A stretch of DNA of 64,000 bases from Anthoceros angustus. Its lineage: Eukaryota > Plantae > Anthocerotophyta. Of the stretch, positions 1 to 64,000 are shown piece by piece (the first letter of the stretch is position 1; every line of letters begins with the position of its first letter). The translations under genes were made by a program, and so were the position numbers. The stretch is taken from the NCBI GenBank assembly GCA_010909165.1, contig VJWM01000117.1, positions 372,001-436,000 of the forward strand, written 5' to 3'. The notes under the pieces were generated by a model. It was not told where the DNA came from. It was given only the letters and a program-made list of their open reading frames with translations, and made no database searches.

Positions 1-23
1 TGCAAGCGATTCTAAACCCCAAA

Positions 24-419
24 ATGAACACAGATCCTCACACAAATCCACACATTCAACTCACACAACTCACAACGGCCCACAAAACTCGCAAACCCAC
101 ACTCTCACATAATCAGCCACAGCTCACGCTCATAGGCTCAGCCCACTGCTCGCCACAAGCTCACAAGCTCACCACAGCTCACAAGCCTCCACGCTCTCAC
201 AAGCTCGCCTCACAAGCTCACAAGCTATCGCCTCGCCTCACAAGCTCAGGCTTTCACAGCTCACGGCTCGCCTCACAGTTCTGTGCTCGGCTCACTCTCC
301 CTCTCACAAGCTCAAGGCTCAATTTTCAAGGCTCTGTGCCCGGCTCACAAGCTCTCTGTGTGCTCATAGGCTCACACGCTCACAAGGCTCGCACACACTC
401 TTGCAGGCTCGCATAGAAA

Positions 420-420
<1 letters not shown>
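24..420. repeat. Degenerate short-period CTCACAAG/GCTCAC-rich simple repeat
   Basis: Repeated ctcacaagct/gctcac words throughout; the 24..416 ORF is a by-product of low complexity. Confidence 0.75.

Positions 421-450
<30 letters not shown>
421..450. repeat. (CA)n microsatellite
   Basis: tcacacacac...acacac run seen directly. Confidence 0.95.
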
Positions 451-453
<3 letters not shown>

Positions 454-627
454 TAAACACACAAACATAGAAGCCATTCCCACACACAGACTACAACAAA
501 CATGGGGGCCATTCCCCTGCACACACACTCACAAACATTGGGGCCATTCCCCTAGACACACACAAAGGGGACATTCCCCACAAAAAGCCAGTATCATTAT
601 CAATTTCTAAGAGTTTCTAAGGAGCAA

Positions 628-1850
628 CTAAAAGAAAGCACCAAACCAGTATTCCTCGCTCCTTGATCTCTTCAAATTACACTTCGAAGTTGAAGCCTCA
701 TTTCCCTTCCTCTTCATGCTCTTCACCCTTGATGACTTGAGCTCTTTGGCGTAGTCCGACCTAGCTTCACAAAGAAGGCGTTGAGCTTCAAGTTCTGCCC
801 GTCTGAGAGGCCATGAGATTGAAAAACTTTTCCGCATTTAGAGGGATACCTCAACCTCTTCAAATTCTTCCACCTCTTCCATGAGATGGAGTGGTTCAAC
901 TTCAACAAGTACTTCATCGTGGCTTGCCACCACCACACTTGGGAGGTTAAGGCTTCCCACCCGAGGCGGAGGCCACACCCCGATTCTGCAAGAATCGAAT
1001 ATGTTACCAAGAAGCCGTGTTACAACAAATGACTTGAAAGATCTTCTATAAGAACTGAGGAGAAAGATCCTCACTTAACCCGGGCTTCAATCTAGGCACC
1101 AAATTGTCCAAAAACCAGCCATTATCATCCACTTGCTTGCGCTCAATGCCGATTATACGGCTCCTATGGCAAATCCAAAAAGAGTTAAAATAGGACAATC
1201 AAAACTTGCAAAGACATCAAATCAAAATCTTACCATCCAAATCATCATCTTTGTAACCAGCATCCTTGAGGTCCCCGCCACAATTGTTTGGCACCTATTC
1301 TGGTTGGAGCCAAACGCCGGATGAGGAAGATTGGCCCAATATGTTTCAAGTTTTATTATCCAATTTCCGGCCTTCTTGCCACTCTCTCTCTTGCTGTAGG
1401 ACGCCTACCAAAGAGTTGGTAAAACCGATTTGTAACTTCACAAACCCACCATTACCAAAGTGGGCATACGGGCATCCGAGTTCAACTTCCTCAACATTGC
1501 TATGCGTTTTGTGACATCTCCATCCCCTTGGCTTTTCATTCTCCACAATGCGATCCCATCGGTCACCGAGATATCACGAGGCTTATACTTAGGTGGATGA
1601 TTACCCTCAAGAAATTGTCTTGCGATCTTGCAAGATTGTTCTTCCAATTGCGCAACATGGTGTTGAACATTTGGTCACACACATGAGCCATGCTCCAAAT
1701 CCCACCAACATCTCTTGAATGGCCTCCACAATTGCTTGTGTCTCTAGTTTCTCTCCGGTTGCCAATCAATGGATCCATGAAGTGCCGCATTACCCACCTC
1801 AACCGAAATTGGAGCACTTCATATTGTATGAATCTTCTTTAATCCAACCT
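628..1850 (-). mobile_element. Frameshifted CACTA TnpA/Transposase_24-like ORF remnant
   Basis: Stitched minus frames give ...CPYAHFGNGGFVKLQ/RFYQLFGRRPTARE..., resembling the H-x-G-x2-G-F...GRxPTRxE motif of Ptta/En/Spm TnpA proteins. Multiple frameshifts. Confidence 0.4.
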
Positions 1851-1989
1851 GACACATGAGAAGGAAAACATCAGAATATGCTTGTACATGCCGTGCAGGC
1901 ATGTGGCCTGTAAGTGGCATGTATAGGCCACATGCTTGTACAGGCACATGCCTGTACAGGCATGTGGCATGTACATCCTTGTACAGGTT

Positions 1990-2430
1990 AGCCAAGCAGG
2001 CCACACACCTGCATGTTTAGCTTGATGACCAAACGAGAAACACACCTGCCTGTTTAGGCTTGAGAGACCAAAGGAGAAACATGGGCAGTCAAGGCCACAC
2101 ACCTGCCAATTTAGACTTGAGAGACCAAAACAGAAACACGGGCAGCCAAGGCCACACACCTGCCTGTTTAGGCTTGAGAGACCAAAAAAGAAACACGGCA
2201 ACAAGGCCACACACCTGCCTGTTTAGGCTTGAGAGACCAAAAAGAAACACGGCGTTCAAGGCCACACACACATGCATGTTTAGGCTTGATGCAATAGAAA
2301 AATACGGCGATCAAGGCCACACACTTGCGGCTTTAGGCTAGCAAAAAAAGAGAAACATCATCAAGGCCACACACTTGCCTGCTCAGCTTGAGAGACCAAA
2401 AGAGAACATTAGCGCTCAAGGCCACACACT
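1990..2430. repeat. Tandem repeat, ~55-bp unit, ~8 copies
   Basis: Unit approx. CAAGGCCACACACCTGCCTGTTTAGGCTTGAGAGACCAAAAAGAAACACGG, with degenerate copies at the edges. Confidence 0.9.
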
Positions 2431-2944
2431 ACCGGACAAGCTTATGAAAGTAAAAGCAAGGAGTCGTTTCAACTAAAACCGAAACACCGATTCTAGATGA
2501 ATGTCCATGTGGAATGACGTGCGTGCATTTGGGCGCCTCCCTTTAATTCGATTCCTTGGCAATGCGGCGATCTCCGTCTCCGCCATCTCCCCTCCTCCAC
2601 ATGGATTTTCCACTTCTTGGCTGCTCCATCACCGGCTGCACTTCTTCAAACCCGAGAACCAACATTGACGGAAGGGTTAGGAGTAGGAGTGGTGGAGGTG
2701 GCATGGGAGTCTGGATACCGGATTGAAGGTCCGGTAAGTTTTGAGCCGCAGTGTCACGGACAAGGGAGGAAGCAGCTTGGCCTTCGCACTATCATCTTTC
2801 TCAAAAGGTCTGCGTGCACATAAGCCACTGGTGGCCCTTGTTCTCTCATCCGCGAAGACCTAAGAGGAGGTGGTCGACTTGGCCGGGTTCGCTTCTCTGA
2901 AACGGCACCAGCTCTTCCACAGCGGCGCCGCCATGGGATTAGCG

Positions 2945-3055
2945 CCCTACTCCTCCTCCACGCATCGGAGGCCCTCCTCCTCCACGGCAGAGGAGGCTGC
3001 TCCTCCTCCACGCATCGGGAGGAGGCTGCTCCTCCTCCACGGCATCGGAGGAGTT
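2945..3055. repeat. Short tandem repeat (~27-bp unit)
   Basis: ctcctcctccacg(g)catcggaggaggctg repeated 3-4 times. Confidence 0.8.
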
Positions 3056-3984
3056 GTTCTCCACCGCGGGCGGTGCTCGCTTCCTACCACACACAAGTGA
3101 GAAAAGAAAAGCCATCGTTAGAGCTCATTATCATCACCGACCCTAGAGCTGAACTAGTTGAAGGCGTGATTCAAACTCAGAGTGCGATCGGCCGGACAAA
3201 GCCGTTGATGCACAACTCACATTTCGAGGTGACGACGGCGCCTTCCGCTCCTTTTGAGACGCCCTCCCGCTTCTTTGCCTTCACGGTGGCCCATTTTTTC
3301 TGGACGCTAGGCTGGAGCTCGGCTTGCGCTGCCTACTAAACCCAACCACCGAGCCGTTAGAGGATCCTTCCACCACGATCCATCCCGCTCCCCCACCACT
3401 AATCGTTGTGGCCAAAAGTCTTGTTTCCTTATCGCTCGCATGACATGCAAACCCAACACTTGCACGCAGTGCGCACACATACATTGCAAGGTGGTTGGGG
3501 TTAGTAGAAAGGCGCTTAGCAACCTTTGCCCATGAAAGTGCGTGCCCTAAAAAGCACCAAGCATAAGAGATTGGGGATGCACACAAACCTTCTTGATCCA
3601 AGGAATTCAATTTCGTAAGCCCTAATTGTGTTGTAGGTCGAATGCGGCGTCACTAACTAAACACGAGCTTGTGTGTAGTCACTAACTAAACACCATGTGC
3701 CGAGGAGAGCTTGTGTGCGTCACACAACGTGCTGCCCGACCAAGATCTCAGAGAGGGAGGCGCACGACTCAACATGTGACCGCTAAGCAAAGTCGCAATC
3801 TCTCAATCAAGCCCTGCAAAGCCAAGTCGACAATCTTAAGCAAACAGGTGCAGCGGGCCTTGTGTCGGATGGACGCCCAAATTCGCTCGTGCTTCTTCTT
3901 CCGCTTTACAAAGCCTTCCCGCACTTCTCATGGCCTTCCGCTTCTAAAATGTGCAGATGGTTGGCTTCCGCTCTCTCAAACACA

Positions 3985-4300
3985 TAGACTCTCATCACAC
4001 ACCCCGATGGCTGCATGGCCTCAATTACACTACATGAAGCTCCCACTCGTCACACATCCCGATGGCAAGCCCGGCTCTCACACACCCTGGTGGCCCCATG
4101 GCCCTCAATTACACTAGCTACACAAGCTCCCCACCTCACACACCCCGATGGCGGGCCGCATGGCTCAATTACACTAGCTACACAAGCTCCCCACCTCACA
4201 TACCCCGATGGCGCATGGCCCTCAAGTACACTAGCCGCACAAGCTCCCACGCCACACACCCCGATGGCAAGCCGGTTCTCACACACCCCGAGGGCAATCG
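3985..4300. repeat. Tandem repeat, ~60-bp degenerate unit
   Basis: cacaccccgatggc...ctcaattacactagctacacaagctccccacct recurs ~4-5 times. Confidence 0.8.
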
Positions 4301-5164
4301 ACATACACAGCTCTCAACACATACGCCGCAGATGTAAACATCTACTTATGACATGAACCCGCCTTTATATCGATTTGTGCAAGCATGTTCCCGCCTTGGA
4401 CAAGATCTTGCATGCATTGCACCGCCTCACCGCCATGTGCACTGCCACCTACCTCGTGCACTGCAGTGCTGGTGAGTTTGTATGAAACGACTTTGAAACT
4501 ACTATTTGCAACGCTCGTTAAGTCAAACGATTACCATTTACAACACACTCGTTGTAAAATTAGAAACTATTACTATTTACAACGCAGTTCACTTTTACGT
4601 TCTAAAATCTCTAGTAGGTAAAAGTGGTACACATATGGAGGCACAAAAGGAAACTAAGAGACCCTCTCTTCACCGTTGCTCGGCTTCTCAAGAAAGGTCG
4701 GCCACGGCGCTTAGGATCGTGTCATGCGCACAAACCGATCCCCTACATTCTTGTGTACATACGTATCTCACCTTAGTTCATGGTAGGCAAAGAAAGATGC
4801 TCACCTCACGCGCCCAAGGTGGATCGAAATGGCTATGGAAATTTGTGCATGTTCACCGAGGGGTGGTGCTTTTCGAACATATGGTTGGAAAGAGGAGGTC
4901 ATCACGGTAATTGTGGTGTTGAGAACATTGTGATTTTCTTGTAATTAGAAATTCATAAGAAAAACGCCAAAATGGGGCAAAAAGGCGCCTTGGGTTAAGC
5001 ATGCTCGGCCCGGCTGCTGTGCAAAAGTTCTCGGCTTCCGGCGAACACTTCGGGCTTAGTTGAGAAAACTAGATTGCAACTAGCTGGAGTGGAGCCGGTG
5101 GGCGTAACAGAATCCCGCCTCGAGAACCAAGTAATAAACTTGGGTGAGGTTTAGGCTTCGGTAC

Positions 5165-6060
5165 ACATACTCCGTGATGCTCGCACGTATTCACATCCCA
5201 TCTAACAATCCCTTCATAATCACGCGCAAATGCGACTTTATGTACTTGTTCCAACTCGGACAACTCAATTTGGAGGGTAGACATTTCTACCATGGGACAA
5301 TGCACATCACCATGTCATTGACCACCGTTGCAAACTCAAACACTTTTATCCTCCTTGATACTCCAGAAGGCAAATAGCTCGTCATCCCGATCAAACTCAA
5401 TGGACACAATATTGGAGGAGTGGAAGAGGTCCCCATGCCGCAACTCGCAATTACCCAAGGCGGTAGAACGGGTGAAAGCATATGAGTGATGAGGTTTTGA
5501 TGGTGACCCATGCAAGCCTACAAATAAAGCTTTAATGCTTCTTTCCTTTTGAGGGAAACCATTGGCATGAAAATGGCAAGATATGACAACGGTGCTTGAG
5601 CAGGGGCTGCTTAGCGTAGTGTGCTCCTCGGAGATATTTTGATGGCGGATAGAGGGATTGTATGGAGCGTAGCTATGTTGTCCCTTAGGTGCTTTCAAGG
5701 CTATTGCTTGGGACTCGTGCCCCTTTAATGTGTAAAAGATCCGGGAATGAATAGAATAAGGGCTAAGGGGCAATGCTTCCTCGGCCATCCACTTGAGCCC
5801 GAGTCTTAAAACCTCGATTCGCCCTCCTTAAAGGTGCTAAAGAATTTAAGTCTTCTTGGCACTCATCATCATGCCGCTTGTTGATGTTGCCGAGCGGCGG
5901 TACCTAATGAGAGTTCAATCCTCGATCGCACACCGTAACGCATTTCGAGGTTCCGCACACCGCCCACACCCACTCTGCATACACAGGGAGTTGAAAGACC
6001 CACATATGGTTTCTTTGACGCCATGGAGTTTGAGAGTAAGGGGCTCCTTGGGGCTGTCAC
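5165..6060 (-). pseudogene. COP1: COP1 E3 ligase pseudogene fragment (part of coiled coil to first WD40 repeats)
   Basis: Stitched minus frames: ELRHGDLFHSSNIVS-IEFDRDDELFA-SGVSRRIKVFEFATVVNDMV-MHCPMVEMST-SKLSCPSWNKYIKSH..DYEGIV.WDVNT, matching the COP1 WD40 start (HGDIFHSANIVSSIEFDRDDELFATAGVSRCIKVF...VEMSTRSKLSCLSWNK). Weaker coiled-coil similarity at 5900-6060. Many 1-3 bp indels. Confidence 0.85.
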
Positions 6061-7059
6061 TTTGTTCCTGTTTCCAGTAACGGTCAGCACACTATAGTTT
6101 TATAGCTGATCCGTTCCTGCGCGAATCGAGCTCAAAGTGAGCGCACACTTTGAGGATTGTGTTTGTCCGACCCGGCTGATTGTGAACTCGGTTGTGAACT
6201 CCGATTGTGTTAAGCGACCCGGCCGTGCGCGTTTTGAGCAGCGATGGCCGACAACCGCAGCGGCCGAGAACCATCCGGAGGTGATGGCGGACAACTGGCG
6301 GCCGGCGGCCGAGGACCTTCCGGAGGTGGATCCCAGGCCGGGAGGAGATGCGTGATGAAGAGGAGGTGATGCCTGTGAATTGTGCAAACTTTGACCCTTG
6401 TGACAAGGGTTGTGTAACATTGTCCGCTTCCTAGCCTTCCTCGGAGAAAAGAGAAGGGTCCCACCCTTCCGATGGAACTCCCTTGTTTTTTGGTCACATG
6501 CTTCCACGCCGCACGCCTTGATGTGCTATCATCACGTTGGTACTACTCGATCCGGGGTCTCCAAGGGCTTACTTTTGTGAAGAAACGGAACTCGGATGAC
6601 TCGACTTGGGAGAATCAGATCTTGTGCAACCTAATCATCTCCTTCTATCGTAAGTGTAAAAGTCCATGAGTGATCTGCTTTGCATGATAAATGCTAACAA
6701 GGTAGATTTTTGTTGGGGCTCAAGGTTTTAATCGGCATCACGGGAGCATGACGAGCCACCGCTTTGTGAAGACTATGCTCTGATACCCGAGCCGGATCCG
6801 AGTGATAATGAACTCATCACAAATGTGGTTTCGTAGTCTACCCAAGTCACGCGAGGTTGGCAAAGACGATGCCTATCGGGTGATGTAAGTCGAGCTTTTG
6901 ATATAAAGTTGCTCACACATTTCACAATCTTGACCCCACAAATAAGGAAAAGGCTTGCGCCTGACTTAAGTAAGCTAAGGCTATATCAATAGCACACGGT
7001 GCTTTACAACGAATGCAAATTGCCCAAAGCTGTAAGTTAGCTAGCGCTTTGGACCATTG

Positions 7060-7570
7060 CACTTGTAAGAGGCTTCGCGGTGACATCGAAGAGCCAAGCC
7101 GCCCATTGTGCGAGGGCCTTCTCATAGCAAGGGTCGCACCATCCGGCGCTAGATAGCTACAAGTCCGCGCAGTCGGTTTCTTTGCCGCGAGTATTGTCGG
7201 TTGCATGCAATTGCTCATGATTAGAATTGGCTGCCGTTGCAAATGTCTGCATGGTTGATAAGAGGCGTTGCAAATTTCCCAAACCGATAACGCCGTGTTG
7301 AAAGCGCTTTGGATTGACCGCCTAATAAGCACATGTAAGAGGCCTTTCTCTTGTCCCAGCTACTAACCATCCACTACATAGCTAGAAGGGCCTTCCATCG
7401 ATGTAGCGAGGGCCTTCTAGTAGCAGGTCAATAAAAACTGGTGCACACCTAAATCGACCATCCACTGGATGCTAGATAGCTACAAGTCCGCTGCAGTCTA
7501 TGCTCTTTGTAAAGCGTTTTCGAGTATCGCGTATCGCATGGAATTGCTCTAGATTAGAATTGGCTCGATT
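7060..7570. repeat. Degenerate ~325-bp direct duplication
   Basis: gctagatagctacaagtccgc at ~7147 and ~7470; attagaattggct at ~7220 and ~7553; tgtaagaggc at ~7064 and ~7334. Confidence 0.65.
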
Positions 7571-7849
7571 TATGCGGTTTACGCCGACACGGAGGTTGGA
7601 GCGAGGGGCCGAGCACTTCACCGAAGGTAGCCTGCACTTTCCAACGTGCTGAAGGCAGGGCAAGTGTTGTCGAGCTTAAGCTAACCCACGATCATTGTTG
7701 AGGGTAGGTCCTTATGGATCGCTCGAGATTTAGCGCCCAAATATCCAATATATTTTCCAAAATGTTGGTGCAAAGAGTGCAAGGCGAGTTCAAGCTAACC
7801 ACGTAAACATTTGCGCAAGAATGGACCTTACCTCCACAGAAGTCCCGGT

Positions 7850-7982
7850 GGAGAACCGCAAGGAGATGAAGAACGAGAGGAGAAGGAGGACGAGGAGGAG
7901 AAGAACAACGAGGAGGAGAAGGAGGAGGAGAAGGAGGAGGAGAAGAAATAGCGAACAAGGAGAACCACCCGTAGCCACAACC
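7850..7982 (+). repeat. GAG/AAG purine-rich tract; possible Glu-rich exon ending at a GTGAGT donor
   Basis: (GAGGAGGAGAAG)n-like tract, then cc|gtgagt at ~7983 and AT-rich intron-like sequence. Confidence 0.5.
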
Positions 7983-8283
7983 GTGAGTTGCAATCCTTTT
8001 CTTCTATGCTAGGAAATAAACTAATGAAGTAATTATGGAGCCCTTTTCTTCTATGCTAGAAAATACAATAATAAAGCAATTATATAATATTATCTATAGA
8101 ATAATTACGATGGCATACTAATTGTGGTAAGTATGTTTCTCTTGTTATATTAAAGGTAGTTTAATTATTCATATGTGTAATTATGGTTGTTTTTATAGTT
8201 GGAAGGAGTTTGTTTGTTTGCATGTTATAACAAGTACGTAAGAGGAGTGGACACATGGCTTTGCGGTGTAGGAAAACCTTTGG

Positions 8284-8907
8284 ATGGAAGGAGACCGGAC
8301 CCTTTATTGCACCTCCTTATCATCCAAAAGAGGGGAAGATCCAAAGTCTCATGATGCTATTGTTTTATACAAGCATCTTTTGAAAGGCGTGTACCCTAGA
8401 GAATGGGGAATGTGGGAGAAGGGACCTATTCCTATTAACAAGTCATTTCTATATTGGGGAAGGTGGATAGTGAAGGCAACAAACACCATGGGGTTGGGTT
8501 TATTTTCCATGGAGAAAATCGTAGTGAGAAAAGATAATGTGAATGGAGTTCCTTTGTTTGTGTTTGGGGGTCCAAAGTATACAGGGAGAATATAACAAGA
8601 TAGTGAACTACAACAGGTTACCAGATTTCCGCAAGTATGCATTGACTTTCAATAGACTCCGGCGTAAAGATGTTAATGATGGCCCAATTGAGTACCTCGA
8701 TGGGCATGTTGCATATGGGAATGTGGCAGGATATATGAATAGTAGTAGTGGAAATATCGCAATCAAGCAAAATTGCATTTGGGAAGAAAGGTCGGATGGG
8801 CATGAGCTACTAAGTGACCATCTTGATTGGATTTGCACTTGGGCGGAGGACCATTAATCTGGGAAGAGTTGTTTGTTGATTACAATTGGTATAACCGAAC
8901 CATTTGA
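8284..8907 (+). pseudogene. SET-domain (lysine methyltransferase-like) ORF with ~2 frameshifts
   Basis: Stitched frames: WIVKATNTMGLGLFSMEKIVV..VPLFVFGG (SET motif I, GxG-F) ... YLDGHVAYGNVAGYMNSS..NC (cf. GNxARFxNHSCxPNC) ... ICTWA/RTINLG/EELFVDYNWY (cf. A-x-RDIxxGEELxxDY). All three hallmark SET motifs occur in order with plausible spacing. Confidence 0.7.
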
Positions 8908-9259
8908 AGCCAAAAGGAAGGCATGCGGGAAGAGTACATAGACACATTAAATTACGCATGATGGAGTGGAAGAAATTGAAGGCAAAGTTGATGCACGAGG
9001 ATGTGGAATAGTTTTGTTGTAGGATGTAGAAGAGTTGATGTTGAGGGTTTTGTACCTTGTGTATATTGACTATATCGCAACAAAACAATTAGTATATCTC
9101 CGACTTGACTTCTTAACCTTTTAGTTTTGCATGTTGTTCAATATTTCCTTAATAATAGTGGTTATACTAAAGTTATTAAATTATAATATAATTTATTCTA
9201 TATAGTACTACAATATTTTATATACTTATTTGATATTTATTTTGTGCGTGTGATTGAAT

Positions 9260-12200
9260 AATCAGATTGAAGAGGAACAAGATTTTATTGAGGTTGATGA
9301 TCATTTTGAGGTTGATGAAGAACATGTCAACATTCATCCCGACGAACAAGTGACCATAGAGTTGGTGGAGGCACTTGGTGGGGTTTCGCAGAAATGACTA
9401 AAGAAGGTCGATTCCTTGCACGAGGAATTAAAGGCGATGCACACAAGAACACGCCTCTATGGGTTGGAGCCGAGATAAGTTTATTGGCATTCATTTTATT
9501 GTTATTGAACATCCAAAGGAGGCATGGCTGGTCGGATGCATCTTTTGAATTCAATTTTATCATTAGGCAAATTAGGCCCGTTGGCAACAAGTTGCCAAAA
9601 GTAGGGCTGAAATTAAAAAGATGCTTAAGGGTTTGGCCTAACATATACATCCATACATGCTTGTCAAGATGATTGTCTGTTTTCAAAGTAGTCAATTGCT
9701 ATTGCAAGATGTGTGGAAACATAGGTATCGAATTGACACGAAGACCAGTGTGTAAATTAAGCTACTTGATATTTTCCATTGATTCCTAGATTGAAACAAA
9801 TGTTTAGATGTCGAGCTAGCAAGTATGATGTCATGGCACGCCACAAATAAGTCTAATGATGGGATTATGCGGGTCCCATCGGATAGCTATGCATGGGAAC
9901 ATGTGGACAACACTTATCGAGTTTGCTAAGGAGCAACATTCGATTAGGACTTGCTACGGATGGGATTAATCCTTTGGGCACCAAAGTTCTAGGTATTCTA
10001 TATGGCTGTGCTTCTTGTCAATTATAACGCCTCCTTGGTTATCTATCAAGAATGGGCATATATTGTTGTCAATGATTATTCTGGTCGAAGCAAGTAAAAG
10101 ATGCGATATATTTTCAACCACTCATCGAAGAGTTGAAGATTGTGGGAGGAAGGTGTGGTCGACAAGATGCTTCTATGGCTATTGGAAATGCTCAAAGACA
10201 ATTTAAATTGAAGGCCTTATTGTTGTGGACGATGCATGATTATCAGGATATTCTTTCACTTCTAAAATGCAAACAAAAGGGAAGCGGGCATGTCAATATG
10301 TTGGGACAAATTAGAAGCAAAGTCAATGTTCACAAACAAAATGACGTATGATAAGAATTTTAGAAAATTTTACGAGGAACACAAGTTTAGAGTGGAAGAG
10401 CGGGATTCATTCAATGGAAAGGTGAGATGGAAATTATTCATCCGGACTATGCACCAACTCCGAGGATATTATGATCAAAGCTTTAACCAAATAAAAGACA
10501 ATGGTGAAGACAGTGGGTGTTACTAGACGAGCCTTCAATTTTTGGAGCTTCCATAGGTATGTATGCATGCATATGGGGTCTTGCAAGTATTACCCTTTTC
10601 AAGAATATTTTAATTATATTATTGGTAGCATCGTAGGTAGACTAATAGCTATTCATGAAGGTTAACTTTTAGTCATGCTATTTGGTGGTTGCGATATTGT
10701 TGATCGACACTTATTTGATATCATGCACATTGGAAAGAATGTAAGTCATGATTTTGGCACACATATGTGGGAATCAAGATTCCCTTGATGAGAGATCTTG
10801 AGTATTCAAATACCAAACAAGATTGGTGGCCCCATGCGAGGCCAACTGTGGAAGGAGACAAAGAGGCCAAAACATTGTAAATGGGGTGCAAGGTAGAAAA
10901 AACTCGAACCTGGGGACGGACATTTATAACGACACCGACTGGTTCTTGGACATACAAAGAGGCGAATGTATGCTAATGAGGAAAAATTGAGAACAAGGAT
11001 TTGCAGCATACTGTGGTATGGGTCAAATTTGAGCGTTGTTTTCTAAAGGGAGAGAAGAGAATTTGTGGTTAAAGTCTCATGATCATCACCATCATTAACG
11101 GATTTGTGGCCAATTGTCTTGAAAGGATTAATACATCATGATGTTCACAAGGCTATATGTGATCTTGCCGAGCTATTCGGTGGCTTTGTTCAAAAGAAAT
11201 TGCGAAGGATGAAATTCAGCTATGAAGGTGAAAAGTGTCATCATGTGTGTGTTGGAGAGGAATTTCCAACGACTTTTCGACAAGTCAAGTACATGTTGTT
11301 GTTCATCTTGTGCGGGAGGTTGAATTATGTGGACCAACTCGATATCGATGGATGTCTTTAGAAAGGCAGAAAGTGTTTGGGACATTCAAAAGGACCTAAG
11401 GTAGCATGGCTTAGGATACTTGTGGATTTCTTTGATATGCAAATGATGTGTAGAGGAGGAGTGGAATGGTTGTTATTGCTCATTTATGAAAGATTGAATT
11501 ATTCATCATGTTTTGGCACAATGGGTGATGTACAAATTTTTAAGATGAGATGAACAAATAAAGCAAGATAAATGATAAAGTTTAGCGAGTTATGGGTTGA
11601 TAGGGGTAATGGATAAATGTAAGGAAGATTCTTATAGATATAAAAAAAGGATGTTAAAAAGTATTTTGTTGGGGATGCAGAAGTATTGTGAATAGATTGC
11701 AAAGTTTCAAGGATGGCTGAAGAAGTATGTTGAATGAGTATGTTGAGAAGTGATTATAGAATACAATGTAAGAGTAAGGATGGTTGAAGCAGTATCAAGG
11801 TATTTGAGTATGTGAGAGAAGGGTGCATATAATCCACAAATGAAAGTTAAGGATGGCTTATTGTTATCAAGGTTAATTAGTATTAAGAATGACTAGTGAA
11901 GGGGTGTAGATAAGGAGGCTTAGGAAAGTCAAAAACATTTAATTGAGTTCATGTAAGAGAAGGATATAGAAACAAATGTAAAGAATTTAAGGTTAGTTGA
12001 AGAATTAGGAGATTGAGCTATGGTTCTAAATGGGGTGTATGCAATGTGAGGAAAACATTCTACCAAATTAATTCAAGATTTATGGTATTAGAAAGATAAA
12101 GGCAAGAGCAAGAGTTAAGATGGTATGTGATAGGTTGGAGATTTCCTATATATATAAATAAGATGATGTATCATAATATGTATGATTTAATAGGTCGTGG

Positions 12201-13480
12201 TAATCAGAGTATTCATTATCAAGATTTGAAGTATTGAACAAAAGAGATCATGAAAGCGATGAAAATTAAACCAATAGAATCAGGATCAAGGTGACAATGA
12301 TGTTGGGACAAAGGGTTGAAGGATCTGAAATAGTGGAGGACATTGTATCGAGGTTGAGGGATGTTGTATGAACAATTGGTTAGAAGGATTTTAATTAATG
12401 GAGGAGGGAATTTGGAAGTCATGATCAATTTTTAATTTGAGGGCCAATTGTCTTGAAAGGATTACATCAATTGTGAGTGATGAAGCAGGTGGCTTTGTTC
12501 AAATTGGCGATGATGAAATGGGGAAGGTGTGAGGATTTTGAGGAGACCACTTTTTGTTGTGCGTCAGGGTTGAATTATGTGGACCAACTCGATATCGATG
12601 GATGTATTTCTTAGAAAGGCACATGAAAGTGTTAAGAAAGGGGTAGCATGGCTTTAGGATACTTAGCACAAGAGATAATGTTTTATAGCTCGAGTTCTTT
12701 GAAATACACATGAAGAGGCACCAAGAGTGTGGAAATCAAGATGATGTCACCCAATGTGTTATTGCAAGGAATGGCAAAATTATGACGAATGATGTGGAAA
12801 TGCAATGATGAGGAGTGTTAGTGGAAAACTCGTGTACTCAAAAATGGCGAAAAGTGTATGCAGATAGACGACGAGCAACGCCCTTTGCGTAATGGTTGAT
12901 AGATGAAGTTATAGTAGAAGAAAGGGGAAATGCAGACAAACCTATGGGTTGGATGATGCAATTGTGCGAGGACCTCCTCAGTAAATGATCATATAAAACA
13001 TGGACTATAAGGACTATAGAGGAAAGAATACATGTGATAGCATTATAAAACATCTATATAGCCAAGCATGTGTTTCACATCGGGACACCGAACCTATTAT
13101 AGCGATTTTCCCTAGGAAAGGTGGAAAAGATTTTGGAGGTGGACTTAGTCTAAAAAGTAAATGTGTTGAAGGTGAGATGGTTCAAGGCTCAATGGAACAA
13201 AGAGCACATACCATCAAAAGATATACATCTCGTATGTTCATGGTTAACGATGTCATGTTATCCAATGATAAGTTGGAGGATGAGCCATTTGTACTAGTAT
13301 CGAGAAAGTGGAGCAAGTCTTTTGTATGAGAATTCAAAAAATGCATGGAAAATTGTGGGTACAAGCGCGTAAGAATAGTACAAGGTGAGGCTCAAGACGA
13401 GGATAACATGAGTCAAGATGATGAGGATGGATATCATAGGTGAGGATGATGAAGACAATGATAGCGTGAGCGATAATGAC
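9260..13480 (+). mobile_element. CACTA (En/Spm) Tnp2 transposase, degraded, multi-exon (Transposase_21, DUF4218, DUF4216 regions)
   Basis: Stitched frames: PLWVGAEISLLAFILLLLNIQRRHGWSDASF; GNKLPKSRAEIKKML..IHACQDDC; FPLIPRLKQMF; SDSYAWEHVD; LGLATDGINP; PPWLSIKNGHILLSMII; FKLKALLLWTMHDY; DIMHIEKNV-like; KSHDHH; VHLVREVELCGPTRYRWM; DEPFVL. These are canonical Tnp2 motifs. Confidence 0.92.
12430..12720 (+). repeat. Second copy of the DUF4218 segment of Tnp2 (duplicates ~11105-11420)
   Basis: ggccaattgtcttgaaagga and gttgaattatgtggaccaactcgatatcgatggatgt each occur at both loci. Confidence 0.85.
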
Positions 13481-14049
13481 CAATGAGTTACATAGTAGAG
13501 TTGGAGTAATAGACTTGTTATGTGGAAAGGAGAAGGGGAAGGAGATGATAGAGAGGATGGTGGGGGAGAGGGTGGGAGGATAGATAAGGAGTGGAGAGGG
13601 TGGGAGGATAGATAGGTAATTGATAGGTTGAAAAATATTTTAAAGCTTTTCTTATAAGTATAAAAAGTATCCCAAGTCTTAAATATTTCACTTATTTAAT
13701 TATAATTATGGTGAGTACAAACGACGTGGAAGAGGTTCGGTTTAAGGGTTTACGACGCCCAAAGCACGCCGATTGTTGCGATGACGTGTTGCCGCGCCAA
13801 TTTCGATCGACCTCTTCCGGCTTGGTAAGTGATGACCGCACTAGAATTGGGCCACAAATCAATCTCTTTTCTTTGAGTGTGGTATCGATCTTGGCCCTTG
13901 CCTCGGCAGAGCCCGGAAAGAGTAAAGAAGATGACGTTGATGATTTCTCTCAGGACACCCCCTTTGTTCCAGATGCACCCCAAGCTCAGAGCGGGTTCCG
14001 CCTCAGCAGGAGTGTGTACTGGGCCGCCTTTGGCTTGTCCCTGGAAAAC

Positions 14050-15900
14050 CGGCAGAGCCTTCACCATTGTTGAGGACACATAGTAAACAAGGTGAGGACA
14101 TAGCCCCCGCTTGCTTCACAAGATGGTTGTGATACAAGTCTCCCGCTTCCGCCATGCGAACAAGTGGCGCCATCCGCTTGGGGTTCGCCTGATGTAGGGA
14201 AGTTGTCCCACCACTCAAATTGGCAAAGTACCTCGAGAGGAGTGCGAATCCTCCTTCCGTTTTGGAGAATAAGTCGACAAATTTTGGACACTCGGAGAGC
14301 AGAGAACGACGCGCCCTACGCCACCGGATCATCTTATGGAGGAGGAATGGGAGCACCATGGATGTGGTCTTGGCAGTGGGGATAATCGTTTCTTGATCAA
14401 GAATCTACCGGTTGTCTTGGTTCCGCCCATCATATGCTATGATGGATATTGAACGACGACCCTACGTTACATGGATCGTCTTAATTGGCAAGTGGGGATG
14501 ACCGTCTTGATTTCAAAGAACCTCTGGTTTAGTCTTCACTATGATGGACAACTAGTGGTGATTCCCTAACCTTTTTGTAGTCTTGCTTGCTTTGTCGTGA
14601 TATGGTGACATGGAATGCCCTTATGGGTACAAAGGGCTCGGCTGCTGGAGAATGTAGTGGTGGGCACCTACCGTGGACATGTATGCAAAATTTGGTGAAC
14701 TGGAAAATGCCCGCCAAGTTTTTGTGAACGACCCATGAAAGAGGATGCTAAGGGTGCCCGATTTTGCAAATGGAATCGAATGTCATGCGCAAAGAGATCC
14801 GCAATGGCTTGCGAATCAGCAACCCCGAGCATTGAGAAGACCGAGCAACATGCTCCACACACCATCATTCACCATGCATGTCAACAACCTCCTCCTTTCC
14901 GGCTTGCAATAATGCGATGCCAACAACCTGCCTCTAAACGCTGGTGTAATCACGGCACTCGGAAGAGAACTCAAGCATGCCTTCCGCAAGGCCTTCCACA
15001 TCTCTCCATCATGTTGAAAATGCCATTCTCAACGCTTCCGAACTAAGGATTCCTTGCATGAACTTCAAGCGGGTGCTCGCATTTTGAAGCGAGACAAACA
15101 TGTGTGTCACAAGCATCCAAGATGCTCGTAATCGACATCCCATCTGAGTACACAACCGCAGGATTCGATCCATTACCTTAGGAAGTTCTCTTGCCTCTCA
15201 ATGTGCCAATGTTGGGTGGTGCGCTGCGATTTGAAATGCCCATGGTGCACCCTAAAATGCCATTCTCCACGCTGGAATCCTTTCCTTCTCAGATAATTTT
15301 GGAGGCTCGCAAAGCGCAGAGTCACCAAGATGCCTCCTTGGTGCACCACCGGACTTGGCTTGCCCGGTGGTGTGATGATCCGTGCCGATGTTGTTCTCTC
15401 CCAAACTCCCATTATGCGTGATCACATCCCGCATACCGGAATATGTACGTGACCCCACACAAGAATTGGTTATATATTATGGGCGGCCATATCCATCCCG
15501 CACCGCGGTCACACCGGGTACAAATGTCTTGAATAATGGATGACGATGGGTGGTGATGCCCGCAAGAAGACGAACGAGTCATCCATGCTACGTGACCGGG
15601 TCTCATGCAGTGACATGATGATTGATGAGCGGCACGTATGGTTGATTGGTCGCCAATGTAAAACAAAATACATATGCGGTCGAAATGGCGACACATTGTA
15701 CAATTTGCGTGAACGGCAATGAAATGCACCAGCCCGGCTTTGCTCCACTTGGAAGGTGAGGCACCATGACCCACCATGACCCATCATTCACAACAAGCGA
15801 GTTCAACTCCTGGACAAGAGCTGAAACATGGGAGACATGAGGTGAGCACTTTGTTCGCAACTCGATGGACAATTAGCAAGGTCGAGGCCGATCGTGGCCA
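14050..15900 (-). mobile_element. hAT (DUF659-type) transposase remnant
   Basis: Minus fragments: W..TNQPYVPLINHHV (cf. DGWTDxxxRPLINF), IIQDICT (cf. VVQVVTDN), IF..AGCDH (cf. IFWxPCAAH), EWWDNF..PQ..RLVSQPSCEASG (cf. hAT C-terminal WW..RILSQPCSASGCER). Highly frameshifted. Confidence 0.55.
14585..14730 (+). pseudogene. Short PLS-PPR fragment
   Basis: RDMVTWNALM..ENVVVGT..VDMYAKFGELENARQVF, typical S/P motifs. Confidence 0.7.
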
Positions 15901-16289
15901 CCGCTTCCTCCGCCGTTCCTTGCACTCATGCTATGTTTTTTAGGAGAGCTTCATCTGGGCACATATGCTTCCAAATGCCACGGCATCACCGCCGGATGCC
16001 GATGCATCATGACAGGGGCACATGTAATCTATAGATGAAGCGACCATGTTACTCTTTGCCTCAAAGCAAAACTAACATAGCCTTGGCCAAGTGGATCATG
16101 ACTATGTTCGATGACCGCTGCGAACGGGATGTGGTAGCCTTCGTGTGGACTTGGCCTCGATGGAAGCGAGATAGAATACCCAAGCACCGGCAATGGCACC
16201 GAAGCCCGATCGATACAACGTGCAAGATCGCTTTGCAATGGACTTTGTACATGAGACGTTGTGAATTTGGTGTAAACGTGAGGCTGATC

Positions 16290-16560
16290 TCCTTGTCATA
16301 CATTTTACAACATACAAGTGCGCTTTGCAACGGCTGTGTTGTAAATTAGACTATGTTGTAAAAGTTGTGGGAGGCCTATCTTGGCCTCTCTTAAACGCTT
16401 TACAATGTACAAAGCGGTTTGCAATGGATCGTGTTGTAAATTAGATTAGGTTGTACGATGTTGTAAAACATGAGAGAGGCCCGATCCCGGCCGTCTCAAA
16501 CATTTATACGTACATTGTTATAACGGACCGTGTTGTAAAACACGGTCCGTTGCAAAGCCC
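16290..16560. repeat. Cluster of (T)GTTGTAAA motifs, TE subterminal-like
   Basis: At least 5 gttgtaaa plus ~2 tttacaa within ~270 bp. Confidence 0.65.
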
Positions 16561-16665
16561 AATTGAATGCTTTGTCTTCAAGCCGGGAGGAGGTGACCGT
16601 CGGAGAGAAGCGGGAGGAGGTGACCGACGGAGAGGTGTGTTTGGGTATACCTCTTCACTCCCACT

Positions 16666-18913
16666 TGTTGATCATTTTGGAAAGTGATGCTCCAACAACC
16701 GGATCATCTGGGCCCTTGTAGGATGGAGTCCAAAGCGTTATATTCCTCTTCTTCATCTTCACGCCTGCGGCAATTGGAGAAGGGGTTGTGGAGTAACGAT
16801 CGAGATGTCGCCTCCTCTAAGGATGCGAACCCCGCCACCCGAAGAGACTCCTAGGCTGCAAGCGGCCAGGGCTGACAACCTCCGCCGCTGGGACCCACCG
16901 ACACCGCCCGGGAAGCTGAGCCGACCAAGAAACGGAGCGCCTCGCACAACGCTGTGCCGAGGACTAGGCGCGAGGCCATAATCGGGAGGACATGGGAGGT
17001 CCTCCATTGCGCGCTTAGCTTCCACAATTTCTCCCACGCTGCCCCACGCCACCAGAAGAGGAGCTCGGCCTCACCCCGAGGCTATGTCTGACGGAGGGAG
17101 GTGAGGCCCTCACGGCCTCAATTTCCCTCGAGGTAACCCCGATAAGGATGTGAAGATTGTGAGCCTAGGCAGTGCAATGCCAGCTCTCCTATCTCGTATC
17201 GATGCAAGCATCCGTCCGGTCATGAAGCGGATCGAGGAGTTACTGCTCCCTCGGTCATGTTGTAAGCCGCCATGAAGTGACCGGGTTTTGCTTCATCTCT
17301 GCTCCTACTCCCACTCGCTCTAAAGCTATCTAATTGCTTTGTGTCTTGACCGCAGGATCTGCCTTGAGGATTGAGGAGGATCTGCCTCCCGAAGATTACA
17401 TGTGCGTGAGGACTCCGATGCTACGAAGGCCTCCAGTCCTCCGACTCGAGAATCCAAAGGAAGAGTCCTCCGAGACCGATGAACTGAGGATTAGGTATTA
17501 GTAGCATGTAGGCTAGTTGGGGTTAGATAGGAAAGTTCCGGACTCTCCTAACCCCTGCACCTGAACATGCTTCTCGTGCAGCTCTTTTGAAAGAGCTGCT
17601 AATATATCTCGCAGGGTTTTCTTGTGTAGGCACATACTCCGTTGCTTGACTAACCTTCCGCTTGCGTTTGGGATGCTTGAGCTGAAGTGAGATCAAGATG
17701 GAAGTGAGATGAGGAGTCAAAGTGTGAGCTCCTCTTCACTCGAAGGTCACCAGAGGATCCTTCAACCTTAGCGACTAAGGATCTAAATACTCCTATGTGT
17801 TTTCGGAATCACCTCAATGCCGCCATTACACTAATGACATTTCGTCCGCATAGGTCCTTCAACCTCTTCCGGATGCATGCGGTGACATTTCAACATTTCA
17901 ACATGCCTCTACATTTCGGATGTTACGACTAACCATGCTTCGTGAAATCCCTCAGATTGGTTTTCGTTCGGCATACTATGTAGATTATCGCAAGTGAAGG
18001 CCTATCGAAACTCTATACCTATTGCGTCTATTAGAAATTAGCTCCAGGCGAGGCCATCGGCGCTGGATTGGCCATTTCATTAGGCGACTTTGTCTGCTAA
18101 TATGCAAGAACTCGCATATCATTGTATTACAAATCTTTATATGTAGCTCGCTAATCAGTATTGTCCTAGTGTATCTCCATTGAATTGCGTAAGGTCGCAA
18201 TCCAAAGGAAGTACACTAGGATTCCTACCTAGATTCGCAGTTGCTATAAAATTTTCAACCGGTATACTCCACGGCCTAGGTTGAACTCACTACTCCGCCA
18301 TGGAGTAGCGAGATTGTATACACCCGCCGGCCCTTGATGAGTCGGCCAATTTTACCCCTGCAGTCTACCTAACATGCATATATAGCCCTACATGCAATAT
18401 CTAGAAAAGCGGAATTCCCATGGTTCAAGGAAGTTGCCTTCCTCGGCCCTCGAAATAGGTTTCTATCTACATGCTACTTTTCCCAAGGACCAAGGAACAT
18501 CCTTCCGAACCAAGACCAAGGACTAGGTTTCTATCTACATACCATTTTCCCAAGGACCAAGGAACATCCTTCCGAACCAAGACCAAGGACTCGAAATAGG
18601 CTTCTATCTACTTGCTACTTTCCCAAGGACCAAGGAACATCATTCAAACCTCAAGACCAAGGACTTGAGTCTGTTCTTCCAAACCCCAAAGACCAAGGAC
18701 TTGAGTCCTACCTATTTGAATAGATAGGACTACGGACTCGTAGCGGACTTGAGCGGCCACCGCTTCTCGGTGTGACCACACCAAGTAACCGTCCTCCCAT
18801 CACCACTTCCTAGGACTCCCCTCTTGTGCGTGGGAAACTAGGCGAGGTAAGAGGAGCTCTTGCTCGCCTAACATTCGTGCAAGGAGTCCGGTGAGGTCCT
18901 CGGTTAAACAACA
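16666..18913. mobile_element. Possible LTR/solo-LTR-like segment
   Basis: Bounded by TGTTG...CAACA and contains an internal tandem repeat, but no matching TSD, PBS or second LTR was seen. Confidence 0.3.
18455..18710. repeat. Tandem repeat, ~68-bp unit x3 plus partial copies
   Basis: taggtttctatctac...ttcccaaggaccaaggaacatccttccgaaccaagaccaaggact repeated. Confidence 0.9.
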
Positions 18914-19149
18914 TGTTCAAGCCACTTGTTGGATGAGAAGCTTGTTTCTTTGAATATGCAGTGGGTCATTGTGCTTCTCCTTCCAAGTCGAGCTCCCAAG
19001 AAAGCTGAGCACAGGAGGTGTGCCGGATTGGATATGGGAGTCGTGACACCGTAACCATCGACGTTATGTGAGTAGGGAAAGCTTATCGAGGCCGTTGGAG
19101 CTCAGAAAATCTAGCGAGATAGACTATTCTATTCCTCACCATCTTATAT

Positions 19150-20130
19150 GTCGTGCTAAAACTTTGTGCGATAAGAAGGACATGGTTGTGGGATGACGCG
19201 TTCATGATCTCACACAAACTTGGGTACGAGTCAATCACATACTTGGGGAACCATATCTTGCGGATGTATGTATCCGGAGGTAGGCTGTGGAGGGTGGGCA
19301 AACCAAATCCCTTCATGTGGTTTTCAATAATCTCCGCACATGCTACACATGGGGAGCCTAATGAGGCGATACAACTTTACTATGCGATGTGTCGCTGTGA
19401 AGGCGGATGCCCACATCTTTGTAGCAGCCCTTCAAGCTTGTGCATTTGCCGTGGACTCGAATCTAGCGAAAAGTGCGGCATGATATGTTGCATGTGACAT
19501 TCCACCGAACTTGTTTATTGCCAAGTCGGTGGACATGTACGCAAACCGTGGTGAATCGGAAGAGGCACACACGGTTTTCGATAGGTTAGGCGAAAGGATG
19601 TCGTGACATGGGCCCCGATAGTTGGGTATGCAAATCATGGGCTTGGCCAAGAGGCGCTTGTTCGTATGGACAAATGGAGAAGGAGGGCGATTGTGGGCAA
19701 CCATGTTACCTTTGCTTGCCTTCCAAGGCTGTGCAAACGCAAGTGCCTTACAGGCGGTGCACCGCACTGATTGTGGAGAGAGGACTAGATAACACACTTG
19801 TGGGCACTTGCGGTGGACATGTAGGCAAAGTGTGGCGAAGTAGAAGATGCGCATCAAGTTTTTGAATGCTTGAGCCCAAAGGATGTGGTGACTTGGAATG
19901 CCACGATTCGGGTATGGACGAAAGGGCTTGGTCAAGAGGCGCTATTTTTGTATGGACGAATGCAACAGGAGGGCCCGCTTGTGGTGATGAGGTTACTTTT
20001 GCTTGCCTTTTGAAGGCATGTGCAAGCATTGGTGCCTAGGGCGGTGTAGCGCACTCACCTTGTGCAAAGAGGACATTTGGATAACATTTGTGGGCGCTCG
20101 GTGGACTGATGCCAAGATGCATGCCTCGTT
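19150..20130 (+). pseudogene. PLS-class PPR gene fragment, frameshifted
   Basis: WFSIISAHATHGEPNEAIQLYYAM, KADAHIFVAALQAC, VDMYA..GESEEAHTVFDRL..DVVTW, DVVTWNATI, VTFACLLKAC; multiple indels. Confidence 0.85.
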
Positions 20131-20149
20131 TTTGACTATTAGGAAAATT

Positions 20150-21290
20150 CTTACACCGACATTTACAATGCTGGCACTATTTATAAATCGATAAATTTGT
20201 ATAACATTTTACAATGTATTTGCAATGAACATGCCACATCGAATTTCACTAATATATAGCCTCATAAATGACATAAATCAGAAAAGGTCTCTTCCACATA
20301 TTTACAACGGCATTTGCGACAAGCATGCCACATCGCAATCTTACTAATATATAACCTCATAAATTACATAAATAAGGAAAAGGCATGCCACATCAAATCT
20401 TACTAATATATAACCTCATAAATTACATAAATAAGGAAAAGGTCTCTTCCAAAATTTACAACCACATCTACAACAAACATGCCACATCAGCAAATAATAT
20501 ATTTATTCATGGATATTGGCTGGCTTGTGCATTTTACAACCATAGTTACGACGCATGTGCCACGCCAAGAAATATACAATAAAATGAATAATCCAATAAT
20601 ATAACATAAATTGGAGAAACCATTTTACAATGATATTTGCAATGAGCTTGCCATGTCAGCAAATAATAAATTTATTTATAGATATTTATATAAAATGGTT
20701 TTCATGCGTTTTACAACCATAGCTACAATGCATGTGACACGTCAAGAATACAAAAAAAAAGATAATCCCATAACTAACATAAATCCAGAGAAACATATTT
20801 ACAACATCATTTGCAACGAACTTGCCACATCAGCAAATAATAAATCTATTCATAGATATTCCAATAAATGGTATTATTCCAAAAATCAAGTCTTGCACAA
20901 TTTACAACCACATCTACAACAAACATGGTTTACAACGTCTTTTACAAGTACCGTTTACAACATCCTTTATGCCACGTCATTATAAATTCAACAAAATGTA
21001 GTTTTATTAACAAATAACCCCCATAGTTTTCTAAATCAAAAGAGTTTATGCACAATTAACAACGCTATGTACAACGAGCAAGCCATGTCAACAAACCCCG
21101 TTGTGTCAACATGCCATGTCAACAAATCCCGTTGTAAAATTGTCAACATGCCATGTCAACAAACCCCGTTGTAAAATCCATGCCACATCATATTAGTTAG
21201 GAACCCTTGTTGTAAATGTTCAAAAACTTACAATGGGCTTTGAGTAGTAAGAGTGTTGTAGTTTCCTCTAACTAAACTTAGACCCATTTG
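20150..21290. repeat. AT-rich region with a dense TTTACAA(C) motif array and GCCACATC words, TE subterminal-like
   Basis: About a dozen tttacaa, then gttgtaaa x3 near 21130-21215; includes an exact ~43-bp duplication near 20340-20440. Confidence 0.7.
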
Positions 21291-23768
21291 TAAAAGGTAG
21301 CCCCTCCTTATAGTGCTAGGGTCAACTAACCATAGCTAGGTAACCTAGTAAAGACAAGGTCGGTTAAACCAGAAACACGTTGTCGGGACAAGGTCGCAGC
21401 TACTTAAGCCCGTTCCCAAGAATCAAGACGGACTGATACCAAAGACGGAGCCCTCCGGCGTCCGGATCTCCATCTCCGAGAAGAGTGATGACATCTTGGT
21501 ATAAGAGCCGAACGATCGACCACTTTCGTGCACGGGATGACTCCAAAGCAGATGGCACTGCCTTGGAGTGATTAAGAGGCAGCGGTATGGGAGCTCCCAG
21601 CGGACCATCGAGGAGTGGGAGAAGCGACGTGAGCGGGAGGTTTTGAACTGTGATCTTTGGACCGAGATTGTTTGCATCTTGCATTGGCTTGACATCCGGT
21701 GGAGAACAGATGAAATTTTGAAGGCGACAAGAGTTTGTAGGCGGAAGGTGTGGGAAAGGAGCCATGGACTTTGGAAGCCAAGAGCTAGAGCAAGATGCAA
21801 GGAGGGGCGAATAGGCAGTCGCGGGGTTTTGGTGCTATATGCAGGAGGCACGCCAATGGTGGCGCCAATAAGTGATTGAAGAACACCCATGACCTGGGCT
21901 CAGCTGGCATTCTATGTCGTGTAGCCCGGGGGCAAGACGGTCACTGGCTTAAGACTCCTAGGAGTCAAGGGTATGCAAGAACTTGACATCCTGGGTGGAG
22001 AACAGATTGAATTTTGAAGGCGACAAGAGTTTGTGAGGCGGAAGGTGTGGGAAAGGAGCCATGGACTTTGGAAGCCAAGAGCTAGAGCAAGATGCAAGGA
22101 GAGGGACTAATGATTTAGTAGTCGCAGGTTTTGGTGCTATATGTGAGGCACGCCAATGGTCGCCAATAAGTGATTGAAGAACACCCATGCGAATGACTGA
22201 CTCAGTCATTCTATGTCGTGTAGCCCGGGGGCAAGACGGTCACGAAGACTCCTAGGAGTCAAGGGTATGCAAGAACTTGGACATCTTGTTGCAAAGCGAA
22301 AAAGATAGCAACAAGAGGCCCATGGGCTCAAGTCGAGGTCTCATAGCCAGCTAGACCTAAAGCATGTCACATTGCATGTGGGTTGTGAGAAGTGCAAGAA
22401 TTGCTAGCTTGGCCCGGCGAGAAGTGGCTAGACAGAGCTCGCCTCAAACATTAGGTTCGAGACGAGACGGTAGGAAGTGGCAACCGCGACGCCTGCCTGC
22501 TTAGCCCACTGTGGAATGTGCGTTATGGTATCGATTCTTCTAATTGCAACAAGTCGATCAATGAGAAGCGACGCGTAAGTGAGATCCGATCGAGCAGCTT
22601 GTTCTTTCAATGATCTCGTTTCCACATGCACCGGATGCACTTACTAGCATCAAACATCATAGCTGAAATTTTGGAGGAGCAACGTCCATGGAGCAGTTGA
22701 GACACGAACGAGCCGGTGTATCTGTAGAGACAATTGGCGCAGCATCTAGGCCATATTGCGCTCGAATGCCTAGCAAGAACGAGGCGGGCCGCGATTGGTC
22801 TCAATAGGCAGCTCAACTTAGGATTTGGTCAAATTCAAATTGCTCGAGTTCGCTCGACGTGGCAAAGATCTTCTCGCAATGCTCTAAACCCGCGATCGGC
22901 CAGGAGAGGTCTTGCATACCAAAGGCGCTGGTCACGACTACCAATCAACCTCACCGACACATTGGCTAACATGTGTCGACGTCGAGATTAAAGTTAGCTA
23001 TGCTTCTCATGATCAATGAGAAGCCGATAAGAGAGCTTATCATGCCACTGGGACCTAATGAAAGGAAGGCCCGCCCATACATAAATGCATGATGAGCCAT
23101 GTCCTTGAGCATAGGCTTTTGCTGCATTGGGATGAGGGACTTGAATTTGGTGCTATCTAGAAATGGCTCTGGGTGCCTCGTTGGGGAAGCTAACACCTCC
23201 TCTCGGTTTTTGGACCACATCCATCCCTCACAACGTACATGCTTAACCGCTTTTGCCCTTGGTACTAATCAGGCGATTCCAGCTCCTAGATGTTAACTCC
23301 CATGCCTTTCACCATATCACAGTTCCTTTGGTATTCTGCTATGGAAAATACCTCACACCAACTTAAATTAAATTAGTTTTTTTCTTTATTGTGGACTTGT
23401 TGCGATCTTAGTTAAGTGCTTCGTATGCATTTGTATCTATCTATCTCTTCTAACGAAAATTATAATTTATAATATTCCATGACTATATTGTGTCTATGTA
23501 ATGACTAAAGGTATGATGACTATATATAATATATAATGACTGTATGAATTAAATTGAGAAAATATTCAAATTGTTCAATAATAAAATTCATAAACATTAG
23601 CAAGTAAGAGAACAAAAGTACAATTTCATAACACACCATTTTGCTATAGGTCTAAAACTAAGATAAAAGCAGATCACGCTTACACTTCTAAAGAGGAATG
23701 TGTTCGCTTTGAAATATGATTAAGTTGCTAGTTTTATCTCTTAACATTTGAGACGTGAAAATTTTCAA

Positions 23769-24760
23769 CTAAGATCTAATCATTATAATTATTGAGAAGA
23801 GCCTTCTACCACGTAAATTTCTAGCAACCTCGTTAGTGCTCATTTGATTCTATCATGTGACCTCTCGCCAAAAGAAGACCTTTCAACGCCCTTTCTAACT
23901 TTCGGATAGCTTTACCATTGGTAGGTATGTTTGGCCCACAATCTGGCCGATAACTATCGTCCTCATTCACTTGGGTTTGTTTGGGCCATCGGGTTTCTAG
24001 GTCATCCTCATTCACGGGTTGGTTTGGGCCACTAGCTTCTAGGTCGTCCTCATTCACGGGTTCGTTTGGGCCACAAGCTTCTAGGTCGTCCTCATTGACG
24101 GGTTCGTTTGGGCCACAAGCTTCTAGGTCGCCCTCATTCACGGGTTCGTTAGGGCCACAAGCTTCTAGGTCATCCTCATTCACGGGTTTGTTAGGGCCAC
24201 AAGCTTCTAGGTCGCCCTCATTCACGTTCGTTAGGGCCACAAGCTTCTAGACAGGATAGCTGCGCTCATTTTCGTGTTTTTTGGGCCACAAACTTCCTTG
24301 CTCTCGGTTTTAGAATTGTACCTACAAAAATTGATAAACGATTTCAAATACTCTACATATCTTTTAAAACATCTTGCTGATCGCTTATCACCAAATGACA
24401 AAAACTAAAATTGTTACCCATGACGGGGGAATATTGCGAGAAGAATCGCTTGCCATGGTTGTAACATTGTGAGAAGAATCATTTGCCGTGGTTGTATGGC
24501 TGTGAGAAGAATCCTTCCAACCTGTTCTCCTTTTCTTTGGCACCTTGCAGTGATCTAAACCCTTCCAAGCCACTATGCATATACTTACAATTGAGGCGCA
24601 ATAAGTTTTCAAGCTCCTACATCCCTCCGATCCAATGAAAGCGTGATATGCTCCGGATGTCGCGTCGTACATGTTGAATCTTGTATCTTGGGAGATAAGA
24701 GCGTGTGGTCCCTTGCCATTACATTTGAAGGTAGTAATATCCTCAATGTAGAGCATAGGC
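23769..24760 (-). pseudogene. PLATZ-like gene, 5'-truncated copy (3' half only)
   Basis: Has LYIEDITTFKCN, the intron and the EDDLEACGPNEPVN repeats. At 24751-24760 (GAGCATAGGC) the sequence jumps back into another part of the unit, removing the first Zn motif. Confidence 0.75.
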
Positions 24761-25389
24761 TTTTACAGATTGGGATGAGGGACTTGAATTTGGTGCTATC
24801 GGCCTAGAATGGTGGTGCCTCGTTGGGCGCAATACCTCCTCTGGTTTTTGACGGACATCCATCCTCCGCAACATGCTTAACAGCGTGCTTGCCCAAACTC
24901 CTGCGATTCCAGTTCCTAGATGTTAACCTCGATGCCTTTCACCATGCGAGTTCCTTTGGTATTCATATGATGATGAAATACCTCACTTAAATTAAATTAG
25001 TTTTTTTCTTTATTGTGGACTTGTTGCGATCTTAGTTAAGTGCTTCGTGCATTTGTATCTATCTATCTCTTCTTGAAAAATTATAATTTATAATATTCCA
25101 TGACTATATCAGGTCTATGTAATGACTAAAGGTATGATGACTATATATAATATATAATGACTGTATGAATTAAATTGAGAAAATATTCAAATTGTTCAAT
25201 AATAAAATTCATAAACATTAGCAAGTAAGAGAACAAAAGTACAATTTCATAACACACCATTTTGCTATAGGTCTAAAACTAAGATAAAAGCAGATCACGC
25301 TTACACTTCTAAAGAGGAATGTGTTCGCTTTGAAATATGATTAAGTTGCTAGTTTTATCTCTTAACATTTGAGACGTGAAAATTTTCAA

Positions 25390-26638
25390 CTAAGATCTAA
25401 TCATTATAATTATTGAGAAGAGCCTTGATTCACGTAAATTTCTAGCAACCTCGTTAGTGCTCATTTGATTGCGACCATTGTGACCGCCTCGCCAAAAGAA
25501 GACCTTTCAACGCTCCTTTTCTCTAACTCGAGTATAGCTCGGCCTCATTGGTAGGTATGTTTGGCCCACAATCTTCCGGTGGGATAACTCGTCCTCATTC
25601 ACGGGTTTGTTTGGGCCATCGGGTTTCTAGGTCATCCTCATTCACGGGTTGGTTTGGGCCACTAGCTTCTAGGTCGTCTCATTCACGTTCGTTTGGGCCA
25701 CAAGCTTCTAGGTCGTCCTCATTGGCCAGGTTCGTTTGGGCCACAAGCTTCTAGGTCGTCCTCATTCACGTTCGTTGGGCCACAAGCTTCTAGGTCATCC
25801 TCATTCACGGGTTTGTTAGGGCCACAAGCTTCTAGGTCGTCCTCATTCACGGGTTTGTTAGGGCCACAAGCTTCTAGATAGCTCGTTCTCATTTTCGTGT
25901 TTTTGGGCCACAAACTTCCTTGCTCTCGGTTTTAGAATTGTACCTACAAAAATTGATAAACGATTTCAAATACTCTTACATATCTTTTAAAACATCTTGC
26001 TGATCGCTTATCACCAAATGACAAAAACTAAAATTGTTACCCATGACGGGGGAATATTGCGAGAAGAATCGTTTGCCATGGTTGTAACATTGTGAGAAGA
26101 ATCATTTTCGTGGTTGTATCATTGTGAGAAGAATCCTTCCAACCGTTCTCCTTTTCTTTGGCACCTTGCAGTGATCTAAACCCTTCCAAGCCACTATGCA
26201 TATACTTGAGGCGCAATAAGTTTTCAAGCTCCTACATCCCTCCGATCCAATGAAAGCGTGATATGCTCCGGATGTCGCGTCGTACATGTTGAATCTTGTA
26301 TCTTGGGAGATAAGAGCGTGTGGTCCCCTGCCATTACATTTGAAGGTAGTAATATCCTCAATGTAGAGCATAGGCGCTAAAAGAGATCAATCAAGTGCAG
26401 ACACCATAGCGTCGATTCACTTTTCGAGCATCAATACTTCGTGCCCTGCATGTGAATTCTTACAACATTCGTTGCAAAATGGATCATCTTGGCATTGAAT
26501 ACAAAACTTATTGCATCCTGATTTTGCCATGTGAGGATGTAACGTGCACTTCTTATGATAGTCATGTTGAACAAATATTGGTAACCAATCAAAAGTGGCA
26601 CCATATCACCTCACTAGAGTTCCAGATCTTGCATACAT
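25390..26638 (-). CDS. PLATZ-like Zn-binding protein with acidic 14-aa repeat tail, copy 1 (frameshifted as assembled)
   Basis: Same sequence as the other copies; Zn motif region 26440-26600; intron ~25946-26040; 42-bp repeats ~25590-25880. Confidence 0.7.
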
Positions 26639-29600
26639 CTCTTCCGACAAAATGTACCATACAAGTTACAATGTAAGATCATTAATACTTTCAACCTTTA
26701 ACACCAAAATTCATGCTAAAAATCAAAAGTAAAACTATATGTAGATTGAACCACTTATACGCAGGTCTAAAAGTAGTATATGTAAATAACCTACTTACAA
26801 AAATAGCCAGAGTCCCAAACAATACGAATAAACATTGTACACGTTTAATCACACATATATAGAGGTAACCAAGCACAATATTTCGATAATAGGGACTTGA
26901 GTGCACATACAATCATTTCGAGATGTAGATCACATTGGATATGAATAAAGTGAAAAAATCCATTATTTTTGTTTACTTTTTATTATCATAATATCTTTAA
27001 TATTATAGCTAGATGTGATAAAACCACTTCATTTAGTATCATGACGATATATGTCGGATTCCCTTTTCTACTACATGATATGGTAGTGTGGAAAGAAACC
27101 CCAAAAGCATTCGTTGAAGGATTGAAGAGCTAGTGGATCAAATTTCAATTTCTTACCACTCTTACAATCTTGTAACAAGGAACATAAACGGACCTAACTT
27201 ATAACGATCACGGGATAGGAATGATGAGGAGACATTATCATCATTGACATTGCACATGGTAATGCTAGTGAAACTTTGAGGGTGCGACCTAGCTAGCTTA
27301 CTCCCCTTTCTTCTCCAACATTGCATTGTTCTTTGTTCGAGGTGTTTGGTATTCAATAAATGTCGCACCATGTGCACATCTATCACACTAAGCTTGCTCA
27401 TCCCGGCCAAAGTTATCCAAGGAACATCATCAATTGATAGAGTCTAACGGGCCCTCTTCTCTGATGTTGTGCACATTTTTCTAGGAAATGATCACCTAAC
27501 TCGAGCGCTCCATGTTCGCTTTGTTCTATTGTTTTTCTAGATAAGAACTTCTAGCTACAATGAAGGACAATGTCGCTCTTACATTAAAACTTCATGCAGA
27601 AGCGGAATGTGAATTAGAACTTCTAGCTACAATGAAGGACAATGTCGCTTTACATTAAAACTTCATGCAGGTAATGTGAATTAGAACTTCCGCAATTAAG
27701 TCAAAGGTGTTTAGATTAGAACAATTCATGCAATCGAGGACAATATTCGCATTACAACTTCTTGTAATTCAAATATAGTTAAGGAATACTTCTATTAAGT
27801 TAGAACTTTATGCACTCATGGCTACAACTTGTGGATTATAACTCCTTGCAATACTTCCAAAGGCATTGTCTAAGGCGGAACTTCTTGAAATCATGGACTA
27901 TATCATGAATGACATGTATCATGAATCGCCTCAATTTGTTGATATGCTTATGAAGCACGTGCATAGCATTTACATCGAGGTAGTGTTGCAATCCGAGTGT
28001 TTAGAGTTTTTGTCTCAAGCTTTCACATGATTTCCTTAGGCTTAGCCATCCTATGTTATGATGTGCAATTGAGCCTAGATCGTCTTGGCAATTTTGCAAG
28101 TCACGGAAAGAAACATTTCCTCTTTGGCTCCTCGAGAGTGGTGATCACTGCCCAAGCTTTCGAATCATGCATGTCATGACTCGTTGTATAAATATTTCAC
28201 GTGCACAACCTTGATCGATAGGTTTAAATTTTAAAAATTAAAATATCAATTAAAACTTTATATTTCATTCTTATAACATTCGATTGAAAAAATTATATTC
28301 AATTCTTGCCTAGCTTAAACTTTAGGATTGCTTTTCTTCGAGTATTAATGTGTATGTCGATGAGCATGGCATGTGGTGCCTTTGAATGAAGCCCGCATTT
28401 ACTCCGTAGTAATAAAGGCTTGCAGCATGTCTTTGCAAGTCACGGAAAGAAACATTTCCCTCTTTGGCTCGGAGTGGTGATCACCATAGCTTTTACTGCT
28501 TTCGAATCATGCATGTCATGACTCGTTGTATAAATATTTCACGTACCTTGATCGTATAGTTTAAATTTTAAAAATTAAAATATCAATTAAAACTTTATAT
28601 TTCATTCTTATAACATTCGATTGAAAAAATTATATTCAATTCTTTGCCTAGCTTAAACTTTAGGATTGCTTTTCTTGAGTATTAATGTGTATGTCGATGA
28701 GCATGGCATACTGAGGTGCCTTGGAATGAAGCCCGCATTTACTCCGTAGTAACCAATAGCGTTGCTGTCTGCAAGTGGAGGACGCCGTCCGCGAATGTGT
28801 CACAATGGATTGATGCAAGCTTCACCGTGAAGGACAAAGTCACGATGATGATGACACGCGCGAGCTAGCTGATCTGCCGAGGGTCGTGGCAAGGGATGGT
28901 AGCTGCAAGCACGAGGCGCTAGCTAGAAGACTAGGCGGGCTAGAGTGAGTGACTAACCTAGGGTCAACTAACCATAGCTAGGCAAACTCTAGTAAAGACA
29001 AGGTCGGTTAAACCGAAACACGTCTTTGGGACAAGGTCGCAGCTACTTAAGCCCGTTCCCAAGAATCAAGACGGACTCTGATACCAAAGACGGAGCCCTC
29101 CGTCCGGATCTCCATCTCCGAAGAGTGATGACATCTTGGTATAAGAGCCGAACCGGACCAGGCACGGGATGACTCCAGCAGATGGCACCGTCTTGGAGTG
29201 GATTAAGAGGCGGTATGGGAGCTCGGGCGGACCATCGAGGAGTGGGGAGAAGCGACGGCGGAAGGATCTGAAGCGGTGTGATCTTTGGACCGAGATTGTT
29301 TGCATCTTGCATTGGCTTGACACCAAGTGAGAAGAGGAAATTTTGAAGGCGCACAAGAGTTTGTGAGGCGGAAGGTGTGGGAAAGGAGCCATGGACTTTG
29401 AAGCCAAGAGCTAGAGCAAGATGCAAGGAGGGACGAATAGGCAGAGTCGCAGGTTTTGGTGCTATATGTGCACGCTCAATGGCTGCCAATAAGTGATTGA
29501 AGAACACCCATGCGAATGACTCGATTCAGTTGGCATTCTATGTCGTAGCACAGGGGCAAGGCGGTGACGTAAGACTCCTAGGAGTCAAGGGCATGTAAGA

Positions 29601-31937
29601 ACTTGGACATCTTGTTGCAAAGCGAAAAAGATAGCAACAAGAGGCCCATGGGCCTCAAGTCGAGGTCAGGCTACTAGACCTAAAGCATGTCACATTGCAT
29701 GTGGGTTGTGAGAAGTGCAAGAATTGCTAGCTTGGCGAGAAGTGGGCGAGAGGTAGGCTCACCTCAAACGCATAGGTTCGAGGCGAGGCGGTAGGAAGTG
29801 GCGGCTCAGTGGCGCTTCCAGTCACCTGGAATGCGCTATATCGATTCTTCTAATTGCAACAAGTCGATCGGTAGCGTCACGTGAGATCCAATCGAGCGCT
29901 TTATTCTTTCAATGATTCTGGTTCCACATGCACCGGATGCGACTTACTAGCATCAAACATCATAGCTGAAATTTTGGAGGAGCAACGTCCATGGATGCCG
30001 AGACACGAACGAAGTCTTGCATGTATCCGAGACAATTGCGCAGCATCTAGGCCATATTATGCGCTTCGAGTCGCCTAGCAAGAACGAGGGCGGGCCGATT
30101 GCTGGTCTCAATAGTGCTCAACTTAGGATTTGCCGAAATTCAAATTGCTCGTTAGTTCGGCGTGCGGCATCTTTCTCTCGCAATACCGTAAACTCACGCG
30201 ATCGCCTACCAGGAGGTCTTGCACGATAAAGGCTATGGTCACACTACCAATCAAACCTCACCGACACATTGGCTAACATGTGTCGTATCGTCAGGATTGA
30301 GATGGCGCTTATGTCTCATGATCAATGAGAAGCGATGGGAAGAGAGCTTATCATGCCACTGGACCTAATGAAAGGAAGGCCCAGCCATACATAAATGCAT
30401 GATGAGCCATGTCCTTGAGCATAGGCTTTGCATTGGGATGAGGGACTTGAATTTGGTGCTATCGGCCTAGAATGGTTTGGTGCCTCAATAGCAATACCCT
30501 CCTCCTGGTTTTTGGACGGACATCCATCCTCGTCAACGTACATGCTTAACCGCTGCTTGCCCTTGGTACTAACTGCATGCATTCCAGCCTAGATGTTAAC
30601 CTCGGCCTTTCACCATATGCAGTTCCTTTGAGTACATCACAGGATGATGAAATACCTCACACCAACTTAAATTAAATTAGTTTTTTTCTTTATTGTGACT
30701 TGTTAAGGTCGATTCAGTTATGTGCAGATTTGTATCTATCTATCTCTTCTAATTGCAACAAGTCGATCGGAGCGACGTGCGTGAGATCCGTGGGCGGCTT
30801 GTTCTTTCAATGATCGGTTTCCACATGCACGGATGCGACTTACTAGCATCAAACATCATAGCTGAAATTTTGGAGGAGCAACGTCCATGGCCAGTTGAGA
30901 CACGACGAGTCTTGCATGTATCCGAGACAATTGCGCAGCATCTAGGCCATATTGCGTTCGAGTCGTCTAGCAAGAACGAGGGCGTGATTGCTGGTCTCAA
31001 TAGTGCTCAACTTAGGATTTGCGAAATTCAAATTGCTCGTTAGTTCGGCGTGCGGCATCTTTCGCAATGCTCAGGCTGTCGCGGCCGCGATTGTGGAGAG
31101 GTCTTGCACGATAAAGGCGTCGCGACTACCAATCAAACCTCTGGACACATTGGCTAACATGTGTCGACGTTCGAGATTGTTAGGCTTATGCTTCTCATGA
31201 TCAATGAGAAGCGATGGGAAGAGAGCTTATCATGCCACTGGACCTAATGAAAGGAAGGCCCGATACATAAATGCATGATGAGCCATGTGAGCATAGGCTT
31301 TCTGATTGGGATGAGGGACTTGAATTTGGTGCTATGCCTAGAATGGTCGTGCCTCGTTGAGCTAGCGACCTCCTCGGTTTTTGGACGGACATCCATCCTC
31401 GTCAACGCATGCTTAACCGCGTGCTTGCCCTTGGTACTAACTGCGATTCAGGTTCTAGATGTTAACCTCGGGCGGCACCATATGCGAGTTCCTTTGGTAT
31501 TCTTATGATGATGAAATACCTCACACCAACTTAAATTAAATTAGTTTTTTTTCTTTATTGTGGACTTGTTGCGATCTTAGTTAAGTGCTTCATGATTTGT
31601 ATCTATCTATCTATCTCTTCTAACGAAAATTATAATTTATAATATTCCATGACTATATTGTGTCTATGTAATGACTAAAGGTACGAATGACTATATATAA
31701 TATATAATGACTGTATGAATTAAATTGAGAAAATATTCAAATTGTTCAATAATAAAATTCATAAACATTAGCAAGTAAGAGAACAAAAGTACAATTTCAT
31801 AACACACCATTTTGCTATAGGTCTAAAACTAAGATAAAATGATCACGCTTACACTTCTAAAGAGGAATGTGTTCGCTTTGAAATATGATTAAGTTGCTAG
31901 TTTTATCTCTTAACATTTGAGACGTGAAAATTTTCAA

Positions 31938-33170
31938 CTAAGATCTAATCATTATAATTATTGAGAAGAGCCTTGATTCACGTAAATTTCTAGCAACCTC
32001 GTTAGTGCTCATTTGATTGCGACCATTGTGACCAGCCTCCGCCAAAAGAAGACCTTTCAACGCCCTTTCTAACTCGATAGCTCGGCCTCATTGTAGGTAT
32101 GTTTGGCCCACAATCTTCCGGGCCGGGATAACTCGTCCTCATTCACGGTTTGTTTGGGCCACTAGCTTCTAGGTCATCCTCATTCACGGGAAGGTTTGGG
32201 CCACTAGCTTCTAGGTCGTCCTCATTCACGGGTTCGCTTTACAAGCTTCTAGGTCGTCCTCATTGACGGGTTCGTTTGGGCCACAAGCTTCTAGGCTGCT
32301 CATTCACGGTTCGTTAGGGCCACAAGCTTCTAGGTCATCCTCATTCACGGGTTTGTTAGGGCCACAAGCTTCTAGGTCGCCCTCATTCACAGTTCGTTAG
32401 GGCCACAAGCTTCTAGTCGGGATAGCTCGCTCTCATTTTCGTGTTTTTGGGCCACAAACTTCCTTGCTCTGCTTTAGAATTGTACCTACAAAAATTGATA
32501 AACGATTTCAAATACTCTTACATATCTTTTAAAACATCTTGCTGATCGCTTATCACCAAATGACAAAACTAAAATTGTTACCCATGACGGTGAATATTGC
32601 GAGAAGAACTGCTCGCCATGAAGCATTGTGAGAAGAATCATTGTCATTTTGTATCATTGTGAGAAGAATCCTTCCAACCTGTTCTCCTTTTCTTTGGCAC
32701 CTTGCAAGGTGATCTAAACCCTTCCAAGCCACTATGCATATACAATTGAGGCCGCATTAAGTTTTCAAGCTCCTACATCCCTCCGATCCAATGAAAGCGT
32801 GATATGCTCCGGATGTCGCTATTCATACATGTTGAATCTTGTATCTTGGGAGATAAGAGCGTGTGGTCCTGGCTATTACATTTGAAGGTAGTAATATCCT
32901 CAATGTAGAGCATAGGCGCTTAAAAGAGATCAATCAAGTGCAGACACCATAGCGCCGATTCACTTTTCAATAATACTGGCCTGTATGTGAATTCTACAAC
33001 ATTCGTTGCAAAATGGATCATCTTGGCATTGAATACAAAACTTATTGCATCCGATTTTGCCATGTGAGGATGTAACGTGCACTTCTTATGATAGTCATGT
33101 TGAACAAATATTGGTAACCAATCAAAAGTGCACCATATCACCTCGCCTAGAGTTCCGATCTTGTATACAT
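31938..33170 (-). CDS. PLATZ-like protein, copy 2 (frameshifted as assembled)
   Basis: ORF track 32920..33141 gives WCTFDWLPIFVQHDYHKKCTLHPHMAKS; 42-bp repeat block ~32130-32415. Confidence 0.7.
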
Positions 33171-36100
33171 CTCTTCCGACAAAACTACAAGTTACAATGT
33201 AAGATCATTAATACTTTCAACCTTTAACACCAAAATTCATGCTAAAAATCAAAAGTAAAACTATATGTAGATTGAACCACTTATCTCAGGTTAAAAGTAG
33301 TATATGTAAATAACCTACTTACAAAAATAGCCAGAGTCCCAAACAATACGAATAAACATTGTACACGCTTAATCACACATATATAGAGGTAACCAAGCAC
33401 AATATTTCGATAATAGGACTCTTGAGTGCACATACAATCATTTTCGAGATGTAGATCACATTGATATGAATAAAGTGAAAAATCCATTATTTTTGTTTAC
33501 TTTTATTATCATAATATCTTTAATATTATAGCTAGATGTGTGATAAAACCACTTCATTTAGTACTCGCGATATATGTCGGATTCCTTTTCTACATGATAT
33601 GGTAGTGTGGAAAGAAACCCCAAAGGTTATCGTGAAGGATTGAAGAGCTAGTGGATCAAATTTCAATTTCTTACCACTCTTACAATCTTGTAACAAGGAA
33701 CATAAACGGACCTAACTTATAACGATGCAGGATAGGACTGATGAGGAGACATTATCATCATTGACATTGCACATGGTAATGCTAGTGAAACTTTGAGGGT
33801 GCGACCTAGCTAGCTTACTCCCCTTTCTTCTCCAACATTGCATTGTTCTTTGTTCGAGGTGTTTGGTATTCAATAAATGTCGCACCATGTGCACATCTAT
33901 CACACTAAGCTTGCTCATCCGCCAAAGTTATCCAAGGAACATCATCAATTGATAGAGTCTAACGGGCCCTCTTCGGCCCCATACAGTACATTTTTCTAGG
34001 AAATGATCACCTAACTCGAGCGCCCATGTTCGCTTTGTTCTATTGTTTTCTAGATAAGAACTTAGCTACAATGAAGGACAATGTCGCTCTACATTAAAAC
34101 TTCATGCGAAGCGTAATGTGAATTAGAACTTCCTGCAATTAAGTCAAAGGTGTTTAGATTAGAACAATTCATGCAAGCCGAGACAATATTCACATTACAA
34201 CTTCTTGTAATTCAAATATAGTTAAGGAATACTTATTGTTGTAGAACTTATGCACTCATGGCTACAACTTGTGGATTATAACTCCTTGCAATACTTCCAA
34301 AGGCATTGTCTAAGGCTAACTTCTTGAAATCATGGACTATATCATGAATGACATGTATCATGAATCGCCTCAATTTGTTGATATGCTTATGAAGCACGTG
34401 CATAGCATTTACATCGAGGTAGTGTTGCAACCGAGTGTTTAGAGTTTTTGTCTCAAGCTTTCACATGATTTCCTTAGGCTTAGCCATCCTATGTTATGAT
34501 GTGCAATTGAGCCTAGATCGTCTTGGCAATTTTGCAAGTCACGAAGAAACATTTCCTCTTTGGCTTGCCGAGAGTGGTGATCACCATAGCTTTTGAAATC
34601 GCTTTCTGGAATCATGCATGTCACTGCTGTATAAATATTTCACGTGCACAACCTTGATCGATAGGTTTAAATTTTAAAAATTAAAATATCAATTAAAACT
34701 TTATATTTCATTCTTATAACATTCGATTGAAAAAATTATATTCAATTCTTTGCCTAGCTTAAACTTTAGGATTGCTTTTCTTCGAGTATTAATGTGTATG
34801 TCGATGAGCATGGCATGTAGGTGCCTTGAATGAAGCCCGCATTTACTCCGTAGTAACCAATAGCGCTTTGCAGTCGCAAGTGGAGGACAGTCGTCCCGCG
34901 AATGTGTCACAATGATTGATGCAAGCTTCACCGTGAAGGACAAAGTCGGCCCTATGATGGACACAACAGCTAGCCGATCTCGTGCCAGTAGGGTCGTGGC
35001 AAGATAGATGGTAGCCAAGCACGAGGGCTAGCTAGAAGACTAGGTCGATTAGAGTGAGTGACTAACCTAGGGTCAACTAACCATAGCTAGGCAAACTCTA
35101 GTAAAGACAAGGTCGCTTAAACTGGGAAACACGTCTTTGGGACAAGGTCGCAGCTACTTAAGCCCTGCTCCAAGAATCAAGACGGACTCGTGATACCAAG
35201 ACGGAGCCCTCCGTCCGGATCTCCATCTCAGAAGAGTGATGACATCTTGGTATAAGAGCAACGACCTGACCGTGCAGACGTGATGACTCCAGCAGATGGC
35301 ACCGCCTTGGAGTGGATTAAGAGGCGTAGTATGGGAGCTCGGAGCGACCATCGAGGAGTGGGGAGAAGCGACCAGAAAGGGAGGTTTTGGGGTCCGTGTG
35401 ATCTTTGGACCAGATTGTTTGCATCTTGCATTGGCTTGACACTGGCGAGAACAGATTTGAAATTTTGAAGGCGCAAGAGTTTGTGAGGCGGAAGGTGTGG
35501 GAAAGGAGCCATGGACTTTGAAGCCAAGAGCTAGAGCAAGATGCAAGGAGGGACGAATAGGCAGTCGCAGGTTTTGGTGCTATATGCGGAGGCACGCTCA
35601 ATGGCTGCCAATAAGTGATTGAAGAACACCCATGCGAATGACTCAGTTGGCATTCTATGTCGGTAGCCTGGGGGCAAGACGGTGTAAGACTCCTAGGGAG
35701 TCAAGGGCATGCAAGAACACGGACATCTTGTTGCAAAGCGAAAAAGATAGGCAACAAGAGGCCCATGGGCCCCAGTCGAGGTCTTGCTAGCCACCAGACC
35801 TAAAGCATGTCACATTGCATGTGGGTTGTGAGAAGTGCAAGAATTGCTAGCTTGGCCTGGCGAAGTGGCGAGATTTAGGCTCGATCTCAAACATTAGGTT
35901 CGAGACGAGGCGGTAGGAAGTGGCAGTTCAAGCGAGTCGGAATGTGCGTTATGGTATCGATTCTTCTAATTGCAACAAGTCGATCAATGAAGCGGCGTCG
36001 TGAGATCCGATCGGAGCTTGTTCTTTCAATGATCCGGTTTCCACATGCACCGGATGCGACTTACTAGCATCAAACATCATAGCTGAAATTTTGAGGAGCA

Positions 36101-37188
36101 ACGTCCATGGACGGTTGAGACACGAACGAAAGTGCCGCATGTATCCGAGAGACAATTGCGCAGCAGCATCTAGGCCATATTGCTCGAGTCTAGAACGAGG
36201 GCGGGCTGTGATTGCTGGTCTCAATAGTGTGCTCAACTTAGGATTTGCCGAAATTCAAATTGCTCGAGTTCGTCTCGCAAGATCTTTCCTTGTTGGGAAA
36301 CCTCGTCACACCGCTAGCATTGTGAGAGGTCTTGCACAACCAAAGGCGTGCGCGACTACCAATCAAACCTCACCGGACACATTGGCTAACATGTGTCGAC
36401 GTCGTGAGATTGTTAGGCTTATGCTTCTCATGATCAATGAGAAGCCGGATGGGAAGAGCTTATCATGCCACGGGATCTAATGAAAGGAACAATGATACAT
36501 AAATGCATGATGAGCCACGTCCTGAGCATAGGCTTAAGGCATTGGGATGAGGGACTTGAATTTGGTGCTATCTACTAGAATGGTTTGCCTCGTTAGCGCA
36601 ATGACCTCCTCTGGTTTTGACGGGACATCCATCCTCGTCAACGCATACATGCTTAACCGTGCTTGCCCTTGGTACTAAGCATGCGATTCCAGTTCCTAGA
36701 TGTTAACCTCGGTGCCTTTCACCATATGCGAGTTCCTTTGGTATTATCATATGATGATGAAATACCTCACACCAACTTAAATTAAATTAGTTTTTTTCTT
36801 TATTGTGGACTTGTTGCTGATCTTAGTTAAGTGCTTGATGCGATTTGTATCTATCTATCTCTTCTAACGAAAAATTATAATTTATAATATTCCATGACTA
36901 TATTGTGTCTATGTAATGACTAAAGGTAACAAAGAATGACTATATATAATATATAATGACTGTATGAATTAAATTGAGAAAATATTCAAATTGTTCAATA
37001 ATAAAATTCATAAACATTAGCAAGTAAGAGAACAAAAGTACAATTTCATAACACACCATTTTGCTATAGGTCTAAAACTAAGATAAAAGCAGATCACGCT
37101 TACACTTCTAAAGAGGAATGTGTTCGCTTTGAAATATGATTAAGTTGCTAGTTTTATCTCTTAACATTTGAGACGTGAAAATTTTCAA

Positions 37189-38426
37189 CTAAGATCTAAT
37201 CATTATAATTATTGAGAAGAGCCTTGATTCACGAAATTTCTAGCAACCTCGTTAGTGCTCATTTGATTGCGACCATTGTGACGATCTACTTCCAAAAGAA
37301 GACCTTTCAACGCCCTTTTCTCTAACTCGATAGCTCGGCCTCATTGGTAGGCATGTTTGGCCCACAATCTTCCTGGATAACTCGTCCTCATTCACGGGTT
37401 TGTTTATCGGGCTTCTAGGTCATCCTCATTCACGGGTTGGTTTGGGCCACTAGCTTCTAGGTCGTCCCCTCATTCACGTTCGCTTTGGGCCACAAGCTTC
37501 TAGGTCGTCCTCATTGACGTTCGTTTGGGCCACAAGCTTCGTCATCCTCATTCACGGTTCGTTAGGGCCACAAGCTTCTAGGTCATCCTCATTCACGGGT
37601 TTGTTAGGGCCACAAGCTTCTAGGTCGTCCTCATTCACGGGTTTGTTAGGGCCACAAGCTTCTATGGGATAGCTCGTTCTCATTTTCGTGTTTTTGGGCC
37701 ACAAACTTCCTTGCTCTCGGTTTTAGAATTGTACCTACAAAAATTGATAAACGCATTTCAAATACTCTTACATATCTTTTAAAACATCTTGCTGATCGCT
37801 TATCACCAAATGACAAAACTAAAATTGTTACCCATGACGGGAATATTGCGAGAAGAATCGCTTGCCATGGTTGTAACATTGTGAGAAGAATCATTTGCCG
37901 TGGTTGTATCATTGTGAGAAGAATCCTTCCAACCCGTTCTCCTTTTCTTTGGCACCTTGCGTGATCTAAACCCTTCCAAGCCACTATGCATATACTTACA
38001 ATTGAGGTCGCAATAAGTTTTCAAGCTCCTACATCCCTCCGATCCAATGAAAGCGTGATATGCTCGGATGTCGCGTCCGCATATTGAATCTTGTATCTTG
38101 GGAGATAAGAGCGTGTGGTCCCCTCATTACATTTGAAGGTAGTAATATCCTCAATGTAGAGCATAGGCGCTAAAAGAGATCGAATCTCGTGCATACCATA
38201 GCGTCGATTCACTTTTGAATAAATAATACTGTGCCCCAGATGTGAATTCTTACAACATTCGTTGCAAAATGGATCATCTTGGCATTGAATACAAAACTTA
38301 TTGCATCGATTTTGCCATGTGAGGATGTAACGTGCACTTCTTATGATAGTCATGTTGAACAAATATTGGTAACCAATCAGGCGGGCACCATATCATCTCA
38401 GCTAGAGTTCCAGATCTTGCATACAT
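37189..38426 (-). CDS. PLATZ-like protein, copy 3 (frameshifted as assembled)
   Basis: ORF 38021..38362 contains CNKFCIQCQDDPFCNECCKNSHLGH; ORF 37803..38024 contains KTYCDLNCKYMHSG..RKVPKKRRTG. Confidence 0.75.
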
Positions 38427-41400
38427 CTCTTCCGACAACCAGCTACAAGTTACAATGTAAGATCATTAATACTTTCAACCTTTAACACCAAAATTCATGC
38501 TAAAAATCAAAAGTAAAACTATATGTAGATTGAACCACTTATCTGCAGGTCTAAAAGTAGTATATGTAAATAACCTACTTACAAAAATAGCCTGTGAGTC
38601 CCAAACAATACGAATAAACATTGTACACGTTTAATCACACATATATAGAGGTAACCAAGCACAATATTTCGATAATAGGACTCTTGAGTGCACATACAAT
38701 CATTTCGAGATGTAGATCACATTGGATATGAATAAAGTGAAAAATCCATTATTTTTGTTTACTTTTATTATCATAATATCTTTAATATTATAGCTAGATG
38801 TGTGATAAAACCACTTCATTTAGTACTCATGATATATATGTCGGATTCCCTTTTCTACTACATGATATGGTAGTGTGGAAAGAAACCCCAAAGGTTATCG
38901 TGAAGGATTGAAGAGCTAGTGGATCAAATTTCAATTTCTTACCACTCTTACAATCTTGTAACAAGGAACATAAACGGACCTAACTTATAACGATGCGTGA
39001 TAGGACCGATGAGGAGACATTATCATCATTGACATTGCACATGGTAATGCTAGTGAAACTTTGAGGGTGCGACCTAGCTAGCTTACTCCCCTTTCTTCTC
39101 CAACATTGCATTGTTCTTTGTTCGAGGTGTTTGGTATTCAATAAATGTCGCACCATGTGCACATCTATCACACTAAGCTTGCTCATCCCACCAAAGTTAT
39201 CCAAGGGACCATCATCAATTGATAGAGTCTAACGGCCCTCTTACGTCTCTGATGTTGTGCACATTTTTCTAGGAAATGATCACTAACTCGAGCGCTCCAT
39301 GTTCGCTTTGTTCTATTGTTTTTCTAGATAAGAACTTCTAGCTACAATGAAGGACAATGTCGTCTACATTAAAACTTCATAGTTAATGTGAATTAGAACT
39401 TCCGCAATTAAGTCAAAGGTGTTTAGATTAGAACAATTCATGCGAGGACAATATTCACATTACAACTTCTTGTAATTCAAATATAGTCAAGGAATACTTC
39501 TATTAAGTTAGAACTTTATGCACTCATGGCTACAACTTGTGGATTATAACTCCTTGCAATACTTCCAAAGGCATTGTCTAAGGCGGAACTTCTTGAAATC
39601 ATGGACTATATCATGAATGACATGTATCATGAATCGCCTCAATTTGTTGATATGCTTATGAAGCACGTGCATAGCATTTACATCGAGGTAGTGTTGCAAC
39701 CGAGTGTTTAGAGTTTTTGTCTCAAGCTTTCACATGATTTCCTTAGGCTTAGCCATCCTATGTTATGATGTGCAATTGAGCCTAGATCGTCTTGGCAATT
39801 TTGCAAGTCACGAGAAGAAACATTTCCCTCTTTGGCTCGGCTCGAGTGGTGATCACCATAGCTTTTTTACATTGTTTACGGAATCATGCATGTCATGATG
39901 ACGTTGTATAAATATTTCACGTGCACAACCTTGATCGTATAGTTTAAATTTTAAAAATTAAAATATCAATTAAAACTTTATATTTCATTCTTATAACATT
40001 CGATTGAAAAAATTATATTCAATTCTTTGCCTAGCTTAAACTTTAGGATTGCTTTTCTTGAGTATTAATGTGTATGTCGATGAGCATGGCATGTGGTGCC
40101 TTGGAATGAAGCCCCACATTTACTCCGTAGTAACCAATAGCGTTTGCAGTCGCAAGTGGAGGACAGTCGTCACGAATGTGTCACGGATTGATGCAAGTCA
40201 GTGAAGGACAAAGTCACCGCCACCTATGATGGACACCGCATTGAGCTAGTGATCTCTGTAGGGTCGTGGCAAGATAGATGGTAGCTGCAAGCACGAGGCG
40301 GCTAGCTAGAAGACTAGGTCGCTTAGAGTGAGTGACTAACCTAGGGTCAACTAACCATAGCTAGGCAAACTCTAGTAAAGACAAGGCCGCTTAAACCAGA
40401 AACACGTCGGGACAAGGTCGCAGGCTACTTAAGCCCGTTCCCAAGAATCAAGACTGACTGTGATACAAGACGGAGCCCTCCGTCCGGATCTCCATCTCAG
40501 AAGAGTGATGACATCTTGGTATAAGAGCCGAACGGGACCAAAGACGGGATGACTCCAGCAGATGGCAACTGCCTTGGAGTGGATTAAGAGGCGCTGTATG
40601 GGAGCTCGGAGCGGACCATCGAGGAGTGGGGAGAAGCGACGGGCGGAGGTTTTGGGGTCCGTGTGATCTTTGGACCGAGATTGTTTGCATCTTGCATTGG
40701 CTTGACACGGAGAATGTACGAAAATTTTGAAGGCGCACAAGAGTTTGTGAGGCGGAAGGTGTGGGAAAGGAGCCATGGACTTTGAAGCCAAGAGCTAGAG
40801 CAAGATGCAAGGAGGAATAGACAGAGTCGCAGGTTTTGGTGCTATGTGAGGCACGCTCAATGGTCGCCAATAAGTGATTGAAGAACACCCATGCGAATGA
40901 CTCAGCCAGTTGGCATTCTATGTCGTGGTAGCCCTGGGGGCAAGACGGTGTAAGACTCCTAGGGAGTCAAGGGCATGCAAGAACGGACATCTTGTTGCAA
41001 AGCGAAAAAGATAGCAACAAGAGGCCCATGGGCCTCAAGTCGAGGTCTTCATAGCTAGACCTAAAGCATGTCACATTGCATGTGGGTTGTGAGAAGTGCA
41101 AGAATTGCTAGCTTGGCCCCGGCGAGAAGTGGGCGAGGCAGAGCTCCTCAAACATTAGGTTCGAGACGAGACGGTAGGAAGTGGCAGTTCTCAACAAGTA
41201 GTCGGAATGTGCGTTATGGTATCGATTCTTCTAATTGCAACAAGTCGATCGCGAGAAGCGACGCGCGAGATCCGGCGAGCGGCTTGTTCTTTCAATGATC
41301 CGGTTTCCACATGCACCGGATGTACACTAGCATCAAACATCATAGCTGAAATTTTGGAGGAGCAACGTCCATGGGCGGTTGAGACACGAACGAGCCGTAT

Positions 41401-42435
41401 GTATCCGGAGACAATTGCGCAGCATCTAGGCCATATTGCGTGAGTGAGCAAGAACGAGGCGGCGGTAGTGCTGGTCTCAATAGTGCAGCTCAACTTAGGA
41501 TTTGCCGAAATTCAAATTGCTCGAGTCTGCTCTAAAGATCTTCTCTGCAATGACAAACTCACGGCTGCCCAGCTTGTGGAGAGGTCTTGCCTGACCAAAG
41601 GCGTGCGCGACTACCAATCAAACCTCACCGGACACATTGGCTAACATGTGTCGGCGTTCGTGAGATTGCTAGCTTATGCTTCTCATGATCAATGAGAAGC
41701 CGATGGGAAGAGAGCTTATCATGCCACCGGGATCTAATGAAAGGAAGGCCCAGCCATACATAAATGCATGATGAGCCACGTCCTTGAGCATAGGCTTAGA
41801 TTGGGATGAGGGACTTGAATTTGGTGCTATCGGCCTAGAATGGTGGCCTCGCTAGCTTAACAACTCCTCCTCGGTTTTGACGACATCCATCCCTCGTCAA
41901 CGTACATGCTTAACCGCTGCTTGCCCTTGGTACTAATCAAGCGATTCCAGTTCTAGATGTTAACCTCGCCTTTCACCATATGCGAGTTCCTTTGGTATTC
42001 ATTATGATGATGAAATACCTCACACCAACTTAAATTAAATTAGTTTTTTTCTTTATTGTGGACTTGTTGTTGATCTTAGTTAAGTGCTTCATGATTTGTA
42101 TCTATCTATCTCTTCTAACGAAAATTATAATTTATAATATTCCATGACTATATTGTGTCTATGTAATGACTAAAGGTAACAGAATGACTATATATAATAT
42201 ATAATGACTGTATGAATTAAATTGAGAAAATATTCAAATTGTTCAATAATAAAATTCATAAACATTAGCAAGTAAGAGAACAAAAGTACAATTTCATAAC
42301 ACACCATTTTGCTATAGGTCTAAAACTAAGATAAAAGCAGATCACGCTTACACTTCTAAAGAGGAATGTGTTGCTTTGAAATATGATTAAGTTGCTAGTT
42401 TTATCTCTTAACATTTGAGACGTGAAAATTTTCAA

Positions 42436-43669
42436 CTAAGATCTAATCATTATAATTATTGAGAAGAGCCTTCCCACGAAAATTTCTAGCAACCTCGTTA
42501 GTGCTCATTTGATTGCGACCATTGTGACCGGTCCGCCAAAAGAAGACCTTTCAACGCTCCTTTTCTAACTCGAGATAGCTCGGCCTCATTGGTAGGCATG
42601 TTTGGCCCACAATCTTCCGCCGGGATAACTCGTCCTCATTCACGGTTTGTTTGGGCCACAAGCTTCTAGGTCATCCTCATTCACGTTGGTTTGGGCCACT
42701 AGCTTCTAGGTCTCCTCATTCACGGTTCGTTTGGGCCACAAGCTTCTAGGTCGCCCTCATTGACGGTTCGCTTTGGGCCACAAGCTTCTAGGTCGCCCTC
42801 ATTCACGGGTTCGTTAGGGCCACAAGCTTCTAGGTCATCCTCATTCACGGGTTTGTTAGGGCCACAAGCTTCTAGGTCGTCCTCATTCACGGTTCGTTAG
42901 GGCCACAAGCTTCTAGGGATAGCTCGCTCTCATTTTCGTGTTTTTTGGGCCACAAACTTCCTTGCTCGGTTTTAGAATTGTACCTACAAAATTGATAAAC
43001 GATTTCAAATACTCTTACATATCTTTTAAAACATCTTGTTGATCGCTTATCACCAAATGACAAAACTAAAATTGTTACCCATGATGTGAATATTGCGAGA
43101 AGAATCGTTGCCATGGTTGTAACATTGTGAGAAGAATCATTTGCCGTGGTTGTATCATTGTGAGAAGAATCCTTCCAACCCGTTCTCCTTTTCTTTGGCA
43201 CCTTGCGGTGATCTAAACCCTTCCAAGCCACTATGCATATACTTACAATTGAGGCTGCAATAAGTTTTCAAGCTCCTACATCCCTCCGATCCAATGAAAG
43301 CGTGATATGCTCCGATGTCGCGTCTGCATATGTTGAATCTTGTATCTTGGGAGATAAGAGCGTGGTCCCTGTCATTACATTTGAAGGTAGTAATATCCTC
43401 AATGTAGAGCATAGGCGCTAAAAGAGATCAATCAAGTGACACCATAGCCGATTCACTTTTCAATAAATAATACTTCAGGCCGTGATGAATTCTTACAACA
43501 TTCGGTAAAATGGATCATCTTGGCATTGAATACAAAACTTATCAGATCCTGATTTTGCCATGTGAGGATGTAACGTGCACTTCTTATGATAGTCATGTTG
43601 AACAAATATTGGTAACCAATCAAAAGTGCACCATATCACCTCGCCTAGAGTTCCGGATCTTGCATACAT
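42436..43669 (-). CDS. PLATZ-like protein, copy 4 (frameshifted as assembled)
   Basis: ORFs 43493..43720 (EEMYARSG..WLPIFVQHDYHKKCTLH..KFCIQC) and 43155..43412 (GCRSLKTYCSLNCK). Confidence 0.75.
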
Positions 43670-46600
43670 CTCTTCCGACAAAACTACAAAGTTACAATGT
43701 AAGATCATTAATACTTTCAACCTTTAACACCAAAATTCATGCTAAAAATCAAAAGTAAAACTATATGTAGATTGAACCACTTATCCGCAGGTCTAAAAGT
43801 AGTATATGTAAATAACCTACTTACAAAAATAGCCCAGAGTCCCAAACAATACGAATAAACATTGTACACGCTTAATCACACATATATAGAGGTAACCAAG
43901 CACAATATTTCGATAATAGGACTCTTGAGTGCACATACAATCATTTCGAGATGTAGATCACATTGGATATGAATAAAGTGAAAAATCCATTATTTTTGTT
44001 TACTTTTTATTATCATAATATCTTTAATATTATAGCTAGATGTGTGATAAAACCACTTCATTTAGTACTCGCGATATATATATGTCGGATTCCCTTTTCT
44101 ACTACATGATATGGTAGTGTGGAAAGAAACCCCAAAGGTTATCGTGAAGGATTGAAGAGCTAGTGGATCAAATTTCAATTTCTTACCACTCTTACAATCT
44201 TGTAACAAGGAACATAAACGGACCTAACTTATAACGATGCGAGGATAGGGTGATGAGGAGACATTATCATCATTGACATTGCACATGGTAATGCTAGTGA
44301 AACTTTGAGGGTGCGACCTAGCTAGCTTACTCCCCTTTCTTCTCCAACATTGCATTGTTCTTTGTTCGAGGTGTTTGGTATTCAATAAATGTCGCACCAT
44401 GTGCACATCTATCACACTAAGCTTGCTCATCCCACCAAAGTTATCCAAGGGACCATCATCAATTGATAGAGTCTAACGGGCCCTCTTCTCCTCTGTTGTT
44501 GTGCACATTTTTCTAGGAAATGATCACCTAACTCGAGCGCCCATGTTCGCTTTGTTCTATTGTTTTCTAGATAAGAACTTCTAGCTACAATGAAGGACAA
44601 TGTCGTCTACATTAAAACTTCATGCGATGGCGAATGTGAATTAGAACTTCCGCAATTAAGTCAAAGGTGTTTAGATTAGAACAATTCATGCGATGAGGAC
44701 AATATTCACATTACAACTTCTTGTAATTCAAATATAGTCAAGGAATACTTCTATTAAGTTAGAACTTTATGCACTCATGGCTACAACTTGTGGATTATAA
44801 CTCCTTGCAATACTTCCAAAGGCATTGTCTAAGGCGGAACTTCTTGAAATCATGGACTATATCATGAATGACATGTATCATGAATCGCCTCAATTTGTTG
44901 ATATGCTTATGAAGCACGTGCATAGCATTTACATCGAGGTAGTGTTGCAATCCGAGTGTTTAGAGTTTTGTCTCAAGCTTTCACATGATTTCCTTAGGCT
45001 TAGCCATCCTATGTTATGATGTGCAATTGAGCCTAGATCGTCTTGGCAATTTTGCAAGTCACGAAAGAAACATTTCCTCTTTGGCTCGGCTCGAGAGTGG
45101 TGATCACCATAGCTTTTGCAATCAAGCTTCGGAATCATGCATGTCATGACTCGTTGTATAAATATTTCACGTGCACAACCTTGATCGTATAGGTTTAAAT
45201 TTTAAAAATTAAAATATCAATTAAAACTTTATATTTCATTCTTATAACATTCGATTGAAAAAATTATATTCAATTCTTGCCTAGCTTAAACTTTAGGATT
45301 GCTTTTCTTGAGTATTAATGTGTATGTCGATGAGCATGGCATGTGGTGCCTTGGAATGAAGCCCCACATTTACTCCGTAGTAACCAATAGCGTTTGCAGT
45401 CGCAAGTGGAGGACTATCGTCTCCGAATGTGTCAGCCGGATTGATGCAAGCTTCACCGTGAAGGACAAAGTCGATGACCTATGATGGACACCAGCTAGCG
45501 ATCTCGGGCCGGAGGGTCGTGGCAAGATAGATGGTAGCTGCAAGCACGAGGGCAGCTAGCTAGAAGACTAGGTCAGTTAGAGTGAGTGACTAACCTAGGG
45601 TCAACTAACCATAGCTAGGCAAACTCTAGTAAAGACAAGGTCAGTTAAACCAGGAAACACGTACTGGGACAAGGTCGCAGGCTACTTAAGCCCGTTCCCA
45701 AGAATCAAGACGGACTCTCGCATACCAGCACGGAGCCCTCCGCGTCCGGGATCTCCATCTCCGAGAAGGTGATGACATCTTGGTATAAGAGCCGAACGAT
45801 CGGACCAGTGGGATGACTCCAGCAGATGGCACCGTCTTGGAGTGGATTAGGAGGCAGCGGTATGGGAGCTCGGAGCGGACCATCGAGGAGTGGGGAGAAG
45901 CGACCAGAGCGGGAGGTTTTGGGGTCCGTGTGATCTTTGGACCGAGATTGTTTGCATCTTGCATTGGCTTGACACACAGTGAGAATGACGGAAATTTTGA
46001 AGGCGCACAAGAGTTTGTGAGGCGGAAGGTGTGGGAAAGGAGCCATGGACTTTGAAGCCAAGAGCTAGAGCAAGATGCAAGGAGGGACGAATAGAGTCGC
46101 AGGTTTTGGTGCTATATGCAGGAGGCACGCCAATGGCTGCCAATAAGTGATTGAAGAACACCCATGTAATGACCGCCTTGGAGTGGATTAAGAGGCGTAT
46201 GGGAGCTCGGAGCGGACCATCGAGGAGTGGGGAGAAGCGACCAGAGCGGGAGGTTTTGGGGTCCGTGTGATCTTTGGACCGAGATTGTTTGCATCTTGCA
46301 TTGGCTTGACACGGAGAACGATTTAATTTTGAAGGCGCACAAGAGTTTGTGAGGCGGAAGGTGTGGGAAAGGAGCCATGGACTTTGAAGCCAAGAGCTAG
46401 AGCAAGATGCAAGGAGGGACGAATAGATGAGTGTGGTTTTGGTGCTATATGTGGAGGCACGCTCAATGGCTGCCAATAAGTGATTGAAGAACACCCATGC
46501 GAATGACTCGTTCAGGTTGGCATTCTATGTCGTGTAGCCTGGGGGGGGCAAGACGGCTGACAGAAGACTCCTAGGGAGTCAAGGGCATGCAAGAACTTGG

Positions 46601-48089
46601 ACATCTTGTTGCAAAGCGAAAAAAGATAGCAACAAGAGGCCCATGGGCCCCGAAGTCGAGGTCTTGCTAGCCAGCTAGACCTAAAGCATGTCACATTGCA
46701 TGTGGGTTGTGAGAAGTGCAAGAATTGCTAGCTTGGCCTGGCGAGAAGTGGCGACTAGCTGCTCCAACATTAGGTTCGAGACGAGACGGTAGGAAGTGGC
46801 AGCTCCGTGAGTTCAAGCGAGTCGGAATGTGCGTTATGGTATCGATTCTTCTAATTGCAACAAGTCGATCAATGAGAAGCGACGGCGTGAGATCCAATCG
46901 AGCAATTTTGTTCTTTCAATGATCCGGTTTCCACATGCACCGGATGCGACTTACTAGCATCAAACATCATAGCTGAAATTTTGGAGGAGCAACGTCCATG
47001 GGCGGTTGAGACACGAACGAGTGCCGCATGTATCCAGAGACAATTGCGCAGCATCTAGGCCATATTGCTCGAGTCGTCTAGCAAGAACGAGGGCGGGCCG
47101 TGATTGCTGGTCTCAATAGTGCAGCTCAACTTAGGATTTGCGAAATTCAAATTGCTCGAGTTCGCTCGACGGCAAAGATCTTCGCAATCGGAAAACCCGC
47201 ATGCGACCGCCGATTGTGGAGAGGTCTTGCACACCAAAGCGCGGCCGCGACTACCAATCAAACCTCACCGGACACATTGGCTAACATGTGTCGACGTCGA
47301 GATTGTTAGGCTTATGCTTCTCATGATCAATGAGAAGCCGATGGGGAAGAGAGCTTATCATGCCACGGGATCTAATGAAAGGAAGGCCCACCATACATAA
47401 ATGCATGATGAGCCACGTCCTTGAGCATAGGCTTTTATGATTGGGATGAGGGACTTGAATTTGGTGCTATCGGCCTAGAATGGTGGCAGGCCTTCGCTAA
47501 ATACCTCCGGTTTCTGTTTTTGGACGGGACATCCATCCCTCGTCAACGACATGCTTAACCGCGTGCTTGCCCTTGGTACTAAGCATGCGATTCCGGTTCC
47601 TAGATGTTAACCTCGGGCGGCCTTTCACCATATGCGAGTTCCTTTGGTATTATCATATGATGATGAAATACCTCACACCAACTTAAATTAAATTAGTTTT
47701 TTTCTTTATTGTGGACTTGTTGATCTTAGTTAAGTGCTTCGTATGCGATTTGTATCTATCTATCTCTTCTAACGAAAAATTATAATTTATAATATTCCAT
47801 GACTATATTGTGTCTATGTAATGACTAAAGGTAGAATGACTATATATAATATATAATGACTGTATGAATTAAATTGAGAAAATATTCAAATTGTTCAATA
47901 ATAAAATTCATAAACATTAGCAAGTAAGAGAACAAAAGTACAATTTCATAACACACCATTTTGCTATAGGTCTAAAACTAAGATAAAAGCAGATCACGCT
48001 TACACTTCTAAAGAGGAATGTGTTCGCTTTGAAATATGATTAAGTTGCTAGTTTTATCTCTTAACATTTGAGACGTGAAAATTTTCAAC

Positions 48090-49240
48090 TAAGATCTAAT
48101 CATTATAATTATTGAGAAGAGCCTTGATTCACGTAAATTTCTAGCAACCTCGTTAGTGCTCATTTGATTGCGACCATTGCATCAGTCTACGCCAAAAGAA
48201 GACCTTTCAACGCTCCTTTTCTCTAACTCGATAGCTCGGCCTCATTGGTAGGCATGTTTGGCCCACAATCTTAGGGATAACTCGTCCTCATTCACGGGTT
48301 GGTTTGGGCCATCGCTTCTAGGTCATCCTCATTCACGGGTTGGTTTTGACGGGACATCCATCCTCGTCAACGACATGCTTAACCGCGTGCTTGCCCTTGG
48401 TACTAACTGTATGCGATTCCAGTTCCTAGATGTTAACCTCGGGCCTTTCACCATATGCGAGTTCCTTTGGTATTATCATATGATGATGAAATACCTCACA
48501 CCAACTTAAATTAAATTAGTTTTTTTCTTTATTGTGGACTTGTTGCTGATCTTAGTTAAGTGCTTCGATTTGTATCTATCTATCTCTTCTAACGAAAAAT
48601 TATAATTTATAATATTCCATGACTATATTGTGTCTATGTAATGACTAAAGGTATGATATGACTATATATATAATATATAATGACTGTATGAATTAAATTG
48701 AGAAAATATTCAAATTGTTCAATAATAAAATTCATAAACATTAGCAAGTAAGAGAACAAAAGTACAATTTCATAACACACCATTTTGCTATAGGTCTAAA
48801 ACTAAGATAAAATGTATCACGCTTACACTTCTAAAGAGGAATGTGTTCGCTTTGAAATATGATTAAGTTGCTAGTTTTATCTCTTAACATTTGAGACGTG
48901 AAAATTTTCAACTAAGATCTAATCATTATAATTATTGAGAAGAGCCTTCACGTAAATTTCTAGCAACCTCGTTAGTGCTCATTTGATTGCGACCATTACT
49001 GCATCCAAAAAAAGACCTTTCAACGCCTCCTTTTCTCTAACTCGATAGCTCGGCCTCATTGGTAGGTATGTTTGGCCCACAATCTTCCGGCCGGGATAAC
49101 TCGTCCTCATTCACGGTTTGTTTGGGCCACAAGCTTCTAGGTCATCCTCATTCACGGGTTGGTTTGGGCCACTAGCTTCTAGGTCGTCCTCATTCACGGG
49201 TTCGTTTGGGCCACAAGCTTCTAGGTCGTCCTCATTGTGT
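48090..49240 (-). pseudogene. Two partial 3'-end copies of the PLATZ-like gene
   Basis: 3' coding end plus a few 42-bp repeats at ~48090-48340 and ~48915-49240, each ending at a back-jump junction. Confidence 0.7.
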
Positions 49241-49307
49241 GTTCGCTTTGAAATATGATTAAGTTGCTAGTTTTATCTCTTAACATTTGAGACGTGAAAA
49301 TTTTCAA

Positions 49308-50503
49308 CTAAGATCTAATCATTATAATTATTGAGAAGAGCCTTCACGTAAATTTCTAGCAACCTCGTTAGTGCTCATTTGATTGCGACCATTGTCCTCC
49401 GCCAAAAGAAGACCTTTCAACGCCTCCTTTTCTCTAACTCGGATAGCTCGGCCTCATTGGTAGGTATGTTTGGCCCACAATCTTTCGGGATAACTCGTCC
49501 TCATTCACGGGTTTGTTTGGGCCATCGCTTCTAGGTCATCCTCATTCACGGGTTGGTTTGGGCCACTAGCTTCTAGGTCGTCCTCATTCACGGGTTCGTT
49601 TGGGCCACAAGCTTCTAGGTCATCCTCATTCAGGTTCGTTAGGGCCACAAGCTTCTAGGTCATCCTCATTCAGGTTCGTTAGGGCCACAAGCTTCTAGGT
49701 CGTCCTCATTCACGGGTTTGTTAGGGCCACAAGCTTCTAGCCGGGATAGCTCGTTCTCATTTTCGTGTTTTTGGGCCACAAACTTCCTTGCTCTCGGTTT
49801 TAGAATTGTACCTACAAAAATTGATAAACGCATTTCAAATACTCTTACATATCTTTTAAAACATCTTGCTGATCGTTTATCACCAAATGACAAAACTAAA
49901 ATTGTTACCCATGGCGGGAATATTGCGAGAAGAATCGTTGCCATGGTTGTAACATTGTGAGAAGAATCATTTGCCGTGGTTGTATCATTGTGAGAAGAAT
50001 CCTTCCAACCTGCTTCTCCTTTTCTTTGGCACCTTGCAGTGTGATCTAAACCCTTCCAAGCCACTATGCATATACTTACAATTGAGGTCAATAAGTTTTC
50101 AAGCTCCTACATCCCTCCGATCCAATGAAAGCGTGATATGCTCCGGATGTCGCGTCCGTACATGTTGAATCTTGTATCTTGGGAGATAAGAGCGTGTGGT
50201 CTGTCATTACATTTGAAGGTAGTAATATCCTCAATGTAGAGCATAGGCGCTAAAAGAGATCGAATCAAGTGCGTACACCATAGCGTCGATTCACTTTTCG
50301 AATCAATACTGTGCCAGATGTGAATTCTTACAACATTCGTTGCAAAATGGATCATCTTGGCATTGAATACAAAACTTATTGCATCCCGATTTTGCCATGT
50401 GAGGATGTAACGTGCACTTCTTATGATAGTCATGTTGAACAAATATTGGTAACCAATCGGTGCACCATATCACCTCGGCTAGAGTTCCGGATCTTGCATA
50501 CAT
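49308..50503 (-). CDS. PLATZ-like protein, copy 5 (frameshifted as assembled)
   Basis: ORF 50303..50515: MYARSGTLAEVIWCTDWLPIFVQHDYHKKCTLHPHMAKSGCNKFCIQCQDDPFCNECC. With SHLGH from copy 3 this fits PLATZ motif C-x2-H-x11-C-x2-C-x5-C-x2-C-x4-H-x2-H. Confidence 0.78.
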
Positions 50504-53500
50504 CTCTTCCGACAAACAGCTACAAAGTTACAATGTAAGATCATTAATACTTTCAACCTTTAACACCAAAATTCATGCTAAAATCAAAAGTAAAACTATA
50601 TGTAGATTGAACCACTTATCTGCAGGTCTAAAAGTAGTATATATAAATAACCTACTTACAAAAATAGCCTGTGAGTCCCAAACAATACGAATAAACATTG
50701 TACACGTTTAATCACACATATATAGAGGTAACCAAGCACAATATTTCGATAATAGAACTCTTGAGTGCACATACAATCATTTCGAGATGTAGATCACATT
50801 GGATATGAATAAAGTGCAAAATCCATTATTTTTGTTTACTTTTTATTATCATAATATCTTTAATATTATAGCTAGATGTGTGATAAAACCACTTCATTTA
50901 GTACTGCGATATATATGTCGGATTCCCTTTTCTACTACATGATATGGTAGTGTGGAAAGAAACCCCAAAGGTTATCGTGAAGGATTGAAGAGCTAGTGGA
51001 TCAAATTTCAATTTCTTACCACTCTTACAATCTTGTAACAAGGAACATAAACGGACCTAACTTATAACGATGCGGGATAGGGTGATGAGGAGACATTATC
51101 ATCATTGACATTGCACATGGTAATGCTAGTGAAACTTTGAGGGTGCGACCTAGCTAGCTTACTCCCCCTTTCTTCTCCAACATTGTATTGTTCTTTGTTC
51201 GAGGTGTTTGGTATTCAATAAATGTTGCACCATGTGCACATCTATCACACTAAGCTTGCTCATCCCACCAAAGTTATCCAAGGAACATCATCAATTGATA
51301 GAGTCTAACGGGCCCTCTTACGTCTCTGATGTTGTGCACATTTTTCTAGGAAATGATCACTAACTCGAGCGCTCCATGTTCGCTTTGTTCTATTGTTTTT
51401 CTAGATAAGAACTTTTAGCTACAATGAAGGACAATGTCGTCTACATTAAAACTTCATGCAGTAAGTAGAATGTGAATTAGAACTTCCTGCAATTAAGTCA
51501 AAGGTGTTTAGATTAGAACAATTCATGCAGTCGAGGACAATATTCGCATTACAACTTCTTGTAATTCAAATATAGTCAAGGAATACTTCTATTAAGTTAG
51601 AACTTTATGCACTCATGGCTACGACTTGTGGATTATAACTCCTTGCAATACTTCCAAAGGCATTGTCTAAGGCGGAACTTCTTGAAATCATGGACTATAT
51701 CATGAATGACATGTATCATGAATCGCCTCAATTTGTTGATATGCTTATGAAGCACGTGCATAGCATTTACATCGAGGTAGTGTTGCAATCCGAGTGTTTA
51801 GAGTTTTTGTCTCAAGCTTTCACATGATTTCCTTAGGCTTAGCCATCCTATGTTATGATGTGCAATTGAGCCTAGATCGTCTTGGCAATTTTGCAAGTCA
51901 CGTAAAGAAACATTTCCCTCTTTGGCTCGGCTCGAGTGGTGATCACCATAGCTTTTGCAAGCTTTACGGAATCATGCATGTCATGACTCGTTGTATAAAT
52001 ATTTCACGTGCACAACCTTGATCGTATAGTTTTAAATTTTAAAAATTAAAATATCAATTAAAACTTTATATTTCATTCTTATAACATTCGATTGAAAAAA
52101 TTATATTCAATTCTTTGCCTAGCTTAAACTTTAGGATTGCTTTTCTTGAGTATTAATGTGTATGCCGATGAGCATGGCATGGTGGTGCCTTGGAATGAAG
52201 CCCCACATTTACTCCGTAGTAACCAATAGCGTTTGCAGGCCGCAAGTGGAGGACTACGTCTCCGAATGTGTCACAGCCGATTGATGCAAGTCACGTAAAG
52301 AAACATTTCCCTCTTTGGCTCGGCTCGAGTGGTGATCACCATAGCTTTTGCAATGTTTCGGAATCATGCATGTCATGACTCGTTGTATAAATATTTCACG
52401 TGCACAACCTTGATCGTATAGTTTTAAATTTTAAAAATTAAAATATCAATTAAAACTTTATATTTCATTCTTATAACATTCGATTGAAAAAATTATATTC
52501 AATTCTTTGCCTAGCTTAAACTTTAGGATTGCTTTTCTTGAGTATTAATGTGTATGAGCATGGCATGGTGGTGCCTTGGAATGAAGCCCCACATTTACTC
52601 CGTAGTAACCAATAGCGTTCTATGCATGCAAGTGGAGGACTACGTCTCCGAATGTGTCACTGATTGATGCAAGCTTCACCGTGAAGGACAAAGTCACCGC
52701 CACCTATGATGGACATCACTATGACGAGCTAGCGATCTCGAGGGTCGTGGCGGCATAGATGGTAGCTGCAAGCACGAGGCGCTAGCTAGAAGACTAGGTC
52801 GATTAGAGTGAGTGACTAACCTAGGGTCAACTAACCATAGCTAGGCAAACTCTAGTAAAGACAAGGTCGTTAAACCAGAAACACGTCTTTGGGACAAGGT
52901 CGCAGCTACTTAAGCCCGTTCCCAAGAATCAAGACGGACTGATACCAAAGACGGAGCCCTCCGGCCCCGGATCTCCATCTCCGAGAAGAGTGATGACATC
53001 TTGGTATAAGAGCCGAACGATCGGACCAGCACGTGGGATGACTCCAGAGATGGCACCGTCTTGGAGTGGATTAAGAGGCAGTATGGGAGCTGGAGCGGAC
53101 CATCGAGGAGTGGGGAGAAGCGACAGGCGGGAGGTTTTGGGGTCCGTGTGATCTTTGGACCGAGATTGTTTGCATCTTGCATTGGCTTGACACCAAGGAG
53201 AACAGACGGAAATTTTGAAGGCGCACAAGAGTTTGTGAGGCGGAAGGTGTGGGAAAGGAGCCATGGACTTTGAAGCCAAGAGCTAGAGCAAGATGCAAGG
53301 AGGGACGAATAGGCAGTCGCGGTTTTGGTGCTATATGTGCAGGGAGGCACGCCAATGGCTGCCAATAAGTGATTGAAGAACACCCATGCGAATGACTCGA
53401 TTCAGTTGGCATTCTATGTCGTGGTAGCCCGGGGGCAAGACGGTGACGAAGACTCCTAGGAGTCAAGGGCATGCAAGAACTGGACATCTTGTTGCAAAGC

Positions 53501-56135
53501 GAAAAAGATAGCAACAAGAGGCCCATGGGCCTCAAGTCGAGGTCTTGCTAGCTAGACCTAAAGCATGTCATGACTCGTTGTATAAATATTTCACGTGCAC
53601 AACCTTGATCGTATAGTTTTAAATTTTAAAAATTAAAATATCAATTAAAACTTTATATTTCATTCTTATAACATTCGATTGAAAAAATTATATTCAATTC
53701 TTTGCCTAGCTTAAACTTTAGGATTGCTTTTCTTGAGTATTAATGTGTATGCCGATGAGCATGGCATGGTGCCTTGGAATGAAGCCCCACATTTACTCCG
53801 TAGTAACCAATAGCGTTTGCAGGCCGCAAGTGGAGGACTACGTCTCCGAATGTGTCACAGGATTGATGCAAGCTTCACCGTGAAGGACAAAGTCACCGCC
53901 ACCTATGATGGACATCACACCGAGCTAGCGATCTCGAGGGTCGTGGCAAGATAGATGGTAGCTGCAAGCACGAGGCGCTAGCTAGAAGACTAGGTCGCTT
54001 AGAGTGAGTGACTAACCTAGGGTCAACTAACCATAGCTAGGCAAACTCTAGTAAAGACAAGGTCGTTAAACCAGAAACACGTCTTTGGGACAAGGTCGCA
54101 GCTACTTAAGCCCGTTCCCAAGAATCAAGACGACCAGATACCAAAGACGGAGCCCTCCGGCCCCGGATCTCCATCTCCGAGAAGAGTGATGACATCTTGG
54201 TATAAGAGCCGAACGATCGGACCAGCACGTGGATGACTCCAGCAGATGGCACCGCCTTGGAGTGGATTAAGAGGCAGGTATGGGAGCTGGAGCGGACCAT
54301 CGAGGAGTGGGGAGAAGCGACAGGCGGGAGGTTTTGGGGTCCGTGTGATCTTTGGACCGAGATTGTTTGCATCTTGCATTGGCTTGACACCGCGAGAATG
54401 ATTTGAAATTTTGAAGGCGCACAAGAGTTTGTGAGGCGGAAGGTGTGGGAAAGGAGCCATGGACTTTGAAGCCAAGAGCTAGAGCAAGATGCAAGGAGGG
54501 ACGAATAGACAGAGTCGCAGGTTTTGGTGCTATATGCGGAGGCACGCCAATGGCGCCAATAAGTGATTGAAGAACACCCATGCGAATGACTCGATTCAGT
54601 TGGCATTCTATGTCGTGGTAGGGGGCAAGACGGTGACAAGACTCCTAGGGAGTCAAGGGCATGCAAGAACCTCGACATCTTGTTGCAAAGCGAAAAAGAT
54701 AGCAACAAGAGGCCCATGGGCCTCAAGTCGAGGTCTTGCTAGCTAGACCTAAAGCATGTCACATTGCATGTGGGTTGTGAGAAGTGCAAGAATTGCTAGC
54801 TTGGCTGGCGAGAAGTGGGCGAGGCAGTGGCTCGCCTCAAACATTAGGTTCGAGGCAGACGGTAGGAAGTGGCAGCCCGTGATAGCTTCAAGCGAGTCAT
54901 TGGAATGTGCGTTATGGTATCGATTCTTCTAATTGCAACAAGTCGATCGAAGCGGCGTCGTGAGATCCGGCTGGGCAACTTGTTCTTTCAATGATCCGTT
55001 TCCACATGCACCGGATCGACTTACTAGCATCAAACATCATAGCTGAAATTTTGGAGGAGCAACGTCCATGGAGCTTGAGACACGAACGAGTCTTGCATGT
55101 ATCCAGAGACAATTGCGCGAGCATCTAGGCCATATTGCTCGAGTCGCCTAGCAAGAACGAGGGCTGATTGCTGGTCTCAATAGTGTGCTCAACTTAGGAT
55201 TTGCGAAATTCAAATTGCTCGAGTTCGTTCGACGCTGATCTTTCCAACAATTAAAACCCGCCGCATCGCCATTGTGGAGAGGTCTGACAAATTAAAGGCG
55301 TGCGACTACCAATCAAACCTCACCGGACACATTGGCTAACATGTGCGTTCGAGATTGCTAGGCTTATGCTTCTCATGATCAATGAGAAGCCGGATGGGAA
55401 GAGAGCTTATCATGCCATCGATCTAATGAAAGGAAGGCCCACCATACATAAATGCATGATGAGCCACGTCCTTGAGCATAGGCTTAAGCGATTGGGATGA
55501 GGGACTTGAATTTGGTGCTATCGGCCTAGAATGGTGATTGCCTAGAAGCATAACGACCTCCTCTGGTTTTTGGACGGACATCCATCCTCGTCAACGACAT
55601 GCTTAACCGTGCTTGCCCTTGGTACTAACTGCGATTCCAGTTCCTAGATGTTAACCTCGGGCGGCCTTTCACCATATGCGAGTTCCTTTGGTATTCAAGT
55701 ATGATGATGAAATACCTCACACCAACTTAAATTAAATTAGTTTTTTTTCTTTATTGTGGACTTGTTGCGATCTTAGTTAAGTGCCCGATGATTTGTATCT
55801 ATCTATCTCTTCTAACGAAAAATTATAATTTATAATATTCCATGACTATATTGTGTCTATGTAATGACTAAAGGTATGATAATGACTATATATAATATAT
55901 AATGACTGTATGAATTAAATTGAGAAAATATTCAAATTGTTCAATAATAAAATTCATAAACATTAGCAAGTAAGAGAACAAAAGTACAATTTCATAACAC
56001 ACCATTTTGCTATAGGTCTAAAACTAAGATAAAAAGCAGATCACGCTTACACTTCTAAAGAGGAATGTGTTCGCTTTGAAATATGATTAAGTTGCTAGTT
56101 TGATCTCTTAACATTTGAGACGTGAAAATTTTCAA

Positions 56136-57425
56136 CTAAGATCTAATCATTATAGTTATTGAGAAGAGCCTTCAGTTCACGTAAATTTCTAGCAACCTCG
56201 TTAGTGCTCATTTGATTGCGACCATTGTGACCAGTCTCTGCCAAAAGAAGACCTTTCAACGCTCCTTTCTCTAACTCGGATAGCTCGGCCTCATTGGTAG
56301 GCATGTTTGGCCCACAATCTTCCGGGATAACTCGTCCTCATTCACGGGTTTGTTTGGGCCACCGGCTTCTAGGTCATCCTCATTCACGGGTTGGTTTGGG
56401 CCACTAGCTTCTAGGTCGTCCTCATTCACGGTTCGCTTTGGGCCACAAGCTTCTAGGTCATCCTCATTCACGTTCGTTTGGGCCACAAGCTTCTAGGTCG
56501 TCCTCATTCACGGGTTCGTTAGGGCCACAAGCTTCTAGGTCATCCTCATTCACGGGTTTGTTAGGGCCACAAGCTTCTAGGTCATCCTCATTCACGGGTT
56601 CGTTAGGGCCACAAGCTTCTAGGTCCTCATTCACGGTTTGTTTGGGCCACTAGCTTCTAGGTCGTCCTCATTCACGGGTTTGTTTGGGCCACAAACTTCC
56701 TTGCTCTCGGTTTTAGAATTGTACCTACAAAATTGATAAACGATTTCAAATACTCTTACATATCTTTTAAAACATCTTGTTGATCGTTTATCACCAAATG
56801 ACAAAACTAAAATTGTTACCCATGACGGCGGGAATATTGCGAGAAGAATCGTTTGCCATGGTTGTAACATTGTGAGAAGAATCATTTGCCGTGGTTGTAT
56901 CATTGTGAGAAGAATCCTTCCAACCCGTTCTCCTTTTCTTTGGCACCTTGCGGTGTGATCTAAACCCTTCCAAGCCACTATGCATATACTTACAATTGAG
57001 GCGCAATAAGTTTTCAAGCTCCTACATCCCTCCGATCCAATGAAAGCGTGATATGCTCGGATGTCGCGTCCGTACATGTTGAATCTTGTATCTTGGGAGA
57101 TAAGAGCGTGTGGTCCCTGTCATTACATTTGAAGGTAGTAATATCCTCAATGTAGAGCATAGGCGCTAAAAGAGATCTACGAAGTCTGCAGACACCATAG
57201 CGTCGATTCACTTTTCGAATCAATACTGTGCCTCGCATGTGAATTCTTACAACATTCGTTGCAAAATGGATCATCTTGGCATTGAATACAAAACTTATTG
57301 CATCCGATTTTGCCATGTGAGGATGTAACGTGCACTTCTTATGATAGTCATGTTGAACAAATATTGGTAACCAATCAAAAGTGGCACCATATCACCTCGG
57401 CTAGAGTTCCGGATCTTGCATACAT
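56136..57425 (-). CDS. PLATZ-like protein, copy 6 (frameshifted as assembled); 95-nt GT-AG intron at 56725-56819
   Basis: Donor catgg|gtaacaa, acceptor tttgtag|gtac; exon 2 reads YNSKTESKEVCGP then (NEDDLEACGPNEPV)n. Confidence 0.75.
56330..56690 (-). repeat. 42-bp coding minisatellite (EDDLEACGPNEPVN), present in every PLATZ-like copy
   Basis: Unit GGGCCACAAGCTTCTAGGTCGTCCTCATTCACGGGTTCGTTA, ~8 copies here, 6-8 in the other full copies. Confidence 0.95.
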
Positions 57426-58877
57426 CTCTTCCGACAAAACTACAAAGTTACAATGTAAGATCATTAATACTTTCAACCTTTAACACCAAAATTCATGCTA
57501 AAAATCAAAAGTAAAACTATATGTAGATTGAACCACTTATCTGCAGGTCTAAAAGTAGTATATATAAATAACCTACTTACAAAAATAGCCCAGAGTCCCA
57601 AACAATACGAATAAACATTGTACACGTTTAATCACACATATATAGAGGTAACCAAGCACAATATTTCGATAATAGAACTCTTGAGTGCACATACAATCAT
57701 TTCGAGATGTAGATCACATTGGATATGAATAAAGTGCAAAATCCATTATTTTTGTTTACTTTTTATTATCATAATATCTTTAATATTATAGCTAGATGTG
57801 TGATAAAACCACTTCATTTAGTACACGCGATATATATGTCGGATTCCTTTTCTACTACATGATATGGTAGTGTGGAAAGAAACCCCAAAGGTTATCGTGA
57901 AGGATTGAAGAGCTAGTGGATCAAATTTCAATTTCTTACCACTCTTACAATCTTGTAACAAGGAACATAAACGGACCTAACTTATAACGATGCAGGATAG
58001 GGGATGAGGAGACATTATCATCATTGACATTGCACATGGTAATGCTAGTGAAACTTTGAGGGTGCGACCTAGCTAGCTTACTCCCCCTTTCTTCTCCAAC
58101 ATTGCATTGTTCTTTGTTCGAGGTGTTTGGTATTTAATAAATGTTGCACCATGTGCACATCTATCACACTAAGCTTGCTCATCCCACCAAAGTTATCCAA
58201 GGGACCATCATCAATTGATAGAGTCTAACGGGCCCTCTTCTGTCCTACAGTGTTGTGCACATTTTTTCTAGGAAATGATCACCTAACTCGAGCGCTCCAT
58301 GTTCGCTTTGTTCTATTGTTTTTCTAGATAAGAACTTCTAGCTACAATGAAGGACAATATTCTACATTAAAACTTCATGCGATGGCGAATGTGAATTAGA
58401 ACTTCCTGCAGTTAAGTCAAAGGTGTTTAGATTAGAACAATTCATGCAGTCGAGGACAATATTCGCATTACAACTTCTTGTAATTCAAATATAGTCAAGG
58501 AATACTTCTATTAAGTTAGAACTTTATGCACTCATGGCTACAACTTGTGGATTATAACTCCTTGCAATACTTCCAAAGGCATTGTCTAAGGCGGAACTTC
58601 TTGAAATTATGGACTATATCATGAATGACATGTATCATGAATCGCCTCAATTTGTTGATATGCTTATGAAGTACGTGCATAACATTTAAATGGAGGTAAC
58701 ATTGCATCACGAAATCAAACTAGCTAGTAGCGATCTCAAACTAGCTAGTAGCGATCGTGTACTGGCGCGAGAGAATTAGGGGAACTCTCAGGTACACACC
58801 TGTGTGGTGAATGTAGGGGTGGACACCGAGAAATTAAAATTTTAGAAGTACAATTTTTTTTCCGAATGGAGTATAAT

Positions 58878-61802
58878 TTACAACTCCTCTGAACCTTCTA
58901 TTTGGCTTAAATATTGCAAAACTTTATCGGCAATTGGCACGTTCATATCCACTCTCCTCCAGGCACAAACACAGATGGCAGGGAAGACATTTTGAGGTTG
59001 TACAAAGCTACTATCAACGGATGGGTTGTACCTGGTTTTTGCTAATTCAGGACCTTTGAACCCCTCGACGCTCTCCATGCGTTTCACTTTCGAGGCAACT
59101 TGGGTTTGGAGATTTTGAGGACCAAGTACGTTCTTGCTTGGTGCCTGATCTTGACCAGCCTCTACACCATCTACGAATACGCCCTTTGGAACTGCAGGAG
59201 CACCAGCAGGGCCCACAACAGGAGCTGCTTGCACAATGCTGGTTGTTTCTCCCTGGTGAGCATCAGCAATTCTACTGTCGTCTCTTGCAAGCTCAGCAGC
59301 GTCTAAATTTTGGATTTCAACCTGCACAGATCTCTCATGTAGGCTGGAACCACCGTCTCCATGCTGATTTGCTTGCACTGTCTCAGGTTCAATTGCCAAT
59401 TGACCATGAGTACTAAGCTCACCTCCCACCTCTATTGCTTCTCGAGACACATCCATCGGAACTGAAACCTCATTAGCAGGGCCTGGAGTAGGTGCTCCTT
59501 CCTCAATGCTAACTCCTCCTCCCTGAAGGGCATCCGCAGTTCCACAGTCGTCTCTTGCAAGTGGAGCAGCGTCTGTCATTTGAATGTCCACCTCCTCACA
59601 TCCCTCCTGTACCCTGGAACTAGAATCTCCTTGCTTCTTTGACTTGGAAGTCACGTTCTTGACTGTCCATTGACCTGTAGTAGTACCTGGCTTCACAGAA
59701 GCCTCAGTAATGCCTTCTGCAATATGCATCTTTAATGAGCCACCTCTTTCATCAGCAAGAAAAGCCGTTGACTGCTGTCCATTCTCGCCTGCACAATCAC
59801 CATTGCTACATCCCTGCCCAGAAACTTCCGTTAAGCCTTCTGCACTACTCATCCAATCTGGCTCCATCGCACTACTCATCCAATCTGGCTCCATCACACT
59901 CTCCACGTCGTTGCGTATAGCAGCTTCACAGCCTAAGAAATCCTCCGCTGTTTGGGTCCGATGAGGTAGAATACGGCCTATTCCTGGACCAAAACTATCC
60001 TTGTATAGACTAAAAGACCTCCAGATGTCATCTCGACTTTTGATGTCATTTAATTTCTGAACCACAAAGTCAAAGGCATCCATTCTTTTAATGCAATCTC
60101 TGCCTTCCTTACTGGTAGTTTTCAATTTTTTTGCATGGGAACCACCTGGTAACGGAGGCAAGTTGTAGTCATCATCTTCTTTCCAGTGCTCCACACTTTC
60201 GTCCCTTGCCTTCAGGTTTTGTAAGTTATTTTCTATTGCTCTTTTCAATCTTTGTCTGCCCCCCTCCTTCTTTTTGGAGTTCAGAGCTGACCTCACTCGC
60301 AAGCCATCTGCCAACGTTGAGCCATCTACTAGAGTTCGCTCAGTTCCACTACTGTTTTGAACCTGGACATCTTCCAGCTGTTTATGTCCATCATCTGAGA
60401 GTCCATTCACTGCTGGTCCATCAAAAGAGAACACTTCCTCCAGCCAAGACATGCTCTTTGCATAACGGTCAAATGCTTCGTCCTCCAAGGCAGCCTCAGT
60501 TTCATCATATTCTTTTAACTTGCGAAGCCTCCAAGCATTAAGCATATTGGCCTCCTGGAGGATCAGAGAAACAGGAGCTCAGTGGATCAGTGGACCCCAG
60601 TTGTGAAGTATGAGGATACACAGGCAGAGCAAAACACCAGACAGGACAGCTAGCTGAACTTGAGTGGCAATCACCTTCTGCATGGCTTGTGTAGCAGCCC
60701 GGTAACTCTTGAGTCGCATGTATTCCATCTGCTCCCTTGTCTGAGGGGTCACCTGTGTACCAGGGATAACCTTCGACCCGTTGGTCGGGACCTGTGCTCC
60801 AGGGGCGACAGGTCTGTAGAACTGAGAGCCATATGTCATCCCTGGGGTCGGAGTAGGGTATCTCATGGGAACACCAGCTCCGGCGGGCACATAAGTTGGA
60901 AGGGCCGGCTGTCTGAACTGAGGCGACACATGCCCTATCGTCCTGCAGGCAGGGTATTCAAACCTACGGATGAGCAGATGACTTGATACAAAAGTTCCAC
61001 GAAACAAGAACACAGGAGCCCAGGTAAGGATCGTGTGAATCTCAGACAAGAAATTAGGGCAAGAACATACATGCTCCCCGGCGATTGGTATCGCGGATCG
61101 AAGGACGTCCCCATCATAGTCGAACCATTCGAAGTTAGCTCAGGCCTCCCTTGCCTCACCACTGGAACAGCAATCGCGTTCCAGGTTATGCTATGCACAC
61201 TCAAGAGAAGAGTTGATGACACCTGAAGTCAGAGCAGAGATAGCGGGCGGCTCCTGGCAATTTACCATGGATGTAGCACGACTTGTTGGACTTCATACAG
61301 CAAGTCCTGCACTGACGAAAAGGGCACCTGCATCAAGATGGCTCGGTCAGGTGGCATCCGCCGCGCGATGGCCAATTGTGGCAAAAGAGCTTCCATCCCA
61401 CGAGCTACGAAGTGCAATTCCGGTCACTAGCTAGAAACGGAAGCGAACATCCAAGACATCAGCATCCGTAATTGTACAGGAAGGCAGGCGTGAATAAAGA
61501 AAGCGAATTAAGCTGAAAACTGACCGGGCTCGGGCAGTGTTGCCACAAGTAAGGCACTTTTGTTTCCTCTCGTTTTCCACGTAACTCTCACGAAGTGCGC
61601 CCGCGTCTCGGGCAGTTTGAAATGCCGACACCGACGGCGAGGACGAGGCAGCGGCGTCCATGGCGGCCGGGAACGCCACATCTGCGACCGCGGCGTTGGC
61701 GCTGGCTACGACGAGTGACTTCTGCGCAACAGCTGCTCCCGCCTGCACCGAGTGCAGCCCGGGCTGCATGGGAACCGGAGCGTAGGGCTTGGAGCTGTCC
61801 AT
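58878..61802 (-). CDS. Conserved plant protein with N-terminal Cys/His Zn-binding motif (AT1G32730-like family), ~798 aa; exons 61802-61525, 61327-61266, 61161-61071, 60963-60675, 60554-58878
   Basis: All introns are GT-AG with compatible phases and the total CDS is 2397 nt. Spliced protein: KQKCLTCGNTARAR|CPFRQCRTCCMKSNKSCYIHV ... |EANMLNAWRLRKLKEYDETEAALEDEAFDRYAKSMSWLEEVFSF, resembling the recalled Arabidopsis motifs KCxxCGNVARSRCPFQSCKGCC..CHIHV and LNEWRFTKLKEY..ENEAFDRY. An alternative acceptor for exon 4 at 60942 is also in phase. Confidence 0.85.
59842..59895 (-). repeat. In-frame 27-bp tandem duplication (AMEPDWMSS-like x2)
   Basis: gcactactcatccaatctggctccatc occurs twice, exactly. 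Confidence 0.95.
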
Positions 61803-62452
61803 AGTCAGTCGGTCTGCTGTGACGGGAATTGCATCTGCACCTGCACCGCACCGGAGAGGAGGGAGCTGCGCGCAGCCTGATCCCTGCAGTCCGTCCGCTC
61901 AGCTGCCAAATTGTTGCATGAGCCGGCAGCAGGAGCAAGACGGCTTCACATCAAGAAAGCAGCGACGCAGCGTTCTGCGAGGATGCATCTCCTCCCTCTT
62001 TGATTGTTCGCAGCAGGAGGCGAACGAGCTTTCTCAGCAAACCGATCGATCCAAGCGTTTGAGGTCGCCTTCCTTTGCCCGAATTTTCGGGACACCACCT
62101 AACTCACCTTCGCTCCAACACCAGTTGTAAGCGCGCCGTCTACGCACATATACTCTCTACCGCTGTGACTTCGATCTTGACCGGCGGAGCCGGTGACTGC
62201 TCACTGGCGGTAGCCTGGCTGTCGTCACATCTCCTTCTCCTTCAAGTTCTTCGTTTCCTTCATTTTCTTTGGAAGTGGATCTGGATTGCCGTGCCAAGCT
62301 TTAAGCGAAGACCACACCACCGTGTCCTGCTTTGCCACTTACGCACAGTGGCCGCCAAGATTTCCCAAATTTGATGCAGCAGTTCTCGAATGCGCACTTT
62401 CCAGTTCAGCAGTCTGCCCAAGTAGCGGAAGAGATGAGACAGGCAGGATGAG
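61803..62452. promoter_or_regulatory. Shared intergenic region/5' UTRs of a divergent gene pair (probable bidirectional promoter)
   Basis: 650 bp between the minus ATG at 61802 and the plus ATG at 62453. Confidence 0.5.
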
Positions 62453-64000
62453 ATGGCGATGCTGCTGGAGCTGCCCACGTTGTTGCTACCGCGGCAGCAG
62501 CTGTCCAGGGAGCAGCCTCGCCTCTCCGTGGCAAGCCCTGCTGCTCCTGTTGCTGGTGCAGGAGGGACCGTCACTTTGCAGGAGCTCTGGGCTAAGCCCG
62601 TTCAGAGGCGGGAGGAGAATGGCCTGGACAAGGGTTCAAGCTATCCCGACTTCAGGCACAGAGCGCCCGATGCCCAACACGGCAGGTGCCCTGCTTCTGC
62701 CTCTGCTGCTGCTGCCTGGGACGCAGCTTCGCTCAAAGCCTGGGTGACCAGGTGCTGTGACGAGGGGCAATTGAGTCAGGTTTTGGACCTTCTACAGCAG
62801 CAGCAGGAGCAGGAGCAGGAGCAGGAGCTTTCAGTATGTCATCTCTCGCAATCCCTTCTCTATCTTGTCTTGAAGAAATGCATGGCTCACAAGGATCTCA
62901 TGTCCGCCAGGCGCCTCCATGCCCTTGTTGTCAAGTGTGGGTATGAGTCAGATGCCTTCCTGGCCAACCACATCATGGCCATGTATGCTTCTCTCGGCAA
63001 ATTGGAGGATGCAGTGCACGCCTTCGGCAAGGTCTCCATCCCCGATGTCTACATGTGGTCTACCATTATCCTAGCTCATGCTCGACATGGACAGCCCAGG
63101 CGTGCTGTCTCCCTGTATGAAAAGATGCGCCACTCAAGCTTGAAGCCAGACAAGCACATCTTCGTTGCAGTCCTTAAGGCGTGTGCCTCAGCAGAGGACC
63201 TGGTCTCGGGGAAACAGGTGCACGCTGAAATTCAGGCCAGTGATGCCAAGGCCGATGTTTTTGTCGGCACCAGCTTGGTGGACATGTATGCCAAATGTGG
63301 CAGCTTGGAGGATGCTCGTCAGGTGTTCGACTGCTTGCCCACAAGGAACGTGGCTACATGGAATGCCATGATCGCAGGATACGGTCGGCAGGGGCTGGGC
63401 CTACAAGCCCTCGCTCTGTATGACCGGATGCACCAGGAAGGCTTGACTCCAGCCGACTATGTAACATTTGTGTGCCTCGTCCAGGCATGCGCCAGTGTTG
63501 GAGCGCTGCAGCAGGGCAAGCACCTGCACCGTCAGATACGGCAAAGAGGTCTCCAAGATGATGCAGTCATGGCCAACTGCCTGGTTACCATGTATGTGAG
63601 ATGCGGGAGCTTAGAGGATGCGAGAACAGTGTTTGACAGTTTGCCCGCCAAAGATGTGGTTACATGGACTGCCATGATCACAGGCTATACGGAGCAGGGG
63701 CTCGCCCGGCAAGCCCTGGCTTTGTATGCAAGTATGCAACAGGAGGGCACCACTCTGCCGGACCAGCTCACTTTCGTGTGCCTCCTTCAAGCATGTGCTA
63801 GTGCAGGAGCTCTGCACCAAGGGAAGCAGCTTCATGGCCGCATCCATCAAGCTGGCCTGGAAGCTAACGTGGTCATTGGCAGCTGCCTTGTGGACATGTA
63901 TTCCAAGTGTGGCAGCTTGGAGGACGCACGCAAAGTGTTTGACAGGTTGCCCTCCAGAAACCTGGTGACATGGACAGCGATGCTCAATGGCTATGCTGAA
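62453..64000 (+). CDS. PLS-class pentatricopeptide repeat protein (organellar RNA-editing factor type), intact, 3'-truncated by window end
   Basis: Open frame from ATG 62453 (MAMLLELPTLLLPRQQ...) through repeated P-L-S motifs, e.g. SLVDMYAKCGSLEDARQVFDCLPTRNVATWNAMIAGYGRQG..VTFVCLVQAC; no stop before 64000. Confidence 0.95.
   Translation, partial: MAMLLELPTLLLPRQQLSREQPRLSVASPAAPVAGAGGTVTLQELWAKPVQRREENGLDKGSSYPDFRHRAPDAQHGRCPASASAAAAWDAASLKAWVTRCCDEGQLSQVLDLLQQQQEQEQEQELSVCHLSQSLLYLVLKKCMAHKDLMSARRLHALVVKCGYESDAFLANHIMAMYASLGKLEDAVHAFGKVSIPDVYMWSTIILAHARHGQPRRAVSLYEKMRHSSLKPDKHIFVAVLKACASAEDLVSGKQVHAEIQASDAKADVFVGTSLVDMYAKCGSLEDARQVFDCLPTRNVATWNAMIAGYGRQGLGLQALALYDRMHQEGLTPADYVTFVCLVQACASVGALQQGKHLHRQIRQRGLQDDAVMANCLVTMYVRCGSLEDARTVFDSLPAKDVVTWTAMITGYTEQGLARQALALYASMQQEGTTLPDQLTFVCLLQACASAGALHQGKQLHGRIHQAGLEANVVIGSCLVDMYSKCGSLEDARKVFDRLPSRNLVTWTAMLNGYAE

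Follow-up and report, generated by a model that had tools for sequence, protein, structure and literature searches.

The window analysed here, a stretch of 64,000 nucleotides from the genome of Anthoceros angustus, contains a head-to-tail array of a gene whose predicted product opens with a PLATZ-type zinc-binding domain. The locus is probably a young or continually homogenised tandem array of a divergent PLATZ-like gene, methylated and silenced, in which most of the divergence between copies stems from consensus errors at 5-methylcytosine. We propose that a segment of about 5.2 kb carrying one such gene expanded by unequal crossing-over; that the apparent 5-15% divergence would, like the frameshifts, stem mostly from long-read consensus errors where CG and CHG sites carry 5-methylcytosine, errors that short-read polishing would have been unable to repair inside a repeat; and that the array would be heterochromatic and transcriptionally silenced in the sequenced tissue. 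If the errors do mark 5-methylcytosine at CG and CHG sites, the array would therefore be densely methylated in both contexts.

Architecture of the array

In a self-BLAST of the window, all matches within the array lie on the same strand, and each unit carries one minus-strand gene, as a sequence-only reading of the same DNA had described (Table 1). That reading put the unit at ~5.3 kb; the array stands, and the measured base unit is 5218-5265 bp in units C, D and E (unit D, 35955-41172, served as reference). Further start-to-start spacings of 1.6 kb and 6.5-6.9 kb result from truncations and internal duplications, which are in register with the unit. The whole gene region is present in six copies (B to G), copy A retains only the C-terminal two thirds, and tail-only fragments occur in the partial-unit stack and at 54918-56621, in agreement with the six full and three partial copies counted earlier. 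The two repeats of the GC-rich sub-segment are ~95.6% identical to one another. Long AT-rich spacers had also been described: an AT-rich segment does lie upstream of each gene, but it accounts for only ~2.2 kb per unit (36-38% GC), the remainder being ~50% GC. With direct repeats that each carry a gene and a variable unit composition, the locus is a tandemly arrayed gene cluster. Scanning the window for Rfam families and tRNAs returned no match, and Pfam gave nothing credible for the ORFs of the flanks, where a gene lies at 58878-60545.

Table 1. Features of the array, in window coordinates.
Feature	Position	Strand	Evidence and remarks
Whole tandem array	21316..58698	.	self-BLAST; ~7 unit equivalents plus internal duplications; base unit ~5.2 kb
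Gene copy A, partial, starting within exon 1 at a unit junction	23776..24760	-	alignment; predicted intron 24322-24417
Gene copy B	25397..26638	-	exon 1 26041-26638, predicted intron 25944-26040, exon 2 25397-25943
Gene copy C	31945..33170	-	alignment, PLATZ profile match
Gene copy D	37196..38426	-	N-terminus CPPDWLP; PLATZ profile E 5e-10
Gene copy E	42443..43669	-	reads YCSLNCK
Stack of partial units, gene 3' end and acidic-repeat part only	46840..49740	-	self-BLAST
Gene copy F	49315..50503	-	66 aa from Met open at N-terminus
GC-rich unit sub-segment of 1.2 kb (unit positions ~3850-5218), twice repeated	52285..54860	.	self-BLAST
Gene copy G	56143..57425	-	single open frame VLIRK to TCTDATS
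42-bp repeats in exon 2, 14-aa acidic unit LEACGPNxPVNEDD	56335..56699	-	TRF and frames; 8.8 copies

A divergent PLATZ-like gene

The gene is predicted to consist of two exons on the minus strand, separated by a GT..AG intron of ~95 nt, and to encode a protein of ~370-410 aa. In order, this protein would comprise the PLATZ-type N-terminal zinc-binding domain, the basic stretch KVPKKRR and, past the site of the predicted 95-nt intron, another basic stretch and 6-9 acidic 14-aa repeats, a build that would be usual for a nuclear DNA-binding factor. The underlying 42-bp repeats, most numerous in copy G, number 6-7 in the other units (TRF). The elements named in the earlier reading (N-terminal peptide, CSLNCK-type motif, KVPKKRR, acidic tail and the 95-nt interval bounded by GT..AG) are all present in the sequence, the interval lying for example at 56725-56819, and it was also right that every copy is frame-broken: none has an intact ORF as assembled, and the longest open piece is 148 aa.

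PLATZ proteins are defined by an N-terminal motif, C-x2-H-x(10-12)-C-x2-C-x(4-8)-C-x2-C-x(3-7)-H-x2-H, and a C-terminal motif, C-x2-C-x(10-11)-C-x3-C (PMC7728089). A regular expression finds the first exactly, as C-x2-H-x11-C-x2-C-x5-C-x2-C-x4-H-x2-H, in copy B as assembled, bearing out the spacing described in the earlier reading, and copies D and G match it from C-x2-C onward. The C-terminal motif is complete in no copy or composite, the assembled sequence offering only C-x6-C-x3-CK; the true sequence here is uncertain because the stretch just upstream sits in an error hot spot.

The Pfam check suggested at the outset came back negative, with no PF04640 match at E<=10 on any of 12 unmodified pieces and only zf-B_box at E 0.02-0.03. 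A PLATZ profile that we built from 7 PF04640-bearing PLATZ proteins matches each of the six copies in unmodified pieces, with E from 5e-16 to 4e-5 (copy B, 4.8e-16); for a composite with X at the breaks the score is 66 bits (E 4e-19, Z=1636). The envelope of the composite spans profile positions 13-198, but only the zinc-binding region, to ~140, is a meaningful match, and the N-terminal finger supplies most of the score. When the open N-terminal 66-aa piece of copy F was used as query against the protein library (1.84e9 representatives), phmmer retrieved the PF04640-bearing proteins P0006 and P0007 at E~4e-4; tblastn similarity to PF04640-bearing proteins reached E 1e-13, and the top ESM Atlas cluster was PLATZ/B-box (0.92). 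Four other library candidates, P0001, P0003, P0004 and P0008, were discarded as spurious His/Cys-rich repeat proteins, the PDB sequence search yielded only chance cysteine-rich matches, and the C-terminal piece gave no lead in ESM Atlas. Exact motif, phmmer, profile and ESM Atlas thus agree that the N-terminal domain is PLATZ-type. Lacking both a PF04640 match in any piece and a complete second zinc motif, the gene falls outside the canonical PLATZ type; it appears to be a very divergent, lineage-specific PLATZ-like gene.

How far does the likeness to known PLATZ genes go? The array gene shares with the family (PF04640; pea PLATZ1 type) the exact N-terminal motif, the IRK that follows it and a domain end of the form ..RSL..YC(S/G)LNCK. 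Growth by tandem duplication is likewise usual there, being a known major route of family expansion that accounts for 21 of the 62 wheat PLATZ genes (PMC7728089). Unlike PLATZ genes, the array gene has neither a PF04640 match nor, as assembled, the C-x2-C half of the second motif; its predicted product exceeds the 145-275 aa of wheat PLATZ proteins and has acidic 14-aa repeats at its end; and its copies make up an array of near-identical 5.2-kb units, not a small group of diverged neighbours.

Among 1.84 billion representatives of ~15 billion proteins, a single relative, P0002, is closer to the array gene than canonical PLATZ proteins are. P0002 is a 267-aa protein on a Logan contig of SRR33208241, a public short-read assembly. 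It shares 46% identity over the zinc finger and can be aligned through to ..YCSINCKLAREGLNAF; it has a marginal PF04640 match (18 bits), a clear match to our PLATZ profile (E 5e-24) and the cysteine pattern C-x3-C-x6-C-x3-C. In contrast to the array gene it is single, intronless, set among ordinary genes and without an acidic repeat tail, and outside the zinc finger nothing at its locus resembles the window, in DNA or in coding sequence. A homologue search from P0002 found only P0002 itself, and no protein more than 50% identical to the N-terminal domain of the array gene occurs among the representatives of ~15 billion predicted proteins.

Copy differences and their origin

As assembled, the copies are 85-95% identical to one another, and their differences sit in tiny clusters, mostly at CG and CHG sites. 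Gap openings are at least as frequent as mismatches (for example, 195 versus 189 over 5.3 kb in self-BLAST). A CG is present in 120 of the 159 variable clusters found across three full units, compared with 16% of invariant control windows; a variable column touches 65% of CG sites and 78-86% of CAG, CTG, CCG and CGG sites, against ~24% of CAA, CAT, CTT and CTA sites. The six gene copies tell the same story: 364 of their 374 variable columns fall in 66 clusters, leaving 10 isolated substitutions, 8 of them transitions, and identity rises from 91.4% over all columns to 99.7% outside the clusters. At 10 clusters the six copies carry six different variants. With the basecallers of 2018-19, 5-methylcytosine inside CC(A/T)GG accounted for ~70% of nanopore consensus errors (PMC6591954), and the pattern, as read from the assembly, appears to be the signature of such errors at 5-methylcytosine.

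Short reads point the same way. A contig from run X1, and another from X3 (a related organism), add a T after 57305 to give AATCAGGATGC; this CAG site lies in copy G, where the insertion mends a 1-nt loss and restores K-S-G-C-N-K-F in frame. Together with the clustering at CG and CHG sites, this sustains the view that the frameshifts are mostly assembly artefacts. A majority consensus of six or seven copies is still frameshifted, because the same sites are hit by errors in every copy. At the hot spot YGVC-SLLAPM, four of the six copies have an in-frame TGA, and only copies D and G pass in frame, with different sequences (copy D reads YGxx..SLLAPM there); the TGA could be a real shared lesion. 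A dynamic-programming search for stop-free paths was set aside as a test of intactness, since several paths in different frames exist and the existence of one proves little alone.

Might the array instead be truly decayed, with real 5-15% differences including indels, a gene long dead, and hot spots where methylated cytosines have truly hypermutated? In favour of this, every copy is broken as assembled, four copies have the TGA just described in common, no RNA was found, and there are real CpG transitions between 42-bp repeat units that are common to all copies. Deamination produces C>T transitions, yet indels here are at least as common as substitutions, and a single site can show up to six variants in six copies that are 99.7% identical in between. 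The CpG observed/expected ratio of 0.83 shows that CpG is not depleted, the short-read contig restores the frame at 57305, and of the 66 short-read contigs on 55800-61000 (2.3 kb of that stretch being unique flank), 54 resemble the window at 95% or more. We therefore consider a decayed pseudogene array unlikely. The 99.7% identity outside clusters and the error signature argue that the array is young or homogenised, and probably densely methylated, and the true copies may well have open frames.

Expression and the question of a selfish locus

RNA run X2 has zero depth on 55800-58757, though a neighbouring gene is covered, in a comparison that draws on assembled contigs from very few runs; no RNA runs are listed for gene B. 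The look for spliced transcripts proposed in the sequence-only reading thus turned up none in the reachable data. Silencing would agree with this absent RNA coverage. Short-read contig depth on the array is 2-6 times that of the flank, a ratio that gives no true copy count. In the related organism, X3 pieces overlapping exon 1 have ~86-87% identity and no frame-breaking gaps, and one X3 exon 1 contig has a depth of 197 versus 75 for the flank. One contig of this organism links 58731 with 55982, which may point to a 2.75-kb unit there.

The array shares with D4Z4/DUX4 its head-to-tail kilobase units, each with an ORF of DNA-binding-protein type, and, probably, a methylated and silent state. The analysis, which drew on one assembly, gave no evidence of copy-number-dependent derepression, a stabilising last unit or any expression; organism and protein family have no relation to those of D4Z4/DUX4, and the likeness is one of architecture alone. 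An active macrosatellite of this or another selfish kind, switched on in a special stage, for instance in reproductive tissue, and encoding a PLATZ protein that binds its own A/T-rich spacer, seems to us quite unlikely. Its appeal lies in the kilobase units with their transcription-factor-like ORFs, in the AT-rich segment upstream of each gene, in the exon sequence kept at raised depth in the related organism, and in PLATZ1, which is cited in PMC7728089 as binding A/T-rich DNA non-specifically. Against it stand the lack of any transcript or splice joint in the reachable data and the incomplete second zinc motif, which is said to be needed for DNA binding; self-binding of the spacer and a selfish or D4Z4-like mechanism are not supported. 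It is very unlikely that the unit represents all or part of a transposable element that captured a PLATZ gene and then multiplied in tandem, through rolling-circle or aberrant transposition for instance: the neighbourhood is transposon-rich, with a CACTA element at ~8-14 kb, but the unit lacks terminal inverted or long terminal repeats, Pfam found nothing credible and no transposase, integrase or helicase domain in 10 ORFs from its non-PLATZ part, the array ends without recognisable termini or target-site duplication, and the copies are strictly head-to-tail at a single locus.

Implications

A silenced tandem gene cluster is thus the most likely reading, ahead of a new kind of selfish locus. 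Under it, the sole reason why ORF and protein catalogues lack an entire gene cluster is the mis-calling of methylated repeats, and the apparent 85-95% identity would badly mislead the dating of the duplications, since the real identity would be ~99.7%. In an assembly of native long reads, the same error pattern could itself show where CG and CHG sites are methylated, which may serve other windows of this genome. We speculate, as an improbable extension, that the array is a plant counterpart of a transcription-factor macrosatellite, in which intact, almost identical genes encoding a new PLATZ-derived factor are kept silent by CG and CHG methylation and released only in a particular stage or upon a change in methylation or copy number. 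For the PLATZ family, the locus documents a very divergent derived subfamily with an acidic repeat tail that has been amplified and apparently silenced and that, if expressed in some stage, would be a candidate dosage-amplified regulator.

Layout of the array and its flanks

Self-comparison of the window places all repeats between 21316 and 58698 on the same strand, and the N-terminal peptide quoted by the sequence-only reading occurs on the minus strand of every full unit, confirming an array with one minus-strand gene per unit. Relative to unit D (5218 bp), which served as reference, unit starts lie 5.2 kb apart in mid-array; loss or duplication of pieces changes this spacing to 1.6 kb or 6.5-6.9 kb elsewhere, reflecting the layout of complete and partial units. 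Each unit comprises an AT-rich segment of about 2.2 kb (36-38% GC) and another segment of about 50% GC. The unit lacks terminal inverted and long terminal repeats, ten ORFs from outside the gene yielded no transposon-type protein domain, neither array end has recognizable termini, and Rfam and tRNA scans of the window were empty.

Left of the array lie small tandem repeats that bear no relation to it, with periods of 57/112, 60, 67-73, 59 and 174 nt, and an AT-rich block. The neighboring ORF has neither a Pfam domain nor a homologue in the protein search. In sample S1, this gene region (58816-60950) exists in two forms. One matches the window exactly (RNA contig depth ~23); the second differs by ~5%, is much commoner in RNA (depth ~346) and seems likely to be a diverged paralogue elsewhere.

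Features of the window (array units from self-comparison)
Feature	Position	Remarks
Small tandem repeat	2040-2429	left flank
Small tandem repeat	4077-4268	left flank
AT-rich block	8000-14000	37-40% GC; GC skew strongly positive (+0.26 to +0.37)
Small tandem repeat	18449-18665	left flank
Small tandem repeat	20323-20860	left flank
Unit A	22529-24760	cut at unit position 2214
Unit B	24751-28412	gene region retained
Unit C	30737-35909	complete
Unit D	35955-41172	complete; reference
Unit E	41220-46173	complete
Partial-unit stack	46840-49740	
Unit F	49495-52300	gene region retained
Partial-unit stack	52285-56621	
Unit G	56374-58698	gene region retained
Neighboring ORF	58878-60545	minus strand; 555 aa

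Differences between copies

Why should every gene copy be frameshifted as assembled? Pairwise identity between copies is 85-95%, with gap openings at least as frequent as mismatches, and their alignment consists of long identical runs interrupted by very small clusters in which substitutions and indels are mixed. Across six gene copies, 364 of 374 variable columns fall inside 66 such clusters (hot spots) and only ten substitutions are isolated; identity is 91.4% over all columns and 99.7% outside clusters, and at ten clusters the six copies carry six different variants. In the three full units, CG occurs inside 120 of 159 variable clusters versus 16% of size-matched invariant windows. The share of sites touched by a variable column is 65% for CG and 78-86% for CAG, CTG, CCG and CGG, against ~24% for CAA, CAT, CTT and CTA. 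CpG observed/expected is 0.83, that is, without depletion. The array is young or homogenized.

Real divergence cannot produce this clustered pattern. The differences look like consensus errors at 5-methylcytosine in native-DNA nanopore data, a platform that we infer; with 2018-19 basecallers, ~70% of consensus errors lay within the 5mC motif CC(A/T)GG (Wick et al., PMC6591954). One contig of the short-read run X1 and one of X3, a run of a related organism, insert a T after 57305, which gives ..AATCAGGATGC.., a CAG site, and restores the K-S-G-C-N-K-F frame in copy G. Taken with the error clusters, this repair indicates that most of the frameshifts arose in assembly, at cytosines that are probably methylated. 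As judged from the error pattern, methylation of the array is probable at both CG and CHG. The assembled unit has about threefold fewer CAG and CTG (23 and 20 per 5.2 kb) than CAA, CAT or CTT (125-143), probably from basecaller garbling of methylated CHG sites. In that case, counts of motifs are unreliable in such regions of the assembly.

The predicted protein and its reading frame

The protein was read off copy pieces that are open as assembled. It starts with Met, and copy D has CPPDWLP at its N-terminus, corresponding to PPWL in canonical PLATZ proteins. Next come, in order, the zinc finger, H-x2-H-EVLIRK, a middle part (..LYIEDITTFKCN..), ..GCRSLKTYC(S/G)LNCKYMHSGLEGF, KVPKKRR and a Ser/Thr/Asn-rich stretch ending ..IPAVM-G. 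After a 95-nt GT..AG interval come TILKPRARKF.., six to nine 14-aa units LEACGPNxPVNEDD (42-bp repeats), and ..LLNNYND before the stop. The CSLNCK-type motif, KVPKKRR and acidic repeat tail described previously are thus all present in open pieces; of the canonical intron, the interval exists, and splicing over it is a prediction only, its phase agreeing with the longest of the variants at the hot spot immediately upstream of the donor site.

All frame breaks fall on hot spots. Because stop-free paths through these exist in several frame combinations, such a path is weak evidence of an open gene. Four of six copies have an in-frame TGA between YGVC and SLLAPM, a hot spot that only copies D and G cross in frame, with differing sequences. 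X3 short contigs overlap exon 1 at ~86-87% identity without frame-breaking gaps, one at depth 197 versus 75 for the flank, mildly favoring a conserved, multi-copy coding sequence. No X3 contig matches the spacer at 85% or above, though coverage holes carry no proof. One X3 contig (depth 46.5) jumps from 58731 to 55982, a step back of 2750, hinting that the tandem unit of that organism is ~2.75 kb, the gene plus AT-rich spacer without the GC-rich half.

Relation to the PLATZ family

Copy B as assembled contains the first PLATZ zinc motif in full, C-x2-H-x11-C-x2-C-x5-C-x2-C-x4-H-x2-H (PMC7728089), with exactly the spacing claimed by the sequence-only reading. A phmmer search with a 66-aa N-terminal piece of copy F returned eight matches among 1.84 billion representatives, none above 50% identity. 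Those judged real are P0002 (267 aa, from a Logan contig of SRR33208241; 46% identity, E 2e-6), P0005 (E 3e-4), which has no Pfam domain match, and P0006 and P0007 (E ~4e-4), whose PF04640 matches score 52 and 77 bits. After collecting five further PF04640-bearing proteins, we built a PLATZ profile from seven in all; it matches P0002 across the whole domain (E 5e-24) and P0005 at E 1e-17. In the six-frame window translation, its sole significant matches are unmodified stop-to-stop pieces from all six copies (E 4.8e-16 to 4e-5). Open pieces combined into a composite, with an X marking every break, reach 66 bits (E 4e-19, Z=1636); the alignment is meaningful over the zinc-binding region, up to about profile position 140, and the N-terminal finger contributes most of the score. 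In the ESM Atlas, the N-terminal piece adjoins a Streptophyta cluster of PLATZ/B-box type (score 0.92), with which it has 196 features in common.

However, PF04640 never matched any of 12 different unmodified pieces, the best Pfam result being a weak zf-B_box match (E 0.02-0.03), and the second zinc motif, C-x2-C-x(10-11)-C-x3-C, is absent from the copies as assembled, with only C-x6-C-x3-CK found. Because profile and phmmer similarity come without these two features, the gene is best described from its sequence as PLATZ-like, a homologous yet divergent variant and not a canonical member.

Copy number, expression and comparison with known systems

Word depth of short-read contigs is 48-68 on the array (some bins up to 150) versus ~14-32 on the flank, so the copies number more than one or two, although contig depth gives no count. 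RNA run X2, made from the sample whose DNA best covers the window, covers the neighboring gene, some of its contigs being identical to the window; its depth on 55800-58757 is zero, and no RNA run is listed for gene copy B. The RNA data examined give no indication of array expression, spliced reads included.

Tandem duplication is known as a main route of PLATZ family growth, accounting for 21 of 62 wheat genes (PMC7728089). The array gene is unusual in how far it diverges from all known PLATZ proteins and in its acidic repeat tail; the array itself is unusual in the near-identity and number of its units and in its inferred methylation. The likeness to D4Z4 is architectural only, and binding of the spacer by the array's own protein is an idea proposed by the sequence-only reading, whose observation is confirmed and whose interpretation is partly supported: the locus is a genuine tandem array of genes that are PLATZ-like but divergent.
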